Positions 1 to 64,000 of a stretch of 64,000 bases of DNA are shown one piece after another. Under the pieces are notes generated by a model, which was not told the DNA's origin, ran no database searches, and worked only from the letters and a program-made list of their open reading frames with translations. The stretch's first letter is position 1. The number at the start of each line of letters is the position of its first letter. The DNA is from Blastocladiella emersonii ATCC 22665 (taxonomy: Eukaryota; Fungi; Blastocladiomycota). The stretch spans positions 1,054,001 through 1,118,000 of the forward strand of contig JANHCV010000011.1 of the NCBI GenBank assembly GCA_025594325.1, in the 5' to 3' direction. The position numbers and the translations under genes are program-made.

Positions 1-1345
1 GACGCCCTGGCCCTCCTGGTACATGGACGCGATCTGCCGCATCGCCTCGGCGTCGCCCTGCCCCGCCGCCTGCAGGTAGTACTGGATCGCCTTGCCGAAA
101 TCCTGCTCGATGCCCTCGACGCCCTGGTGGTACAGCTGGCCCAGCAGGCACTGCGCGTCGCTGTCCTTGAGCGCCGCCGCGCGCTCGTGGAACTCGAGCG
201 CCTTGGCCACGTCCTTGTCGCCCGTCGCCTCGCCCGAAAAGTACAGGTACCCGAGCGTGTTGAGCGCCGTCGTGTGGCCCTTGTCGCCGGCCTTGGTCAG
301 CCACTCGATGGCCTTGGCCAGGTCCGCGTCGACGCCGTCGCCATGCTGGTACACCTGCGACAGCATGAACATGGCCTCGTCGTCGCCGAGCGCCGCCGCC
401 TGCTCCCACAGGGCAATCGCCTTGTCGACGTCCTGCTCGACGCCCGTCACGCCCTCGTGGTACATGGCGCCGAGCCCGACGAGCCCGTCTGTCGACTTGT
501 ACTCGTGGAAGGCGCGCTCGTACAGGGCCTTGGCCTGGGCGCCGTCCTCGGCGCACCCGACGCCCGCAATGTGCATCTGCGCCAGCACGCACAGCGCCGA
601 CGCGTTGCCCTTGTCGGCGGCCGCGCTGTACCAGCGGTACGCCTGGTCAAAGTCCTGCTCAATGTCGGACCCGTCCTGGTACAGGAACCCGCACATGCAC
701 GCCGCCTCGGAGCTGCCCAGCTCGGCCGCCTTGGTGAACATGGCCAGCGCCTTCTCGCCCGACTCCTCGCCAAACTCGCCGTCCATGTACGAGTTGCCCA
801 GCCAGAACAGCGCGTGCCGGTCGCCCGACTCGCCCGCCGCCTCGATCCCCGCCTCGCGCGCCTGCGCGAACCACTCGCGCGCCGTCTCGGCGTTCTGCTC
901 CACACCGTCACCTACACCGACACCCAGTCGCGTCAGCCACACGAACATGAAACCTCGCTCATCTCCGCGGAAAGACGCACCCTCGAGGTACAGGTACGCA
1001 ATCGCGGCGGCCGCGTTGGCCACCTTGCCCTGGTCGTACGCCCTCTTGTACAGCTCGTACGCCTTGGCGTAGTCGACCTCGACGCCGTACCCGTGGTCGT
1101 ACATGTGGCCGAGCAGGTAGTGCGCCTCCGCCGCCGTGTCGAGCGCCGACGCCGCCCGGTACGCCTCGAACGCCTTGTCGTGGTCAATCACCTGCCCGTG
1201 GTCGCCAAAGTAGTGGACGTTGCCCTGCTGCAGGAGAGTCGTGGCTACGCGGGTGCATGCGCGGCGAGGTCAGCGACCTCGTTCTCGCGCGATGGCGGTG
1301 ATGGAGACGCTGATGCATGGGCTGTGTACCGTCGGCGGCGGTCAT
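1..1345 (-). CDS. Sel1-like repeat (SLR) protein, runs off the left edge of the window
   Basis: Manual translation gives MTAAD|ATTLLQQGNVHYFG followed by many SLR units (AHYLLGHMYDHGYGVEVDYAKAYELYKRA; AMFMLSQVYQHGDGVDADLAKAIEWLTKAGDKG). Introns at about 1240-1329 and about 912-980 (GTACAC/GTGCGT...TAG). Confidence 0.9.
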
Positions 1346-3142
1346 GGTGGATGCGTTCAAGTTGCGCTTCTTGCGTTGCGTCCGTTCAACGAAGAGCGCG
1401 AAGAGAGGAGCGAAGACAAAAGGGTGGCGGCCGCGGCGGCAGGGCGTGTCTCGCAGAGGTGGCTCAAACTCTCTGCACTGCAGGACTTCATTTCTCGCCC
1501 AGCAACGGACCACGTGCCATCGGCTGACGCGCGTCAACGGATCAACGGCGAGCGCCACGCGGCCAACTCCATGACGCGACGCGTCGCGGTTGCGTGAGAG
1601 GAATGGGAATGGAACTCGATGCAACCATGAATACATCATCGTTCAGTGTGATATGGTGTTCTTTCCTGTGACATCGAAAGCGCCGCGTTTTCCGCCGCGA
1701 GGCGACGCTGCCACGCGCTCAGTCGCTCGCCCGCGCGTGGAAGCGACGAGTTGACGACGCTCTCGTGTTAGTTCTCCACGGCAGACTGTGCTGCGGAAGC
1801 TTAGAGCGGAGCACGACGAGTCATCGCGCTTGCCCTCACCGGAGTCGTTGCTTGTCCCCAGCTTGGCCAGGTCCAGCCTGAAACGGGGCGCGTTCACCGG
1901 AAGAATTCCTCGCGTGACAATTTTTACATCATCCTCTCGGTTCGCCTAGACTCGGCTTTGTTGGCCGTGATCTCCGGTCTGTGAGCGCAGCCGCGACCAT
2001 CATGAACACGCTACACGCGCGGCACGCTCCCCCGCCGTCCGAGTCCCGCCGTGAGCACGACCATCGATCTGAGTTGGGGTTGTCGTGCGCCTCTGTCGAA
2101 CACGGCTGCGTAACCTCACAGCGCGACGACGACGACTTTGTCCTCGGCGCTGTGAGGTTCAGCACCCCCGGGCGGCCACCAGAGTGACGGCCGTCACCCC
2201 CCGCGTTGTCTCCGCGCTTGCTGCGTGTTCTCGCTCAAACGCAGCGCGCTCGCGCACGGATATACACCCAGATAAGCGACACGACACGACGCGACGCGCC
2301 CGCGCCAAAAGTCGCAGCGCCCGTCAAGCCCCGCGACGCGAGTCACGGCGCGTGAGGATTTTTTTGGCGACAGATGATCGCCGACCCCGCGGATTGGGCG
2401 GGGCCTGGTTCATCGCTCGTAAGCGACGAATCTCATCGTCCAGCATGGCCTCGTGCCCTCGAGGGAAATTTGATGCATGAGGTGATGCCGACCGAATCCC
2501 CAACCCACCCTGCAGCTGCGAGCACGAGGTCAGCGCGGACCCGCCCGCGCGCGTTTGCTGCAGGACGCCTGCCGGATCGCGCGTGTTGCTCGACGCAAGC
2601 GTACGCAACAGCTGGCCGTGGTCGCCGCGGTTTGCTCCGCCTGAAGCGCGCAGCTGGTGGGCACCGAGCATCCCGATCGACGAGTCATCGCGGGAAACGT
2701 GCACGTGGGGATTTTCGAGAGTTTGTAACAAAACGAGCGGCAGGGGCCAATCAGCGTGGCCGAAAAAGATCAGCCAGGCGCTGGTTCGCGGCGGAAAATC
2801 CCCGAGTCATGGGTCGCTGCTGTGCGCTAAGCCACATCGCGCTGCTCAATATGGGCTCAACCACCCCGAGCAAGCCCGCGCCGTGTTCTCAGCTCACATC
2901 TCCGACTCAACAGGGCGCCCTGGGCCCCTCGGCGCGGCGTTGTTGGCCCGGCCCCCTACAAAACTGGCCCACGTCCCCGGCCCTCCCTCCTCTGCTCCGC
3001 CAGCGTCGCACTTCATCCTCTAGCAGCCTTGCACCCTCTGCCCCTCGCCTTGGCTGCGCGCCCCTACACCCGTCGTCGCCGCCGGTCCTCCCTCTCCCAC
3101 CTTCCTACACTCTCGACGCAACACACCCGACCAGCAGCAACC

Positions 3143-4740
3143 ATGTCGAAGCCTGTCAAGACGGACAGCTCCTCGGACATTGAGGCCAACGACATTGGCA
3201 AGACCATGGGTCTGTGGGGCGGAACCTCGCTCATCGTCGGGTACGGATCACTCACACTTCACGTCTCGCGGCCAGCGCGCACACGGCGGGGACTCGCCTG
3301 CGGCCGATCGGCGGGCGTCCCGCGTGTTGCGCTGCGCGCAAGCTTCCCACCGTCTCGCCGATCCGTGATCTAACGACCCAACCTTCCCCCGTCTACAGGT
3401 GTATCATCGGCACCGGCGTCTTCTCGAACGGCGGCAAGATCCTGGCGCTCGTCGGGTCGCCCGGCATGGCCATGCTCATGTGGCTGTTCGGCGCGCTCAT
3501 CTCGTTCGCGGGCGGTCTGTCGTACACGGAGTGGGGTCTGCTCGTGCCCGAGTCGGGCGGCGACATGCCGTACCTCGAGTACGTGTACAAGAAGCCCAAG
3601 CAGTTCTTCAGCTTCCTGTACTCGTGGGCGCGCGTGCTGCTCGTGCACACGGGGTACTCGGCCGCGCTCTCGACCGTCGTCGGCATCTACCTGCTGTACG
3701 CGTTCCCGCTCGGACCCTCGGCCAAGCCGTACGAGGAGTGGATCACCAAGGGCATCGCCGTCGCGTGCATGACCACGGTCTTTGCGCTCACGGCCTTCTC
3801 GAACCGCGTCGCCACGCAGACCACGTCCGTCATCACCATGGTCAAGATCCTCATCGTCTTCTTCGTCGTCATCTCCGGCATCCTGCTCGCCTTCGGCACC
3901 TTCCCGAACGTCAAGCGCCCGAGCAACTTCTCGGCCGGCAACCTGTTCGCCGGCACCTCGACCAGCCCGTCCGACTACGCGTCGGCCTTCTTCAAGGTGG
4001 CCTTCTGCTACGACGGCTGGAGCATGCTGGCCTCGGCCGCCGGAGAGCTCAAGGACCCGCGCCGCAACATCCCGCGCGCCATCATCGGCGGCGTGACCAT
4101 CGTGTCGTCGCTGTACCTGGCCGCCAACTGGGCCTACTTCCTCGCTCTCCCGGCGTCGGAGATCAAGACGAGCTCGGCCGTCCTGGCCGCCGAGTTCGCG
4201 TCGCGCCTGTACGGCGACTTTTTCGGGCGCAAGATCATGGCGCTGCTCATCCTGCTGTCGGCGTACGGGTCGTGCCTGGCCATCACGTTCGGCGCGTCGC
4301 GCGTGGCCCAGGAGGCGGCCCGCCGCCACTTCCTGCCCATGAGCGCGCAGCTCGCGGCGCTGCACCCGACCTTCGGCACGCCGTTCAACGCGCTCGTGTT
4401 CCACTACCTCCTGTCGCTGCTGCTGATCGTGGCGCCGCCCGGCGGCGACACCTTCTTCTTCCTCATCGACGCGACCGCGTGGCCCGTGTGGGTCCTGTAC
4501 ACGATCACGCTGGTCGGCCTGCTGATCGTGCGGTTCCGCGAGCCCAACAAGGAGCGCCAGTTCAAGGTGTGGATCGTGTGCCCGCTGCTCGTCATCTTCA
4601 CGGGCATGTTCATCTCGGTCCTGCCCTTCTTCCAGGGCGGCCAGGCGACGATGGCCGCCCTCGTCGGCCTCATCTGCCTCCTCCTCGCCGTCCCCGCCTA
4701 CTACGTCCTCGTGTACCGCCGCCTCAAGTCCTCGTTCTAA
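3143..4740 (+). CDS. APC-superfamily amino acid permease (LAT/MUP1-like)
   Basis: MSKPVKTD...GLWGGTSLIVG|CIIGTGVFSNG (TM1 GTG motif), FCYDGW (TM6), ELKDPRRNIPRAI, about 12 hydrophobic segments; one intron at about 3241-3399. Confidence 0.93.
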
Positions 4741-5259
4741 AGCGATTGGGTGCTATGTTGTGTTGTGAATTCGCGGCCCCATCGTTGATCGATCGAGGGA
4801 CTCGTGTTTGGTCCTTAAGAAACCGTGCGTGTGTTGTACATATACATTTGTCCTTGCTTCTTTCGAATCTCTCTCGTGTGTCAGTCTGCTCAGCGCCGCG
4901 AAGTTGGCCATGGCCATGGCCATGGCAACGCGCTAAGCGAGAGACCTGACCACCGCAGCGAAGCGTTCGACTGCGTGACAACGCAGGCTTGGCCGACGAC
5001 GAGTTGTCGAAGGACATGATACTGCTCCCTTCCGGCCGGATCCGTACCCGCACTCAGGCTTCGCCGACGTTGGTGAGGCCCTCAGCGATGAAGATATTGG
5101 TCGGCACGGGCGGGTCCGTGGCCACCCAGGCGATGCAGCTGACCGCGTTCGAGTCAGGCATATGGCGAGAGCGGTCAAGTCTCGTTCCTCCACGGACACT
5201 ATTCGATGGGACACACAAGTCTGTCAAATACGTTTGTTATTCAGATAGTATCACAGTCG

Positions 5260-7190
5260 TCACAAAGCTGTTACTGGATCGGCCGGCGGGATTGGTGCCT
5301 TGATGTGCTTGGTCGAGATGAGCATCGACTCGAGCTCCTTGGCCAGCGTGCAGACCACCGCGACGGCCTCGGTCGCTCCTGCTGGATCCGCTCGCCGAAG
5401 CCTGCGCGCGGCGCTCCGCTCTGCAACCGAGCTTGCCGCCGCCGTCGCCGCAACAGGAGCACTCGATGACGGCGGCGGCGCGCCCTGCAGCGCGTGGACC
5501 ATGGCAATCGACGACATGAGCTTGTGCTTGGCGAGCTCGGGCAGGCCGAGCGGCTGGCGCAGCAGGTCCTCGAGGAGCAGCGGGAACGCCGCGGCCGTCG
5601 GCGCGTCCGTCCCGAGCTCCTCGTCGGCGGGGATCCAGCCACCCGCTTTGGCAAGCGCGTCGATGGCAGCGAGCGCCGCGCGCCGCGCGTCCGGGTCCGC
5701 CGACGTCGACTGCTGCATGCGCAGGGCGAGCGAGTGGATGATGCGTATCGCGAGCGACACGACGCGGAGCCGCATCTGCGTCGCGCGGCGAAAGCAGCAG
5801 CTTGGCGAGGAGGCCGAGGCCGAGTGCAGCCGGCTCGCCGTGTCGTGCAGGACCGCGACGATGCGCGCGGCGATTCCGTCGACGGCCATCCAGTGCCACG
5901 ACACGGCCACGGGAAAGTGCGCGGCGAGACAAGAGTAGACCTCGAGCACGGCGACGTGCGTCGCGGCAATCCCAAACTCGCGCTCCGCGTCGTCGGCCGC
6001 CTGCTCGCGACCGCCAATGTCCGCGCCCGGCGCGACGACGGGCGACTCGCGCGGGGGGTCGACGCGCAGGAGCTTGCCGAGGAACGGGACGAGGGACCGG
6101 CGGTGCGCGAGCGACGCGATCGTCTGCGGCGTCTGGACCAGGAGCACCATCCAGCGCGCGAGCGCAGCGTGGACGGCGTGGGACCAGTCGCGGTCCTTGG
6201 CGAGGTACTCGATCTCGTTGCGCTGCCAGAACGGGCCCGCGACGCGCGCGACGAGCGACAGGTGCTTGCGCGAGGCGCGGGCAATCGACTCGATGACGGC
6301 AAACAGGCGGCACACGGCGCGGTACCACGGCTCGAGGCGGTTGCGTGGCGGCGGTGACGGGGCAGTGCTTGTGGCCGTCCCCTCGGCCAAGCTGGGCGGG
6401 CTACTCGTCGCGGCCGCGGGATTGTCGCCGTAAAGGAGCCGGTTGACGTGCGCTGCGCATGCGCAAATGGCCTCGTGAAGCACGCTGATGATGTGGCGCG
6501 GATCGCTCGTGGCGTAGTCCAGGATCGTGTCGAGCAGGCTGGCGAGGAGACCCCGCGCCCGTAGCGAGTCTGTGAGCCACCGCAAGAGCCGCGCGGTGCC
6601 GACGAGAAGATCGGGAAGCGTGGGCGAGCCAATTGCAGCCTGGGCGCCGAGAAGCGTGCTGAGGAACACGGACGTGGCGCAGAGCGCGTCCGCATCGCCG
6701 CGAGTGGCATGGATGAACATGGTGTCGCGGACGCTGGCGGAGATGCAGGACAGCGAGCAGCGGCAACGTCGCGAAGGGCAATCAGGATGGGTTCTGGAGG
6801 AGCGGCAGGCGCGGACGGAAGCGACTCGTTGATGGCTTGCACAGCGGCACTGGCCGCCGAAGGTGGGCGATCCGTCGTGCTTGAGGAAGGAGGTGCGAGA
6901 AGCTCGGGCGCGACCGGAGCGACAGGGACGGCATTGGATGCGGGAAGCGGAGCCGGCGGCATCGAGTCGACATCCACGTCCATTGCCGAGGAAGCCGACG
7001 CAGAAGGATGCACAGGTACGGGACCGTCGGATCCAGGTGGACGCGACGCTGCGAGCTGCGTCAACCACGGGACCGGTGGCGGCAAATCACGGCGCGCGAG
7101 CCCGCTCGCACCAGGCCAAGCACCGCGAGCGTGAGACTCCGAAAAGGGCGGCGGCGACTGCGGAACCCTGCTGCCCACAACCGGCGACAT
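5260..7190 (-). CDS. Hypothetical helical (ARM/HEAT-like) protein; 5' structure uncertain
   Basis: The frame of ORF 5260..7068 gives a plausible amphipathic helical protein from about 6740 downward (LLDTILDYATSDPRHIISVLHEAICAC...). The Pro/Ala-rich N-terminus appears to be in the frame of ORF 5271..7190, with an unresolved frame change near 6750-6780. Confidence 0.55.
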
Positions 7191-7737
7191 TTGCGACTGA
7201 GTCGTGTGCTGCGAGTAGGCGACGCGGCCGGCACGCCACGCCTGCTGGCGCGAGTCTCCTCGTCCTGTTCTTGAGCCAACTTATGCCCTAAGGATGGCGT
7301 GGGGCGTCTCCAGGTCGCATACGTTTCGATTGCGTTTCGTTGCGCAGCTCAACAGGATGCGAGAAGCCGGCGAGCGACCGTCCAAGTCCCATGCTCCACG
7401 CTCTGCTCCTGGGCTAACTTTCGCACAAAAACCGACGCAGATCTACGCGTCGACAGACTATTCTGACCATTAAACGCGTCCAGAATGACATGTTTGTGAT
7501 GCTGCGCTATCCAGCAGTAATGCAGTCCATGGGGTTAGGCTGCATAGCAGCCTGAGGCCCACGCGGTCGTGGCTGCGGCGCACCGTGCGGCGCGCGTTCC
7601 TCCTGTTGGTTGGGCGTCGCCACCCGCTTGCACATCTTCTTCTCTCCTCTCTCTCCCTCCCGTCCAAGCAGTCCGCCAAGGTGGCATTCGCCCTCCCTAA
7701 TTGCAACGCATCAACGACTTTGCACCCACCTGATACC

Positions 7738-9409
7738 ATGCTCGACCTGTCCCGGCGAAACACGGTCCGCCTCATGGTGGCGGCCGTGTTCCTGCTCGCG
7801 CTCGCGGGCCTGCTGCCAAACTACTCGGACAGCACCGCCATCGAGGTCGTTATGCCGAGCGGTAGCGGCAGCAGCAGTAGCAGCGGCTCCTCCTCCTCGC
7901 GGCCCGCCACCGGCGCCAGCGGGAGTACGTCGCGCCCGTCGGTCGTCGACGGCGACAAGCCCTCCTCCGGCCACCACGACGCCCCCGCCGCCGTCGTCGA
8001 CCCGGCGTCCCAGCCCGACCCACGCTTCGACAAGCTCGCCTTCGCGTTCCACTCGGGCAAGGACGTGGTCGACGCGCGGTTCCCGCTGCAGCACCGCACC
8101 TTCCTGCGCGCCGTGCGCAACTATGTGCTCGTCGGCGACGCCAACATCCCCAACGTCGCGGGCACCGGCGTGTCGATGGTCGATGTCGTTCACGGCACCT
8201 ACGAGGCGGCGCTCGCGGCGCTCGACGCGGCCAAGAACAAGACGAGTACGGCGACTGTGTCAGCAACGCCGCCGCCAAAGTCCAACCCCGTGTCCGTCGA
8301 CCAGGCGGCCGACGTGGACGGCGTCGTCAAGCTCGCCAAGCGCCGCATCGAGGATACCGACGGGTGGAAGAACGACGCGCACAAATTCCTCCCGGCCGTG
8401 CGCACCGTCTACGAGAAGTTCCCGGACGCCGAGTGGTACGCTTTCTTCCTCGCCCGCGTTCACTCAAACGCGAGGTCTCACACCCTCTTCCCCCCGCATC
8501 AGGTTCATGATTGGCGACGACGACGTGTACGTGTACGTCGACAACCTGCTGCAGGGCGTGAGCCGGCTCAACGCCAACGAGATCCACTACATTGGGTCGG
8601 GCAACCTGTTTGTCGGGTGCGACGGGGTCGAGAAGTTTGGCGAGGGCCCCGTGTTCGCGCACGGCGGGTCCGGGATCATCATGTCGCGGGGCGCCGTGCT
8701 CAAGGCGTTGACCAAGCTCGACACGTGCATCGTCAAGTACCACGGGTGCTGGGCGGGCGACATCCGCGTGGCGCTGTGCATGCGCGACGTCGGCATCACC
8801 ATCACCAACCCGCTCGGCGGCCTCAACCAGGTCGTCCCGAACAGCGAGCAGTACACGTACCCGACCGACCCGTGCCACCGGCCCATCACCTTCCACCACC
8901 TCAAGGCACCGCACTTTGACCGCCTGTACAAGGCCGAGCAGCGCGCGCGCTCCCTCGTCCCGCCCGCGCTCTGGGACAGCGTCACCCCGACCGCCAACCC
9001 GTACCTGTACCACACGCTCGGCAACGCGACCAAGCCGTCCAAGGCGCGCGTCGGCAAGGTGCGCGTCGAGCTTTCGGCGCGCACGTCGCCGCACTACGCG
9101 CCCGTCCGCATCGCCGACGTCTGGGCCGAGTTCATCGAGGCCAACCAGCACGGCGAGAAGGTCGAGGCTGTCGGCGTGGCGCGGCCCGGCGGCCAGTTCC
9201 TCGAGTTCGGCATCGACCCGCTCACCAACCTCGCCGCGTGCCGCGAACGGTGCCTCGGCGACGAGCGGTGCCGCGCGTGGGAACTCGATGTTGCGAACAA
9301 GCGGTGCCGCCTCATGGACGAGGTCCACCACACTGAGACCAACGACCGCGGCATGTTCCTCTCCGGCATCGTTACGGGACGCTACGAGTGCTTTGCACGC
9401 GACCTGTGA
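7738..9409 (+). CDS. Type II membrane glycosyltransferase family 31 (Fringe/C1GALT-like) with C-terminal PAN/apple-like Cys module
   Basis: N-terminal signal anchor (LMVAAVFLLALAGLL) and Ser-rich stem. The splice PDAEW|FMIGDDDVYVYVDNL gives the GT31 DDD motif (intron about 8435-8501). FAHGGSGIIMS and AGDIRVALC follow. C-terminal ACRERCLGDERCRAWE...CRL resembles a PAN/apple module. Confidence 0.85.
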
Positions 9410-9489
9410 GGTGACGGTTTGTGACTTTTTGCGTCGATTGCTGTCTGTACACTACATTATCCCTAGCGTGTGAACCACCACCACCCCCT

Positions 9490-9575
9490 TGACTCGATAG
9501 CGACCCGCGCCCGTGAATCATGCATGACTCGCGCCCGTGAACCATGACTCGCGCTCGCGGGCCATGAGTCGCGCG
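9490..9575 (+). promoter_or_regulatory. Short tandem repeat array containing four TGA(C/G)TC bZIP-like sites upstream of the vWA gene
   Basis: GACYCGCGCCCGTGAAYCAT twice (9502-9521, 9526-9545) plus partial copies; TGACTC at about 9490, 9525 and 9545, TGAGTC at about 9565. Confidence 0.4.
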
Positions 9576-9785
9576 CTCATTCGCGAGAGCTGGTCCTCGG
9601 CCAGGCACCGCGTCGAAACCGCGTCAGCGGTGGGAGCGCGTCGCAATCGAGTCAACCAGCTCGCGTCGATCACCTCGCACATCAAACCGTGCGGCGCCGC
9701 CACTACGCCCTCAAATACCGCGCGCTGCCCCCGATTTCGACGAGACCAACAGCTCGATTCAACAGCAACGTAACGCATCAACACC

Positions 9786-12524
9786 ATGGTCGCCCCCGCC
9801 ACTACCCCCGCTGCCGCCCCCAAGGAGATCGTCCTCTTCGCCGTCGACGACTCGGGCTCGACGGGCCACGCGTCGGCCTACTGGACGCGCGTCGGCGAGC
9901 GGTTCAACGCGTACAAGGAGGAGCACGGCGAGATGCTGCACGTGCTGCGCTGGGACATGACTGTACGTTTCTACGCGTACGCGAGCACTTGGACGAACAC
10001 GGCTGACCCACACCCCCAAAATCAATAGGAGGTCGAGACGACGCACGCGCAGCTCGACGACAACATCCGGCGCATGAACTCGCGCGGCGGGACCGACCCG
10101 ACGTGCGTGGCGCGGTACATCTCGCGCCACCGCGACCGGTTCGCCGTGACCAAGCTGTGCATCATCACGGACGGCCAGATCGACCCGGGAAGCGTGCAGC
10201 GGTGCGACCGCGAGCTGGCCGCGATCCCGGGCGGCGTGCCTGACGTCGAGGCGTGCCTGTTCGGCAACTACTCGGTGGACCTGTCGGTCGTCGCGCCGTT
10301 CGCGCGCTCGGCCAACTTCGTGATCCGCCACAACGACGCGGTGCTCGCCGAGGGCTGCGCGTGCGTCGCCGTCGAGGACTCGGACCTGCTCGAGGGGATC
10401 CGCACCCCGCAGGACCTCTTCGACGCGTACGAGGCCCTGCATCAGCTCGTCGTCGTCCAGAACCTCGGCCGCGCTAACCCGCGCCTGCGCGACGAGCTTA
10501 TCAAGCTGCAGAAGCGGCTCCTCGATGTGATTGCGCGCGAAAACGCGCGCAAGATCGCTGAGGCCGAGCCCGCTACGGCGGCCGCGGCGGGAGCGGCGAC
10601 AGCGCACCCGCACCCGATCCTCGACCCGCTGCGCGACGGCGATTTCGCGGCCGCCGTGACCGCGACGCGTGACCTGCTGTACGGCATCGCCGAGACGGCC
10701 GACGACGCCAAGAAGGTCGGCGACTGCATCACCAAGCTCGTCCAGGCGTGCACCGTCGCGTCGTTCCGCCTCGACACGCTCCAGTCGCACCGCGCCACGC
10801 GCGCTGCGCTCGCCACGGTCCCCGAGAGCGAGGTGCCGACCACGGACGTCGACCCCGATGCCGGCGCGGGTAACTCGCGGTTCGAGTGCCCGATCATGCT
10901 CGACGACGACGCGACGCCCGTCCTGCTGATCGCCGAGCACGCGTCGGGCGACGGGAGCGCGCTCGGCGTGCTCGAGGGCGCCGACACGGCGGTGATTGAC
11001 GACGTGACCGACTGCCCGCTGAACCTGCTCAAGTACCCGGCACTGGTCGACCGGCTCGTCGACCGGATCGACCACGCAATCGGCGCCGCGGCGTTCACGG
11101 GCATCTACCACGAGGCGACGGCGGGCGGCGCGTACCGGTGGTCGGACGTGGTGTCGCCGTTCACGCGTCGCCCGCTGGTCGGGTGCATCCCGCTCGGCAC
11201 GGCCGCGCAGCACGTCAAGCTCGGGACGTGGGTCGTGCGGCAGCTCGCGACGCGCGGCGTGCAGCTCGGCAACGCGCACCTGTGGCTCGCGACCGTGTAC
11301 CTCGCGATCCGCGCGCGCGTCCCGCGGCTCGCCGAGAATGACGCGTTCATGCGCGCGTTCCGCGCCCACCTCGTGTACCGCTTCGAGCACCCGAACTACG
11401 CGACCAACATCGCGCTGTCGGGGCTCCCCGGGTACCCGATGCTCAAGGCGCCCGTCGCCGCGGCGCTCTGGTACTCGCTGACGGGCGCGACGCAGATCTT
11501 TGCCACGGACGCCGAGCAGTTTGCGCAGGAGCGCCTGCGCCAGTGGTTCCCGATCGCCGCGCATCTCCGCCACCTCGTCGAGGACGTGCTGCAGTACCCC
11601 GTCGTGCCGCCGACGGACCCCGCGGAGGCGGCGGGTCCGGTCGCGGGCCTCGACGTGCTCGACGAGCGCGTCCGCGTGCTGCGAGTGTTTGGGTACCTCA
11701 TGTCGCGCAAGCAGGACCTCGCGGGGCTCAAGCTCGATATTGCGCGGCTGTACCAGAGCCACCTCGTGATCCCGTACGACGCTGACGATGTCGACATGAT
11801 CCACTACGACGGCGGCGAGCGCGACGCGGTTGCCGCGGCCAAGGCGGAGGAGACGCCAGCCCCGCTCGTCGTCCTCGTCGACGGCCCCGCGACGCCCGCG
11901 CAGATCGCCGCGTCGCCCGCCGCGTGGCTCCTCGACATCCTCCCGCTGCCGCGCATCATGGGCCTGCTCAAGCTCGTGGACGCGGGCAAGAAGGTCGGCA
12001 GCATCCTCCTCGACCCCGCCACCCTCCGCCGCGGCGCCGCCCCGCCGACAGCCGTGACGCTGTACGGGTACACGGTGCCGGTCGCCGAGACGGGCGGCCC
12101 GACGCCCATCTGCCCCGCAACCCTACGTCCGTGGACCGTCGACTACCGCGACGCGGCGGCGGGTGAGCACTGGACCGACCGCGCGGCGCGCGTCCACGGT
12201 GCGCCCGTCGCCGAGCAGCTCTCGGCGTACAACATGTTCCTCGAGTTCGTGATCGCGCGCGCCGCGTACCCGAAGAGTATCGCGGAGCTCGTCGCGTTCT
12301 ACGCGCAGCGCCAGGCCGGCCGGCTCGCGGGCGCGAAGGTGACGCTGCCCAAGGAGGTCGATGCCATGGCCCGCGAGGTCATCCAGTCGTACAAGACGGC
12401 GTTCAAGGCGCGCGGCGGGGTCCCGGCGCCCGCCGAGTTTGTCAAGATCATTGAGGCCAGCCGCCCGCGCGACGTGCGCGCTGAGATCGAGGCGGCGGCG
12501 CGGGTTACGGCCAGCGCAGTGTAA
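9786..12524 (+). CDS. N-terminal vWA (MIDAS) domain orphan protein, about 890 aa
   Basis: IVLFAVDDSGST (DxSxS), GGTDP and LCIITDGQID complete a MIDAS; intron 9963-10028 joins the short and long ORFs. Later motifs: FECPIMLD, DCPLNL, SPFTRR, ICPATLRPW. Confidence 0.8.
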
Positions 12525-12914
12525 ATAAGTGCTTGATTGAGATCGTGTGAATACAAGAGCTCCATGATTTAAAGCATTTTGTGCGAGAGAACGAGGAACG
12601 CGTCGCGTCGTCGAGTCGCGCCGAGGTTTGATCCGACCTCTGATCCTCAGCCACCTGCGCCCTGAAGCATGTGTCGACTCTCCCTGAAACTCGCATCGCC
12701 AGCCGCGGCGCTTCCGTTGCCGACCAGCCGTGCACGCGCGGCAGCTTGCACGGCGCTATTAATATTTCCGCAGCCCGCGACGGTGAGGAGGAGAGTCTTG
12801 GCCGTGACCGCGACCGTCATGCTCGAGGGCGAAGCGTCGGCCTTCGCTCTCTCGATACCCATCGACCAAGCAGATCACTAGACGCTGGCGTAACTAGACC
12901 TCCAACCAGCCATC

Positions 12915-15092
12915 ATGTCCTCTCCATCACCAACATCCTCTACACCAACCGCGACGCCGACAGACCCGGCGCTCGCCGCCGCCATCGGCTTGACCGCGCG
13001 GCAGCTGCTCGGCGACGCGAGCGATACATCGTGCCCGCTGCAGCCGGCCGCGACGGGCGCCGACACCCCGATCCTGCCCGTGGCGATGCCGCTGACGACC
13101 GTGTTCGGCTCCCTGCAGTCGTGGTGCGATCCGTCGGCGAACCGCAACTCGGGGCTCACCAACGTCGAGTGCGACCACCTGCGCAACCTCGCGCGGGCCG
13201 CGGCCGCCAACACCGGGCTCACGCTGCGCGGGTGTCTCGCGGTCCAGGTCGGCGACGCGGCCGCGAACCGGCCCGTATGGTGGCTGTGCTCCAATGACCA
13301 GTTTGGCGAGGCCCGCGGCCCATCGCCCCGCGTCGCGTCGACGGGGCCGTGGCCGGCGACGGCTGTCTACCTCAACGGGACCGCCGTCAACGACCTCACG
13401 TTCCAGCCGCCGGGCGTCAAGGCCAACGGCGGCGCGCCCGGCGCGCCTGTCCCGAGCGCAACGGCGGTCATGGCGACGGTCGGATCCGGCGGCGCGTCCG
13501 CGACCGTCATCCCCGTCTCCCCCTCGCGGTCATGCAGCGGCCTGTGCACCGCGGTCGCCGCCGCGGTCCCGGGCCAGGGCAACGACGCCGACCTCGCCAC
13601 CCAGGGCGACTGGGCGGCGCTGCGCCCGCCGAGCAACGGCGCCGACGCGTACCTGCACGGGTGCCTGTCCGCGAAGCCGGGGACCGCCGACGCGGGCGCG
13701 ACCGTGTGCGCGTGGCTCCGCTTGCCGCCCGCGCCGACGGGCCCGCTGCCGCCGGCGACGACGGGCGCGTTCGGGCGCCAGGCGCTCACGCAGTACCTCA
13801 AGTGCGGCGCAAGCTCGCCCGTCGAGTTTGCGGAGGCCGTCCGCCTCGTCACGAACAATGTCAACAACAACAACGGGCGCGAGAACCGCGCGGACGGGTC
13901 GTCGCCCGCGACCGCGACGAACGGGGTCGGGGCGGGTAGCGCGGGCAGCGCAGGCGCTCCCGCGCCGGGGTCGCTGTCGGCCTTCTTCAACGGGCTCGAC
14001 AAGCGCGTGCTCATCGGCGTCTTCTCGGGTCTCGGCGCCCTCGTCGTCATTGCCGCCGCGCTCCTCGTCTACCGCCGCCACCGACGCGCGCGCGCGCTGC
14101 ATGAGGCGTACAGCAAGCCTGTCCCGACGCCGTCGCCGCGGAGACGGAACACGCCGCCGGCTGCGGCTGCTGTCACGGCTGCGTCGGCCCCGGCGGCCGC
14201 CGAGCGCGGTGGGCTCACCGTAGCCCCGCCGCGGGCGAGCGTCGTGGTCGCGCCCATCGAGGTCGCGACGCCCGTGACCGACGGGGTCCCGACGGCCCCC
14301 GCGTCGCCGATCGCCGCGTTCAGCGTCCCGCCGCCGCCGCTCCCCGCGGCTATCCGCGCGAGCACCGTCGGTGGCGGTGTGGCCTCGGCGCGGTCGTCGC
14401 TCGTGGGCGGCGGTAACCCGCGGATCCCGCAACCCGGCGCCGTCATGCACCTGTGGCGGACGCCGCCACCGACCCCGACCCCGACCCAGGGCGGCAACGG
14501 GCACACGCTGATGCGGTCCATTTCGCTGCCGTCAATCCGCGAGCCGCTGCCCGCCGCTCTCCCCGAAGGTTCCGTTGTCAGCACCAACGGCAGCGCGCTC
14601 CACGGCCCCCTGCCACGCACGCTCCCCGCCGCGCTCCCCGCGACGCTCGACGGCCCGCCGTCGCGGCCCGTCACGTACTTTGAGCCGCTCGCGCAGACGT
14701 ACCACCACCCGGCGTACTACCACGACACGGTGGTGTCGCTCGACACGGGCATGGATTTGCACCTCCCCGCGCAGTCGCCGCATCACCCGAACTACGCGGC
14801 CTCGGGCGTGCACGACGCGAGCGTGTTCCCGGACTGGCTCCCGCAGGCGTGGCAGGGGATCATGGCGGCGGCGGCGGCGGGTGGGACGACGCCGCGCCGG
14901 GTGTCGTTCACGCTCCCGTCGGTGCACACGGTCGAGGCGCCTGAGGCCGCGGCGGCGGACGAGAGCGGGTCGGATAGCGACGACGACAGGCCCATCGGTG
15001 CTGCCGCCGCGGCCGCGGCAACGGGTCCGGCTCCGCCGGCGGCGGGCGTGGCGCGGCGGAGGTCCGTGACGTTCTACCTGCCCAACGAGTGA
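12915..15092 (+). CDS. Single-pass membrane protein with Cys-containing ectodomain and disordered cytoplasmic tail
   Basis: 725-aa intronless ORF; one hydrophobic segment VLIGVFSGLGALVVIAAALLVY followed by RRHRRAR; Pro/Ala-rich tail. Confidence 0.7.
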   Translation: MSSPSPTSSTPTATPTDPALAAAIGLTARQLLGDASDTSCPLQPAATGADTPILPVAMPLTTVFGSLQSWCDPSANRNSGLTNVECDHLRNLARAAAANTGLTLRGCLAVQVGDAAANRPVWWLCSNDQFGEARGPSPRVASTGPWPATAVYLNGTAVNDLTFQPPGVKANGGAPGAPVPSATAVMATVGSGGASATVIPVSPSRSCSGLCTAVAAAVPGQGNDADLATQGDWAALRPPSNGADAYLHGCLSAKPGTADAGATVCAWLRLPPAPTGPLPPATTGAFGRQALTQYLKCGASSPVEFAEAVRLVTNNVNNNNGRENRADGSSPATATNGVGAGSAGSAGAPAPGSLSAFFNGLDKRVLIGVFSGLGALVVIAAALLVYRRHRRARALHEAYSKPVPTPSPRRRNTPPAAAAVTAASAPAAAERGGLTVAPPRASVVVAPIEVATPVTDGVPTAPASPIAAFSVPPPPLPAAIRASTVGGGVASARSSLVGGGNPRIPQPGAVMHLWRTPPPTPTPTQGGNGHTLMRSISLPSIREPLPAALPEGSVVSTNGSALHGPLPRTLPAALPATLDGPPSRPVTYFEPLAQTYHHPAYYHDTVVSLDTGMDLHLPAQSPHHPNYAASGVHDASVFPDWLPQAWQGIMAAAAAGGTTPRRVSFTLPSVHTVEAPEAAAADESGSDSDDDRPIGAAAAAAATGPAPPAAGVARRRSVTFYLPNE

Positions 15093-15139
15093 AGTGACGA
15101 AAATACAATACAATCTAGATGCAGTGCACACACACAGGT

Positions 15140-15679
15140 TCATGGCTCGACGAGGAAGCCGGCGTGGTCGTACTTTGACTCGAAGAGGCCGATCCAGTCG
15201 TTGAGCGAGCTCTTCTCGTCCTCGGTCAGGTCGTCGAGCGGGTCCATGGGCTGGTCGAGCGGCGTGAACACCTCGGGCCCGAACGAGTGCTTGGCGAGTC
15301 CGCGGGATGCGTCTCGGCCGGCTGCATGGCGGGTCAGCGACACACACAACTCAATCGGAGAATGAACGGTCGTACCAAACGCGCCATACGCCTCGCCCGG
15401 CCCGTAAAACGACGCGCCGCGCGTGACATCGTACACCTTGCCCCTGACGGCGATGAAGATGCGCTTCCCGTCGCGGCCGTCAAACTCGGCGAGCTCCTTG
15501 CGCGTGTAGTTGCGGATGACGAGCGGCTCGGCGGGTTTCGCGGCGGCGAGCGCGCGCGCACGGTCCTCGGCGGCGGCGTCGGCCCAGCTCGACCCGCTGC
15601 GCACCAGCACGCGGTACGCGTAGTAGGCGAGCCCCGCGACCAGCGCGAGGTTGACGGGGTTGCCGAGCACGGTGTCCAT
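15140..15679 (-). CDS. DAP1: Membrane-associated progesterone receptor / cytochrome b5-like heme-steroid binding protein
   Basis: N-terminal TM, YTRKELAEFDG, IFIAVRGKVYDVTRGASFYGPG, AGRDASRGLAK, LNDWIGLFESKY; intron at about 15325-15373. Confidence 0.92.
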   Translation of the reverse strand: MDTVLGNPVNLALVAGLAYYAYRVLVRSGSSWADAAAEDRARALAAAKPAEPLVIRNYTRKELAEFDGRDGKRIFIAVRGKVYDVTRGASFYGPGEAYGAFGTTVHSPIELCVSLTRHAAGRDASRGLAKHSFGPEVFTPLDQPMDPLDDLTEDEKSSLNDWIGLFESKYDHAGFLVEP

Positions 15680-15965
15680 GAGGGGCGAGCGCGAGGGCAT
15701 AGCAGAGCAAGAGAAGAAGGAGAGAGATGCGTGGCAGTCCGTAGAGTGCGTTCGTTCGTTGAGGGTGTGGGAAAGAGCGGAGGAGCTGCCAGGAGCAAAG
15801 GCGAGCGGTTAGCGTTCGGCGCGGAGCATCGCCGGCGGAACAGCGGGGGATCGGAAGCGCCGCATCACGCCGGCGTGACCGACGCGTCTCCCACCAGCGC
15901 ACGCTTCAGCGAAACGCGATGTGATATCCGCGTGCGCACGGTTAATCGCTCCTCCACTCGCCGCA

Positions 15966-18474
15966 ATGAACTCACTACTCCATGCATCCGCGCGACCACG
16001 CGCGCCCGGCCGATCGCGGCTGCACCGCGCCGCGCGGCTCCTCGTCGTCAGCCTCGGCCTCAGTGCGACCCTGCTCGCGACCGCGCGCGCGCAGTCGACA
16101 TGCACCACCGACGCCGACTGCGCCCCGCTGACCAGCAACGGGTCGCCGCTGTACTGCGTCGACGGCGCGTGCAAGCCGCTCGCGGGCGCCGGCGAGTTCT
16201 GCATCGCGCACGCCGACTGCGCGTCGTTCGCCGTCCTCGGGACTGCCGCGTGCACCGAGTCGTGCGGGATCGCCGCCGCGTGCGGCCCGCTTGGGGCGAT
16301 CGGGTCGGCCACCGCGCGGTGCTGCGCGGGGGTGCCCGCGAACGGGACGTGTACCGCGGCGCGCCCGCGGCTCGCGCAGTGTGTTTCCGGGCTCCAGTGT
16401 CTCGCCGTTGTTTCGGGAGGCGGCAGCGGGAGCGTCGCGCAACTGCTCTCCGAGGGGTCCAAGGCCGCGTGGGCGGCCGTCAGCGGAGGCGAGTCTCCCC
16501 TCGCCGCGCGTACCGCGGCGGCGGCGGACCCCGCGGCCGTGTGCGGCAAGCAGTCGAGTAATCGCTGGCTGATCGGCGTCTTCATCAGCGTTGGCGGCAG
16601 TATCGTGCTCAACCTCGGTCTCAACATCCAAAAGTTTGGGTTCCGCAAGAACGCCATACTGCCCGAGGAGGAGCAGTTGCCCGCGTACAAGTTGCCGGTA
16701 CGCTGCCCACACCCCGTCACTACTTCTCGGTCGCTAACCACTCCACCCGTGCAGCTATGGGTCTTTGGCTTCTGCATCTGGATCATCGGCAACCTAGCCA
16801 ACTTTGTCGCGCTATCCTTCGCGGCACAGTCGCTCATCGCGTCGCTCGGCGCCGTGTCGCTCGTGTCCAACGCCGTGGCCGCCCCGCTCATCAACGGCGA
16901 GCCGTTCGGCGTCTTTGACCTCATCTCGATCGTCTTCATTGCCGGCGGCACCACCGTCGTCGTCCTGTTCAGCAACCACGACGAGACCTCGTACGGGCTC
17001 TGCGCACTCATGAAGTTCTACACCCAGCCGTCCGTCATCGTGTTCCTCGCCGTCATGTGCTCCGCGCTCGTCGTCATGTGGATCTTTATCCGGTATGTTC
17101 CACGGTTTCCACTCGCTCGATGAATACTGACCGTGACGCGACAACAGAGCCATGGAGTCCAACAAGAAACGCATCTCGCTGTCGCGCCGCAACTCGTCGC
17201 TGTCGACGACCCACCGCACATCTCGCCCGGGCTCGCCGCTAATCCCGGGCACCCCCACTGGCCTACACAGCAGCGCCAAGGACGATGCGCGCCGGTGCAA
17301 GTGCTCCGTGACCAAACTCCTGCGCCTCGACCGCCTGACGCTGACCGAAGACTCGGTCGCGATGCGCGTGCTGCTGCCCTTCTCGTACGCGTCCATGGGC
17401 GGCGTGCTCGGCGGGTTGACCGTCATGTTCGCCAAGTCGGCGGCCGAGCTCATCTCCATGACGACGCAGGGCCAGAACCAGTTCGATAACATCGCCACGT
17501 ACGGGATCCTCGCGGGCATCCTCGTCACGGGCGTCGGCCAGGTCTACTACATCAACCAGGGGCTGTCCCGGTACGACGCGCTGCTCCAGGTGCCGTGCTT
17601 CTACGTCGTGTGTACGTGATGGACGCGTAGGAATGGGCCTCGTGATGGTGCTGACGACCGAGGTGTAGACACGCTCGCGTCGATCGTCTCGGGCGGCGTC
17701 TACTTCAACGAGTTTGCCACCTTCTCATCGTTCCAGTTCATCATGGTGCGCCGCTTCATTCGACCACCAACACTGTCAACTGACCGGACATCTACGCTGT
17801 AGTTCATCGTCGGCGTCTCACTCACCTTCGTCGGCGTCGCCTTCCTCACCGGCCGCCTGCGCTCGTCCGGCGACCCGGACGAGCCCGTCGTCGAAGCCGC
17901 CGAGCCCTACGACGCAGCCGCCTTCGGCGTCTCCTTCTCGGGCTCGGACCCGACCGTCGTCATCCACGGCGGCCCGCACGACGACGACGACGACGACGAT
18001 GACCTCAAGCACCACCACCACCGCGCCACCGTGTCCCCGATCCCGCCCGCCGGCGCCACCAACACTCTGGCGGGCGCCGCCGACCTGCGCAAGCGGCCCG
18101 CAGCGCACTCCCGCGGCGCGAGCCAGTCGGGCAACCAGCACCACCATACGACGCACAACGCCGTTGGGCCCGCGGTCCTGAACCCGGACCAGGTTGACGA
18201 GGATATCATGGTGGTCCCCGGGAGCGACGGCGGGCTGGTCCGGCACCGCGTCATTGGCGTGTCACCCGGGCCGCAGTCCGACGCGGGTGGCAGCGACGAC
18301 GACGAGGACGGGAGCGAGATCCCGGGCGGCGTCGTGGGCGGCGGATCGTATCGCGCCGGGCACGCGCGCGTCGCGTCGCACGCCACGGACGCGTCGCTCG
18401 GCGGAGGCAGCCGCGGCGCGAGTCCCGCCCGGTCGCCGGTGCCGCGCGGTGGGCGCGGGCAGAGTCTGCCGTGA
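15966..18474 (+). CDS. NIPA-family Mg2+ transporter with signal peptide and Cys-rich N-terminal ectodomain
   Basis: LIGVFISVGGSIVLNLGLNIQK, GNLANFVALSFAAQSLIASLGAVSLVSNAV, GGVLGGLTVMFAK, QVYYINQGLSRYDALLQVP, SIVSGGVYFNEF. Four introns (about 16698-16752, 17092-17147, 17593-17669, 17746-17801). Confidence 0.88.
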
Positions 18475-18537
18475 CCTCGCAGGGGGTTCCTCGCTTGTAC
18501 CATACGTATTCATTATTATAAGTAAACTGTCTTCTCA

Positions 18538-21027
18538 TCATCCGCGCCGTAGCACGCCGCGCGACAGGTTGGTCAAGAACCGTCCGATCGGGATCGAGTC
18601 GCGCGGCTTTAGCTTGTCGATATTCGCGGCGAACCCGCGCGCGACGTACGTGTCGATATCCGACTTCTTCTTGTCGACGTCGAACCGGCCGAGGATCCGG
18701 GAGAACTCGACGGTCGTGAGCGCCGTGGCGGTCGCGCCGTGGTACTGGAGCACCGCGGCCTCCAGGTCGCGCATGTACTGGGCGCGCTCCTCCATCTCCT
18801 GCATCTTGACGGCCTCGAGGAACGCCGACTCGGCGTGCTCCTGGAACAGCAGCGAGTACGTGATCACGTCGCCCGACGGCTGGTCCGCGTCGAGCGCCGT
18901 CGTGAGTTCCTTGATCTGCGCGGGCGACTTGTGCTTCCAGATTTCTTGGAGGGTGTTGAGCACGATGGCTTTCGGAACCATGCCCGCCGCCACGCCGTCG
19001 TTCAGGTTCGCGTCCAGGCGCCCGAACGTCGTCCGGATCGACTCGACCAACGTCTGAACGTGGTGGTACACGGTCTCGTCGAGCCGGCCCTCGAGTATGT
19101 CCAGGAACAGCCAGCACTCGGTGTCGCGCGTTTTGAGCGACTTGCACGCCTCGAGCACGTTGTACCCCCACTCGGCGATCGTCTCCTGCGCGCTGAACCG
19201 CTTCTTGAGGTACTGGTAGAAGTAGTCGCCGAGCTACGGTGCGGCCGTGGTCAGCGTGGCCATCGGCGAGCGAGGTTAGGGGCAACGGACGGACCTGCGA
19301 CTTGGGCTTCTCCTGCTTGGCGCGCTCCTCGTCGAACGGCACCTTGGTCGCCCACACGTCGCGGATCAGCAGCAGGACGTGCTTCTTGGTCAGGTTGCGG
19401 TTTTTGACGCGGCCCTTGCACCTACACCGGCCATGGCCATGGCCATCAGCCCGGTTCGCACACGGAGCCCAGACTGAACGTACCGCAGGTACCGCGGCAC
19501 CGTAGACGCAAATCCGAGCCCGACGAAGAAGGTCTGCCGCTCCTCGATCTGGCGGTGCTGCTTGAGCGACACGGGCCCGCCGCCCGACCCTCCACCCGCA
19601 CCACCCCCACCGCTGCCACCGCCCGAGCTGAGATCCATGCGGCTGCGCCCGCCGCGGCTCCCGGCCGCTGCGAGGTTCCCGCGGCTCGCGAGCGCGAGGG
19701 ACGACTGGAGCCCGTTGGCCGACTTGGGTGCGAGCCCGCGCGGTTCGTCGCCGATCGACGCGACAGTCCCGCCGCCGCCGCCGCGCACAATCATGTGGAT
19801 GAGCGACACGATGGTCTCGTTGCAGTTCATGCCGTTGCACGGGGTCCAGAAGGTCTCGATGTTGCCCGGGCACCGCTTGCCGATGTAGTCCCAGTCGGGC
19901 GTCGCGTGGCGCAGGCGTTCGGCGAAGCGCTTCTCGAGGTCGCGGATGAACTGCTCGTGCTTTTGCTGGATGTCGAGGATTTGTTGGTGCTGACGCGAGA
20001 GGGGAGGGTGTGAGCTAGGGTGGTGGGGCGAAGTGGAAGGATAGGCGGTACCATCTTCATGGTCAGCTCGCGCTGCTGCTCGAAGCGCGACTTGTAGCTG
20101 TCGTGCTCGGCCTGCAGCAGCTCGTGCTCGAACATGGGCACCGTGTCCTTGTACGCCTCCTTGAGGTCGTGCAGCTTGGTCTCGGCCGAGTTGAGGTTCT
20201 CGGACACTACAGACACAGATCCTTGTCAGCACCGCCTTCCGTCCTCGTCCCACAAAGCCGTACTCAGCGCATGGTCCCGCTGTAGCTCGCGGATCGTGGC
20301 CTCGAGCGTGGCGACGCGGCGCTCGCCGTCGGCGATCGTGGCGTGCAGCTTGGCCTCGGTCTCGGCGACCGTGGTCCGATTCACCTCCTCCTCCTTGAGC
20401 CGCGCCGTCTTCTCGTGGATGTCCTCCTCGAGCGCCGCGATCTTGCGCGCCTGCACCGCGTTCGCGTCGCGGAGCGAGCTGGCTTCGGCTTTCCACTTGG
20501 CGCTCTCGCCCCTACCCGAGACACGAGGTCAGTGGATGTCGAGGGGGGTAACGTGGTATACGTACTTGATCTCCTCGATGCGGTCGACAAGGTCGCGCAC
20601 CATGACCGACTGCTGCTCGGCGACCTCGTACTTGTGCATGGCGAGCTGGTTCTCGAGCTGCGGCACCTTGCGCGCCTGCGCGTCGAGCGACGCAATGTGG
20701 TGCTCGTACTCGGACTTGATGGCCGACAGCACGCCCTGGTACGACCGGAAGTCGTCGATGAACGCCTCTACACGCCACGCGCTGTCAGTTGGTTGCGTTA
20801 AGAGTGCGTTGCGTGGTGCGCATACGGAACGCGTTGCGGTACACCGACATCCTTGTTGCGTCGCCGGGCGGTAACCCGTCGCCGCCGAGCTCCAGCATCT
20901 CGTTGCGGATGAACCGCTGCAGCTCGACTAGCAGCGCCGGCTCGCCGCTCGTCTTGTACGTCGTGCCGTTGTACGAGCCGCACGCCGCCGCGGTGGAGGA
21001 GAAGAACGCATCGACGTCCTGCGTCAT
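18538..21027 (-). CDS. TSNAXIP1: Translin-associated factor X-interacting protein 1 (ciliary coiled-coil protein)
   Basis: Multi-exon. ELQRFIRNEMLELG, VYRNAF...FRSYQGVLSAIKSEYE, a coiled coil, LTKKHVLLLIRDVW, FYQYLKKRF...EWGYNVLEAC...FLDILEGRLDE match my recollection of TSNAXIP1. Confidence 0.82.
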
Positions 21028-21468
21028 GGGAATCGACCGTTTGCGCGCGACCGACGCGCTCTGCGGGCGGGATCGAGTTGTTGGCGGGCTCCGGTCATTC
21101 GGCTCGGCGGATGGCGGGTTGAGGAGCAGACCGGCCGGGCGCGGCGCGCTCGACGCGCTACACGCTTCCACGGGTCGCGGGGCGCGTCAGCCGCCTGATT
21201 CACTCACCCGAACAAGGTTGTGGTGGGCCGTACGATGACGGGCGCGAGCGGCGGAGCATGGTGCATCAAGTCGGTTTCATGGGTTGCGTGGATAGCGAAC
21301 GCCTCCTGGCGAGAGCGAGAGGCAGCAGCGACTCGTCGACGCGACGAGGACAGTTCCCTTGACGAGGACGCGTCGCGAAACGGCGTGACCCGGCAGCGCC
21401 ACACGGTGCGAGACAAAATTTGGCATCGCCGATCCTCGCTTTGATCACCCGTATCTCACCACGCTGCC

Positions 21469-22028
21469 ATGATGTCTACCCGAACCGTCGCCCGCAGGGG
21501 ACTTGCTGCATTCGCACGCCATGCATCGACCCAGCCCGCTGCCAAGGCGGCCGCGCCGGTAACGCCGGAGAGTAAGGGCGCCGTCAAGTGGCTCATCGGG
21601 TCGCCCGACCCCGAGTCGCAGATCCGCCGCATCAAGTTCGCGGAGCCGACGGCCGCGACGACGCCGCAGGTGATTTATACATGAGCTCTCGTGTCCGCCG
21701 AACCGGCGTCTGACCTGCGCGATCTCGGCCGCGCCTCGTGTAGTCGCTCGAGTTCCAGCGGTACTGGACCGAGACCATGGAGTGGCACCACACGATTTGG
21801 TCGGCCAACAACACGCAGTACCACGCGCAGCTGGCGGCCTTCGAGGACGCGGTGGTGCGCCGCCACGACCGCCCCGCCAACGACAACGACCGCGCCGTCT
21901 TCTACAAGGAGTTTCTCGATGCCAGCGGCACCAAGCAGTCGGCCTACTACCGCCAGTGGATCGGCCGCCTCCTCACGCTGTGCAAGCTCGGCGCGCGCAG
22001 CGCGTGGAGCCAGGTTGGCAAGGCGTAG
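21469..22028 (+). CDS. COA8: Cytochrome c oxidase assembly factor 8 / APOPT1 (DUF2315)
   Basis: Mitochondrial presequence, WLIGSPDPESQIRRIKF, WHHTIWSANNTQY, FYKEFLD...YYRQW; intron at about 21670-21742. Confidence 0.8.
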
Positions 22029-22510
22029 CAGAAGGCGTAGTGTGGAAGGGATAGATGCCGAGTTCTGAGTCCGAGTGTCGATCTTCAGGGACATGTCGTC
22101 AGAAACGCGTCTCCCGCGGTGCTGCTCGATGGCCCTCGACCACGGACGTGCTGGTCGATGTCTCCCACTTGACCGCAAGTTTCTCTCATCCCGAGAAATC
22201 CAGGACACGGGGAGCTTGTCCCATGTCCGCACGCACCAAACGCAGGTTCAAGGTGAGAGAGCCGAACAACGAGAGAACGGGGGCCGCGCGAAGCACGTCG
22301 CTGGCGCGTAGATCCGCCAAGTCGGTTGGGAGACCGTGGCCATGCGGACATCTGGCCATGATCTATGCTCCCTTCACAGCGCAGACGGAGAAGCGTGCTC
22401 AATGGACCGTTGGCGTCTCCCAACTTACCGACAGGAGCAGTGATCGCGGTATAAACGCTCTTTGAGGAAGGCCCGTCCGTCGCTCCTCCTCAGAGACGAA
22501 CCATACAACC

Positions 22511-23596
22511 ATGGCACCAGCACCCAACGTAAACCCGGCGCTCTTCGTCAGCCGCATGGCCGGCCTCATCACGAGCGTGCCGAGCATCCTGCTCACGATC
22601 AGCGTCCTCAACAGCGTGCTGCAGCGGTTCAAGAAGCGGCCGCTTCAGTTCGCCATCGTCGGCTCGGGTGTCATGAGCATCGCGACCGACGTCCTGATCC
22701 TCGTCACGCTCGTGTCGTGGGCCGTCGACCCGAGTTTCCCGCAGTGGATCGAGTGCCTGATCACGCTCAGCCTTCTCAAGCGCGTCCACTCGATTTGTAC
22801 CGTGTACCTCGGCTTCCTCCGCACCACGGCCGTCGTCCGCCCGCTCATGCGCGCCAAGAAGCTCGCAATCCCGTACACGCTGCTCTACGCGGCGTTCGGG
22901 TGCATCTCGGTCGGGTTCCAGATCGACTCGTACGTGAGCTCCGGGTGGAACGCCGCCAAGGCCCGCAACTCGGCCTCGTTCCTGTCCGGCTACCGCCCGT
23001 TCAACCTCGTCTGCGTGCTTTACTATGCGGTTCCGGCGATCGCCACCGACTTGTACTTCCTCCTGGTCACGTCCCGTTCGAGCAACATGTCCAAGCGCTT
23101 TGACGCGGTCCGCGCCTTCTACAACCCGCTCGTTTACGTGTTTATCGAGCTCGTCATGCTCTTCTGCGTCGTGGTCCCGCTCATTCTCGGCATGTCGAAC
23201 CCGGACCACCAGTCTCCGACCTACACGGAACAGTTCCTGCTGAGCGCCATCACGCTGAACTCTACAATGTCCGTCAAAGCTGCGGTTCTTATGCCGGGCG
23301 ACGTAACGGCCAATAGCGCCGGTACGCAGTCCACTTCCACGGCCGCAACGGCGCGCGCGGCCATGATCACCCGGACCATGTCCGCTGGTACAGGTACGGG
23401 CGCGACCACGCTCGGCGTCACGACCATCAAGTCGTCGCCGAGCTCAAGCAGCGGGTTCCTCGGCACCACGGTCACGGCCACGGCCACGGCCTCGGCGATG
23501 GCAACCCCGCCTCGCCCCGTCGCCGGCGAGAAGTCGGGCGCGGCGACGGCGATCCCGCCGACGGCCGTGGTCCTGCGGTCGGCCCCGTCGAGCTGA
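22511..23596 (+). CDS. Orphan 7-TM GPCR-like protein, copy 1
   Basis: 361 aa, intronless, seven hydrophobic segments, LRTTAV at the cytoplasmic end of TM3, Ser/Thr-rich C-tail. Confidence 0.72.
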   Translation: MAPAPNVNPALFVSRMAGLITSVPSILLTISVLNSVLQRFKKRPLQFAIVGSGVMSIATDVLILVTLVSWAVDPSFPQWIECLITLSLLKRVHSICTVYLGFLRTTAVVRPLMRAKKLAIPYTLLYAAFGCISVGFQIDSYVSSGWNAAKARNSASFLSGYRPFNLVCVLYYAVPAIATDLYFLLVTSRSSNMSKRFDAVRAFYNPLVYVFIELVMLFCVVVPLILGMSNPDHQSPTYTEQFLLSAITLNSTMSVKAAVLMPGDVTANSAGTQSTSTAATARAAMITRTMSAGTGTGATTLGVTTIKSSPSSSSGFLGTTVTATATASAMATPPRPVAGEKSGAATAIPPTAVVLRSAPSS

Positions 23597-23997
23597 TCGT
23601 CAAGCTCATGACGTCGTGTCTGTTTGTTGGCGCGCCGTTCCTTCTCTGGATGTACATACAAAACGACCGTGCGCTTGATCTGATCCCCCACTGACTGTTG
23701 AAAATCGCGAGGGGGTGAGGTGAAATTCGCGTGGGTGGATGTGGCGCAACGCGTCTCCGGCGCCACACGGTCGGCTGTCTCCCGGCGCGGCCTTGTTCCC
23801 TCGTGTGTGCTCGCGGACCGGCCGAGACAATGGCAAAGGGGGCAGCCTTGTTGTTTATAATTTTATGCACCGACGCACGCCTCGGCTTCTTCCCTCCATC
23901 TGGTGTCGCTCTCTCGCAGCACACTCAACGCACCGACTCTCTCTCGCACATCACGCAAGCGCATGCATCGACTTCTCCTCGAGTAATCGACCACACC

Positions 23998-25056
23998 ATG
24001 GCGTCGAACGCGAACCCGGCGCTGCTCATCAGCCGGATGGCGGGCCTCATCACGAGCGGGCCCAGCATCCTGCTGGCCATCAACGTCCTCAACTCGGTGC
24101 TGCAGCGGTACCGCGGGAGCCCGCTGCAGGTGGTGATTCTCGGGTGCGGCACGCTGAGCATCGCGACCGACGTGCTGATCCTGGTGGCCGTCGGCTCGTG
24201 GATTGTGTCCCCGAGCTTCCCCGGCTGGGTCGGCTGCGTGCTCGCCATCAACATCCTGAAGCGGCTGCACTCGGTCGTGACGGCGTACCTCGCATACCTG
24301 CGCATGACGGCGATCGTGCGCCCGCTGACGTCGCTCAAGCGGTTCGTCGTGCCGTACACGGTGCTGTACGCCGTGTGCGGCGTGGTTTCGGTGGCGTGCC
24401 AGTTCGACGCGTACGCGAGCTCCGGGTGGAACGCGGCCAGGGCCCGCGTCACGCCGTCGTTCCAGGTCGGGTACCGCGTCTTCAACCTCATCTGTGTGCT
24501 CCTTTACGCGGTCCCGGCGATCGGGACCGACATCTACTTCTTCCTCGTGACGGGCCGGTCGACCAACATGGCGAAGCGGTTCGACGCCATCAAGCAGTTC
24601 TTCAACCCGAACGTCTTCTCCTTCCTCGAGCTCGTGCTGCTCTTCTCGGTGTGCATCCCGCTGATCCTCGGCATGGCGTTCCCGGACCAGGAGTGGACGT
24701 CTCCGACGTACACGGAAAATTGTCTGCTGTCGACCATCGCCTTAAACGCTACGATGACCGTCAAGGCTGCGGTCCTTATGCCCGGCGAGATATCCGGGAG
24801 TACCGAAGGCCACCACACCACGTCGGGCCGCACGGGTGCATCGACGACGCGCGGCGGGCTCGGGTCCACCAACACGCTCGCGGCCAAGTCGGCGCTCACG
24901 GCCAGCAGCGTCGCGGTCCTCGCGTCGGCCACCGCGCTCTCGCCCATCAAGACGGACCGACCCGCGCTGTCACGCTCGCCGTCCACGTCCGGGCCGTCGC
25001 CGTCGCCGTCGCCGTCGGCTGCGAGTCCCGGCGGTCGCTGTGGGTCGTCGGGCTGA
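23998..25056 (+). CDS. Orphan 7-TM GPCR-like protein, copy 2 (tandem paralog)
   Basis: Aligns by eye over all TMs with copy 1 (NPALLISRMAGLITSGPSILL, SSGWNAARAR, SPTYTE); Ser/Thr/Pro-rich tail. Confidence 0.72.
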   Translation: MASNANPALLISRMAGLITSGPSILLAINVLNSVLQRYRGSPLQVVILGCGTLSIATDVLILVAVGSWIVSPSFPGWVGCVLAINILKRLHSVVTAYLAYLRMTAIVRPLTSLKRFVVPYTVLYAVCGVVSVACQFDAYASSGWNAARARVTPSFQVGYRVFNLICVLLYAVPAIGTDIYFFLVTGRSTNMAKRFDAIKQFFNPNVFSFLELVLLFSVCIPLILGMAFPDQEWTSPTYTENCLLSTIALNATMTVKAAVLMPGEISGSTEGHHTTSGRTGASTTRGGLGSTNTLAAKSALTASSVAVLASATALSPIKTDRPALSRSPSTSGPSPSPSPSAASPGGRCGSSG

Positions 25057-25325
25057 TTGACTGCGGGGTCTAGGCGTTGTGATGTGATACATTTTATTCA
25101 TAGCGCACACATGGTCGGGAGAGTGGTGATCAGTCTGGCTGATGTCCCCGTCCCGAGCTCCAGCTTCGGGGCGCATGCCAACGCACCACCTGCGTCCATG
25201 TGACCTCAAATACACACGCCCTCACTGCCCGCGCCACACTGGCGCCGTCCCGAACGGTTCCCAAACCCACCAACGAAGACAAACGCAAAGGAGAGAACGA
25301 AACCCCCACGAAACGAAACGTCACC

Positions 25326-26850
25326 ATGAAGCTCGATGCAAAAATGCTGCGCTACCTGTCGAGCGAGGAGTTCCGGGTGCTGACGGCGGTCGAGATGGGG
25401 TCCAAGAACCACGAGGTGGTTCCGACCACGCTGATCGCGCAGATCTCGCGGCTCAAGGCCGGCGGCGCCTACAAGATCCTCGGCGATCTCGCCAAGAACA
25501 ATCTCGTGGCGCGCGTGCAGAACGCCAAGTGTACGGCCTGCCCCGCACTCGTCGCGTCTGGCATCCCCGCTGACACACCCGCATCGCGTAGACGACGGGT
25601 ACCGCCTGACGTACGGCGGGTACGACTACCTTGCGCTCAACACGTTTGCGCAGCGCGGGACCGTGTACTCGGTGGGCAACCAGATCGGCGTCGGCAAGGA
25701 GTCGGACATCTACATAGTGGCGAACGAGGAGGGCGAGCAGCGCGTGCTCAAGATGCACCGTCTGGGCCGCACCTCGTTCCGCGCCATCAAGACCAAGCGC
25801 GACTACCTCGAGAACCGCCGCTCCGCCTCGTGGATGTACATGTCCCGGCTGTCGGCGACCAAGGAGCACGCCTTCATGGTCGCCCTGCACGAGTACGGGT
25901 TCCCCGTGCCCACGCCGCACGACCAGAACCGCCACTGTGTCGTCATGGACCTCGTCGACGGGATCCCGCTGACGCACGTGAGCGAGGTGGCCGACGTCGG
26001 AAAGCTGTACTCGGACCTGATGGCGCTGCTCCTGCGGCTCGCGTCGCATGGCTTGGTGCACGGCGACTTCAACGAGTTCAACCTCATGATCCGCCAGGCC
26101 GACCAGACCCCCATCCTCATCGACTTCCCGCAGATGATCTCCACCAACCACGTCAACGCGCGCGAGCAGTTCGACCGCGACGTCAACTGCATCCGCGACT
26201 ACTTCCGCCGCCGCTACGATTTCATCGCTGACTGGTGGCCCCAGTTCGACCGCGATGTTGCGCGCACCGTGGATCTCGATGCCGCGATTGCCGCGTCCGG
26301 CGCGCTCAAGCTCACCAAGAAGCAGATGCGCGAACTCGAGTCGTTCCTCGCCGAGGAGCGCCAGCGCAAGGAGGTCGAGGGTAGCGACGAGGAGGACGAT
26401 GACGAGGAGGAGGACGCGGCCGAGGAGGAGCAGCTCGCCGACTCGACCTCCAGGCTATCCCTCGGCGCCAACGCCGAGCCCGCCGAGCCCGCCGCTGCTG
26501 TCGCCGAGTCCTCCGACTCGGAAGCCGACTCGGACCTCGCGGCCGACGCGCCCAACAACCGCGAGTTCCGCGCGTTCCGGGACCAGGACCTGCGCGAGTA
26601 CTACGCCAAGCAGACCCCCGAGTCCGACGACGACGAGCTCGAGGCCGACACCAAGACGACCAAGGCGCCGCGCATGGTCAAGGCGACGCGGGCGCTGACG
26701 GCCGAGGAGATCAAGGCGCGCGTCGCATCGACGGTCGGGCAGAAGGTGGCCAAGGCGGCCGGGTCCAAGCACCGCAACCAGAACAAGACGCGGTCACGCA
26801 AGGACCGGCAGACGGGCGATGCGATGAAGTACGGTAAGATGGATTACTGA
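25326..26850 (+). CDS. RIO2: Atypical Ser/Thr kinase RIO2 (40S biogenesis)
   Basis: EEFRVLTAVEMGSKNHEVVP, YRLTYGGYDYLAL, IGVGKESDIY, KMHRLGRTSFR, HGDFNEFN, IDFPQM; intron about 25531-25590. Confidence 0.97.
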
Positions 26851-26968
26851 GCGAGGAGCGAGGGAGATATATCATGTATAGTAGTAGTAGGTCGTAGTTG
26901 TTGCCATGGGATGGGATGCGAGTGCGATGGGATGAGATATCAAAGGGAACAAAAGGGTCGGTGGTCGG

Positions 26969-27481
26969 TTACTCGGCGGCCGCCACGAGTTCAATCTCGA
27001 GCACGTCGCCGTCGCGCAGCACCTCGTACACCGAGTCGTAGTCGCGGTCGCGGCCGAGCGGGACCTCGACGACTGATGGCGGACGGTTACCACGGCGAGC
27101 CGTGGCGCCGCCGCCGATGGTGCCCATAGCCGGGCTGCGTGCGTGGGCCTCGTCCGTCTCCACCGCCGCCGCCGACCCCTCGTCGTTGTGGTCGAGCTCC
27201 ATGGCCGAGTCGTTGCGGACGTGCGGCATCTTCTCGGCCTCCTCCTCCTGGTTCTCGCCCGTCGTCAGCACGGTCCACGAGACGCGCGGGCTCTCGTAGT
27301 CGACGGGGACGAGGTGGCGCAGGGCGAACTTGAGCTGCTTGACCGTCTGCAGCGCGTCGAGCGTGAGCGGGACGGGCGGGGCCGCGGGCGCGAACCGGAG
27401 CGACGCCACGACGTGCACCTCGAAGTTGAGCGACGCCGGCAGGGAGGTCAGGTCGTGCACGCCGTTGCTGCGCTTGAGCAT
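26969..27481 (-). CDS. Small hypothetical protein, possible ubiquitin-like fold with acidic insertion
   Basis: 170-aa ORF in host codon style; TLDALQTVKQLKFAL and YEVLRDGDVLEIEL resemble the helix-1 and final-strand patterns of UBL domains. Confidence 0.55.
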   Translation of the reverse strand: MLKRSNGVHDLTSLPASLNFEVHVVASLRFAPAAPPVPLTLDALQTVKQLKFALRHLVPVDYESPRVSWTVLTTGENQEEEAEKMPHVRNDSAMELDHNDEGSAAAVETDEAHARSPAMGTIGGGATARRGNRPPSVVEVPLGRDRDYDSVYEVLRDGDVLEIELVAAAE

Positions 27482-27895
27482 GTTGATGATGGTGGGTGTG
27501 GGAGCGGGTGTGGTGGTTGGTGGGAGCGGCGAGGCAGGAACCCCAGTGGCTGTGTGCGTTGCGTGGAGAGTGGAGGGTGGGGGCTCGAGCAGCTCGCTGC
27601 ACAGAGTCGGGTCAATGATGAGTCGCTATCGAGGAGAGCGCGAAGGGAAAGCGGCCGCGACTCAGCGTCTTGTAGGGCAGGGTGACGGCATCGCATGCGG
27701 AACAAGAAAATGGGGGGTGGCGTAGCGCGGCGGCGGCGGCAGCGGCGCGTCTCGCGATCGCCGCGTGGCGCGCGCGTGACGGGGTGCGAGACACGCGTGT
27801 CTCTCATCTTACCCGCACTCGAGAAGGTGAACGTTTGGACTATATTTACACGGCCGAGCGACCCGGCACCCACCCAAAAACCGGCCTCCTCCGAC

Positions 27896-29224
27896 TTAAA
27901 TGAAGATGAGGTCCTCGGTGGCCCTGACCTTGCGCCACGCGCGGAGCCCGCGGAACGCGGACCACCCGTATGTGATAGCGGCCACGTACCCGAACGCCCA
28001 CGAGAGGTTCCACGGCAGGCAGTCGACGGCCAGCAGGCGCGACTTCTCTGCGGCGCTGAGCCGGTTGTACAGGGCGGCCTCGGGCGAGTTGGCAAAGTTG
28101 AACAGGTACCGCGGGCACGACCCGTTGGCCGCCTGCATCGACGCCGAGAGCCCCCACAGCAGCATGTAAACCGTGTCGAGCGCCATCTCGACGGGCGAGT
28201 ACTCGGCTTCGGCCGACGGCGCGATCCCGACCAGTTTCGGCCACAGCAGGTTGAAGATGTGCGTGAACGAGACGACCACGCTCGTCACGCACGTCAGGCT
28301 CGCCAGGTTGATCCCGGAGACCCCGATCGACGTGGACGTGTAGTTGACGCCGAACGTCGCCGCGTACAGCGCGACGAGCGCCACGCACCCGATCACCAGC
28401 TGCAGCACGCGCAAAAGGAACCGGCCCGTGCGCACCGTCACCAGCCGCGAACGGTACTGCGTCCGCTGCGTCGACAGGAACAGGTGCGTCTTGTCGCGCA
28501 GCACCCGGCCCAGCGTCGCCGCATTGTACGCGGCCGGCGTTGGCGCTGCGCTGATCACGGTCACGCCGGGGACCGCGCCCGGGATCTCGATTCCCAGCGG
28601 GTGCGCCGCCGACAGCGACATGGGCTGCGGGGTCGTCTGCGGCGCGACACTGTTGGGCGACGCGTGGGTCGCGGGCGACGGGAGCACCACCTGGCGCGGG
28701 GCGGGCGACGCGGGCGAGGCCGAAGGCGAAAGCGCGGGCGGGTCGGCGAGCGTCATGGGCAGGTGTTTCGGCGACTGCGACGGCGAGGTGGGCAGCGGGT
28801 GCGTCTGCAGCAGGCGCGACCGCGAGTGCGAGTGGGTGGCGCGGCGCGCGAGGCTGACGAGGCTCGCGGTGCGGCTGTGGCGTGACGTCGGTTGTCGCGC
28901 AGTGGTGGCGGCAGCGACGGCAGCAGCGGCACCGGCCTCGACGACGTGCGCGTCGGGCGAGTTGGGGCGGTGGTGCGTGTGCGCGGGCGGCGCGGGTGGG
29001 GGTACGGCGACGACGACGGCGGGGGTGGCGCGGTCGAGTGACGAAAAGGACGCGGCGGCCGCGGGCGACGAGGGCGACGCCGAGAGCGACGGCGACGAGG
29101 CGGTGGTGTGGTTGGCGAGGACGAGCGGGCGCGCGCTGCCTCCGGTGGGCGACGAGGAGAAGCTCGCGGAGCTGCTGTTGGTACCGCTCGAGGAAGCGCG
29201 GACGAGGTGCGACGGGCGCTGCAT
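27896..29224 (-). CDS. MARVEL-like four-TM protein with long disordered N-terminus
   Basis: RFLLRVLQLVIGCVALVAL, four hydrophobic segments in the C-terminal half, EMALDTVYMLLW, CLPWNLSWAFGY. Confidence 0.7.
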   Translation of the reverse strand: MQRPSHLVRASSSGTNSSSASFSSSPTGGSARPLVLANHTTASSPSLSASPSSPAAAASFSSLDRATPAVVVAVPPPAPPAHTHHRPNSPDAHVVEAGAAAAVAAATTARQPTSRHSRTASLVSLARRATHSHSRSRLLQTHPLPTSPSQSPKHLPMTLADPPALSPSASPASPAPRQVVLPSPATHASPNSVAPQTTPQPMSLSAAHPLGIEIPGAVPGVTVISAAPTPAAYNAATLGRVLRDKTHLFLSTQRTQYRSRLVTVRTGRFLLRVLQLVIGCVALVALYAATFGVNYTSTSIGVSGINLASLTCVTSVVVSFTHIFNLLWPKLVGIAPSAEAEYSPVEMALDTVYMLLWGLSASMQAANGSCPRYLFNFANSPEAALYNRLSAAEKSRLLAVDCLPWNLSWAFGYVAAITYGWSAFRGLRAWRKVRATEDLIFI

Positions 29225-29966
29225 GGCGGGCGAGAGGGAGGGAGGGCGTCGGAAACGTGCGCGGGTCGGTCGGGGCCCAGGGCGACGTCGGAGTCGATCA
29301 ACGGGTGGCGTGGCGGCGGATGCCGATGGTCCAATCAGCGCAGATTCCAGTCAAATGACCGACCGCGTTCTGGATGCGATGCGATGCGTCGTGTGATGCG
29401 CTGCAGCGACGTGGGCCGAGCGCAGATGGACGCGCGGCAGGCGGTCGGTGCGGCAGCGGCGACTAAGCGTTCGCGAGCGGCTCGGGCGCGCAGTGGAGGT
29501 CGGAGGTGCTGGGCGTGCAGCAGTCGTCGTCGAGGAGGATGGGCAGCGCGCGGGGCGGCAGATGCATGGAGAGACGGTTACGGTGCCAAGTCGGTGTCGC
29601 CGCCGTCGTCGACGGTGCGGTCAGCAGCGGCCGGCGAGGCCCGACGCACCGACGCAGAGCGGAGCAGAATCTGTCTCCCGAAAACCGGGTTTCGCGGCTT
29701 GGCGTGTCGGTCACGTTGCATGACGCCATGCCGGTTTTGCCTCGCACCTGGTCCGTCGGCCGCAACCGGAGCGGGGCAGCCAAAAACCTGATATCCGGCG
29801 CGGAATCAACAACACGGCCGCCGGCGCCTCCGCAGCCCTGCCCCCGCCGCCCTGCCCTCGCTCTCCCTCCCGCCGGCCCGCCGGCCCTTGACGCTCTCTC
29901 TCCCGCAAAACGCTCTGATCCGCGTCTTGAGCACCCCACCCTCCCCGCCCAGCACCGACCGCCACC

Positions 29967-31149
29967 ATGTACCCCTCGCAGGCTGCCCTCAACAACATGC
30001 GCACCGTCGTGCCCATGGACAAGATCGTCGCCAACGCCGCGGCCGCCGAGTCCAAGCCCTCGGGCATCGACCTCTACGCCCGCTTCGCCTTCGCCGGTAC
30101 GCCGCCGTGTTGCGCTGGGCTGCGCTCGTCCCGATCGTGTGCGCTAACAGACGTCCTCGTCCCGCTCCCTAGGCGCCGTCTGCTGCTCGGTCACCCACGG
30201 TGCTCTGACCCCTGGTACGTGCTCCTCTGTTTGCTCGCTTGCTCGTCAACACGAAAACGTGTGCGATCAGCCCCCCACATCACGAACACCCGCGCTCACA
30301 CTACTCCCACCCCACCCAACAGTCGATGTCGTCAAGACCCGTATCCAGCTCCAGCCCGAGGTGTACAACCGCGGTATGATCGGCGGCTTCCGCCAGATCA
30401 TCGCTGCCGAGGGTGCGGGTGCCCTCCTCACGGGCTTCGGCCCGACGGCCGCCGGCTACTTTGTGCAGGGCGCCTTCAAGTTCGGCGGTTACGAGTTTTG
30501 GAAGAAGCAGCTCATCGAGGCCGTCGGCGCCGAGAACGCGCCCGCGTACCGCATCCCCATCTACCTGACGGCCTCGGCGCTCGCCGAGATCGCGGCCGAC
30601 GTCGCCCTGTGCCCGCTCGAGGCCACGCGCATCCGCCTCGTGTCGCAGCCCGACTTTGCCTCGGGCCTCGTCGGCGGCTTCTCGCGCATCCTCCGCGAGG
30701 AGGGCGTGCTCCGTGGCTTCTACTCTGGCTTCGGCCCGATCCTCCTCAAGCAGGTGCCCTACACCATGGCCAAGTTCGCCGTGTACGAGATCGCGGCCGA
30801 GAAGATCTACGACCTGATCCCGACCCCCAAGGAGCAGCTCTCGTCGGGCACCGTCACCTCGGTCAACCTCGGCGCCGGTCTCATTGCCGGTATGGCGGCC
30901 GCCGTCATCTCGCAGCCCGCCGACACGCTGCTGTCCAAGATCAACAAGTCCAAGGGCGCCGAGGGCGAGTCCATCACCTCCCGCCTCATTGCCCTGTCCA
31001 AGGAGCTCGGCCCCCGCGGCCTCTTCCTCGGCCTCGGCGCTCGTGTCGTCATGGTCGGCGCCCTCACCGCGGGCCAGTTCGCCATCAACGGCGACGTCAA
31101 GCGCATGCTCGGCGCCACGGGTGGCTTCGAGATTGCCAAGTCCAAGTAA
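29967..31149 (+). CDS. MIR1: Mitochondrial phosphate carrier (SLC25A3/MIR1/PIC)
   Basis: Three exons; [77 protein letters not shown] carrier signatures. Confidence 0.95.
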
Positions 31150-31698
31150 GTCCCTCTCCCCCCTACCCTCGTACTACTTGTCGACCTCCCTTTAGCATCT
31201 CTCTTATCCGTACCCCACTCGTGCTCCTGTCGCGTGTACATGACATCCTCTCCTCCCTCTTGCATGTATGCTCCGTTCTCTCCTTGCAGCTCAACCCTCT
31301 AGCCCCCTAACTGAAAATGAAGAAACGCCAGCGCGCCGCGACGTGTGCGCGCCGAAGGGTCAGTGCGATCTCACGCCCGAGGCCGCGCGCGCTCGCCGCG
31401 TTGCTTCCCCCAAACCATCTCCCTCTCGTCCCCCCCTAACATGATATTGCTTCGTTCATAATCTCCCTGCTGTCTTGGCCTTGCTGTGCGCGATTGGAGA
31501 AGAAAAACGCGTCCGGCTCGCCCCTCAGCAACCGCTCACGTGCGCGCACCTGAACACAGACAACGCGCTGTCCTCGACCTTCCACCACCTCGCCGCGCCG
31601 CGCCGCGACGCGACTCGCTCACAACCCCGATCGTGCACCGCGTAACGCAGCTGCAACGGATCAACACCCGTACCCCGATCATCACCACCACCACCACC

Positions 31699-33168
31699 AT
31701 GGGCCGTAACAGCAAGCGCCAGAAGACCAACAACGGCACCCCCGCCGGCACCCCGGCCAAGGACGCCGCGTCCGTGCCCGCTGCCGCTGCCGCCGCGTCG
31801 CCGGCTGTCAAGAAGGAGGCGACGCCCGCGAAGAAGGAGGCGACGCCCGCCAAGGAGACCCCCAAGGCCAACGGCCAGCAGCAGCAGCAGGGCAAGAAGG
31901 GCAAGAAGAGCCAGCAGGGCGCCGCCGCGACCCCCGCCGCTGCCGTCAAGACCGAGCAGCCCGCCGCCGCCGCCGCTGAGAAGAAGCCCGAGACCCCCTC
32001 GTCGACCCCCGCTAAGAAGCAGCAGGCTACGCCCTCGGTCAAGAAGGAAGCGACGCCCGCCAAGGCCGCCACCCCCGCGCCCGCTGCCGTCAAGAAGGAG
32101 GCTGCGTCGGATAAGAAGGAGACCCCCGCTCCTGCCGCCAAGGAGGAGGCCGCGCCCGCCAAGGCTGCGACCCCCGCGCCCGCCGCCGCCAAGAAGGAGG
32201 CTACAACGGCCCCCGCCAAGAAGCAGACCCCCGCTCCCGCGGCCAAGAACGCCAATGGCAACAAGCAGAAGGCCGCCATCGCCGCGTCGCCCGCGCCCAA
32301 GGTCGCCGCCTCCGAGACCAAGAAGCCCGAGGCCAAGAAGGCCGCCGCCACCGTCGTCGAGGTCTCGCCCGAGGCGAGCGAGGAGGACGAGGAGGAGGAC
32401 GACGAGGAGGCGTCCGAGTTCATCGCCACCATCTCCAAGGCGACCGAGGACCTCATGGAGGTCGAGAACGAGCTCGACGCGCTCGACAAAAAGCACGAGC
32501 AGGCCATGCTCAAGCTCTTCTCGGCCACCGAGGCCAGCAAGGCCCCCGTGTACAAGAAGCGCCGCGCGGCGCTCGCCAAGGTACGCTGACTCTGATCTCG
32601 CGGCTCGAGACTGGGCGACGACGACTAACGAATCGATCCCTATCCGCGCGCGTGGTAGATCCCCAACTTCTGGCCCACGGTGCTGTGCTCGCACGAGATG
32701 ATCGAGGACATGATTGCCGAGGAGGACGTGGAGCTGCTGCAGCACCTCAAGGACGTGTACGTGGTGCGCCCCGACAGCAAGAACGCGGCCAAGTACCGCC
32801 TCGAGTTCACCTTCGACGACAAGAACGGGATCCTGGCCAAGCCCAAGATCGTGGTGCACGTCGAGGCGCAGGGCGAGAACTCGTCGGTCAAGGTCGACCC
32901 GATCCAGTGGGCCGCTGGCAAGAACTTCACGGCACCCGCTCCCGCCAAGGGCAAGAAGCGTGCGCTCACCTACGACGGCTTCTTCTCCATGTTCACCGTC
33001 ACCGAGGAGAACGAGGAGGAGGCCTTTGCCTTCTTCAACACCATCGCCAACGAGATTTTCTCGGACGCCTTCACCATGTACATGAAGGCGACCATGTCCG
33101 CCGACGGCGACGAGGACGACAGCGACGTGATCGAGGAGGAGTCGGACATGGAGGTCGACGACGAGTAG
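31699..33168 (+). CDS. Nucleosome assembly protein (NAP/SET family) with long Lys/Ala/Pro/Thr-rich N-terminus
   Basis: YKKRRAALAK|IPNFWPTVL, EEDVELLQHLKDVYV, IQWAAGKN, GFFSMF, acidic C-tail; intron 32581-32659. Confidence 0.85.
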
Positions 33169-33876
33169 AGCAGTGGGAGCTATTTGTATAAAACATCGCA
33201 GTATCTGTTTCCATGGATGTTGGTCGAGCGATCTCGTGAGGGAGCGAAAAGGAGCGTGAGGGCGGGCGGTCTCGAAGCGGTGGCCGCCTGGATGCTCGAG
33301 TGCGAGACAGATTTCGGAGCTGGACGCTCTCGACGACCCTCACCTTGCCATGCAGCACACCGCCCGCGCCAACCGCCCGTAACTCGCAGCAATGGGCGCC
33401 TGATCATGTTTCCCTCGAGGCCGTGTGCCCTCCTCCTCGCTGGACTCGCTCGCGTCCGTCGTCGCCGTCGCTCAAGGGCGGCACTCGACAAGGGCCGGCC
33501 CGCTCGCCGTCACGAAGCTTGGGCTTGCATCGTAGCCCCACCTATGTCCTCCTACGCCCGCATCGTCCTTGTTCTGCTCCTGCCGTCTCCTCGACCGTGA
33601 TGGCAACTCGGCCAGTGCAGCTCGCTCGGTCACTCGCTGGGCACTGGCCGTGCGGTTTGCACGGAGCGAGCGAAAACGAGCCAGCCAGCCCGTCAGCCAC
33701 TTTTGGGACCTGCGCCACAGTCACGTGCGGCGCCGCCGACCTCGAACGCCACTCGGCGTTTGCGCCTGCGCCGCCTCGCGCAGCCACCCACGGTCGGTCG
33801 GTCGCCGCGGCCGACTCCTAAGCGCGGGCGACCCGCGAAGCCTGCAGGGTCTCTTCCATCCATCGGAGTAACCAAC

Positions 33877-34920
33877 ATGGTAAAACGCTCGACCCTACGC
33901 ACCACCACCACCCCCTGCTATGCACACACACGACGACGCGCACGCACGACGCACACGAACATGCACACGCACGGTCGCCACCATCGACGACGACGACCAC
34001 CTACGCCTCGACCGACGCACCGGCGGACCTCTGGTCGGCCAGATGGCTGCGGGTGGTCACCTCGAAATTTTCGGCGACCGCAGGTCGGCACGCCGAACCA
34101 TCCGCCGCGACGCCGCCCGCCCGCCGCTGCGCCACACCGCCACCTTGCCCGTCACGCCGAAACTCTGCTCGGCCGTATCGTCGCGAACCGCCGCTACGCC
34201 GAACGCAACGTCGTCGCATCGACTGTCCTGTCGTTGTGACGAACGTCGCCGTCCTGCCGAGCAGCGCCATGCGGGTGACGCCGAAACGCTGCTCGGTCGG
34301 TTGTGGCGTTTTTCGCGACGACGGCGGCGGCCCTATGCGCTAGCGGTGGTCTCGGCGGCTCGACTCGTTTCCGAGGGCCGAATCGCCGTGTGTGCATGTT
34401 CATCGGGCGCCGATTGCGCCGTGCTGCGTCGTGTCGTGTGTGCATTGCGCCACACCTCGAATCTGCCGCGAACGCGTCGAAGAACGGGTCGCTAACCCGA
34501 CGCGTTTCACTCCAATAGGCTGTCGACGCTTCGTCCGCTACGATCCGTACTCGCAAGTACCTCACCAACCGTCTGCTTCAGCGCAAGCAGATGGTGGTTG
34601 ACGTGCTCCACGCCAACATCGCCAACCTGCCCAAGGACACGATCCGCGAGAAGCTCGCCAAGATGTACAAGGTCGAGAAGGACCTCGTCGTCGCCTTCGG
34701 TTTCCGCACCGCCTTCGGTGGCGGCAAGTCGACCGGCTTCGCCCTCATCTACGACTCGCTCGACGCCCTCAAGAAGTTCGAGCCCAAGTACCGCCTCGTC
34801 CGCCTCGGCCTCGCCCAGGAGTCGAAGACCGGCCGCAAGCAGCGCAAGGAGCGCAAGAACCGCGCCAAGAAGGCCCGCGGCCTCAAGAAGGCCGTTGTCC
34901 TTGGCCACCGCAAGGGTTAA
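33877..34920 (+). CDS. RPS24: 40S ribosomal protein S24 (eS24); ATG-only first exon and a 639-nt intron
   Basis: ATG at 33877 followed by GTAAAA; GCTAAC branch point and AG at 34518. Exon 2 reads [31 protein letters not shown]...[14 protein letters not shown]...KFEPKYRL. Confidence 0.93.
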
Positions 34921-35831
34921 GTGCACTCGCCCGTCTCCCGCTGTCGTCTTCCCCCATCGGTCGCGTCTGCTGCGCCGTGCCGGGTGGGTCGCGGTGGTGT
35001 GTGTTGTCTGTCTGTGTGTGTCCGTCGATCACGAATTGGATGGGCGCTCGTTGTACCTCTCCTGTTCTTGTCCCACACTGTTCAGCACACTCTCACCCTT
35101 CCTCTCGCCACGCGCCGGCATGCTCGCGTCCGTGGGCAGCCTGCAAATACATTTTTTTCATGCGAAACGAACGATGTCTACTCTTGAGCGAGGTGTGGCG
35201 CACGCGACGCGACGCGACGCGACGTGTTGATCAGGATCAGATCAAGCGGGTGTGGCGCAACGCGTCCTCGCTCTCGACGCGTTTACTGGCTGAAAACGAT
35301 TCTGACGCGCGGCAGCTCCTTTTGCGCCACATGAACGGTGCTTCCAGACTACCTTATGCTCGAGCAGATGAAGGTTTACCAACGCGCGCGTGCGAGTCTA
35401 GCGCTGCGTGGCACACGGTGATCATTGAGCGGATCCGCTCGTCGCTTGGCACCAGCGATTTTCCACCGTTGTCACACTGGGTGGTCAGCGATGACCAAGC
35501 GCGTACTTCATGAGCTGCACTGGCAACACAAACGGTTCGGGACAGGCGTGAGGGAGCCGATTTCTGAGCCGCGGATGCGCGCACGCGCTCCGCGTCTGGA
35601 CTCTTGTGGGTTTGCGGTCGAGTTGATTGACTCTCAAGCAAGTACACCGCGTGTTCGACAGTTTTCACTCGAATTAAAAAGGGTTGTGTGGGACTTGCGA
35701 GTTGAGGCCCATATCTTTCATATTTCATCAAGGGAAACGCGACCAACCAACAAACGATAAAACCATTTGTTTTCAGCATATTCTTCGTAGACATTGGAGA
35801 TAACAACGATACTGTCCGAGGCCCGCGGCTC

Positions 35832-38116
35832 CTAGTCCAACGTCGAGCTGTTGACGTGGTCTCCTTGCGCGTTGCTGCCTTGGGCTGCCGCCTCAATGAT
35901 GGTGTTGGCAAACGAGGCAAGCGAACTCACCTCCGACTCCTCGCTACCGCTGACGAGCGACTCGTCGTCGCTCCACTCGGTGTCGCGGAAAGCCACAGGA
36001 ACGAGATCCCGCTTCCACTGCGGGCTCGCGTCTGAGAGTTTAAGCAGGTCGCGGCACACCCACTTGGCGTTGATGGGGAGAAGTTCTTCGAGCAGAAGCT
36101 GCGTCGTGGGCATGGTCCAGCTGTAGGAAGCTGGATCCGCCGCCTCGGAGCTGAGTCGCGCCTGCAGCGCATCGTTGGACGCGAAGAAAGTCGGATGCGG
36201 AAAGAACTCGTTTGCGAAACGCGCCTGTTCGAGCCCTTTCGGGTACATGGCGAGGATCGTGTGGAACGCGAAGCGCCACGGTGTCCACGATGCGGGCGCG
36301 TCCGGGTGCAGCGTGACCTCGAGATGGTCGAGTGATGGCCCGTTCGGCGACTGCAAATGCTTGAGGAGAAGGATTTCGAGGTAGAAGCAGGTACGCCAGC
36401 GCGGACCCCAGTCATCGACGCCGCCGATCTGGCACATCGCGGTTGCCTGATGCTCGGGACGGTTCAGCATGTAAACGACGAGATCGGCGAGGTGAAGTGC
36501 AGCGTCGGTCTTAAGAAAATCGGCATGCGACGGGGCCTTGCTGAAGAGCTCGCGGAAGACCATGGCCGGATCGTGCGAGTGAGGCGGGCTGATCAGCGCC
36601 TGGCCCATGGTAGGAAAGTACCGGTAGAAGTGGTCCATCATTTCCATGTCCCACTCGGTAATCTCGTGAATCTGAATCCCGTTCTCAAGCGCGAGCAAAA
36701 GTCCGAATCGAGCCGTCTCGAACTGGGTGATTTGATCGAAAGCAAAATACGTGAAAACTAACAGGCGAAGTGGGCAGTGTGAGTGCGAGCCAATACTTGT
36801 AAATGAAGCAAATGGGCGAACGCACCGTGCTCCTTCAGCCTGCTGTGAAAATCGCGAGGATCAAGGACCTCTTTGGCGAAATCGAACATTGCCCGGTCGC
36901 AGCGAAGCAGGGCGGCTTGCAGTTGCTGCGTCAGGAGGTGCCCTGTTCTGATACCAAGATCAGCGAAGCGGTGCAGCTGATCAACTGTGAGGTAATGGTT
37001 TGAGAGGTGGGCTCCGAGATACCCCTCGAACTCGTACGCTTCGCCTCCGTCGTGACCGTAATCATAAAACAGACGTTCGAAGGGAGATCTGGAGCGAGGA
37101 CCCTCGTTTTTGCCGAACTCGGCGTGGACTGCAGCGATGAGTTCGGGAGCTGCGCGAGCCAAGACGACCTCGGCATAGTACGGGTACCTGCTGGGGCTCG
37201 GATACCAATCATTGTCAAGTAGCCACTCAAGATCGTCGAGTATCACATCGTTAGAGAGGTGTTCGGCCTTGACGTAGGTTGAGAGTAGGACGACACCATG
37301 GTCGCTTGACGCGTGCTCGATGATTGTGTTACGCTTGAGCCCGAAGGGCCGCTCCTCGAGACGGATTGCGGAGTCAATGTCCCATTGAAAGACGGCGCGC
37401 GCTCCAAGGTACGAGACGAGTCCAAGCGCGGGATGTCTGCCCAAGCGACATGGCTGCGACCACTTGTAAAGATTGCGCACGATGCAGCTGTCCCATTCGC
37501 AGCCGAGAAAGTGGAGATCCAAGAGCCTGCAAGTCCAGGGGCGGAAGCAGTTTAGTTTGTTTCGGAGACAAAGGACGAGGTGCTCGAGCAAGTCGAGTTC
37601 GCCAATCAGTCCGAGAAAGTTGGTTACTTGGAGCAGGACGATAACCGGGTGCCACGACGCAGGACCGAAAGCGGATGCGCTGGCGGCCTCGGTCATGGCG
37701 GTAACATACGCGATCCACGCCTGCTTGTCAGTGCGATTGAGACGACGACGTTGCATATCGGCCTCGATGGCATCCACAAGGCATTCAAGGAAGCTGCGAT
37801 TGAACGGGAGTGCAGGGCGATGAGCCTCCTCGCCTCGCACATCCGCGGCCCATGCCGCGCGATCAGCAACCAAGAGGCGACCAAGGTACGCGCTCGTGCG
37901 CATGCGGATCGGGAGGTTCGGCTCTGGCCACTTGGGTCGGACGACCAGGAGCTCATCGTCTCGAACGAGGACCATCCGGAGCCAGGCATAGTCCAAGTTA
38001 CCCGAGGAAGAGAGCGTGTGGATAATTCGCGAGGCCGCGACGAGCACAGATCGCGGAGTGGCAAGCGCGGCGATGCACTCGAGCAGTTCGAGTGGAAGAG
38101 TCAACAAGGAAGTCAT
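35832..38116 (-). CDS. F-box-like / ankyrin-like orphan family, subfamily 2, copy E (two exons)
   Basis: N-terminus LLTLPLELLECIAALATPRSVL. Phase-1 intron 36758-36825 (GTGCGT...TTAG) joins ORFs 36758..38143 and 35832..36698 in frame (KEH|VFTYFAF...LLALENG). Confidence 0.7.
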
Positions 38117-38237
38117 TGCATGAAGTTGCAAGGTTTCATTCATAGCCGTTCATGAGTTTCATAGGGGTCGCGAAGAGCGCAAGAGTGAGACCGAACGCGC
38201 GTTTCAAAGTCTGGCTGGCCACGAGATGAGCGACGCG

Positions 38238-38296
38238 TCGCCTTTCGCCTTTCGCCTTTCGCCCCTTTCGCCTTTCGCCTTTCGCCTTGCGCCTTT
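38238..38296. repeat. Heptamer microsatellite (TCGCCTT/CGCCTTT)n
   Basis: About 8 imperfect tandem copies visible directly. Confidence 0.9.
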
Positions 38297-39056
38297 TGAT
38301 TCACGTCGGAGATCGCACCACGGACTGAAACGAACCCAAACCCAACTTGGTTTCCTCCCGTACCGCCCTCCTCAATTGGGCTCGTTGCTGACGGTGAACC
38401 TGGCTCAGACTCAGTTTGAGTAAAGAGTCAAGCTCGTGCGCTCGCCGCACTTGCGTCGCCCATCGAGCGGCACGCCTTCAGCTCGCCACACGTGCGTCGC
38501 CCATCGAGAGGCACGCCTTCCGCACTCCCTCCCTTGTCAGAAGCCGTACGATGTATTCATGGAGAATGACCGAATGCAATCATTGACTGAGGCTATACAC
38601 ATGGATCCTATGCAACCGGCCCGCCCGCGGCCGACCTTGCTCTCGGCCGCTGCCAAGGCTCTGCTCCAAACTCAGGTTACGCCATTCGGTGGCCGCTAAC
38701 GCCGACGTGAAAAGCTGTATCATGATCATTTGTCTTGCGTACTTTGTGCCAGAAGCTCACTCGGTTGGGAGCGACTGCGGCTTTCGCAGGCGCTGCTTCT
38801 CATTGCCCTCGTTCGCTGCGCTACGCGAGGCTCCTGCAGTGAGCGAGCTTGTCAGCACGACCCTACAGCAGCTCCTCGACGATTTGAATCGTACCCGTTA
38901 ATTTTGAAAATGGTTCGTGTGAGGCTTAGCGACAATAACGGCACAGTATAGCACACCTGACTTGCTGGTGCGTCCGCTGCTGCCCTGACACTGGCGAGGG
39001 ACTTCACATAGTTTCTTTTTAACGCTTTTTATCTCCCGCCGTACTTCTTTTCAACG

Positions 39057-41408
39057 CTACTCATCGTCACCCGGTCCCTCCAAGTCCCAATCCGCCAGCT
39101 CGCTGTGGTTATTGCTCGTATCTCCGACGCTTGCAGCAGCCGTCATTGCGATTACGGCCTTGGCGAACGAGACAAGCGAGTCCGTGTTGTCGTCGCCGCT
39201 CGCGCTCTCGCTCTCGCTCTCGCTCCAATCCATGTCGCTCCAATCCATGTCGCGGAAAGCCACAGGCACGAGATCCCGCTTCCACTGCGGGCTCGCGTCC
39301 GAGAGCTTGAGCAAGTCGCGGCACACCCACTTGGCGTTGACAGGAAGCAGCTCCTCGACTAACAGCTGCGTCGTGGGCATGGTTCAGCTGCAGTACGACG
39401 GATCAGCGGCCTCGGCGGCAAGTCGCGCCAGCAGCGCGTCGTCCGACAGAAAGAACGTTTGGGGCGGGATTCGGAGCGGAACGCGCGCGTCGACCAACCG
39501 CGACTGCTTGAGCGCGCTCGGGTACATTGCAAGAACCGCGTGAAGCGCAAACCGCCACGGCGTCCACGATGCGGGCGCGTCCGGGTGAAGCGGGATTGGA
39601 AGATGCTCGAGAGAAGCCGCGTTCGGGGCTCGCGAGTGCTTGAGAAGCAAGACATCGAGATAGAAGCTCGTGATGCCGCGCACGCCCATATCGTCGACGC
39701 CGCTAATCTGGTGCAACGCCGTGGCGTAGTGCTCGGGGCTGTTGAGCGCGAACACGGTGAGATCGGCAAGGTGAAGCGCGGCGGTGGTCTCGAGGAAACG
39801 CGAGCCGCGGAATGCCTGGTTGAAAAGCTGGACAAAGACCGCGGCTGGGTCATGCGAGAGCGGCGGGCTGACGAGATCTTGGGTCATGGTCGGAAATCGC
39901 TGGAAGAAACTGTCAACGGTGACATTATCCCAATCTAGGAGGTTGTCAACAGAAAGGTCGTTCTCAAGGGCAAGCGAGAGACCAAAGCGAACAGGTTCAA
40001 GGTCGGTGAGCCGCTTGAGAGAAGCGAGGGCTATAGTAAACAGCGGCAGTGCAACGTCCGTGAGCAGTTGTCGAAGGCAGCGTGTCGTCAGTGAGCAGTT
40101 TTGGCGATTATGCCCCGCGTACCTTCCCAGTCCAGCCTGGATTGAAACGCAGCTTGGCCCAGCGTTTCCCGAGCAAAGTCAAACATGGCGCGATCTCAGC
40201 GAGGCAGGGCCATTTCAAGCTGTTGCGTCAAAAGTTGCTGCAGTCCAATCCCAACTTTAGCAAAGCGACGCATCTGGTCCACGGAGAGATAACGCTTCGC
40301 GACAGCCCTGGCTAGCTCGTTTTCAAAAACGAGCGCGTCGCCCTCCTCGCCGTCGAGATAGTCGAACGTGCCCTCGTCATCGACTGGGTCTGGATCAGGA
40401 TCACGGGTGCGGCCGAAGGCAGCGTGGACCGCAGCAATCAGATCGGGGTCCTCGCGGGCAAGCACAAACGCGGCATAGTGCGTGAAATCGTCGTGACGCA
40501 GTCGCCAACCGTGGTCGTAAAGCCAATGGAGCTGAGCTAGAATCGTGTCGTTGCTAATGTGCTTCGAGTCGATGGATGCGAGAAGAAGGTAAATACCACC
40601 TTCGCTCGACGCAAGAGTGGCCATATTCTCGTGATTGAACTTGAAGCCCTGTTGCGTAAGGAGCCGCAGCAACTCAATGTCCCATTGGAGGACGGCACGC
40701 ATTGCGAGGTAGAAGGGGATGCCAAGGGCAAGATATTTTCCAGGGGATTCGCACTGATTCGCCCACTCGTGCAGGGCGCGCATTGGCTCATTTCTCCACT
40801 CGCAGCTGAGGTAAAAGAAGTCGAGCAATTCGCAGGTCCAGGGCGAGAATGCGGGTAGGTGAGCCTCGAGACTTCTTAAAGCGTGGGCAATCAGGTCAAT
40901 CCGCCCCGCCAAGACAAGGACGGTCAAGACCTGGAGGAGAATGACAGCGGGATGCCACGTCGAGACGCCAGCAGTGTGAGTACCAGCGTCATCGGTCACC
41001 GACGCAATATACATGGTCCACGCGTCGTCGTCGCCGCACATCGGCCACGATATAAAGCACGAGTCGATGCAGAAAGTCACGAGTAAACGGGAGGGTTGGT
41101 CGGGCGATTACGACCTCGCCTTGCATGGCCGCGGCGCGCGCAGAACGATCCGCTGCGAGGAGCCGACCGAGATACAGGCTCATGTGCGTGCGGAGGGGCA
41201 CCCTTCGTTGGTGCGGCTTGGGCAATACGCCGAACGCCACGTTCTCTCGGACAACCACGAACCGAAGCCACGCGTAGTGAAGGGAACCAGAGACAGAAAG
41301 CGTGTGCACGACCCTCGAGGTCGCGAGCAGCACCGCCCGCGGAGTAGCAAGTAACACGACGCGCTCGAGTATGTCATAAGGAAGCTCCGGTTGGGACAGG
41401 GTTGACAT
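39057..41408 (-). pseudogene. F-box-like family subfamily 2, copy D, pseudogene
   Basis: Colinear with copy E, including the intron. Four lesions: deletion frameshift at about 41030, TGC>TGA at 40196, +1 frameshift at about 39960, and TGG>TGA at 39384. Confidence 0.8.
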
Positions 41409-41685
41409 TGCATAAAGTGGCGAAAGTTTATTCATCAGTTTCATGCGTTGACTATCGCGGCCACGGAGAGGCGGGCGTGAGATCGCTCGGCGCGTCCTTC
41501 GCCGCTCAGCGAGGCGTTTCAGCTCGCAGCGATCACATGATATCAAAACGCGTCTCCACCAACCTGCTCGAGGACGTTGAGAGTCGTGCAACTCCACGAG
41601 AAAACGAAATCGATATGTGCAGCGAAAAGAATGACGTGTATGAAACGATCAACCCGAGCAGGAAGGGTGAGGTCAAGGGTACAAA
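41391..41685. repeat. Diverged direct repeat (subfamily-2 start + promoter + spacer), copy 1
   Basis: Aligns by eye with 41958-42245 (GACATTGCATA..., GGAGAGGC.GGCGTG.GATCGC, CTCGCAGCGATCACATGATATC.AAACGCGTCTC, GCAGCG...GAATGA.GTGTATG). Confidence 0.75.
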
Positions 41686-41957
41686 GTGTGGACGGCGGCC
41701 GAGTTTTCGCTGGTGCGCGACGACGCGGACGTGGCGCTGGCCGCGTTGCAAGTCCCGTCGCTCGTCGACACGTGCATCAAGAAGATCGTGGACCTGATCG
41801 ACGACGTCGAATCGCTGGGCGACCTGTCCAAGAACGCGCTGCGCAAGTTTGCGCGCGTCGTGTGCAAGAAGCGCATGCTCAACGCGGGCCCGCTGCCGCT
41901 GTTCACGGGCGACCACGTCACGTCGCTGACGCTCTTCGACGTGACGCTGACCGACGT
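41686..41957 (+). pseudogene. RAD7: Isolated internal fragment of a RAD7/Rhp7-like LRR nucleotide-excision-repair gene
   Basis: VPSLVDTCIKKIVDLIDDVESLGDLSKNALRKFARVVCKKRML...LFTGDHVTSLTLFD matches my recollection of the Rad7/Rhp7 pre-LRR block. Host-like GC3-rich codons; no start, stop or flanking exons. Confidence 0.72.
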
Positions 41958-42245
41958 TTGGGGCAGGGCCGACATTGCATACAGTGGCAGAGGTTATCCA
42001 TCAGTGTTCATCATATTGTCATTGTGGAGGCGGAGAGGCAGGCGTGTGATCGCACAGCGCTCCCTCATCGCGCCGCAAAATAGCGTCTCGCAGCGATCAC
42101 ATGATATCGAAACGCGTCTCAAGACACATCCAAAGTCAAGGGAACCGCGATAGACCAGAATGGTAGGAGCAGCGCCGAGAATGAAGTGTATGGGACGAGG
42201 AATTTGGGCTGATAGGGTGTGGGTGGGAACAGAGTCAGGGTCGGC
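41958..42245. repeat. Diverged direct repeat copy 2, including a truncated subfamily-2 start (ATG at 41975, MSALPQ)
   Basis: See copy 1; homology to copy D stops about 6 codons after the ATG, where the RAD7 fragment begins. Confidence 0.75.
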
Positions 42246-42253
42246 ATGGAGCA

Positions 42254-44671
42254 TCAGATCGGGGCGTCGTAGGCCTCCATGAAAGCGGGCGAACATGCGA
42301 CGGTGGGAGCGAGGTGATGCAGACCCTCACGCACGCCGGGTGGGAGCGCGTTATCGTGGGTCGGCGCGGTGGCGGTAGCATCAGAGGCGGTGGTGACTTG
42401 CGCCGCGAGAATGGCCAGCTCGTGCAGGGTCGCGACACCGTCGAACACGCCTCCGGGGAGCTGCGCCCAGACCTGCAGAGCGACAGCGAGTCCGCACGGC
42501 GTCGTCAGCAGGGCGTCGAGCATTGCGCGCGGCATGGCCGTCGCAACAGCGTGCGCGACCCGGAGCACCGTGGCGTTGCGGTCGCAAGCACATTGCGGCG
42601 ATCCGGGCGCCGCGGATCCGTGCTTCCGGCCGTCGTGACCAGCGGCACACTTGACAAGGTAGTCCAACAGCCGCTTGGGAAGCCGGAGATCGCGCGCGAT
42701 TGCCGTGGACAACGGAAACGCTTCCAGCAAGGCGGCGAGCGCGTCGCGCCAGGCCTGGTGCCACGATAGCGGACAGGTCGCGCAAACGACGAGGCCAGGC
42801 AACGTGCCGTAGACGCGGTTGCGGATGTGAGGTTGATGCTGATAGTCTGCGTCGTGCAAAAGTGAAGAGATCATATCGCTGCGAAGCTTGACCCCGCGAT
42901 TCGCGACCCGCATCATCTCGAGCGCCGGTCCGCGGGTTTGCGGGTCTGACAAGACTGCGACGGCAAGACGGGCGAGATTCAGGTAAGTGGCCGGAGAGTA
43001 CCCGTCGGTTTGGACCTGCATCCGCCGCATGACCATGCTGAGCAGATCCAGCGGCCGAATATCCATGTCGCCGCCCAGAAGCGCCGTGAACGGATCCAAA
43101 CACTCGCGAGAACCAGGACCGTTTGGCTGTTGAGGCGCGCGTGAGAACACGTTGCACAACGCGTCGAGATCAACAAGACCAGTTTCGAGAAGTCGGACCA
43201 CTCCATTTTGAATCAAAGTGTAGCGCTTGATTGCGCGCTCGAATGCTACACAACACCGTAACCCCTGTGAGTACCGTCGAACACACACGCTGAAGGGAAG
43301 CTGAACGGTACCACTCAATAGCGCCGCTCTCGTTCGAAGGTCCCCGATGCTCCCTCGAAGGGCAGTCACGGCGTCGTTGTGGTTAGAATGGCCCAGGCCG
43401 ACGACGAGGACGACAGCCACAGCTTCGCAGTCGCCCCGCTTCAATGCGGACGCGAGAACCTGCAGCCAGGCCTCATCCGACGCGAACTTGCGATCCAGAA
43501 GAAGCTCGAGGTTCGCGATTGTGAGCTTGCCCGCGTCAAACCACTGGCAAAGAGCCGTGTTTGATCTGTAGCACTGCAAGTGGTCGAGCGAGCGCCTGCC
43601 ATCGCGCTCGAAGAGCTTGCTGCAGCTGCACAGGAGCGTGAAGAAGTGGGTGGGTCCGCTCAAAAGCACGATTTCATAAATCACGGAAGGGGGCGAGCTA
43701 CGGCACCATCCATGGGCGTACAGCCATGCAATGACCTGGGAAAGCTGACCAGGAATATTGCCGATCTTGACCGAATCCCTGAGATGCAGGAGCATATGTC
43801 GACCGAGCCCGCTGCCCTCGAGGAGGTCAATTACAGCACTTGGCGATAATCCAAAGCGTTGGTCGAGCCCAAGGATTTCGAGCGAGCTCGATTGCCAGCT
43901 CGCGACGGCAAAGTAACCAAGCGCGTCAATGAGCCTGGCCTGACACGGTGTGAAGATACGGGCGTAGCCTCTGCCACACGAGTACGGCTTTAGGCCGTGG
44001 GCAACTGCAACGAAGCTCCAGTGATCAATATCCATGACAACATCAAGCAAATTCGGGAGAGCCGTGCGCGCGAGATCCAGAAGTTGTTTGAGCAACTTGG
44101 CCTGGCCAGTCATCGCGGCTGCAAAGAGGGACTGGACGAAGGCTGGGACCGCGTGCAGCCGAGGGTGATCGACTAGCCGATTGTCGTACAGCTGGAACGC
44201 CTTCTTCAGGGACCCCACATCAATGGCATTGCCGTGCTTTCGAGTCTCGGCCGGGATCCAGTGCGAGAACAAACTTGCCAGCCGGGGGAGAAGTGAGGGC
44301 TCGTGATTCCAGACGTGACCACCGTATTTAAGGTCAAATGGCTTGTTTGAATCGCCATCTCCCATCAATACGGGAAAAGGATTGACGCGTGAGCAGCGAA
44401 ACGTGAGGATGTGCCGCATGTGCGAAGTCGGGGAACCGTTTGGAGCCTCCGAGGCGCTCAGCAACTGCGCGAGTGAGCCGACGATTTGGTCCGTCCAGTG
44501 AATTCCAATGCGCTCGTCTTTGATCAAGCGGCGGAGACACGCCGAAGCGGTGCAGACGAGAGTTCGCGGGGCCGCGAGCGGAAGCATCATGCCGAGGATC
44601 TCGGGCGGCAAGTAATAATGCGCAAGAGTGGACAGCGGCGGGACCGCGTCGGATTGCATGAGGTCTTTCAT
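42254..44671 (-). CDS. F-box-like / ankyrin-like orphan family, subfamily 1, copy A
   Basis: 805-aa ORF; YLPPEILGMMLPLAAPR N-terminus; ankyrin-like FAAAMTGQAKLLKQLL and LASALKRGDCEAVAVVL; probable in-frame 66-nt intron 43246-43311 (GTACCG...TACTCAC...TAG). Confidence 0.75.
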   Translation of the reverse strand: MKDLMQSDAVPPLSTLAHYYLPPEILGMMLPLAAPRTLVCTASACLRRLIKDERIGIHWTDQIVGSLAQLLSASEAPNGSPTSHMRHILTFRCSRVNPFPVLMGDGDSNKPFDLKYGGHVWNHEPSLLPRLASLFSHWIPAETRKHGNAIDVGSLKKAFQLYDNRLVDHPRLHAVPAFVQSLFAAAMTGQAKLLKQLLDLARTALPNLLDVVMDIDHWSFVAVAHGLKPYSCGRGYARIFTPCQARLIDALGYFAVASWQSSSLEILGLDQRFGLSPSAVIDLLEGSGLGRHMLLHLRDSVKIGNIPGQLSQVIAWLYAHGWCRSSPPSVIYEIVLLSGPTHFFTLLCSCSKLFERDGRRSLDHLQCYRSNTALCQWFDAGKLTIANLELLLDRKFASDEAWLQVLASALKRGDCEAVAVVLVVGLGHSNHNDAVTALRGSIGDLRTRAALLSGTVQLPFSVCVRRYSQGLRCCVAFERAIKRYTLIQNGVVRLLETGLVDLDALCNVFSRAPQQPNGPGSRECLDPFTALLGGDMDIRPLDLLSMVMRRMQVQTDGYSPATYLNLARLAVAVLSDPQTRGPALEMMRVANRGVKLRSDMISSLLHDADYQHQPHIRNRVYGTLPGLVVCATCPLSWHQAWRDALAALLEAFPLSTAIARDLRLPKRLLDYLVKCAAGHDGRKHGSAAPGSPQCACDRNATVLRVAHAVATAMPRAMLDALLTTPCGLAVALQVWAQLPGGVFDGVATLHELAILAAQVTTASDATATAPTHDNALPPGVREGLHHLAPTVACSPAFMEAYDAPI

Positions 44672-44691
44672 GGCGATACGTGGCCGAGAAT

Positions 44692-44988
44692 GGACACGTT
44701 GCGCAATTTGGGCCTCCCCCCGAATCCTGAAAGGCTGGGCGCGTCACGCGACGCGCCGAACCGCAACGCAAGCGACCTGCCACGCCTCTCGACGAGCGCC
44801 GCACTCGCGACTCCCTGCAAAGCGAGGGCCGAACTTTCAGGCCTCGCTTCCGCGCGTCGGCCGGATGCGGCGCGCGGCGAAATGGGTGGCAGGTCGCGGC
44901 GGCGCCCGCAAGCTGGCGGCGGCGCAGGTCGCGTGGACGCGCCAGCCTTTCAAGATTCGGGGGGAGGCCCGAATTGCGCAACGTGTCC
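44692..44988. mobile_element. MITE, 297 bp, about 60-bp TIRs, 3-bp TSD (AAT)
   Basis: Left GGACACGTTGCGCAATTTGGGCCTCCCCCCGAATCCTGAAAGGCTGG is nearly the perfect reverse complement of the right end. AAT at 44689-44691 and 44989-44991. The element is absent from the homologous 5' region of copy B. Confidence 0.9.
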
Positions 44989-45059
44989 AATGAGTTGGGT
45001 GGGAGGGGCGAATGTGGCCGACGCGTGGGAAAACGCGAAGCGCGCTTGACCAACGCGTC

Positions 45060-45097
45060 ACATGTACAGTCACATGATTGTTTGTCGCGTCTCGCAG
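45060..45097. promoter_or_regulatory. Conserved upstream module TCACATG...TCACATGAT-N7-CGCGTCTCGCA (also at about 54405-54441)
   Basis: Near-identical upstream of copies A and B. The related CTCGCAGCGATCACATGAT-N7-CGCGTCTC occurs at 41523, 42087 and 51781. Confidence 0.5.
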
Positions 45098-46119
45098 TGC
45101 CTTTGCGGCGCCAAAAACGCGTCGCGCGCGCCTGCGCCAGCTTCTTGTAGCAGTTCGATCGTGCCTTGCACCAGCGCGCGCAAAGTTTGGCCAGGGGGAA
45201 GCATGATGTTGAACTTCCCCATGGGCCTGAATGGAGGCCATCGCGCCGCCAAGTACATATCGCATGAAGGTTCCATTAAACGAGCCAAGTCGATGGAATC
45301 CAGTGATTTGAGCGGTTTGGGCCGAAGGGGGGCTCCTCCCAAATGTGTGCGGTTGTCGTGCATGCCCTTGGCTCAGGCGAACGCGAGAAGGCTCGTCCGA
45401 TGAGATGTCGGATCAAGCAGCTGAGCCATGCGATAGCGCCCCGTGTGATGCGCGATGCTGAAGCAGCGGAACGACGTGTATACCTTGGATGTGGATTGCA
45501 GGTGGGAGTTCGTCGTGCGAGTTCGTTATGAACTGGTTAGAATGCGGCTGGAGCGAACTTTACCTGATCTCGCCCGACCCTCGCGCATTGATATTCAGAG
45601 CACGGAAGTTGGAAGCTCTCGGCCAACCTTACGCGGTCTTGCGACCAGCGACTGGAGGCCATGGCCACGGTGACCATGATCGCGGTGACCGTGAGACATG
45701 GCTGCTAAACGCTTGCTATTTCGGTGGCACGTCATTTCAGACAATCGCAATAGAGAGAATTTATTAAAAAAAGCTTGGACGATTCGCATCTTGCCAGCGG
45801 TGAGCCGCTGGCGTGTAATTTGCTTGCGTAGATGATATCCAGAGTTTCTACCCTTGGTCTCACATCTACAGAGTCAGTGATTTACTTGCGGCCATGGCCA
45901 GCGACGAGTCGGCGCGGCTACCGGTCGACGGCCATGGTCATGGCCGCCGTTGGTCGGGTCACCGCGGCCAGCTTTACCCCACCAAACTCCATTCGCAACG
46001 TGACCGAAACGGAGCACGGCGATCATTCAATAAAGTCGTGAGACACCTGGAGCATAGGAACAAAAAAGATCAGCTATATCTATCACTTCACACATAACCT
46101 CGCTCGCCTCCCTCTCGCC

Positions 46120-49100
46120 CTAGTCGGCGCGGCCTTTGGCCAGCGCGACGAACCGGCGAATCAGCTCGTCCGACTTGACGCCCTCGACCTCGACCCCACT
46201 ACTCACATCAACCGCGAACGGGCGCGCCGCGTCGATCGCCGCGCGGACATTACCGCAATGGAGCCCGCCGGCGAGCACGAACGGAACGAGGTCCGCGGAC
46301 CCGACTTCGCCGACGAGCCGCGGGACAACCGTGTTCCAGTCGAACGCTTCCCCACTCCCGCCCTTGGCCGAGTCGAGCAGCGCGACCGCGTGGTCGCCGC
46401 CGCGCAGCGCGGCCGGCGCGTCCGTGGGGCGGAACACCTTGATAGCGGGGACGGGCAGGTACCGGGCGACGGCGGGGTCCTCGCTGCCGTGGAGCTGGAC
46501 GACGTCGAGCCCCGCGGTGCGCACCGCCGCGACGATTTCGGCGAGCGGCGCGTCCTGGAATACGCCGACGGTGAGCGGGCGGCCGAGGCGCGCGCGGAGC
46601 GCCGCGAGGTCTGCGGCGGACGTAATCCGGTGGTCGCCGTAGACGGCCGACTGCGCGAGCGCGTCCGCGTTGCCCGAGGCGGCGGCGTGGACCGCGCGGA
46701 CCATGTCGCGCACCTGCTCGGGCGTCACGTAGCGGCGGGTGCCGGGCACGAGGATGAACCCGAGCAGGTCGGCGCCGGCCTCGGCCGCGGTCACGGCGTG
46801 GCGCGGGTCGCGCAGCCCGCAGATCTTGACGAGCGGCGCGGTCGCGTCCTTCTGGTCGTCGATCTCCATGGCCTCGGGAACGGCATCCGCCGCAGTCGAC
46901 TCGGCCTCGAGGCCCCACAGCCCGCGCATGAGCTTGGCGCGGTCCGCGGCGCGCATGAGGTGCTCGCCGACGAGGACCGCGTGGACGCCGGCGCCGAGGT
47001 ACGGGACGACGTCGCTGCGGCCGGCGATACCCGACAGCGCGCAGAGGACGACGCCGTCGGGGACCATGCCCGCGACGCTCGTGGTGGTGTTCATGTCGAC
47101 GTCAAACGTGTGCAGGTTGCGGTTGTTGACACCCACGATCCGCGCGCCGGAGTCGAGCGCGCGGCGCATCTCGGGGGCGTTGTTGACCTCGACGAGCGCC
47201 TCCATGCCGAGCGCGCGCGTGGCGGCGAGCAGCGCGTGCAGCTCGCCGTCGGTGAGCATGGCGACGATCAGGAGCACGGCGTCGGCGCCGGCGACGCGCG
47301 CCTCGACGACCTGGTACTCGGAGAACACAAAGTCCTTGCGGAGGACCGCGGGCCGGTCCGCCCCAAAGTTGGCGGCGAGGACGCCGTGCACCTCGCGCAG
47401 GTCGTCGAGCGAGCCCTTGAACCACGTCGGCTCGGTCAGCACCGAGATGACGGCGGCGCCGGCGCGCGCGTACTCGAGCGCGCGCAGCCCGGCGTTGGCC
47501 GCGCCGTCGATGATGCCCTTGGACGGGCTCGCGCGCTTGACCTCGGCCATGACGGCGGGGACAGGGGCGCCCGCGCGCGTCAGCCGCGCGTACACGTCGA
47601 CGGGCGCGGGGGCGGCGCCGGCGGCGACGAGCGCGCGCAGCTGCGACAGGGACCGGCCGGGAACCTCCATGGCGGCGGCCACGTCCAGGCGCCGCTGGCG
47701 GTAGATCTTCTCGAGGATCGTCTCGGAACCCGCCGCCGCCGGCTTCTTGGGCGAGGCCGACCCGTTGGTAGCAGTCTCGGCGACGCCGGCGGTGAACGAG
47801 GCGTCGTTATCGGCCCAGCGCCCGCCGCGCAGGGCGAGGAAGTTGCGGACCATGGCGTGGCCGTGCTCGGACATGACGGACTCGGGGTGGTACTGGACGC
47901 CCTCGACGGTGAACTCGCGGTGGCGGACGCCCATGACGTGGCCGTCGGCGGTCCACGAGGTGATCTCGAGGCACGCGGGCGCCGTCTTCTCGTCGCCGGC
48001 GAGCGAGTGGTACCGGGTGACGCTGAACTGCTGCGGGAGGCCGCGGTACAGGCCCTTGCCGTCGTGCTTGATGGGCGACGTCTTGCCGTGGACCACGGCG
48101 CCGGCGTGGGTGACGGTGCCGCCGTACACGTGGAACATGGCCTGCTCGCCGAGACACACGCCGAGGATCGGCACCTTGCCGGCGTAGGCGCGGATCACGT
48201 CGCACGACACGCCCGAGTCGGCCGGGTGGCCGGGCCCGGGCGAGATGACGATGTTGCGCAGCTGCAGCTTGGCGATCTCGGCCAGCGTGATCTGGTCGTT
48301 GCGGTACACGACGACCTGCGCGCCCTCCTCGCACAGGTACTGGTACACGTTGAACACGAACGAGTCGTAGTTGTCGATGAGCAGCGTCACGGGCTTGGTC
48401 GGGTCGGCCTGCGGCAGCTGGTAGATGGCGTTGGCGGAGCGCAGCGTCGGCAGCTCGCCGTCGGCGTACGTCTTGAGGACGGGCGCGGGCGCGCGCGGCT
48501 TGGTCGCCTGGGGCACGACGGCACCGCCAGCGGGCACCGGCGGCTCCTGGAGCTGCAGCTGGTAGTAGTACTCCTCGGCGCGCTCGAGGGCGGCGACCGA
48601 CGACATCATCTTGTTGATGGTCTCGACGTATTCGTCCTCCTGGTTCGAGTCGTAGACGATGCCGCCGCCGGCCTGCAGGTACGCGTTGCCGTCCTTGAAG
48701 ACCATGGTGCGGATCGCGATGCACGTGTCCATGCCGCCCGAGAAGTCAAAGTGGCCGACGGCGCCCGCGTACACGCCGCGCTTCTCGCCCTCGAGCGTGC
48801 GGATCAGCTCAATGGCCTTGACCTTGGGCGACCCGGACACGGTGCCGGCGGGGAAGATGGACCGGAACGCGGTGAAGGGGGTCTGCTCGGGCCGCAGCTC
48901 GCCCGACACCACCGAGACAATGTGCATGACGTGCGAGTACCGCTCAATGTGCATGAGCGACTCGACCTTGACGCTGCTCGGGTCGCAGATCCGGTTCACG
49001 TCGTTGCGGCCGAGGTCGACCAGCATGATGTGCTCGGCGCGCTCCTTGGGGTCGCCCAGCAGGTCGGCCGCGAGCGCGTTGTCCTCGTCGGGCGTCTTGC

Positions 49101-50176
49101 CGCGCTTGCGCGTGCCGGCGATCGGGTGCGTGTACACCTTGCGGCCGTCGACCTTGGCGAGCATCTCGGGCGAGGCGCCGACGATTGAAAAGTCCTTGAG
49201 GTCGAGGTAGAACATGTAGGGCGATGGGTTGAAGGACCGCAGCTGGCGGTACGCGTTGAACGGGTGCAGCTTGGTCGGCAGCCGCATGCGCTGCGAGGGC
49301 ACCGCCTGGAAGATGTCGCCGTCGACAATGTGGTGCTGCAGCGTGCGCACGAACCCCATGTACCCGTCCTTGCCGACGTTGGACTCGGCCGTCGGCCGCT
49401 CGGCGCGCGGCGGGATCGGCGCCTGCGCGGGGACGGGCACGTGGTCGGCGCTCAGCGTCGCGAGCAGCTGCGCGAGCCGGTGCGTGGCCTCGGCGTAGCG
49501 CAGGGAGACGTGGGCGTCGACGTCGGCGGGCGCGACGGAGTCGACGGGGACCTGGATGTGGGTGACGACCTTGATGACGTGGTGCAGGTGGTCGAAGACG
49601 ACGAGCGAGTCGCAGAACAGGAACACGGACTCGGGCAGGCCGAGCGTGTCTTTGAGCTCGCGGCGGGTGCGCGGCTCGAAGTACTGGATGCAGTCGAAGG
49701 CGACGAACCCGACGGCGCCGCCGGTAAAGCTGGGCAGGCCGGGGACGGGGACGAACTCGACGGCGGCCAGCTCGCGCTCGAGCGGCAGTAGCGGGTCGCC
49801 GTGGACGCGGAAGGCCTTGCCCTCGCCCGTGACGAGGATCTCGTACGGGTTGGCGCCGATGAACGAGTAGCGGCCAATCTGCTCGCCGCCGTGCACCGAC
49901 TCGAGCAGGAACGAGTAGTCGGCGGCCTCGGCCACCTTGAGGTACGCCGTCACGGGCGTCAGCAGGTCCGCCGGCAGCGTCGCGTACACGGGCACGTAGA
50001 CGGTCTTGCCGCGGGTCCCCGCGGACTGCACCTTGGCCACGGCCGCGTGCGCGAGCGACTGCACCGAGTCGAGCGCCGGCTGCAGCTGCGTTGGCTGTGG
50101 GTTGCGAGGGGGCGTTAGTGGGCGCCGGATCGGGCTCGCTGCTGACAGAGCAACGTACGGTCAAGCGAGTGGTCAT
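46120..50176 (-). CDS. Tetrafunctional tryptophan biosynthesis protein TrpE-TrpG-TrpC-TrpF (anthranilate synthase I + glutamine amidotransferase + IGP synthase + PRA isomerase), about 1330 aa
   Basis: TrpE: FLLESVHGGEQIGRYSF, PIAGTRKRG, EHIMLVDLGRND, FPAGTVSGSPK. TrpG: LIDNYDSF, ISPGPGHP, GVCLGEQ, QYHPES. TrpC: AEVKRASPSKG, LRKDF, GVNNRNL. TrpF: VKICGL, VQLHGSE, LAGGL, DVSSGVE. 6-codon first exon, intron 50095-50158. Confidence 0.95.
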
Positions 50177-50226
50177 GGCGGTGGTGGTGGCTCGCAGTCG
50201 GACTCGATGCGAGGGGAGGAGAGCGA

Positions 50227-50261
50227 GACGGCTGACGGCTGACGGCTGACGGCTGACGGCT
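50227..50261. repeat. Heptamer microsatellite (GACGGCT)5 in the TRP 5' region
   Basis: Five perfect copies about 50 nt upstream of the ATG. Confidence 0.9.
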
Positions 50262-50731
50262 GGACCGGGACGAGAGCGACAGCATAAAGTTAGCCAGGGT
50301 TCCTGGTTCATTCATCCATGAAGCTGCATGTTCAAACACACCAGTCGTGGGGGGACGAGTGCGGCCGTGTGTATGGTGGTGATCAGGCTGGATCAGGCTC
50401 GGAGCGGGGAGAGATGGGATCGCCGGCGAGCGGGCAGGCGGGTGGGGCTCTCGGGGCTCGGGCCGAGCGGGCGAGCGAGTTTGTCACGCCCGGGTGGTGC
50501 AATCGGCGCCGTCTCGGGCCCGGGTCGGCGCAGGCAGCGGCAGCGGCGTCCCAACACGCGCCGCGCGGCGTAGCGCGGGTCAAGCCGATCGCCCGGGGCT
50601 GAAAAAAGAGTCAGATCACGTGCCGCACCCGAAAAAATCGGCACGTGCGCATTTTTTCCCGCCGCGAGAGCAAGAGGAGAAGGCGCGACGCGCTCCTCGA
50701 CGCGTCTCCGCCCTCACCGACGATAACAACC

Positions 50732-51494
50732 ATGAGTCTCGCCCGCCAAGGTGGCCATGAAACTTGCTGCATGCATCGAGCGCCGAGTCACTGAGCGCGC
50801 TGACGTGCTGTGTCGTCGCGCGTGAGTGTAGCCTCCAGCAAGTCGTCGCTCGACCTCGGCCTGCCCGCCGCGCAGAGCGACGAGACGATCCAGTCGTACG
50901 CATCGACGCTGCTCGACTCGACGCGTGACCGAGGCTGACTGTGTCGACACGTAGTATCCACGATGCGCAGTCGCTGCGCTTCGACATGGTCATCGGCGAG
51001 ATCGAGAACATTCTGCTTGGTACGCGGCCTGTGGTACGCTCGTTCCTGGGATTGACGCTGATGCGAGAAGGAGTAGATCCCGAGTTCATCAAGATGCAGG
51101 ACGGCTTCTTCGACGCGCACTGCCACGAGTTTGAGAACAAGGACGAGAACAAGCTGATCTGCATGGACATTTTCCAGCGCTACGTGCGTACTGTCTCCCC
51201 CTGCTCCAATCATCGGCTCCCACTGACCCTCTCAAGCAGGTCCGCCTCGTCGAATCCTACCTCGACTCGCGCCTGCGCGCCGTCTTCGCGTGGTTCAGCA
51301 TGGCCGAGTTCATGCAGCAGTGCCGCGTCTTCGTGCGCTCCGACGAGGGCGCCGCGGGCGGCGACGTGTTCGACGTGCTGGCCTCGCTCGGCGACTTTGC
51401 CGCATTCAAGGAGATCATCCTCGCTTACCGCAACGGCCGCGAGGGGACCGCGCCGGATTTCAGCGACCTCCTCCACACGAGCCGCGTCGGCTAG
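50732..51494 (+). CDS. ARL2BP: ARL2-binding protein / BART domain protein
   Basis: Spliced FDMVIGEIENILL|DPEFIKMQDGFFD...EFENKDENKLICMDIFQRY...DVFDVLASLGDFAAFKEIILAYR. The first exon is tentative. Confidence 0.85.
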
Positions 51495-51962
51495 CGAGGC
51501 CGGAGCGATAACCCATCATCATCTTCACGAATGTGCATACCTTCACTTGATTTCTGACTCGTGGCAGTTTGACTGGATGTGGTCCGAACGCATGGCGCTG
51601 GCGTGGTCTGCGCTGCCAGAGCCGTCCGCGCTGATGGTTGTAAGTGGCCAGACGACAATGAGTGACGCGTTCTCGCATGTCGCGGAACTCGCTAGAGAGT
51701 GAAGCCACACATTACGGTCCCAGCAGACGTATGGGAAAACCTGAAGGCGGAAAGAGCAGCGGCCGCTAGGTGAAACGTGTCTCGCAGCGATCACATGATA
51801 TTGAAACGCGTCTCCTCCTGTTGCGACCGCCCACGCCGCGGCTGCCAATCTATAACGATGCAAGGTCTGAACTAAGCTCGTGGAAAGACAACAAACAGTG
51901 CGGGAGTGTATCTGGAACGAGCGATCAACGCATGCAATGAACACGAAAAGCAGGCAGAGGTC

Positions 51963-54305
51963 CTAGAGCGCATGCAACGAACCTTGGATCAGGGCGTCGT
52001 AGGCCTCCATGAAAGTGGAAGAGCTCGCGGTGGTGGGAGCGAGGTGATGCAGACCCTCGCGCACACTCGGCGGGGGTGCGTCGTCCTGGATCGGCGCAGC
52101 GGCAGTGATATCCAAAGCTGTGACCTGCGTCGCGAGCGCGGCCAGCTCTTGCGGGGTCGCGACACCGTCGAACACGCCGGCAGGAAGCTGTGCCCAGGCC
52201 CGCAGTGCGATGCCGAGGTTGTACGGCTTCTCCAACACGGCGTCAAGCATCGCGCGCGGTATGGCCGACGCGACGGCGTGTGCGACCTGGAGCAGCGCCG
52301 CGTTGCGGTCGCAGCAACACTTGGGCAATCCGGGCGTCGCGGAGTCGCGCTCCGCGACCTCGTGTTCAGCTGCAGACTTGACGAGACACGCCCACACGCG
52401 CTCGGGAAGCATGGCATCGTTCGCGTCGTCAGGTGACAACGGAAACTCATCGATTAAGGTATCCAACGTGTAACGCCAGGCCGAGTGCCACGAAAACGGA
52501 CAAGTCGAGCAAACGGCAAGACCGGGCAGCTTACCGCTGACGCGGTCCCGGTTGCTGCGAAGTTGGTCCGCGTCAAACTCGAGCGACAAGATCATCGCGC
52601 TGCGGATCTTGGAGCCGCAACCAGCAACTCGCATCTTGTCGACCGCCGCGCCGCGGAGCTGCCGATCCGACATAGCTGCGACAGCGAGGCGGGCGAGATT
52701 CACGTGTGAGATTGGGAGCAAGGCATCGTCCTGGACCCGCATCCGGCGCAGGACCATGGTGAGCAGGTCCAGCGGCTTCTCAACCATGTCGCCTGCAAGG
52801 AGATTGGTGTACAAGTCTAGACGACCACCGGAACCGTGGGCGCCCGTTTCCTCGTCCATGCAAGCAAAGGCTTTGTTCAAGTCGGACCGGCTCACAAGAC
52901 CCGTCTTGACGAGTCGGCCAAGAATTTGCTGGACCGAGCTGGCGCGACGAAGGCAAGCCTGGAAGGCTAAACGTTGCCAGGAATCCAGTTAGTGCTCGGG
53001 GCCCTGAGCCGCTCGCTCGAACAATGTGGTACCAGTCTGTAACATCGTGCTCCATTGCTCCGCATCGAGCTGCCCTTTGAGAGCGACCACCGCGTCGCCC
53101 TTGCTTTTTCGTCCCAGCGCGGCAAGAAGTTTGAGTCGCAGCACGTCGGGAACGAGGTCGTGCATCAGAAGATGCTCCACGTTGGCAGGTGAAAGCAACC
53201 CTGCAGTCAACCACTTTACGCATGCCTGGAACATCGGGCGTTCGACCGCGCAAGAGGTAGATCCGTCGTCGCGTGTAAGAGTGAAGACCTCGCTACGTTG
53301 GGAAAGGATCGTGAAGAAGCAAACGGGACCGCCCAAGAACACGGTTTCATTGAACAGGTCCGATCCCGCGAGGTCGCGCTCTCCGTCGTGAGCGTGAAGC
53401 CACATGATGACCTGAGCAAGCTGGTCCGGAACACCACATAGCTTGACCGGAAAATCGAGATACATGTGCAACAGCCGATCGAGGTTGCTCTGAGCCAAAA
53501 GTGGGGCGATAGCTCCCGGAGCAAACCCAAACCGCGATTCGAGCTCGAGAGCCTCGAGCGAGCGAAATTGCCAGTTGACGACGGCAAAGAAGCCGAGCGC
53601 GTCGATGAATCGGGTCGGAAGCGGGACAAAGATACGCGTTTGGCGTCTGAGAAACTCGCGCAGCGTCGAGCCCTTGAGATGGGCAACGACCCACCAGTGC
53701 TCGAGGTCCGTGGTCGCATTGAGAAGGTCCGGAAAGTCCGAGAGTACGATGCCGAGAACGTGATGGAGGAGGTCGACCTGGCCGGTTGCGGCGGCCCCAA
53801 ACGCGATTTGAAGGAAGGCCGGGAGAGCGTGATAGCGAGGGTGCTCGTTCGATTGAGCGCAATAGTGCGTGAGCAGCTTGTCCAGAGAATCCGTGTCGAA
53901 TTCGCTTGTCGGGGCACGGATCCGGTGCGAGAGCGAGGTCGCGAAGAGGGCAATCAGCGAGGCATTTGAGGTCGAACTGGCACTGCCCATCAAGTGGTAG
54001 ACGGTAGAGAAAGCGCAGTTGTCAAACAGTCTCGCGTAGCGAAGCGCAGTTTCGTCGGGTACGGATGAGGGTACACGAGCTGGCTGAGCCCCGAGCTGCT
54101 GAGCCAGAGAATCCGCAGCCCGATCGACCCAGTGGAAGGTGATGTGCTTGTCTTGGACCAAGTGGTGAAAGCATGCCGATGCGGCGCAGACGATGGCGCG
54201 CGGGGCAGCGAGCCGGACGATGACACCGAGGATCTCGGGCGGCAGATAAATGTGCGCAAGAGTGGACAGCGGCGTGCCCGCGTTGGATTGCATGATGTGC
54301 TCCAT
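51963..54305 (-). CDS. F-box-like / ankyrin-like orphan family, subfamily 1, copy B
   Basis: MEHIMQSNAG...YLPPEILGVIVRLAAPR. The apparent TAA at 52989 lies in a 66-nt intron 52967-53032 (GTACCA...CACTAAC...TAG) at the same position as in copy A. C-terminus FMEAYDAL is shared with A. Confidence 0.75.
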
Positions 54306-55511
54306 TGCAATATGTGGGCGAGGATCGCTTGAGTGTGGGGAGGGAATGCGTTCGTGGGCGCCGCGACGCGTGAGAACACGCGACGCTTTTTCAACGCGAG
54401 CGTCACATGGGCGGTCACATGATTGTTTGCCGCGTCTCGCATCGGGCTCGCGGTGCCGAAATGCGCTGTTTGCCGTCCAAGCGCAAACACAATCTTTTTC
54501 TCGCGTTGCCGAGGCCGCCGCCAACGAAGAGTAATCGTTGACCCTGACCTGCGCGGACGTTCCCACAGCGGAGGTTTGCGTGCGCACTGCCGCGGCGATC
54601 TTGGCAACCACTGGAACTGTCAATCGCCTTACTCACGCACAATGAAGCATCGCACTATGCCGACCGGCTGATGTCGCTCAAACCACAAGGCTCAGCGCAC
54701 GAGCAAGATGCATGGGGCGATCCAAACGAGTGTTGGTATCGCGGAAACAAGTCGTGTGTTGCGGAGCGGAAGGAGTGGAGGATACTGCCTGTAGATGATC
54801 GGGGCAGCGAGTAGCGAGAAGAGAAGTGGGAGGCGACCAGTGTCGCACGCGCCGCGCGACGCGTCATTCAGGCGGCGGTACGTGGGACCGAGATGTCTCG
54901 CGTCCTGCGCCGATCCGTCAATCAGAACCGATGCGACGAAGGAAAGCCTTGAAAGCTACAAAAATGAATTGCGCGAGATATCCCAGTAAGCGCATGGGAA
55001 ACCTGAATCGCTAGCGAGCAAACCCGTAGTGGCCGCCACAAAACCCGGAGCACCCAAATTGGCGCGAATTGGGCCTCAATTGCGTTCATACGAGCGGCGG
55101 CCGAATTGGGGTTTTCATAACGGTCGAACTCGGCCTCAATTGGGCTGATATGGCCTCAGTTGGGCGAGGCGGCTCAATTGATTGCAATCGGCCCCGATTG
55201 GTCCCGTTTGGGCCCATATGGCTTGTTTTGGTACCGACTGGGATCAAGTGATGGCCGGGCGCGTATCACGCGCGAATAGGGCTATGGTGTGCATCCTGAT
55301 GCCCATTCTGATGGTTTGATGGCCTGGATCACGTGTCGCCGGCGTGACCGCGTATATTCATATCGCAATTGATCAATTGCTTTCACCGTCATGAAGTCAC
55401 GAGAGTCACGAGATGCTGAATAATGATATATCGTGTCGTAATCCGACCGCTCGCCCCGCGCCCCGCGCCCCGCCCGCTCGCCCGACGCCAGGACCCACAC
55501 GCGCGCCGCTG

Positions 55512-56350
55512 CTACTTCTTATTCTCGGGGCCGATGGTCACGCTGAGCTGCTCCTCTGCCACTTCCCGCGCGTCGAAGGCGTCCTGGGCGTGGAGCGCGT
55601 CGACCACGGCCTTGTGGGCCGCCGTCGCCTTGTCCTTGTCCTTGTCCATGGACTCGTAGGTACCCTCGTGCGCCAGCGCAATGGCGAACCTGTACGCCTA
55701 GCGGTACGAGCGCCGCCGGTCAGCGAGTAGGGCATCGCCTAGGCAGCGAGCGCGTACAAGGACCACGATGGCCGCGATGATCTCGACCGCGTACTGCTTG
55801 ATGGTGCCAGAGTCGTCGGCCGAGACAGCGGGTGCGTGTTCGGGCTGCATCCACGGCTTCATGTCGCTCTCCTTGTTGCGGCTCGGGCAGTGCAGGAGCT
55901 GGATCATGGGCGCGAGGTCCTCGATGAGCTCGTCTGTTCAGAGCGTGCGCGCGAAGTGGGGGAGGATCAGGATCGAGCACATCGCACGCGGGGTCATAGC
56001 GCGAGCGAGCCGGCTTGCGCGGGGGCCAGCAGCGGGACCAGCACGTACGAGATGATCACGGGCGCCTGGGTCACGCTGCGATCCGACGGCGGCCGCGCGC
56101 GTTGGCAATGGTCTTCGACTCCTACACGACTGAGCCGTGGTGAGCAAAGGCCCCGAGGGCGACCCACGCGCGACGTACCAACTCGTCGCCGCGTTTCCCG
56201 CGCTTGGTCTTGTGCGAGAACTTGTAGCGGCGCTTGTGGAACAGCTTGACAAACGCCTCGTCGCCCGACGGCGTGTAGGGGCCGCGGACGAGGACGAGCG
56301 TCTTGCGCGCCAGAGTGAAGGCCTTTCCGGGCGACTTGACCACGCGGGTA
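55512..56350 (-). CDS. Multi-exon hypothetical ORF inside the element (passenger or accessory ORF)
   Basis: Host-like codons and GTACG/TAG introns. Segments: VVKSPGKAFTLARKTLVLVRGPYTPSGDEAFVKLFHKRRY; ELIEDLAPMIQLLHCP...AIVVL|AYRFAIALAHEG...ENKK*. Exon joining and 5' end unresolved. Confidence 0.4.
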
Positions 56351-57739
56351 GCGGGCTGGACACGCGATGGCGTCGGTGGCGATGAGGGCGAGTTCACGCG
56401 CGGCGCATGTGGCGGACGGGGCGGAACACGGCGACCGTCGGCGCCGACGTGGTCCTGGAGCGAGAAAGGCGGGCAGGTGTGAGTGGACAAGCGTCTTGAG
56501 CGCGAAGCTTCGGGCGTAAGGATGTAGGGAGGGGAAGCTTGCGACGTGGACGCCGCACAATCGCGCCGCACCGCGCCGTTCAAGGCAGGCTCGCGGCGAC
56601 AGCAGCGCGTTGGCAGCGAGACCAAGTCGGGCGGGAGATGGGCGAGAAGAATGCGAGGCCGAGTCGAGCGGGAGATGGGCGGGGCGAATGGGAGCAGGGA
56701 GCAAATGGGCGGGCGGGAGCAGGACGGCGTACGTCGACCTGGCCTTGACCCGAGCCACGGGTCACGGTCGCCTCGAGGGTCGACGGCATCGGCACCACGG
56801 CTTGCACTGCGGCTAGTTCCACGGCCGCGGCCGTGGCTGCCGCCGCTACGCGACTCGCAGGGCCAGTCGGGGACCGGCCACGGTCGTGTCTCGAGCAGCG
56901 ACACGGTGGCGAGCGAGCGCTTGAGCCACTGCGACCGCGAGCGTTGCCGTCCGAGGTGCCACTACAGCCGCCAGCGCAAGACGCGGAGGGTGAGACCGAG
57001 CGGATAGCGTCGCGGCGTCGTGGGCCGCACCTCAGCTACGGCGGCGACGTGCGTCCGTGCGCGTCGCAGATGGAGGAGCGAGGGCGATGCATGGCGCTAC
57101 GTGGAGCCAATGGTCGTCGGCGGGAGCGGGAGCGGAAGCGCGGGCGACGCAGCGACTTTGAGCCGGAATGGATCCAAGACACCGACCACCGGCGCGCGCG
57201 CGCGCGCGGCCAAGTCGCATCGTTCTCAGCGATCAGCTGACCGCCCGATCGCGCCTCGTTCAGTGAGGGAGGACGCGACGCGCCACGGGCGCCACGAGTG
57301 CCGCCACCGCTCGCCGACCCCGCCGACCCCATCTTCGCTTCCACGACACTCTGCAACGTCCTTAACTTGATGCAAACTCATGAAACTAGCCGGATGCATA
57401 CGGCTCTGCGTGTAGCTGCGCTCCGCCGCTACTTCACCAAGTCGGCCTTGGACAACGGCGACGTTTGCGCTTCCTCCTCCCACCGCAGCCTCTTCACCCA
57501 AGCTGGGACCTGCTCGTCGTCGACCTGCACAATTGGGCGACCAATCTTAGAGTATTCTGCACGGGCGGGTGCTGACGCGAGCTGTGTGAGAGAAAGCGCG
57601 CCTTGCACATCGAATGCCGCCTTCTGCTGCCCACCATCGAGTCAGTTGACATGCGCAACGGGGCCCTGGACTGAGAGTAGTTGCTCTGCGCGGCTGAGCG
57701 ATACGCTCTCGCTTCTGCTGCTTCCAATTTGTTTGGAGC

Positions 57740-58563
57740 CACCTTGATCCACTCGCGCGTCCGTGTTGAGGCACCCGCGCACCCCCTCGCCCAGCAGCTC
57801 AACACGCTCAACAACTTCGAGCAGGTCGCCATGGTGGGCGTCATGAACGTCATCGACGAGGCCGGCGGGAACAGCGGCGCACGACGGCGCTACGATCATC
57901 GATGCCCGTTGTCGCCTTGCTCAAGGTGTACCAGACGGTTATTTTGGCGAAACATAGCGAGCTCCTCGACGAAACGGTCCAGGAGTTCATACGCGCGCGC
58001 GTCTTTACGCTGTACGGCTCGCTTCGCTGGGATACCATGATCGTACGTTTTCGCGTGTGTGACGCGCGCCCGTCGCTGCGTCGATTCACGCGCGCAGTCG
58101 CTGACGGGTGCTCGCATGCTTGTAGGTCCGCCTTGACGATGGCCAGCGGTGCTTTGTCGAGCCGCGCATCTTCCTCGAGTTTGACTACGAGGATGGAAAG
58201 GACACCATGTACGCCTTCAACGTCGTGTTCGGCTACCACCTTCAGCGGCAACTCAACGGGCCGCACGACGACCTGGGCTACCTCAAGCTCACGCGAAGCG
58301 CCGCGCCCTTTGCCGTGTCGGCCGCGGCCGTCGAGGTCGCTGCTCATGTCGTGCCCGCGTTCTCTGCGACGACGAGCGCGCAAAAGGTGCTCAAGGAGCT
58401 CAAGATGCCGTTCGTGCGTCCCGAGAAAGGCGCCCGCTCCAGTGGGTCGCGGGCCACGGCCGCGCGCCAGAGCCACTTCACGCGCTTCTGGCTCAACCCG
58501 TGCGTGAGCCGCGACCAGTACCACATCGGCGAGCTTCCAGGCTTCCTGGACTCGATCCGCTAG
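57740..58563 (+). pseudogene. Remnant resembling the C-terminal region of Plavaka/CACTA-type transposases
   Basis: IRARVFTLYGSLRWDTMI|VRLDDGQRCFVEPRIFLEFDY...VEVAAHVVPAF...RFWLNP parallels the remembered RYDCVFV...VARVRLFFSF...RAAHLIP...FYVN pattern. Frame break near 57890; no catalytic core seen. Confidence 0.5.
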
Positions 58564-60396
58564 CGCGCGGCGGCCGCTTCACACGCCGCAGCGCGCTACG
58601 CGCGCACATCTGCCCCCTCAGCTGCTATCCCACTTTTCGCGCTTCTCATATATCGAGTACTTCCCGCCGCCGAACCTGTCGCTCAATTGGCCCCGAATTG
58701 GGTCCAGCTCAGCCCGAGTCCCTGACCCTCAATTCGCCCTGTATGAGGCTCAACTCATCAGGGTAGCTCATATGAAGTCAATTGTGCTGACCGACACCCA
58801 TTTCAAGTCATATGGTCCCAGTTGACCGTTCCGGGTTTTGTGATGACTACCGTCTGACAGCATCGCGCTCCAATGATCCCAATCGAACAGCCGGTCGAGC
58901 TCAGCCTCCGCGTCCATCTGTTCTTGGCGAACTTTTGTTGCAAGAAGCCGGGGCCGCAACGTGATGGGAAGGAGGTTGTCCCGCAGAAGCAGCTCCACGA
59001 TTATAGGCGTAAGCGCCCCTTCGGACAACCACTCCTCACATACATGTGACATGAAAGCTCTTTCCGCACAGTAGGTAGATCCGTCATGGCGCGTGCGAGA
59101 ATCGAGTTCTTTGTAGTGTGAGAAGATTGTGAAGCACGGTTCATCTCGACGCCGATTCGACCCCGAAAGCTCGCGCGCTCCGTGTATGTAGAGCCAGACG
59201 ATGACATGGACGAATTGGTCATGCACATTGCCTTCCTTGACGGAAAACTCGTGATACATGGATGTCATGCGATCGAAATTGCTGTCGGTCAACAGCGGGG
59301 CGACAGCAGCTCCCGGAGCAAATCCGAACCGCAGGTCAAGCTCAAGAGCCTCGAGCGAACGAAACTGCCAGTTGACGACGGCAAAGAAGCCGAGCGCGTC
59401 GATGAATCGGGTTGGGAGCTGGTCATTGACACGTGGTTGAAACATGAAGAATTCGACTAGCTTCGAGTCCTTGAGATGGGCGATGGCCCACCAGTGCTCG
59501 AGGTCCGTGGTCGCATTGAGAAGGTCGGGGAAGTCCGCGTGTACGATACCGAGAACGTGATTGAGGAGGCCAACCTGGCCGGTCGCTGCAGCTCCAAACG
59601 CGATTTGGAGGAAGGCCGGAAGCGCGTGATAGCGAGGGTGCTCGTCTGATTGAGCCCAATAGTGCGTCAGCTGTTTGTCCAGGGAGTCCGTGCAAAAATT
59701 GCTCGCCCGGGCGCGGATTCGGCGCGCGAGTGAGGTCGCGAGGAGGGCGAAGAGCGACGATTTCGAGGTCGAACTGGCACTGCCCATCAAATGAAAGACG
59801 GTAAAGAAAGCACATTTGTCAATCAGATCCTCGTGGCGGATCGCATATTCGTCAAGAGTGGACGAGGGTGCACGAGCTGGGGGAGCGCCCAGCTGCTGCG
59901 CGAGCGAATCCGCGACCGGATCAACCAAGTGGAAAGCAACAACCTTGTCTCGAGCCGCATGATATAGAGACTCCGAGGCGGAGCAGACAACGACGCGCGG
60001 CTCGGCCAGTCGAAGAACCAGACCGGCGATTTCGGGCGGCAGATAAACGTGTGCAAGAGTGGACGGCGGCGAGCCCGCGTCGAATTGCATCAAGTGATCC
60101 ATGGTGATGTGTGAGCGAAAGTAAGTTGAGGGTGGAGAGAGCGGGAAGCGGCAGCCCATGCGAAACTCGAAGCGACGACGCGAAACGAAACGCGTCGCCG
60201 CGCGCGACAACGGGTCATGTGAGCCGCGATCAACGTCGGATTCGACGTCCCTGCCGACTTCGCCACCCCCTTTCCCCTCGCCCGACTGCCCGTCTCTTGC
60301 ACAGACTTGGCGCAATACGCTCGAGAGCGTCCCATGTTATCACTGGCCCGCCGGCTTTCTCTATCCGCCGGTCGCTCGCGCCATCTCGCTACCGCC

Positions 60397-62030
60397 ATGA
60401 CCATGAACCACGCGCCCGAGTCGTTCCCGACCATGTCCGGGTCTCCGGCACTCAAGCACACGATCGTGGCCAAGTGCCCCGTGAGCAAGGCGCGCGTGTC
60501 GCGGATGCAGCTGCCGCACTTCACGGCGGACCTGCCGACGTTCATGCCGGTCGGGACGAAGGGGACCCTGAAGGGCATGACGGCCGACCAGCTCGAGGCT
60601 CTCAACATCCATGTCCTGCTCAACAACACGTACCACCTCGCGCTCAAGCCGGGCAAGGACATGCTCGACGCCATGGGCGGCGCCAAGCAGATGATGGGGT
60701 GGAAGCGCGGCATGCTGACCGACGTGCGTCTCGCATGCTGAATGTGCGCTTCTTTGCGTGGCTGACGGATTGTGAGCGCGTGTGTAGTCGGGCGGTTTCC
60801 AGGCCGTGTCCCTGCTCGACCTGTGCACCGTGACCGAGAACGGCTACGAGTTCTCGTCCGTGTACGACGACGCGGTGCGCGTCAACATGACGCCCGAGCA
60901 CTCGATTGCGATCCAGAACTCGATTGGCGCCGATATCATGATGCAGCTGTCCGTGTGATCTCCTCTTTCCTCACGCTCCGAACTCTCAGCTGACGCACCC
61001 TCGCACCGTAGCGACGACGTGGTCAACCCCATGACGCCGCGCGACCGCATCGAGGAGGCCATGTGGCGCAGTATCCGGTGGCTCGACCGGTGCATCACGG
61101 CCAACGCCAACCCGCAGAAGCAGAACCTGTTCCCGATCATCCAGGGCGGCCTGCACCCGGACCTGCGCCGTCAGTGCATCGAGGGTACGTTCCGCTGGCA
61201 CTGTGGTCCATGATCCGCCTTGCTCATTCGCTCGCGCGCCGTCCGTAGAAATGGTCAAGCGCGACGCCCCCGGCTACGCGATCGGCGGCCTGTCGGGCGG
61301 CGAGGCCAAGGACGAGTTCTGGCGGGTACGGTTTTCACGGCGCGTTGTCTTCGCCTGAGCTACCACTGACGCTCTCGGTGCCGCGTAGGTGGTCTCGCTC
61401 TGCACGGACCTGCTCCCCGAGAACAAGCCGCGGTACTGCATGGGAATCGGGTACGCGCTCGACCTGGTCGTGTGCTCGAGTCTCGGCGTTGACATGTTCG
61501 ACTGTGTGTTCCCGACGCGCACCGCGGTACGCTTCCTCCACACCCACTCGCCCACCCCTCTCCTCCTCACCACCTCGCACGCATAGCGCTTCGGCAACGC
61601 CCTCGTGCCGTGGGGCTCGATGACGCTGAAGAACGCCAAGTACAAGGAAGACCACCGGCCAATCGACCCCACCTGCCCATGCCCGACGTGCGCGCGGTAC
61701 CCGCGGTCGTACCTGCACCGGATCGTGACGCGCGAGACCACCGCGTGCCACCTGATCACGGTCCACAACATCACGTACCAGATGCGCCTGATGCGCGGGA
61801 TCCGCGAGTCGATCGTCGCGGGGAGATTCCCCGACCACGTCCGCGAGTTCTGCGCGACGATATACCCCGACGGCGACACGCCGCGGTGGGCTGTCGACGC
61901 GTTCAAGTCGGTCGGGATCGAGGTCCCGACCACGCACCCGCCGCGCGAGGCCGAGGAGATCGCGAGGTTTCAGGCGGCCGCCGAGGAGGTCGCGGCGGCG
62001 GCAATGGCGAGCAAGGCGGCGCAGGAGTAG
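60397..62030 (+). CDS. QTRT1: Queuine tRNA-ribosyltransferase catalytic subunit
   Basis: [20 protein letters not shown]|[13 protein letters not shown]|[36 protein letters not shown]|RFG, CPCPTC zinc site; five introns. Confidence 0.96.
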
Positions 62031-62333
62031 CGTCGTGAACGACTAGTAATAGAGTAGCTTAGTGTACTTAGTTCTCTCGCGCGCATGGGTGGGCAGTTTC
62101 AATCGTTCATTCATACATTCAGCGACAACGCGAGGCGAGGACCGCCGCCCCGCGCGCAGCACGACATCAGGAGAGTGAGGTAAGTAAGAAAGAGATTAAG
62201 AAGCTTATAACGAAACCAAGTGGCGAGGGTAGGGGAAGAGTGATGAGCGGGAGAGGAGGGGAAGTTGATCAGCGAAGGGGACAACGTATGCAAAGCGACG
62301 GGGAGGCGAGTCTAAAGCGCCAGCCAAACCACC

Positions 62334-63752
62334 TTACAGGCCGAGGTTGTCGGCGTACGGCAGGTCGACCGTCTTGCCGGCAGCCACGATGGTGGGCTTA
62401 GCAGCGAGGAGGCGCTGAGCGGCGGCGGCGACGGCCTCAGCCGAGACCTCCTCGATGGCGGTGGTCGAGGACGCGGCAGCCTTGCCGGAGATAGCGAGGC
62501 GCTGGGCGGCGGCGCGGGCGTGCGCGGGCTTGTTCTCCTGGGCGAAGAGCTGGGCGGCCTTGGCCTGGTTGACGGCGCGGGCGAACTCGTCGGCGGCGAC
62601 GCCGTCGGCGGCGCGCTTGAGGGCGGCGACGGCGGTGGCGATGCCCTTGGCGGCGTTGGCGGGCGACGTCTTGCACGTGGACGAGAGGCCGAAGAGGCCG
62701 GCGTCCGAGTAGGTGGCGGAGAAGGCGCGGACGGCGGCGTGGGCCTCGCGGCCGGCGCGGACCAGGGGGGACCCGGCCTCGCCCCACTTGACGTACTTGG
62801 TGCCGTCGCCGAGGAGCGTGGTGAGGACGGCGAGCGTGGCCGCGTCCTGGGAGTAGGCGGCGGCGCCGGGGAAGGCGACCGTCACGTTGTGGCCGCGGGC
62901 GAGTTCGACGCGCGACTCGCCGCCGAAGTACTTGGACGCGACCTTGCCGGCGGCGGGGGACGCGCCGGTCTGGTCAAAGTGGGCCGTGGCAAGGTGCTGC
63001 AGCTCCTCGGGGTTGACGCCGACACCGAAGAGGGCGGCGCCCGAGCCGATGGAGAGGTGCGACTGGGCAAAGGCCTTGACCTTGTCGGCCGAGACCGTGT
63101 TGAAGACGGGGGCGGTGGTGGCGTTGCCGAGGCCGTGGCGGAAGGCGATGCGGTGGGCCGTCTCGTAGCCGACGAGGGTGGCGTTGGCGGCGGCGGCGGC
63201 GGCCTGCTCGGCGGTGCGCGCGGCAACCTCCTTGAACTCCCAGTGGTTGTAGGCGGTGTTGTAGACGACGTCGGAGAGGGTCTCGACGGCGAAGGCGCTA
63301 CGCAAGGAGGTTGGGGGGAAGGTGTGAGCGATCGAAGGTCAGGTCCGGCGCGACGAGAGAGCGTACAGGTCGTCGCGCAGGAACTCGGCCTGGTAGACAA
63401 TGAACTCGCGGTCGGCGGTGGTCGACACCTTCATGCCGCGCATCTCGATCTCGCGGGCGAGCTTGACGGGGGTCTGGGTGGCCGTGTACTTGTAGGCGAA
63501 GTTGGCGAGGAAGTGGGCGGCGCCGAGGTTGTCGGACGACTCGGCGCGGGCGCCGGCGGGGACCACGAGGACGAGCGACGAGGTCGGGCCGTGGGTGTCG
63601 ACGGCGCCCGTGCGCAGACCCGAGGCGACCTGGGCCGTCGCGGAGACGGGGGCCGGGGCCACGAGCGGCACGTCCTTAGGCAGCGGGAAGTCCGCGAAGG
63701 CCGACGAGCGCGACACGGTGGTGTGGATGCGGCGGGCAGCGGTGCGGAGCAT
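62334..63752 (-). CDS. QCR2: Cytochrome bc1 complex core protein 2 (M16-like)
   Basis: Mitochondrial presequence, AGARAES...GAAHFLANFAY, KLAREIEMRG, STTADREFIVYQAEFLRDD, YFGGESR, FSATYSDAGLFG, DLPYADNL; intron about 63298-63366. Confidence 0.92.
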
Positions 63753-64000
63753 GGTGGAGAGGTCGAGCGCTACGCGGGTGGGTATGCGGGCGTTAGCGCC
63801 AACGCCGTCATGGCGGCTGCGTCGCGAGGGATGGCGATGGGGGGCTCGCGTCGGGTCGAGTTGAGTTGAGCGGCGACGGCGGCGAGCGATGGCGGCGTGC
63901 GTGTCTCCCTCGCACTGCCGTCGACGAGGGGACATGTCGCTCCGTTGGGATCCCATCAGCGAGGTTTGATGGGTCGTCGCGAGTCAATGTCGTGGTTGTG

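Follow-up and report, generated by a model that had tools for sequence, protein, structure and literature searches.

The window analysed here, a 64-kb stretch of contig C3 of Blastocladiella emersonii ATCC 22665, contains five paralogous copies of one gene family, lettered E, D, A, B and C, all of which lie on the minus strand and were delimited by open reading frame (ORF) listing, BLASTP and tblastn (Table 1). Two subfamilies can be distinguished. In the E-type, copy D matches copy E at 41% (BLASTP), and E has paralogues elsewhere in the genome with 43–45% identity; in the A-type, copy B matches copy A at 38% in the N-terminal part and 58% in the C-terminal part, and copy C matches copy B at 57% (BLASTP). 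A-type and E-type proteins align over about 430 residues, with the tryptophan of the WL..HGW motif invariant, and the relationship extends to the C-terminal domains (hhalign 78%, E 1.7e-5), in agreement with a joint alignment, one layout being common to both subfamilies over the full length. A truncated start, without any gene body, duplicates the 5′ leader and first codons of D and retains 76% identity over 171 nt to the D region at 41388–41556 (blastn). The two islands occupied by the family have a GC content of 0.56–0.63 vs 0.65–0.75 in the rest of the window, and third-codon GC is 0.65–0.78 in the family vs 0.96 in the neighbouring Trp gene.

Table 1. Features of the gene family and adjoining mobile elements in the window (window coordinates; for parts of the copy A protein, residue numbers)
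Feature	Position	Strand	Basis
Copy E, E-type subfamily, apparently intact	35832-38143	-	ORFs, junction sequence, paralogues elsewhere
Copy E, exon 2 (296 codons + stop)	35832-36722	-	ORF
Copy E, candidate 74-nt GT..AG intron, phase 0	36723-36796	-	junction sequence
Copy E, exon 1 (449 codons)	36797-38143	-	ORF
Copy E, F-box-like module	37934-38143	-	family N-terminal profile match C3:1091934-1092143, E 1.7e-19
Copy D, E-type, pseudogene	39057-41435	-	four ORF pieces; tblastn with E, two frames
Copy D, F-box-like module	41226-41435	-	family N-terminal profile match, E 6e-21
Truncated start: second copy of D's 5′ leader and first ~20 codons	41955-42120	-	blastn
Copy A, A-type, single unbroken 805-aa ORF	42254-44671	-	ORF, AlphaFold2, VIA-align
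Copy A, F-box-like module (residues 1-73)	44450-44671	-	family N-terminal profile match, E 6.5e-21
Copy A, low-confidence linker	residues 74-125		AlphaFold2
Copy A, ankyrin-like helical solenoid	about residues 126-430		AlphaFold2, VIA-align
Copy A, low-confidence linker	about residues 434-487		AlphaFold2
Copy A, C-terminal helical domain	about residues 490-805		AlphaFold2
MITE-like element, 62-nt terminal inverted repeats, 87% complementary	44691-44989	.	inverted and direct repeats
Copy B, A-type, probable pseudogene	51963-54305	-	BLASTP to A; read-through match with one TAA
Copy B, F-box-like module	54081-54305	-	
TIR-bounded insertion, ends CACAAAACCCGG..., cutting copy C	55037-58842	.	inverted repeats 55037-55062 / 58817-58842
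Copy C, A-type, N-terminal ~420 codons only, C-terminal domain absent	58843-60102	-	BLASTP, tblastn
Copy C, F-box-like module	59878-60102	-	family N-terminal profile match, E 2.3e-20

Three of the five copies (B, D and C) are broken, and copies A and E look intact. Two tblastn segments place a +1 frame change near 41035–41043 in copy D, whose ORF frames further contain an in-frame stop at 39384–39386. Copy B has an in-frame TAA at 52989–52991, and since this codon falls within sequence that still aligns to the coding sequence of A, it is a nonsense codon, making B a second probable pseudogene. The initial annotation had assigned a phase-1 intron at a comparable position to each copy, a claim that does not stand: A runs through without any intron, the break in B is the stop codon just described, and the break in E fits a candidate intron of a different phase, at a site where an E-type paralogue elsewhere in the genome (L032) has a continuous ORF. 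Exons of E and D were searched separately.

Mobile elements have reached two of the copies. The reading frame of C runs into the TIR-bounded element, and no family homology was detected by tblastn between 54306 and 58842. Copies A and B have a conserved upstream segment in common, which in A is interrupted by the MITE-like element, sitting 20 bp upstream of the ATG. Pfam gave no match for any ORF of the window, including those within the TIR element and the RAD7-like fragment. The initial description of the locus, comprising five minus-strand copies plus a truncated start, less GC-rich DNA, two subfamilies resembling each other, a pseudogene (D) and two copies struck by transposable elements (TEs), is in these respects confirmed.

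All five copies start with the motif LPxE(I/L)L..V..LA.PR, as had been noticed beforehand and taken to indicate an F-box. A profile of this N-terminal module, built from 49 paralogues, was aligned by hhalign with 20 Pfam-positive F-box domains of the same genome (probability 88.5%, E 2.7e-6, score 30.4) and with an independent set of 16 Pfam-positive F-box domains (probability 95.1%, E 3.1e-8, score 38.9), the match spanning 37–40 columns of the domain in both replicates. Column-shuffled controls scored 8.5 ± 1.9, with a maximum of 16, unrelated natural profiles scored 6–18, and of the 447 columns of the complete family profile, those of the LPxEL region alone matched the F-box (31.5 vs 10.6 for the next best). 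The Pfam F-box-like family matches 4 of the 49 N-termini at E ≤ 10 (best E 0.0079), and it is the sole Pfam family matching more than two of them. By these comparisons, the module is homologous to bona fide F-box domains at the profile level. Its best-conserved positions form the LPxE(I/L)L core, to which the family adds a conserved M...MQ start, the LA.PR residues and a tryptophan about 37 residues past LP.

Downstream of the module, AlphaFold2 models are all-alpha (residues 1–460, pLDDT 77.5, pTM 0.77), with predicted helix pairs recurring in the solenoid at a period of 31–35 residues. Ankyrin domains make up the majority of the 50 best VIA-align rows, at weak Z scores of 5.5–8.0, and include that of Legionella AnkB, an F-box/ANK protein in complex with Skp1, as well as those of Fem1B and ASB7/9/11. 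Likewise, each of the ten named ESM-Atlas clusters lying nearest is ankyrin (0.89–0.91), and giant-virus F-box/ankyrin proteins stand at the top of the BFVD list. Foldseek against the PDB returned only generic alpha-solenoids for both models (E > 0.003; E > 0.05 for the solenoid search). These structural matches lie below the level to be trusted for helical repeats (Z < 8; Foldseek E > 0.003). The helical-repeat body suggested at the outset is supported by all-alpha models and ankyrin-dominated VIA-align lists (Z 6–8). An ankyrin signature in the sequence was not found: Pfam found no recurrent ankyrin match (1 of 40 members, E 0.092), hhalign of the family against the Ank_2 domains of this genome was not significant (probability 2–10%, score 20–24), self-comparison gave no internal sequence repeats, and the 33-residue ankyrin consensus TPLH...GH..V..LL..GA is not present. 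Profile searches of PDB sequences with the N-terminal, N-half and C-terminal alignments yielded no F-box or ankyrin match, and no Pfam family recurred among 40 family pieces and 83 database homologues. Isolated Pfam matches in these sets, to helicase, GPCR and Alba, seem to stem from merged gene models. The C-terminal helical domain carries the conserved motif CPL..QQPWR.AL; the sole signal in the PDB profile searches, in which the C-terminal tail weakly matched lamprey VLR/repebody (E 0.007), was distrusted.

In the 32.7-Mb genome, the family N-terminal profile identified at least 150 N-termini, all 150 of those scored being at E ≤ 2.3e-11, out of 561 candidates. Copies cluster on a few contigs, at least 13 contigs carrying one or more, and lie between housekeeping genes. 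Among 1.84 billion proteins, 84 database matches were obtained, and the 30 whose source was checked all belong to B. emersonii, B. britannica or Catenaria, in agreement with the lineage-specific family that had been postulated. Protein annotations exist for about 20 members in B. emersonii. The window's copies, which are absent from the two protein libraries searched, appear from this absence to be unannotated, and a word-based homologue search with A gave no match, A itself included.

With moderate confidence, we consider the five copies to be members of a very large superfamily working by an SCF F-box-type mechanism and growing and decaying by birth and death. All members have the same layout: the divergent F-box-like module stands at the extreme N-terminus, a predicted, degenerate ankyrin-like solenoid of ~300 residues comes next, and the conserved helical domain forms the C-terminus. 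The N-terminal module would dock on Skp1, for which the genome has genes at three loci, within an SCF (Skp1-Cullin-F-box) ubiquitin ligase, whose substrate would be picked by the variable helical body; binding to Skp1, function as a ligase and the recognised target are all putative. Growth proceeds by tandem duplication, giving co-oriented arrays in lower-GC, TE-rich regions of a subset of contigs, and copies are lost through nonsense mutations, frameshifts and TE insertions. The tandem arrays, pseudogenes and TE hits bear out the birth-and-death pattern proposed initially.

It is somewhat unlikely, in our judgement, that the module descends from an F-box and has ceased to bind Skp1, the proteins then serving as helical-repeat scaffolds or adaptors outside the SCF or contacting another partner, for instance a Skp1 paralogue used in a different complex; the three Skp1-like loci of the genome may be specialised. 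Such a loss would agree with the failure of every window copy to reach the Pfam gathering thresholds for F-box domains (PF00646 / PF12937), a six-frame genome scan at E ≤ 10 also having no window locus among its F-box matches. It would also agree with the alignment, in which the canonical F-box tryptophan (V-x-K-x-W) is not retained at its position and family-specific P22, L32, R36 and W59 are conserved, and with AlphaFold2 models computed without Skp1, which show, instead of the canonical three-helix F-box, one long helix (residues 23–51) and another at 53–73 (module pLDDT 65–83), in a region that fold searches barely covered. These observations also weigh against the SCF reading, as do the PDB profile search that retrieved no F-box protein, the missing ankyrin signature, the low-scoring structural matches, the weak codon bias and the seeming lack of public annotation. 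The F-box assignment of the initial annotation holds for profile homology, while the Pfam thresholds are missed and the module is modelled with modest confidence. However, the best-conserved core is the one that makes the main Skp1 contacts in solved SCF structures, the profile match covers 37–40 columns of the domain in both replicates, and the module stands at the extreme N-terminus and precedes a repeat domain, the usual arrangement in F-box proteins.

Less probable still, and in our view quite unlikely, is that the family is mostly genomic debris, be it a multicopy sequence that is selfish or linked to TEs, or a family in decay without present function. Besides the three broken window copies, the TEs in and beside copies, the low third-codon GC and the lack of window copies among the public proteins searched, 49 of the 150 N-termini belong to open frames shorter than 300 aa and 13 are interrupted by stops within the matched region; given the weak codon bias, the absent annotation and the third of N-termini in short frames, many copies may indeed be unexpressed or dead. 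Nevertheless, the copies, judging from their synonymous divergence, are old and diverged (dS 0.6–1.7), yet pairwise dN/dS is 0.3–0.5 over most regions, the N-terminal motif is kept in Catenaria and B. britannica homologues, and long intact ORFs are many (e.g., 805, 829 and 1016 aa), in addition to the annotated members. Similarity between copies does not extend beyond the coding sequence and some 170 nt of leader, without shared terminal repeats, and Pfam matches of the 83 homologues include no transposase, integrase or reverse-transcriptase domain; a gene encoded by a transposable element was accordingly rejected, near-identical copies, shared terminal repeats and a transposition enzyme all being missing. 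In the comparison of F-box and C-terminal repeats proposed at the outset, dN/dS is 0.31–0.34 in the F-box part and 0.26–0.78 in the rest of the protein, in line with purifying selection; no value exceeds 1, so that no positive selection emerges at pairwise resolution, which is of limited use here because of the dS range and because several partners are pseudogenes.

Finally, descent from or exchange with giant viruses (Nucleocytoviricota), the lower-GC islands being viral relics, is very improbable. In its favour, proteins with an N-terminal F-box and ankyrin repeats form the largest paralogue families of these viruses, those of pithoviruses, pandoraviruses, marseilleviruses and orpheoviruses predominate in the BFVD Foldseek list (best E 0.02), one ESM-Atlas neighbour cluster is viral and GC content is reduced in the islands. 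However, none of the structural matches is significant, the 30 of 84 database matches with a checked source include no viral or metagenomic protein, the copies occur on at least 13 contigs between housekeeping genes, and E-type copies carry a candidate spliceosomal-type intron.

Returning to the SCF-adaptor family, its biological role invites speculation. A secreted effector role is unlikely, since the N-terminus does not look like a signal peptide by eye and B. emersonii is free-living. It is conceivable, albeit on the unlikely side, that several hundred largely unannotated F-box-like/ankyrin-like genes, restricted to certain contigs of Blastocladiella and shared with Catenaria, form a rapidly turning-over repertoire for recognition inside the cell, as a putative SCF-based innate defence against viruses or other intracellular parasites, or as a self/non-self system. 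Its origin would be independent of the F-box expansions in nematodes and plants, and it would be convergent in layout with giant-virus F-box/ankyrin families used against hosts. The use of targeted protein destruction as an adaptable recognition system shows most clearly in a genome as an expansion of F-box receptors, and to our knowledge no such expansion has been described in zoosporic fungi. Titles found in a full-text literature search with the species name and ‘F-box’ do not concern such a family, and in the B. emersonii genome paper ‘ankyrin’ is absent and ‘expansion’ occurs once, about Allomyces. As at least 150, perhaps several hundred, copies are invisible to Pfam and most seem to be lacking from the public proteome, a notable part of the coding potential of this model fungus is probably overlooked in gene counts and comparative analyses. 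Moreover, the family marks a lower-GC, TE-rich, duplication-prone compartment and could be a handle on genome compartments in an early-diverging fungus.

Compared with known systems, the family resembles F-box proteins (PF00646 / PF12937), the substrate receptors of SCF ligases, in having a ~40-residue N-terminal LPxE(I/L)L module followed by a repeat domain, but it falls below every Pfam threshold, does not keep the canonical tryptophan, and has a body and C-terminal domain that match no described family. Lineage-specific birth-and-death expansions of F-box genes are known from the Caenorhabditis FBXA/FTH genes, plant FBX families and agaricomycete F-box-like genes, and these are alike in their hundreds of copies, tandem arrays, many pseudogenes and regional clustering, as well as in a conserved F-box joined to a faster-changing body. 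In contrast, the present family has an undescribed body domain, belongs to the phylum Blastocladiomycota, largely lacks annotation and gave no positive selection in pairwise dN/dS. Fem1B and ASB7/9/11, receptors of other cullin ligases and among the top structural matches of the solenoid (Z 6.2–6.9), follow the same logic of a cullin-docking box combined with an ankyrin-type recognition surface; however, their SOCS or VHL box is C-terminal and docks on Elongin B/C, whereas the box of the family is N-terminal and F-box-like. The same order of parts, F-box then ankyrin-type solenoid, is found in Legionella pneumophila AnkB and in families of giant viruses (pandoraviruses, pithoviruses, marseilleviruses). 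No sequence similarity to these proteins was found, and the family differs from them in its degenerate repeats, an extra C-terminal domain of ~300 residues and its status as cellular, intron-bearing fungal genes (the intron of E being a candidate). Nonetheless, the ankyrin domain of AnkB (PDB 5k35, bound to Skp1) superposes on residues 172–324 (Z 5.9–6.5, rmsd 3.8–4.3 Å, 104–108 residues), and the layout of the family appears to mirror the N-terminal F-box plus ankyrin-type solenoid that Legionella and giant viruses direct against host SCF ligases.

When considered at the level of gene content, the window holds five paralogous copies (A to E), which fall into two subfamilies, A-type (A, B and C) and E-type (D and E). 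The ORF list and pairwise BLASTP bear out the initial annotation in placing all five on the minus strand, and the truncated start that it described does repeat the leader and first codons of D. The family-bearing islands are likewise less GC-rich, as had been proposed, with a GC content of 0.56-0.63 versus 0.65-0.75 in their surroundings, and at third codon positions the family has a GC content of 0.65-0.78 versus 0.96 in the neighbouring Trp gene. By BLASTP, copies E and A are linked at the N-terminus only (E-value 0.008). An alignment of 35 genome-wide paralogues joins both subfamilies over approximately 430 residues, with the W of the WL..HGW motif invariant, and their C-terminal domains are related (hhalign 78%, E-value 1.7e-5, 186 columns) and conserve CPL..QQPWR.AL when aligned jointly. 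Since the two subfamilies share this long alignment and related C-terminal domains, they are, as judged from sequence, one superfamily with one layout, and the likeness noted earlier between their cores is upheld.

Features of the window (plain coordinates) and of other contigs (C-numbers) of the B. emersonii assembly
Feature	Position	Strand	Remarks
Copy E	35832-38143	-	second subfamily, with D
Copy D	39057-41435	-	second subfamily; 41% identity with E
ORF antisense to truncated start	41686-42153	+	no Pfam match at E <= 0.01
Truncated start	41955-42120	-	repeats D leader and first codons, 76%
Copy A	42254-44671	-	single ORF, 805 aa
MITE-like inverted repeat	44691-44989		20 bp upstream of the ATG of A
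Trp fusion gene	46120-50064	-	one 1314-aa ORF: TrpE, TrpG, TrpC, TrpF
BART-domain ORF	50941-51702	+	PF11527 (ARL2-binding), E 2.7e-9; between Trp gene and copy B
Copy B	51963-54305	-	BLASTP identity to A: N half 38%, C half 58%
Inserted element	55037-58842		26-nt terminal inverted repeats; frame of C runs into element
Copy C	58843-60102	-	57% identity to B; N half only
Mirror-image pair regions	C11 1.959-2.058 Mb; C17 0.900-0.927 Mb; C5 0.516-0.640 Mb, 1.127-1.250 Mb	both	N-terminal profile
Mirror-image pair regions, further	C18 54-89 kb; C21 1.655-1.662 Mb	both	N-terminal profile
F-box genes beside family clusters	C8:327643-327774; C11:1974427-1983289; C17:1606957-1634661; C5:1162873-1163031		Pfam six-frame searches

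Copy A is a predicted intact gene, and the upstream segment that it has in common with B is divided in A by the MITE-like inverted repeat. In copy B, the sequence around an in-frame TAA (52989-52991) aligns residue for residue with the coding sequence of A, so that the TAA is a nonsense codon and an intron at this break is rejected. Copy C lacks the C-terminal half, whilst in copy D the frame changes near 41035-41043 and meets an in-frame stop at 39384-39386. The sole break in copy E is a 74-nt GT..AG interval (36796-36723), a candidate phase-0 intron whose removal would re-establish the reading frame; another E-type copy in the genome (L032) has a continuous frame through this region. For E and D, each piece was searched separately. 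Thus, with A uninterrupted, B broken by a nonsense codon and the candidate in E in phase 0, the proposal of a phase-1 intron in each copy falls.

As to the genes between the islands, the Trp fusion is already known and conserved in zoosporic fungi, since its protein is a 100% match to an annotated GenBank protein of the same strain and Blastocladiella britannica, Allomyces, Sorochytrium and many chytrids have proteins comparable to it in length and Pfam content (71-46% identity). The BART-domain ORF is a predicted ordinary gene at the island edge.

The F-box-like N-terminus claimed for these proteins stands at the level of profile homology, but not at that of Pfam. Window ORFs gave no Pfam match, and six-frame genome searches located PF12937 at 72 places and PF00646 at 52, with every window copy absent from both lists. 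In single scans of 49 family N-termini, PF12937 was touched by 4 (best E-value 0.0079), and no other Pfam family recurred in more than two. All 49 were then aligned (A1) and compared by hhalign with a separate alignment (A2) of 20 Pfam-positive F-box domains chosen from the best in the genome; the two profiles matched with a probability of 88.5% (E-value 2.7e-6, score 30.4), LPxEL lying on LPxEL and AAS..L on V.r.W, and a further 16 Pfam-positive domains, none shared with the first set (A8), reached 95.1% (E-value 3.1e-8, score 38.9). As controls, shuffling the columns of either profile gave scores of 8.5+-1.9 (maximum 16), reversal gave 9.0, and unrelated natural profile pairs scored 6-18. 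When the family profile was taken at its full 447 columns, the F-box profile picked out the LPxEL region only (31.5; next 10.6). Homology between the N-terminal module and the F-box is well supported by these profile comparisons. Both subfamilies also conserve M-x-x-x-M-Q at the protein start (A1 columns 1-6, e.g. 44654-44671), about 15 residues ahead of the LP motif, which is unusual as sequence upstream of an F-box.

The remainder of the protein is predicted to be helical. AlphaFold2, supplied with paralogue alignments, modelled the copy A protein as all-alpha (pLDDT 71 at full length; 77.5, with pTM 0.77, for residues 1-460), with helix pairs at a period of 31-35 residues from about 210 to 455. 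Foldseek matched generic solenoids only. Among 48,161 chains compared by VIA-align, ankyrin domains made up most rows for region 95-430 (RNase L, IkB proteins, Fem1B, ASB7/9/11, Notch, DARPins and Legionella AnkB), at Z 5.5-8.0. With this method, values under 8 (under 13 in the case of helical repeats) may mean no more than a common arrangement. The ten nearest named ESM-Atlas clusters were all ankyrin (0.89-0.91), which is weak taken alone. At the sequence level, ankyrin gave no Pfam match and hhalign probabilities of 2-10%, and internal repeats were not found. Given these structural matches and failed sequence-level tests, "ankyrin-like" fairly describes how the protein is predicted to be shaped and is not a family assignment; the earlier claim finds tentative support in the former but lacks the sequence signature. 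The C-terminal domain (~490-805) bears a loose likeness to HEAT/ARM/TOG-type bundles (VIA-align Z ~6). Its tail (188-259 of the domain profile A9; ~690-770 of A; window ~42360-42600), with the pattern C.CD...W..LP.G.fDG, showed weak similarity in a profile search to the C-terminal part of lamprey variable lymphocyte receptors/repebodies (14 chains, best E-value 0.007), probably a coincidence of Cys/Trp pattern, given that the models place helices there.

Within the assembly (21 contigs, 32.65 Mb), in which the window is C3:1054001-1118000, A finds at least 64 matches and E 28. The N-terminal profile yields 561 candidates, and all 150 that were scored lie at E <= 2.3e-11: 41 on contig C17, 24 on C5, 20 on C21, 12 on C11 and 11 on C4, with none on C1 (the largest), C15 or C16. 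Many copies lie in co-oriented tandem arrays at a spacing of ~2.7 kb. On C11, C17, C5, C18 and C21, family N-termini also occur in same-score pairs on opposite strands at mirror-image positions, which points to segmental duplications, large and inverted (palindromic), or else to assembly artefacts in the family-rich regions. Non-family F-box genes, above or below the Pfam cut-off, lie close to family clusters on C8, C11, C17 and C5, so several F-box families may be expanding within the same regions. Searched with a profile, 1.84 billion representative proteins yielded 84 matches, and the 30 whose sources were looked up are all "hypothetical proteins" of B. emersonii, B. britannica or Catenaria anguillulae. 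The window copies themselves appear to be without public gene models, as none of these matches maps to the window above 75% identity and word search missed A. Among papers that a full-text search linked to B. emersonii and F-box, no title points to such a family; the genome paper never mentions "ankyrin" and has "expansion" once, on Allomyces.

Taken together, we favour, with moderate confidence, a divergent, Blastocladiales-restricted F-box superfamily, whose members would be interchangeable SCF substrate receptors and whose birth-and-death evolution would proceed within a duplication-prone, lower-GC compartment. That the N-terminal module is instead an F-box relic with Skp1 binding lost is unlikely. 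Modelled by AlphaFold2 without a partner, the module comes out as one long helix (pLDDT 65-83), and its F-box fold is putative. F-box expansions are often accompanied by extra Skp1 paralogues, and three Skp1-like loci are present in the genome (C15:2012492-2012704, C1:792512-792658 and C1:3199651-3199794). By pairwise Nei-Gojobori (dS 0.6-1.7, dN/dS 0.26-0.78), the family is under constraint, most of all in its N-terminal module: dN/dS is at the low end in the F-box part (0.31-0.34) and highest in the linkers and solenoid end (0.6-0.78). Evidence of diversifying selection was absent from this comparison, a blunt test with pseudogenes included. The same constraint speaks against a more doubtful reading, a family of mostly dead or selfish sequence; in favour of that reading, open frames are below 300 aa in 49 of the 150 scored N-termini, and 13 have stops within the match.

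With regard to function, a secreted effector is unlikely, since the F-box-like module occupies the N-terminus, which by eye does not resemble a signal peptide, and B. emersonii is free-living. Only by analogy with the nematode and plant F-box expansions would an antiviral or antiparasite role be suggested. Finally, a giant-virus origin of the superfamily is very improbable. The viral structure library gave no significant match, although giant-virus "F-box and ankyrin" proteins, which have the same part order as the family, top its non-significant list and make up most of it.
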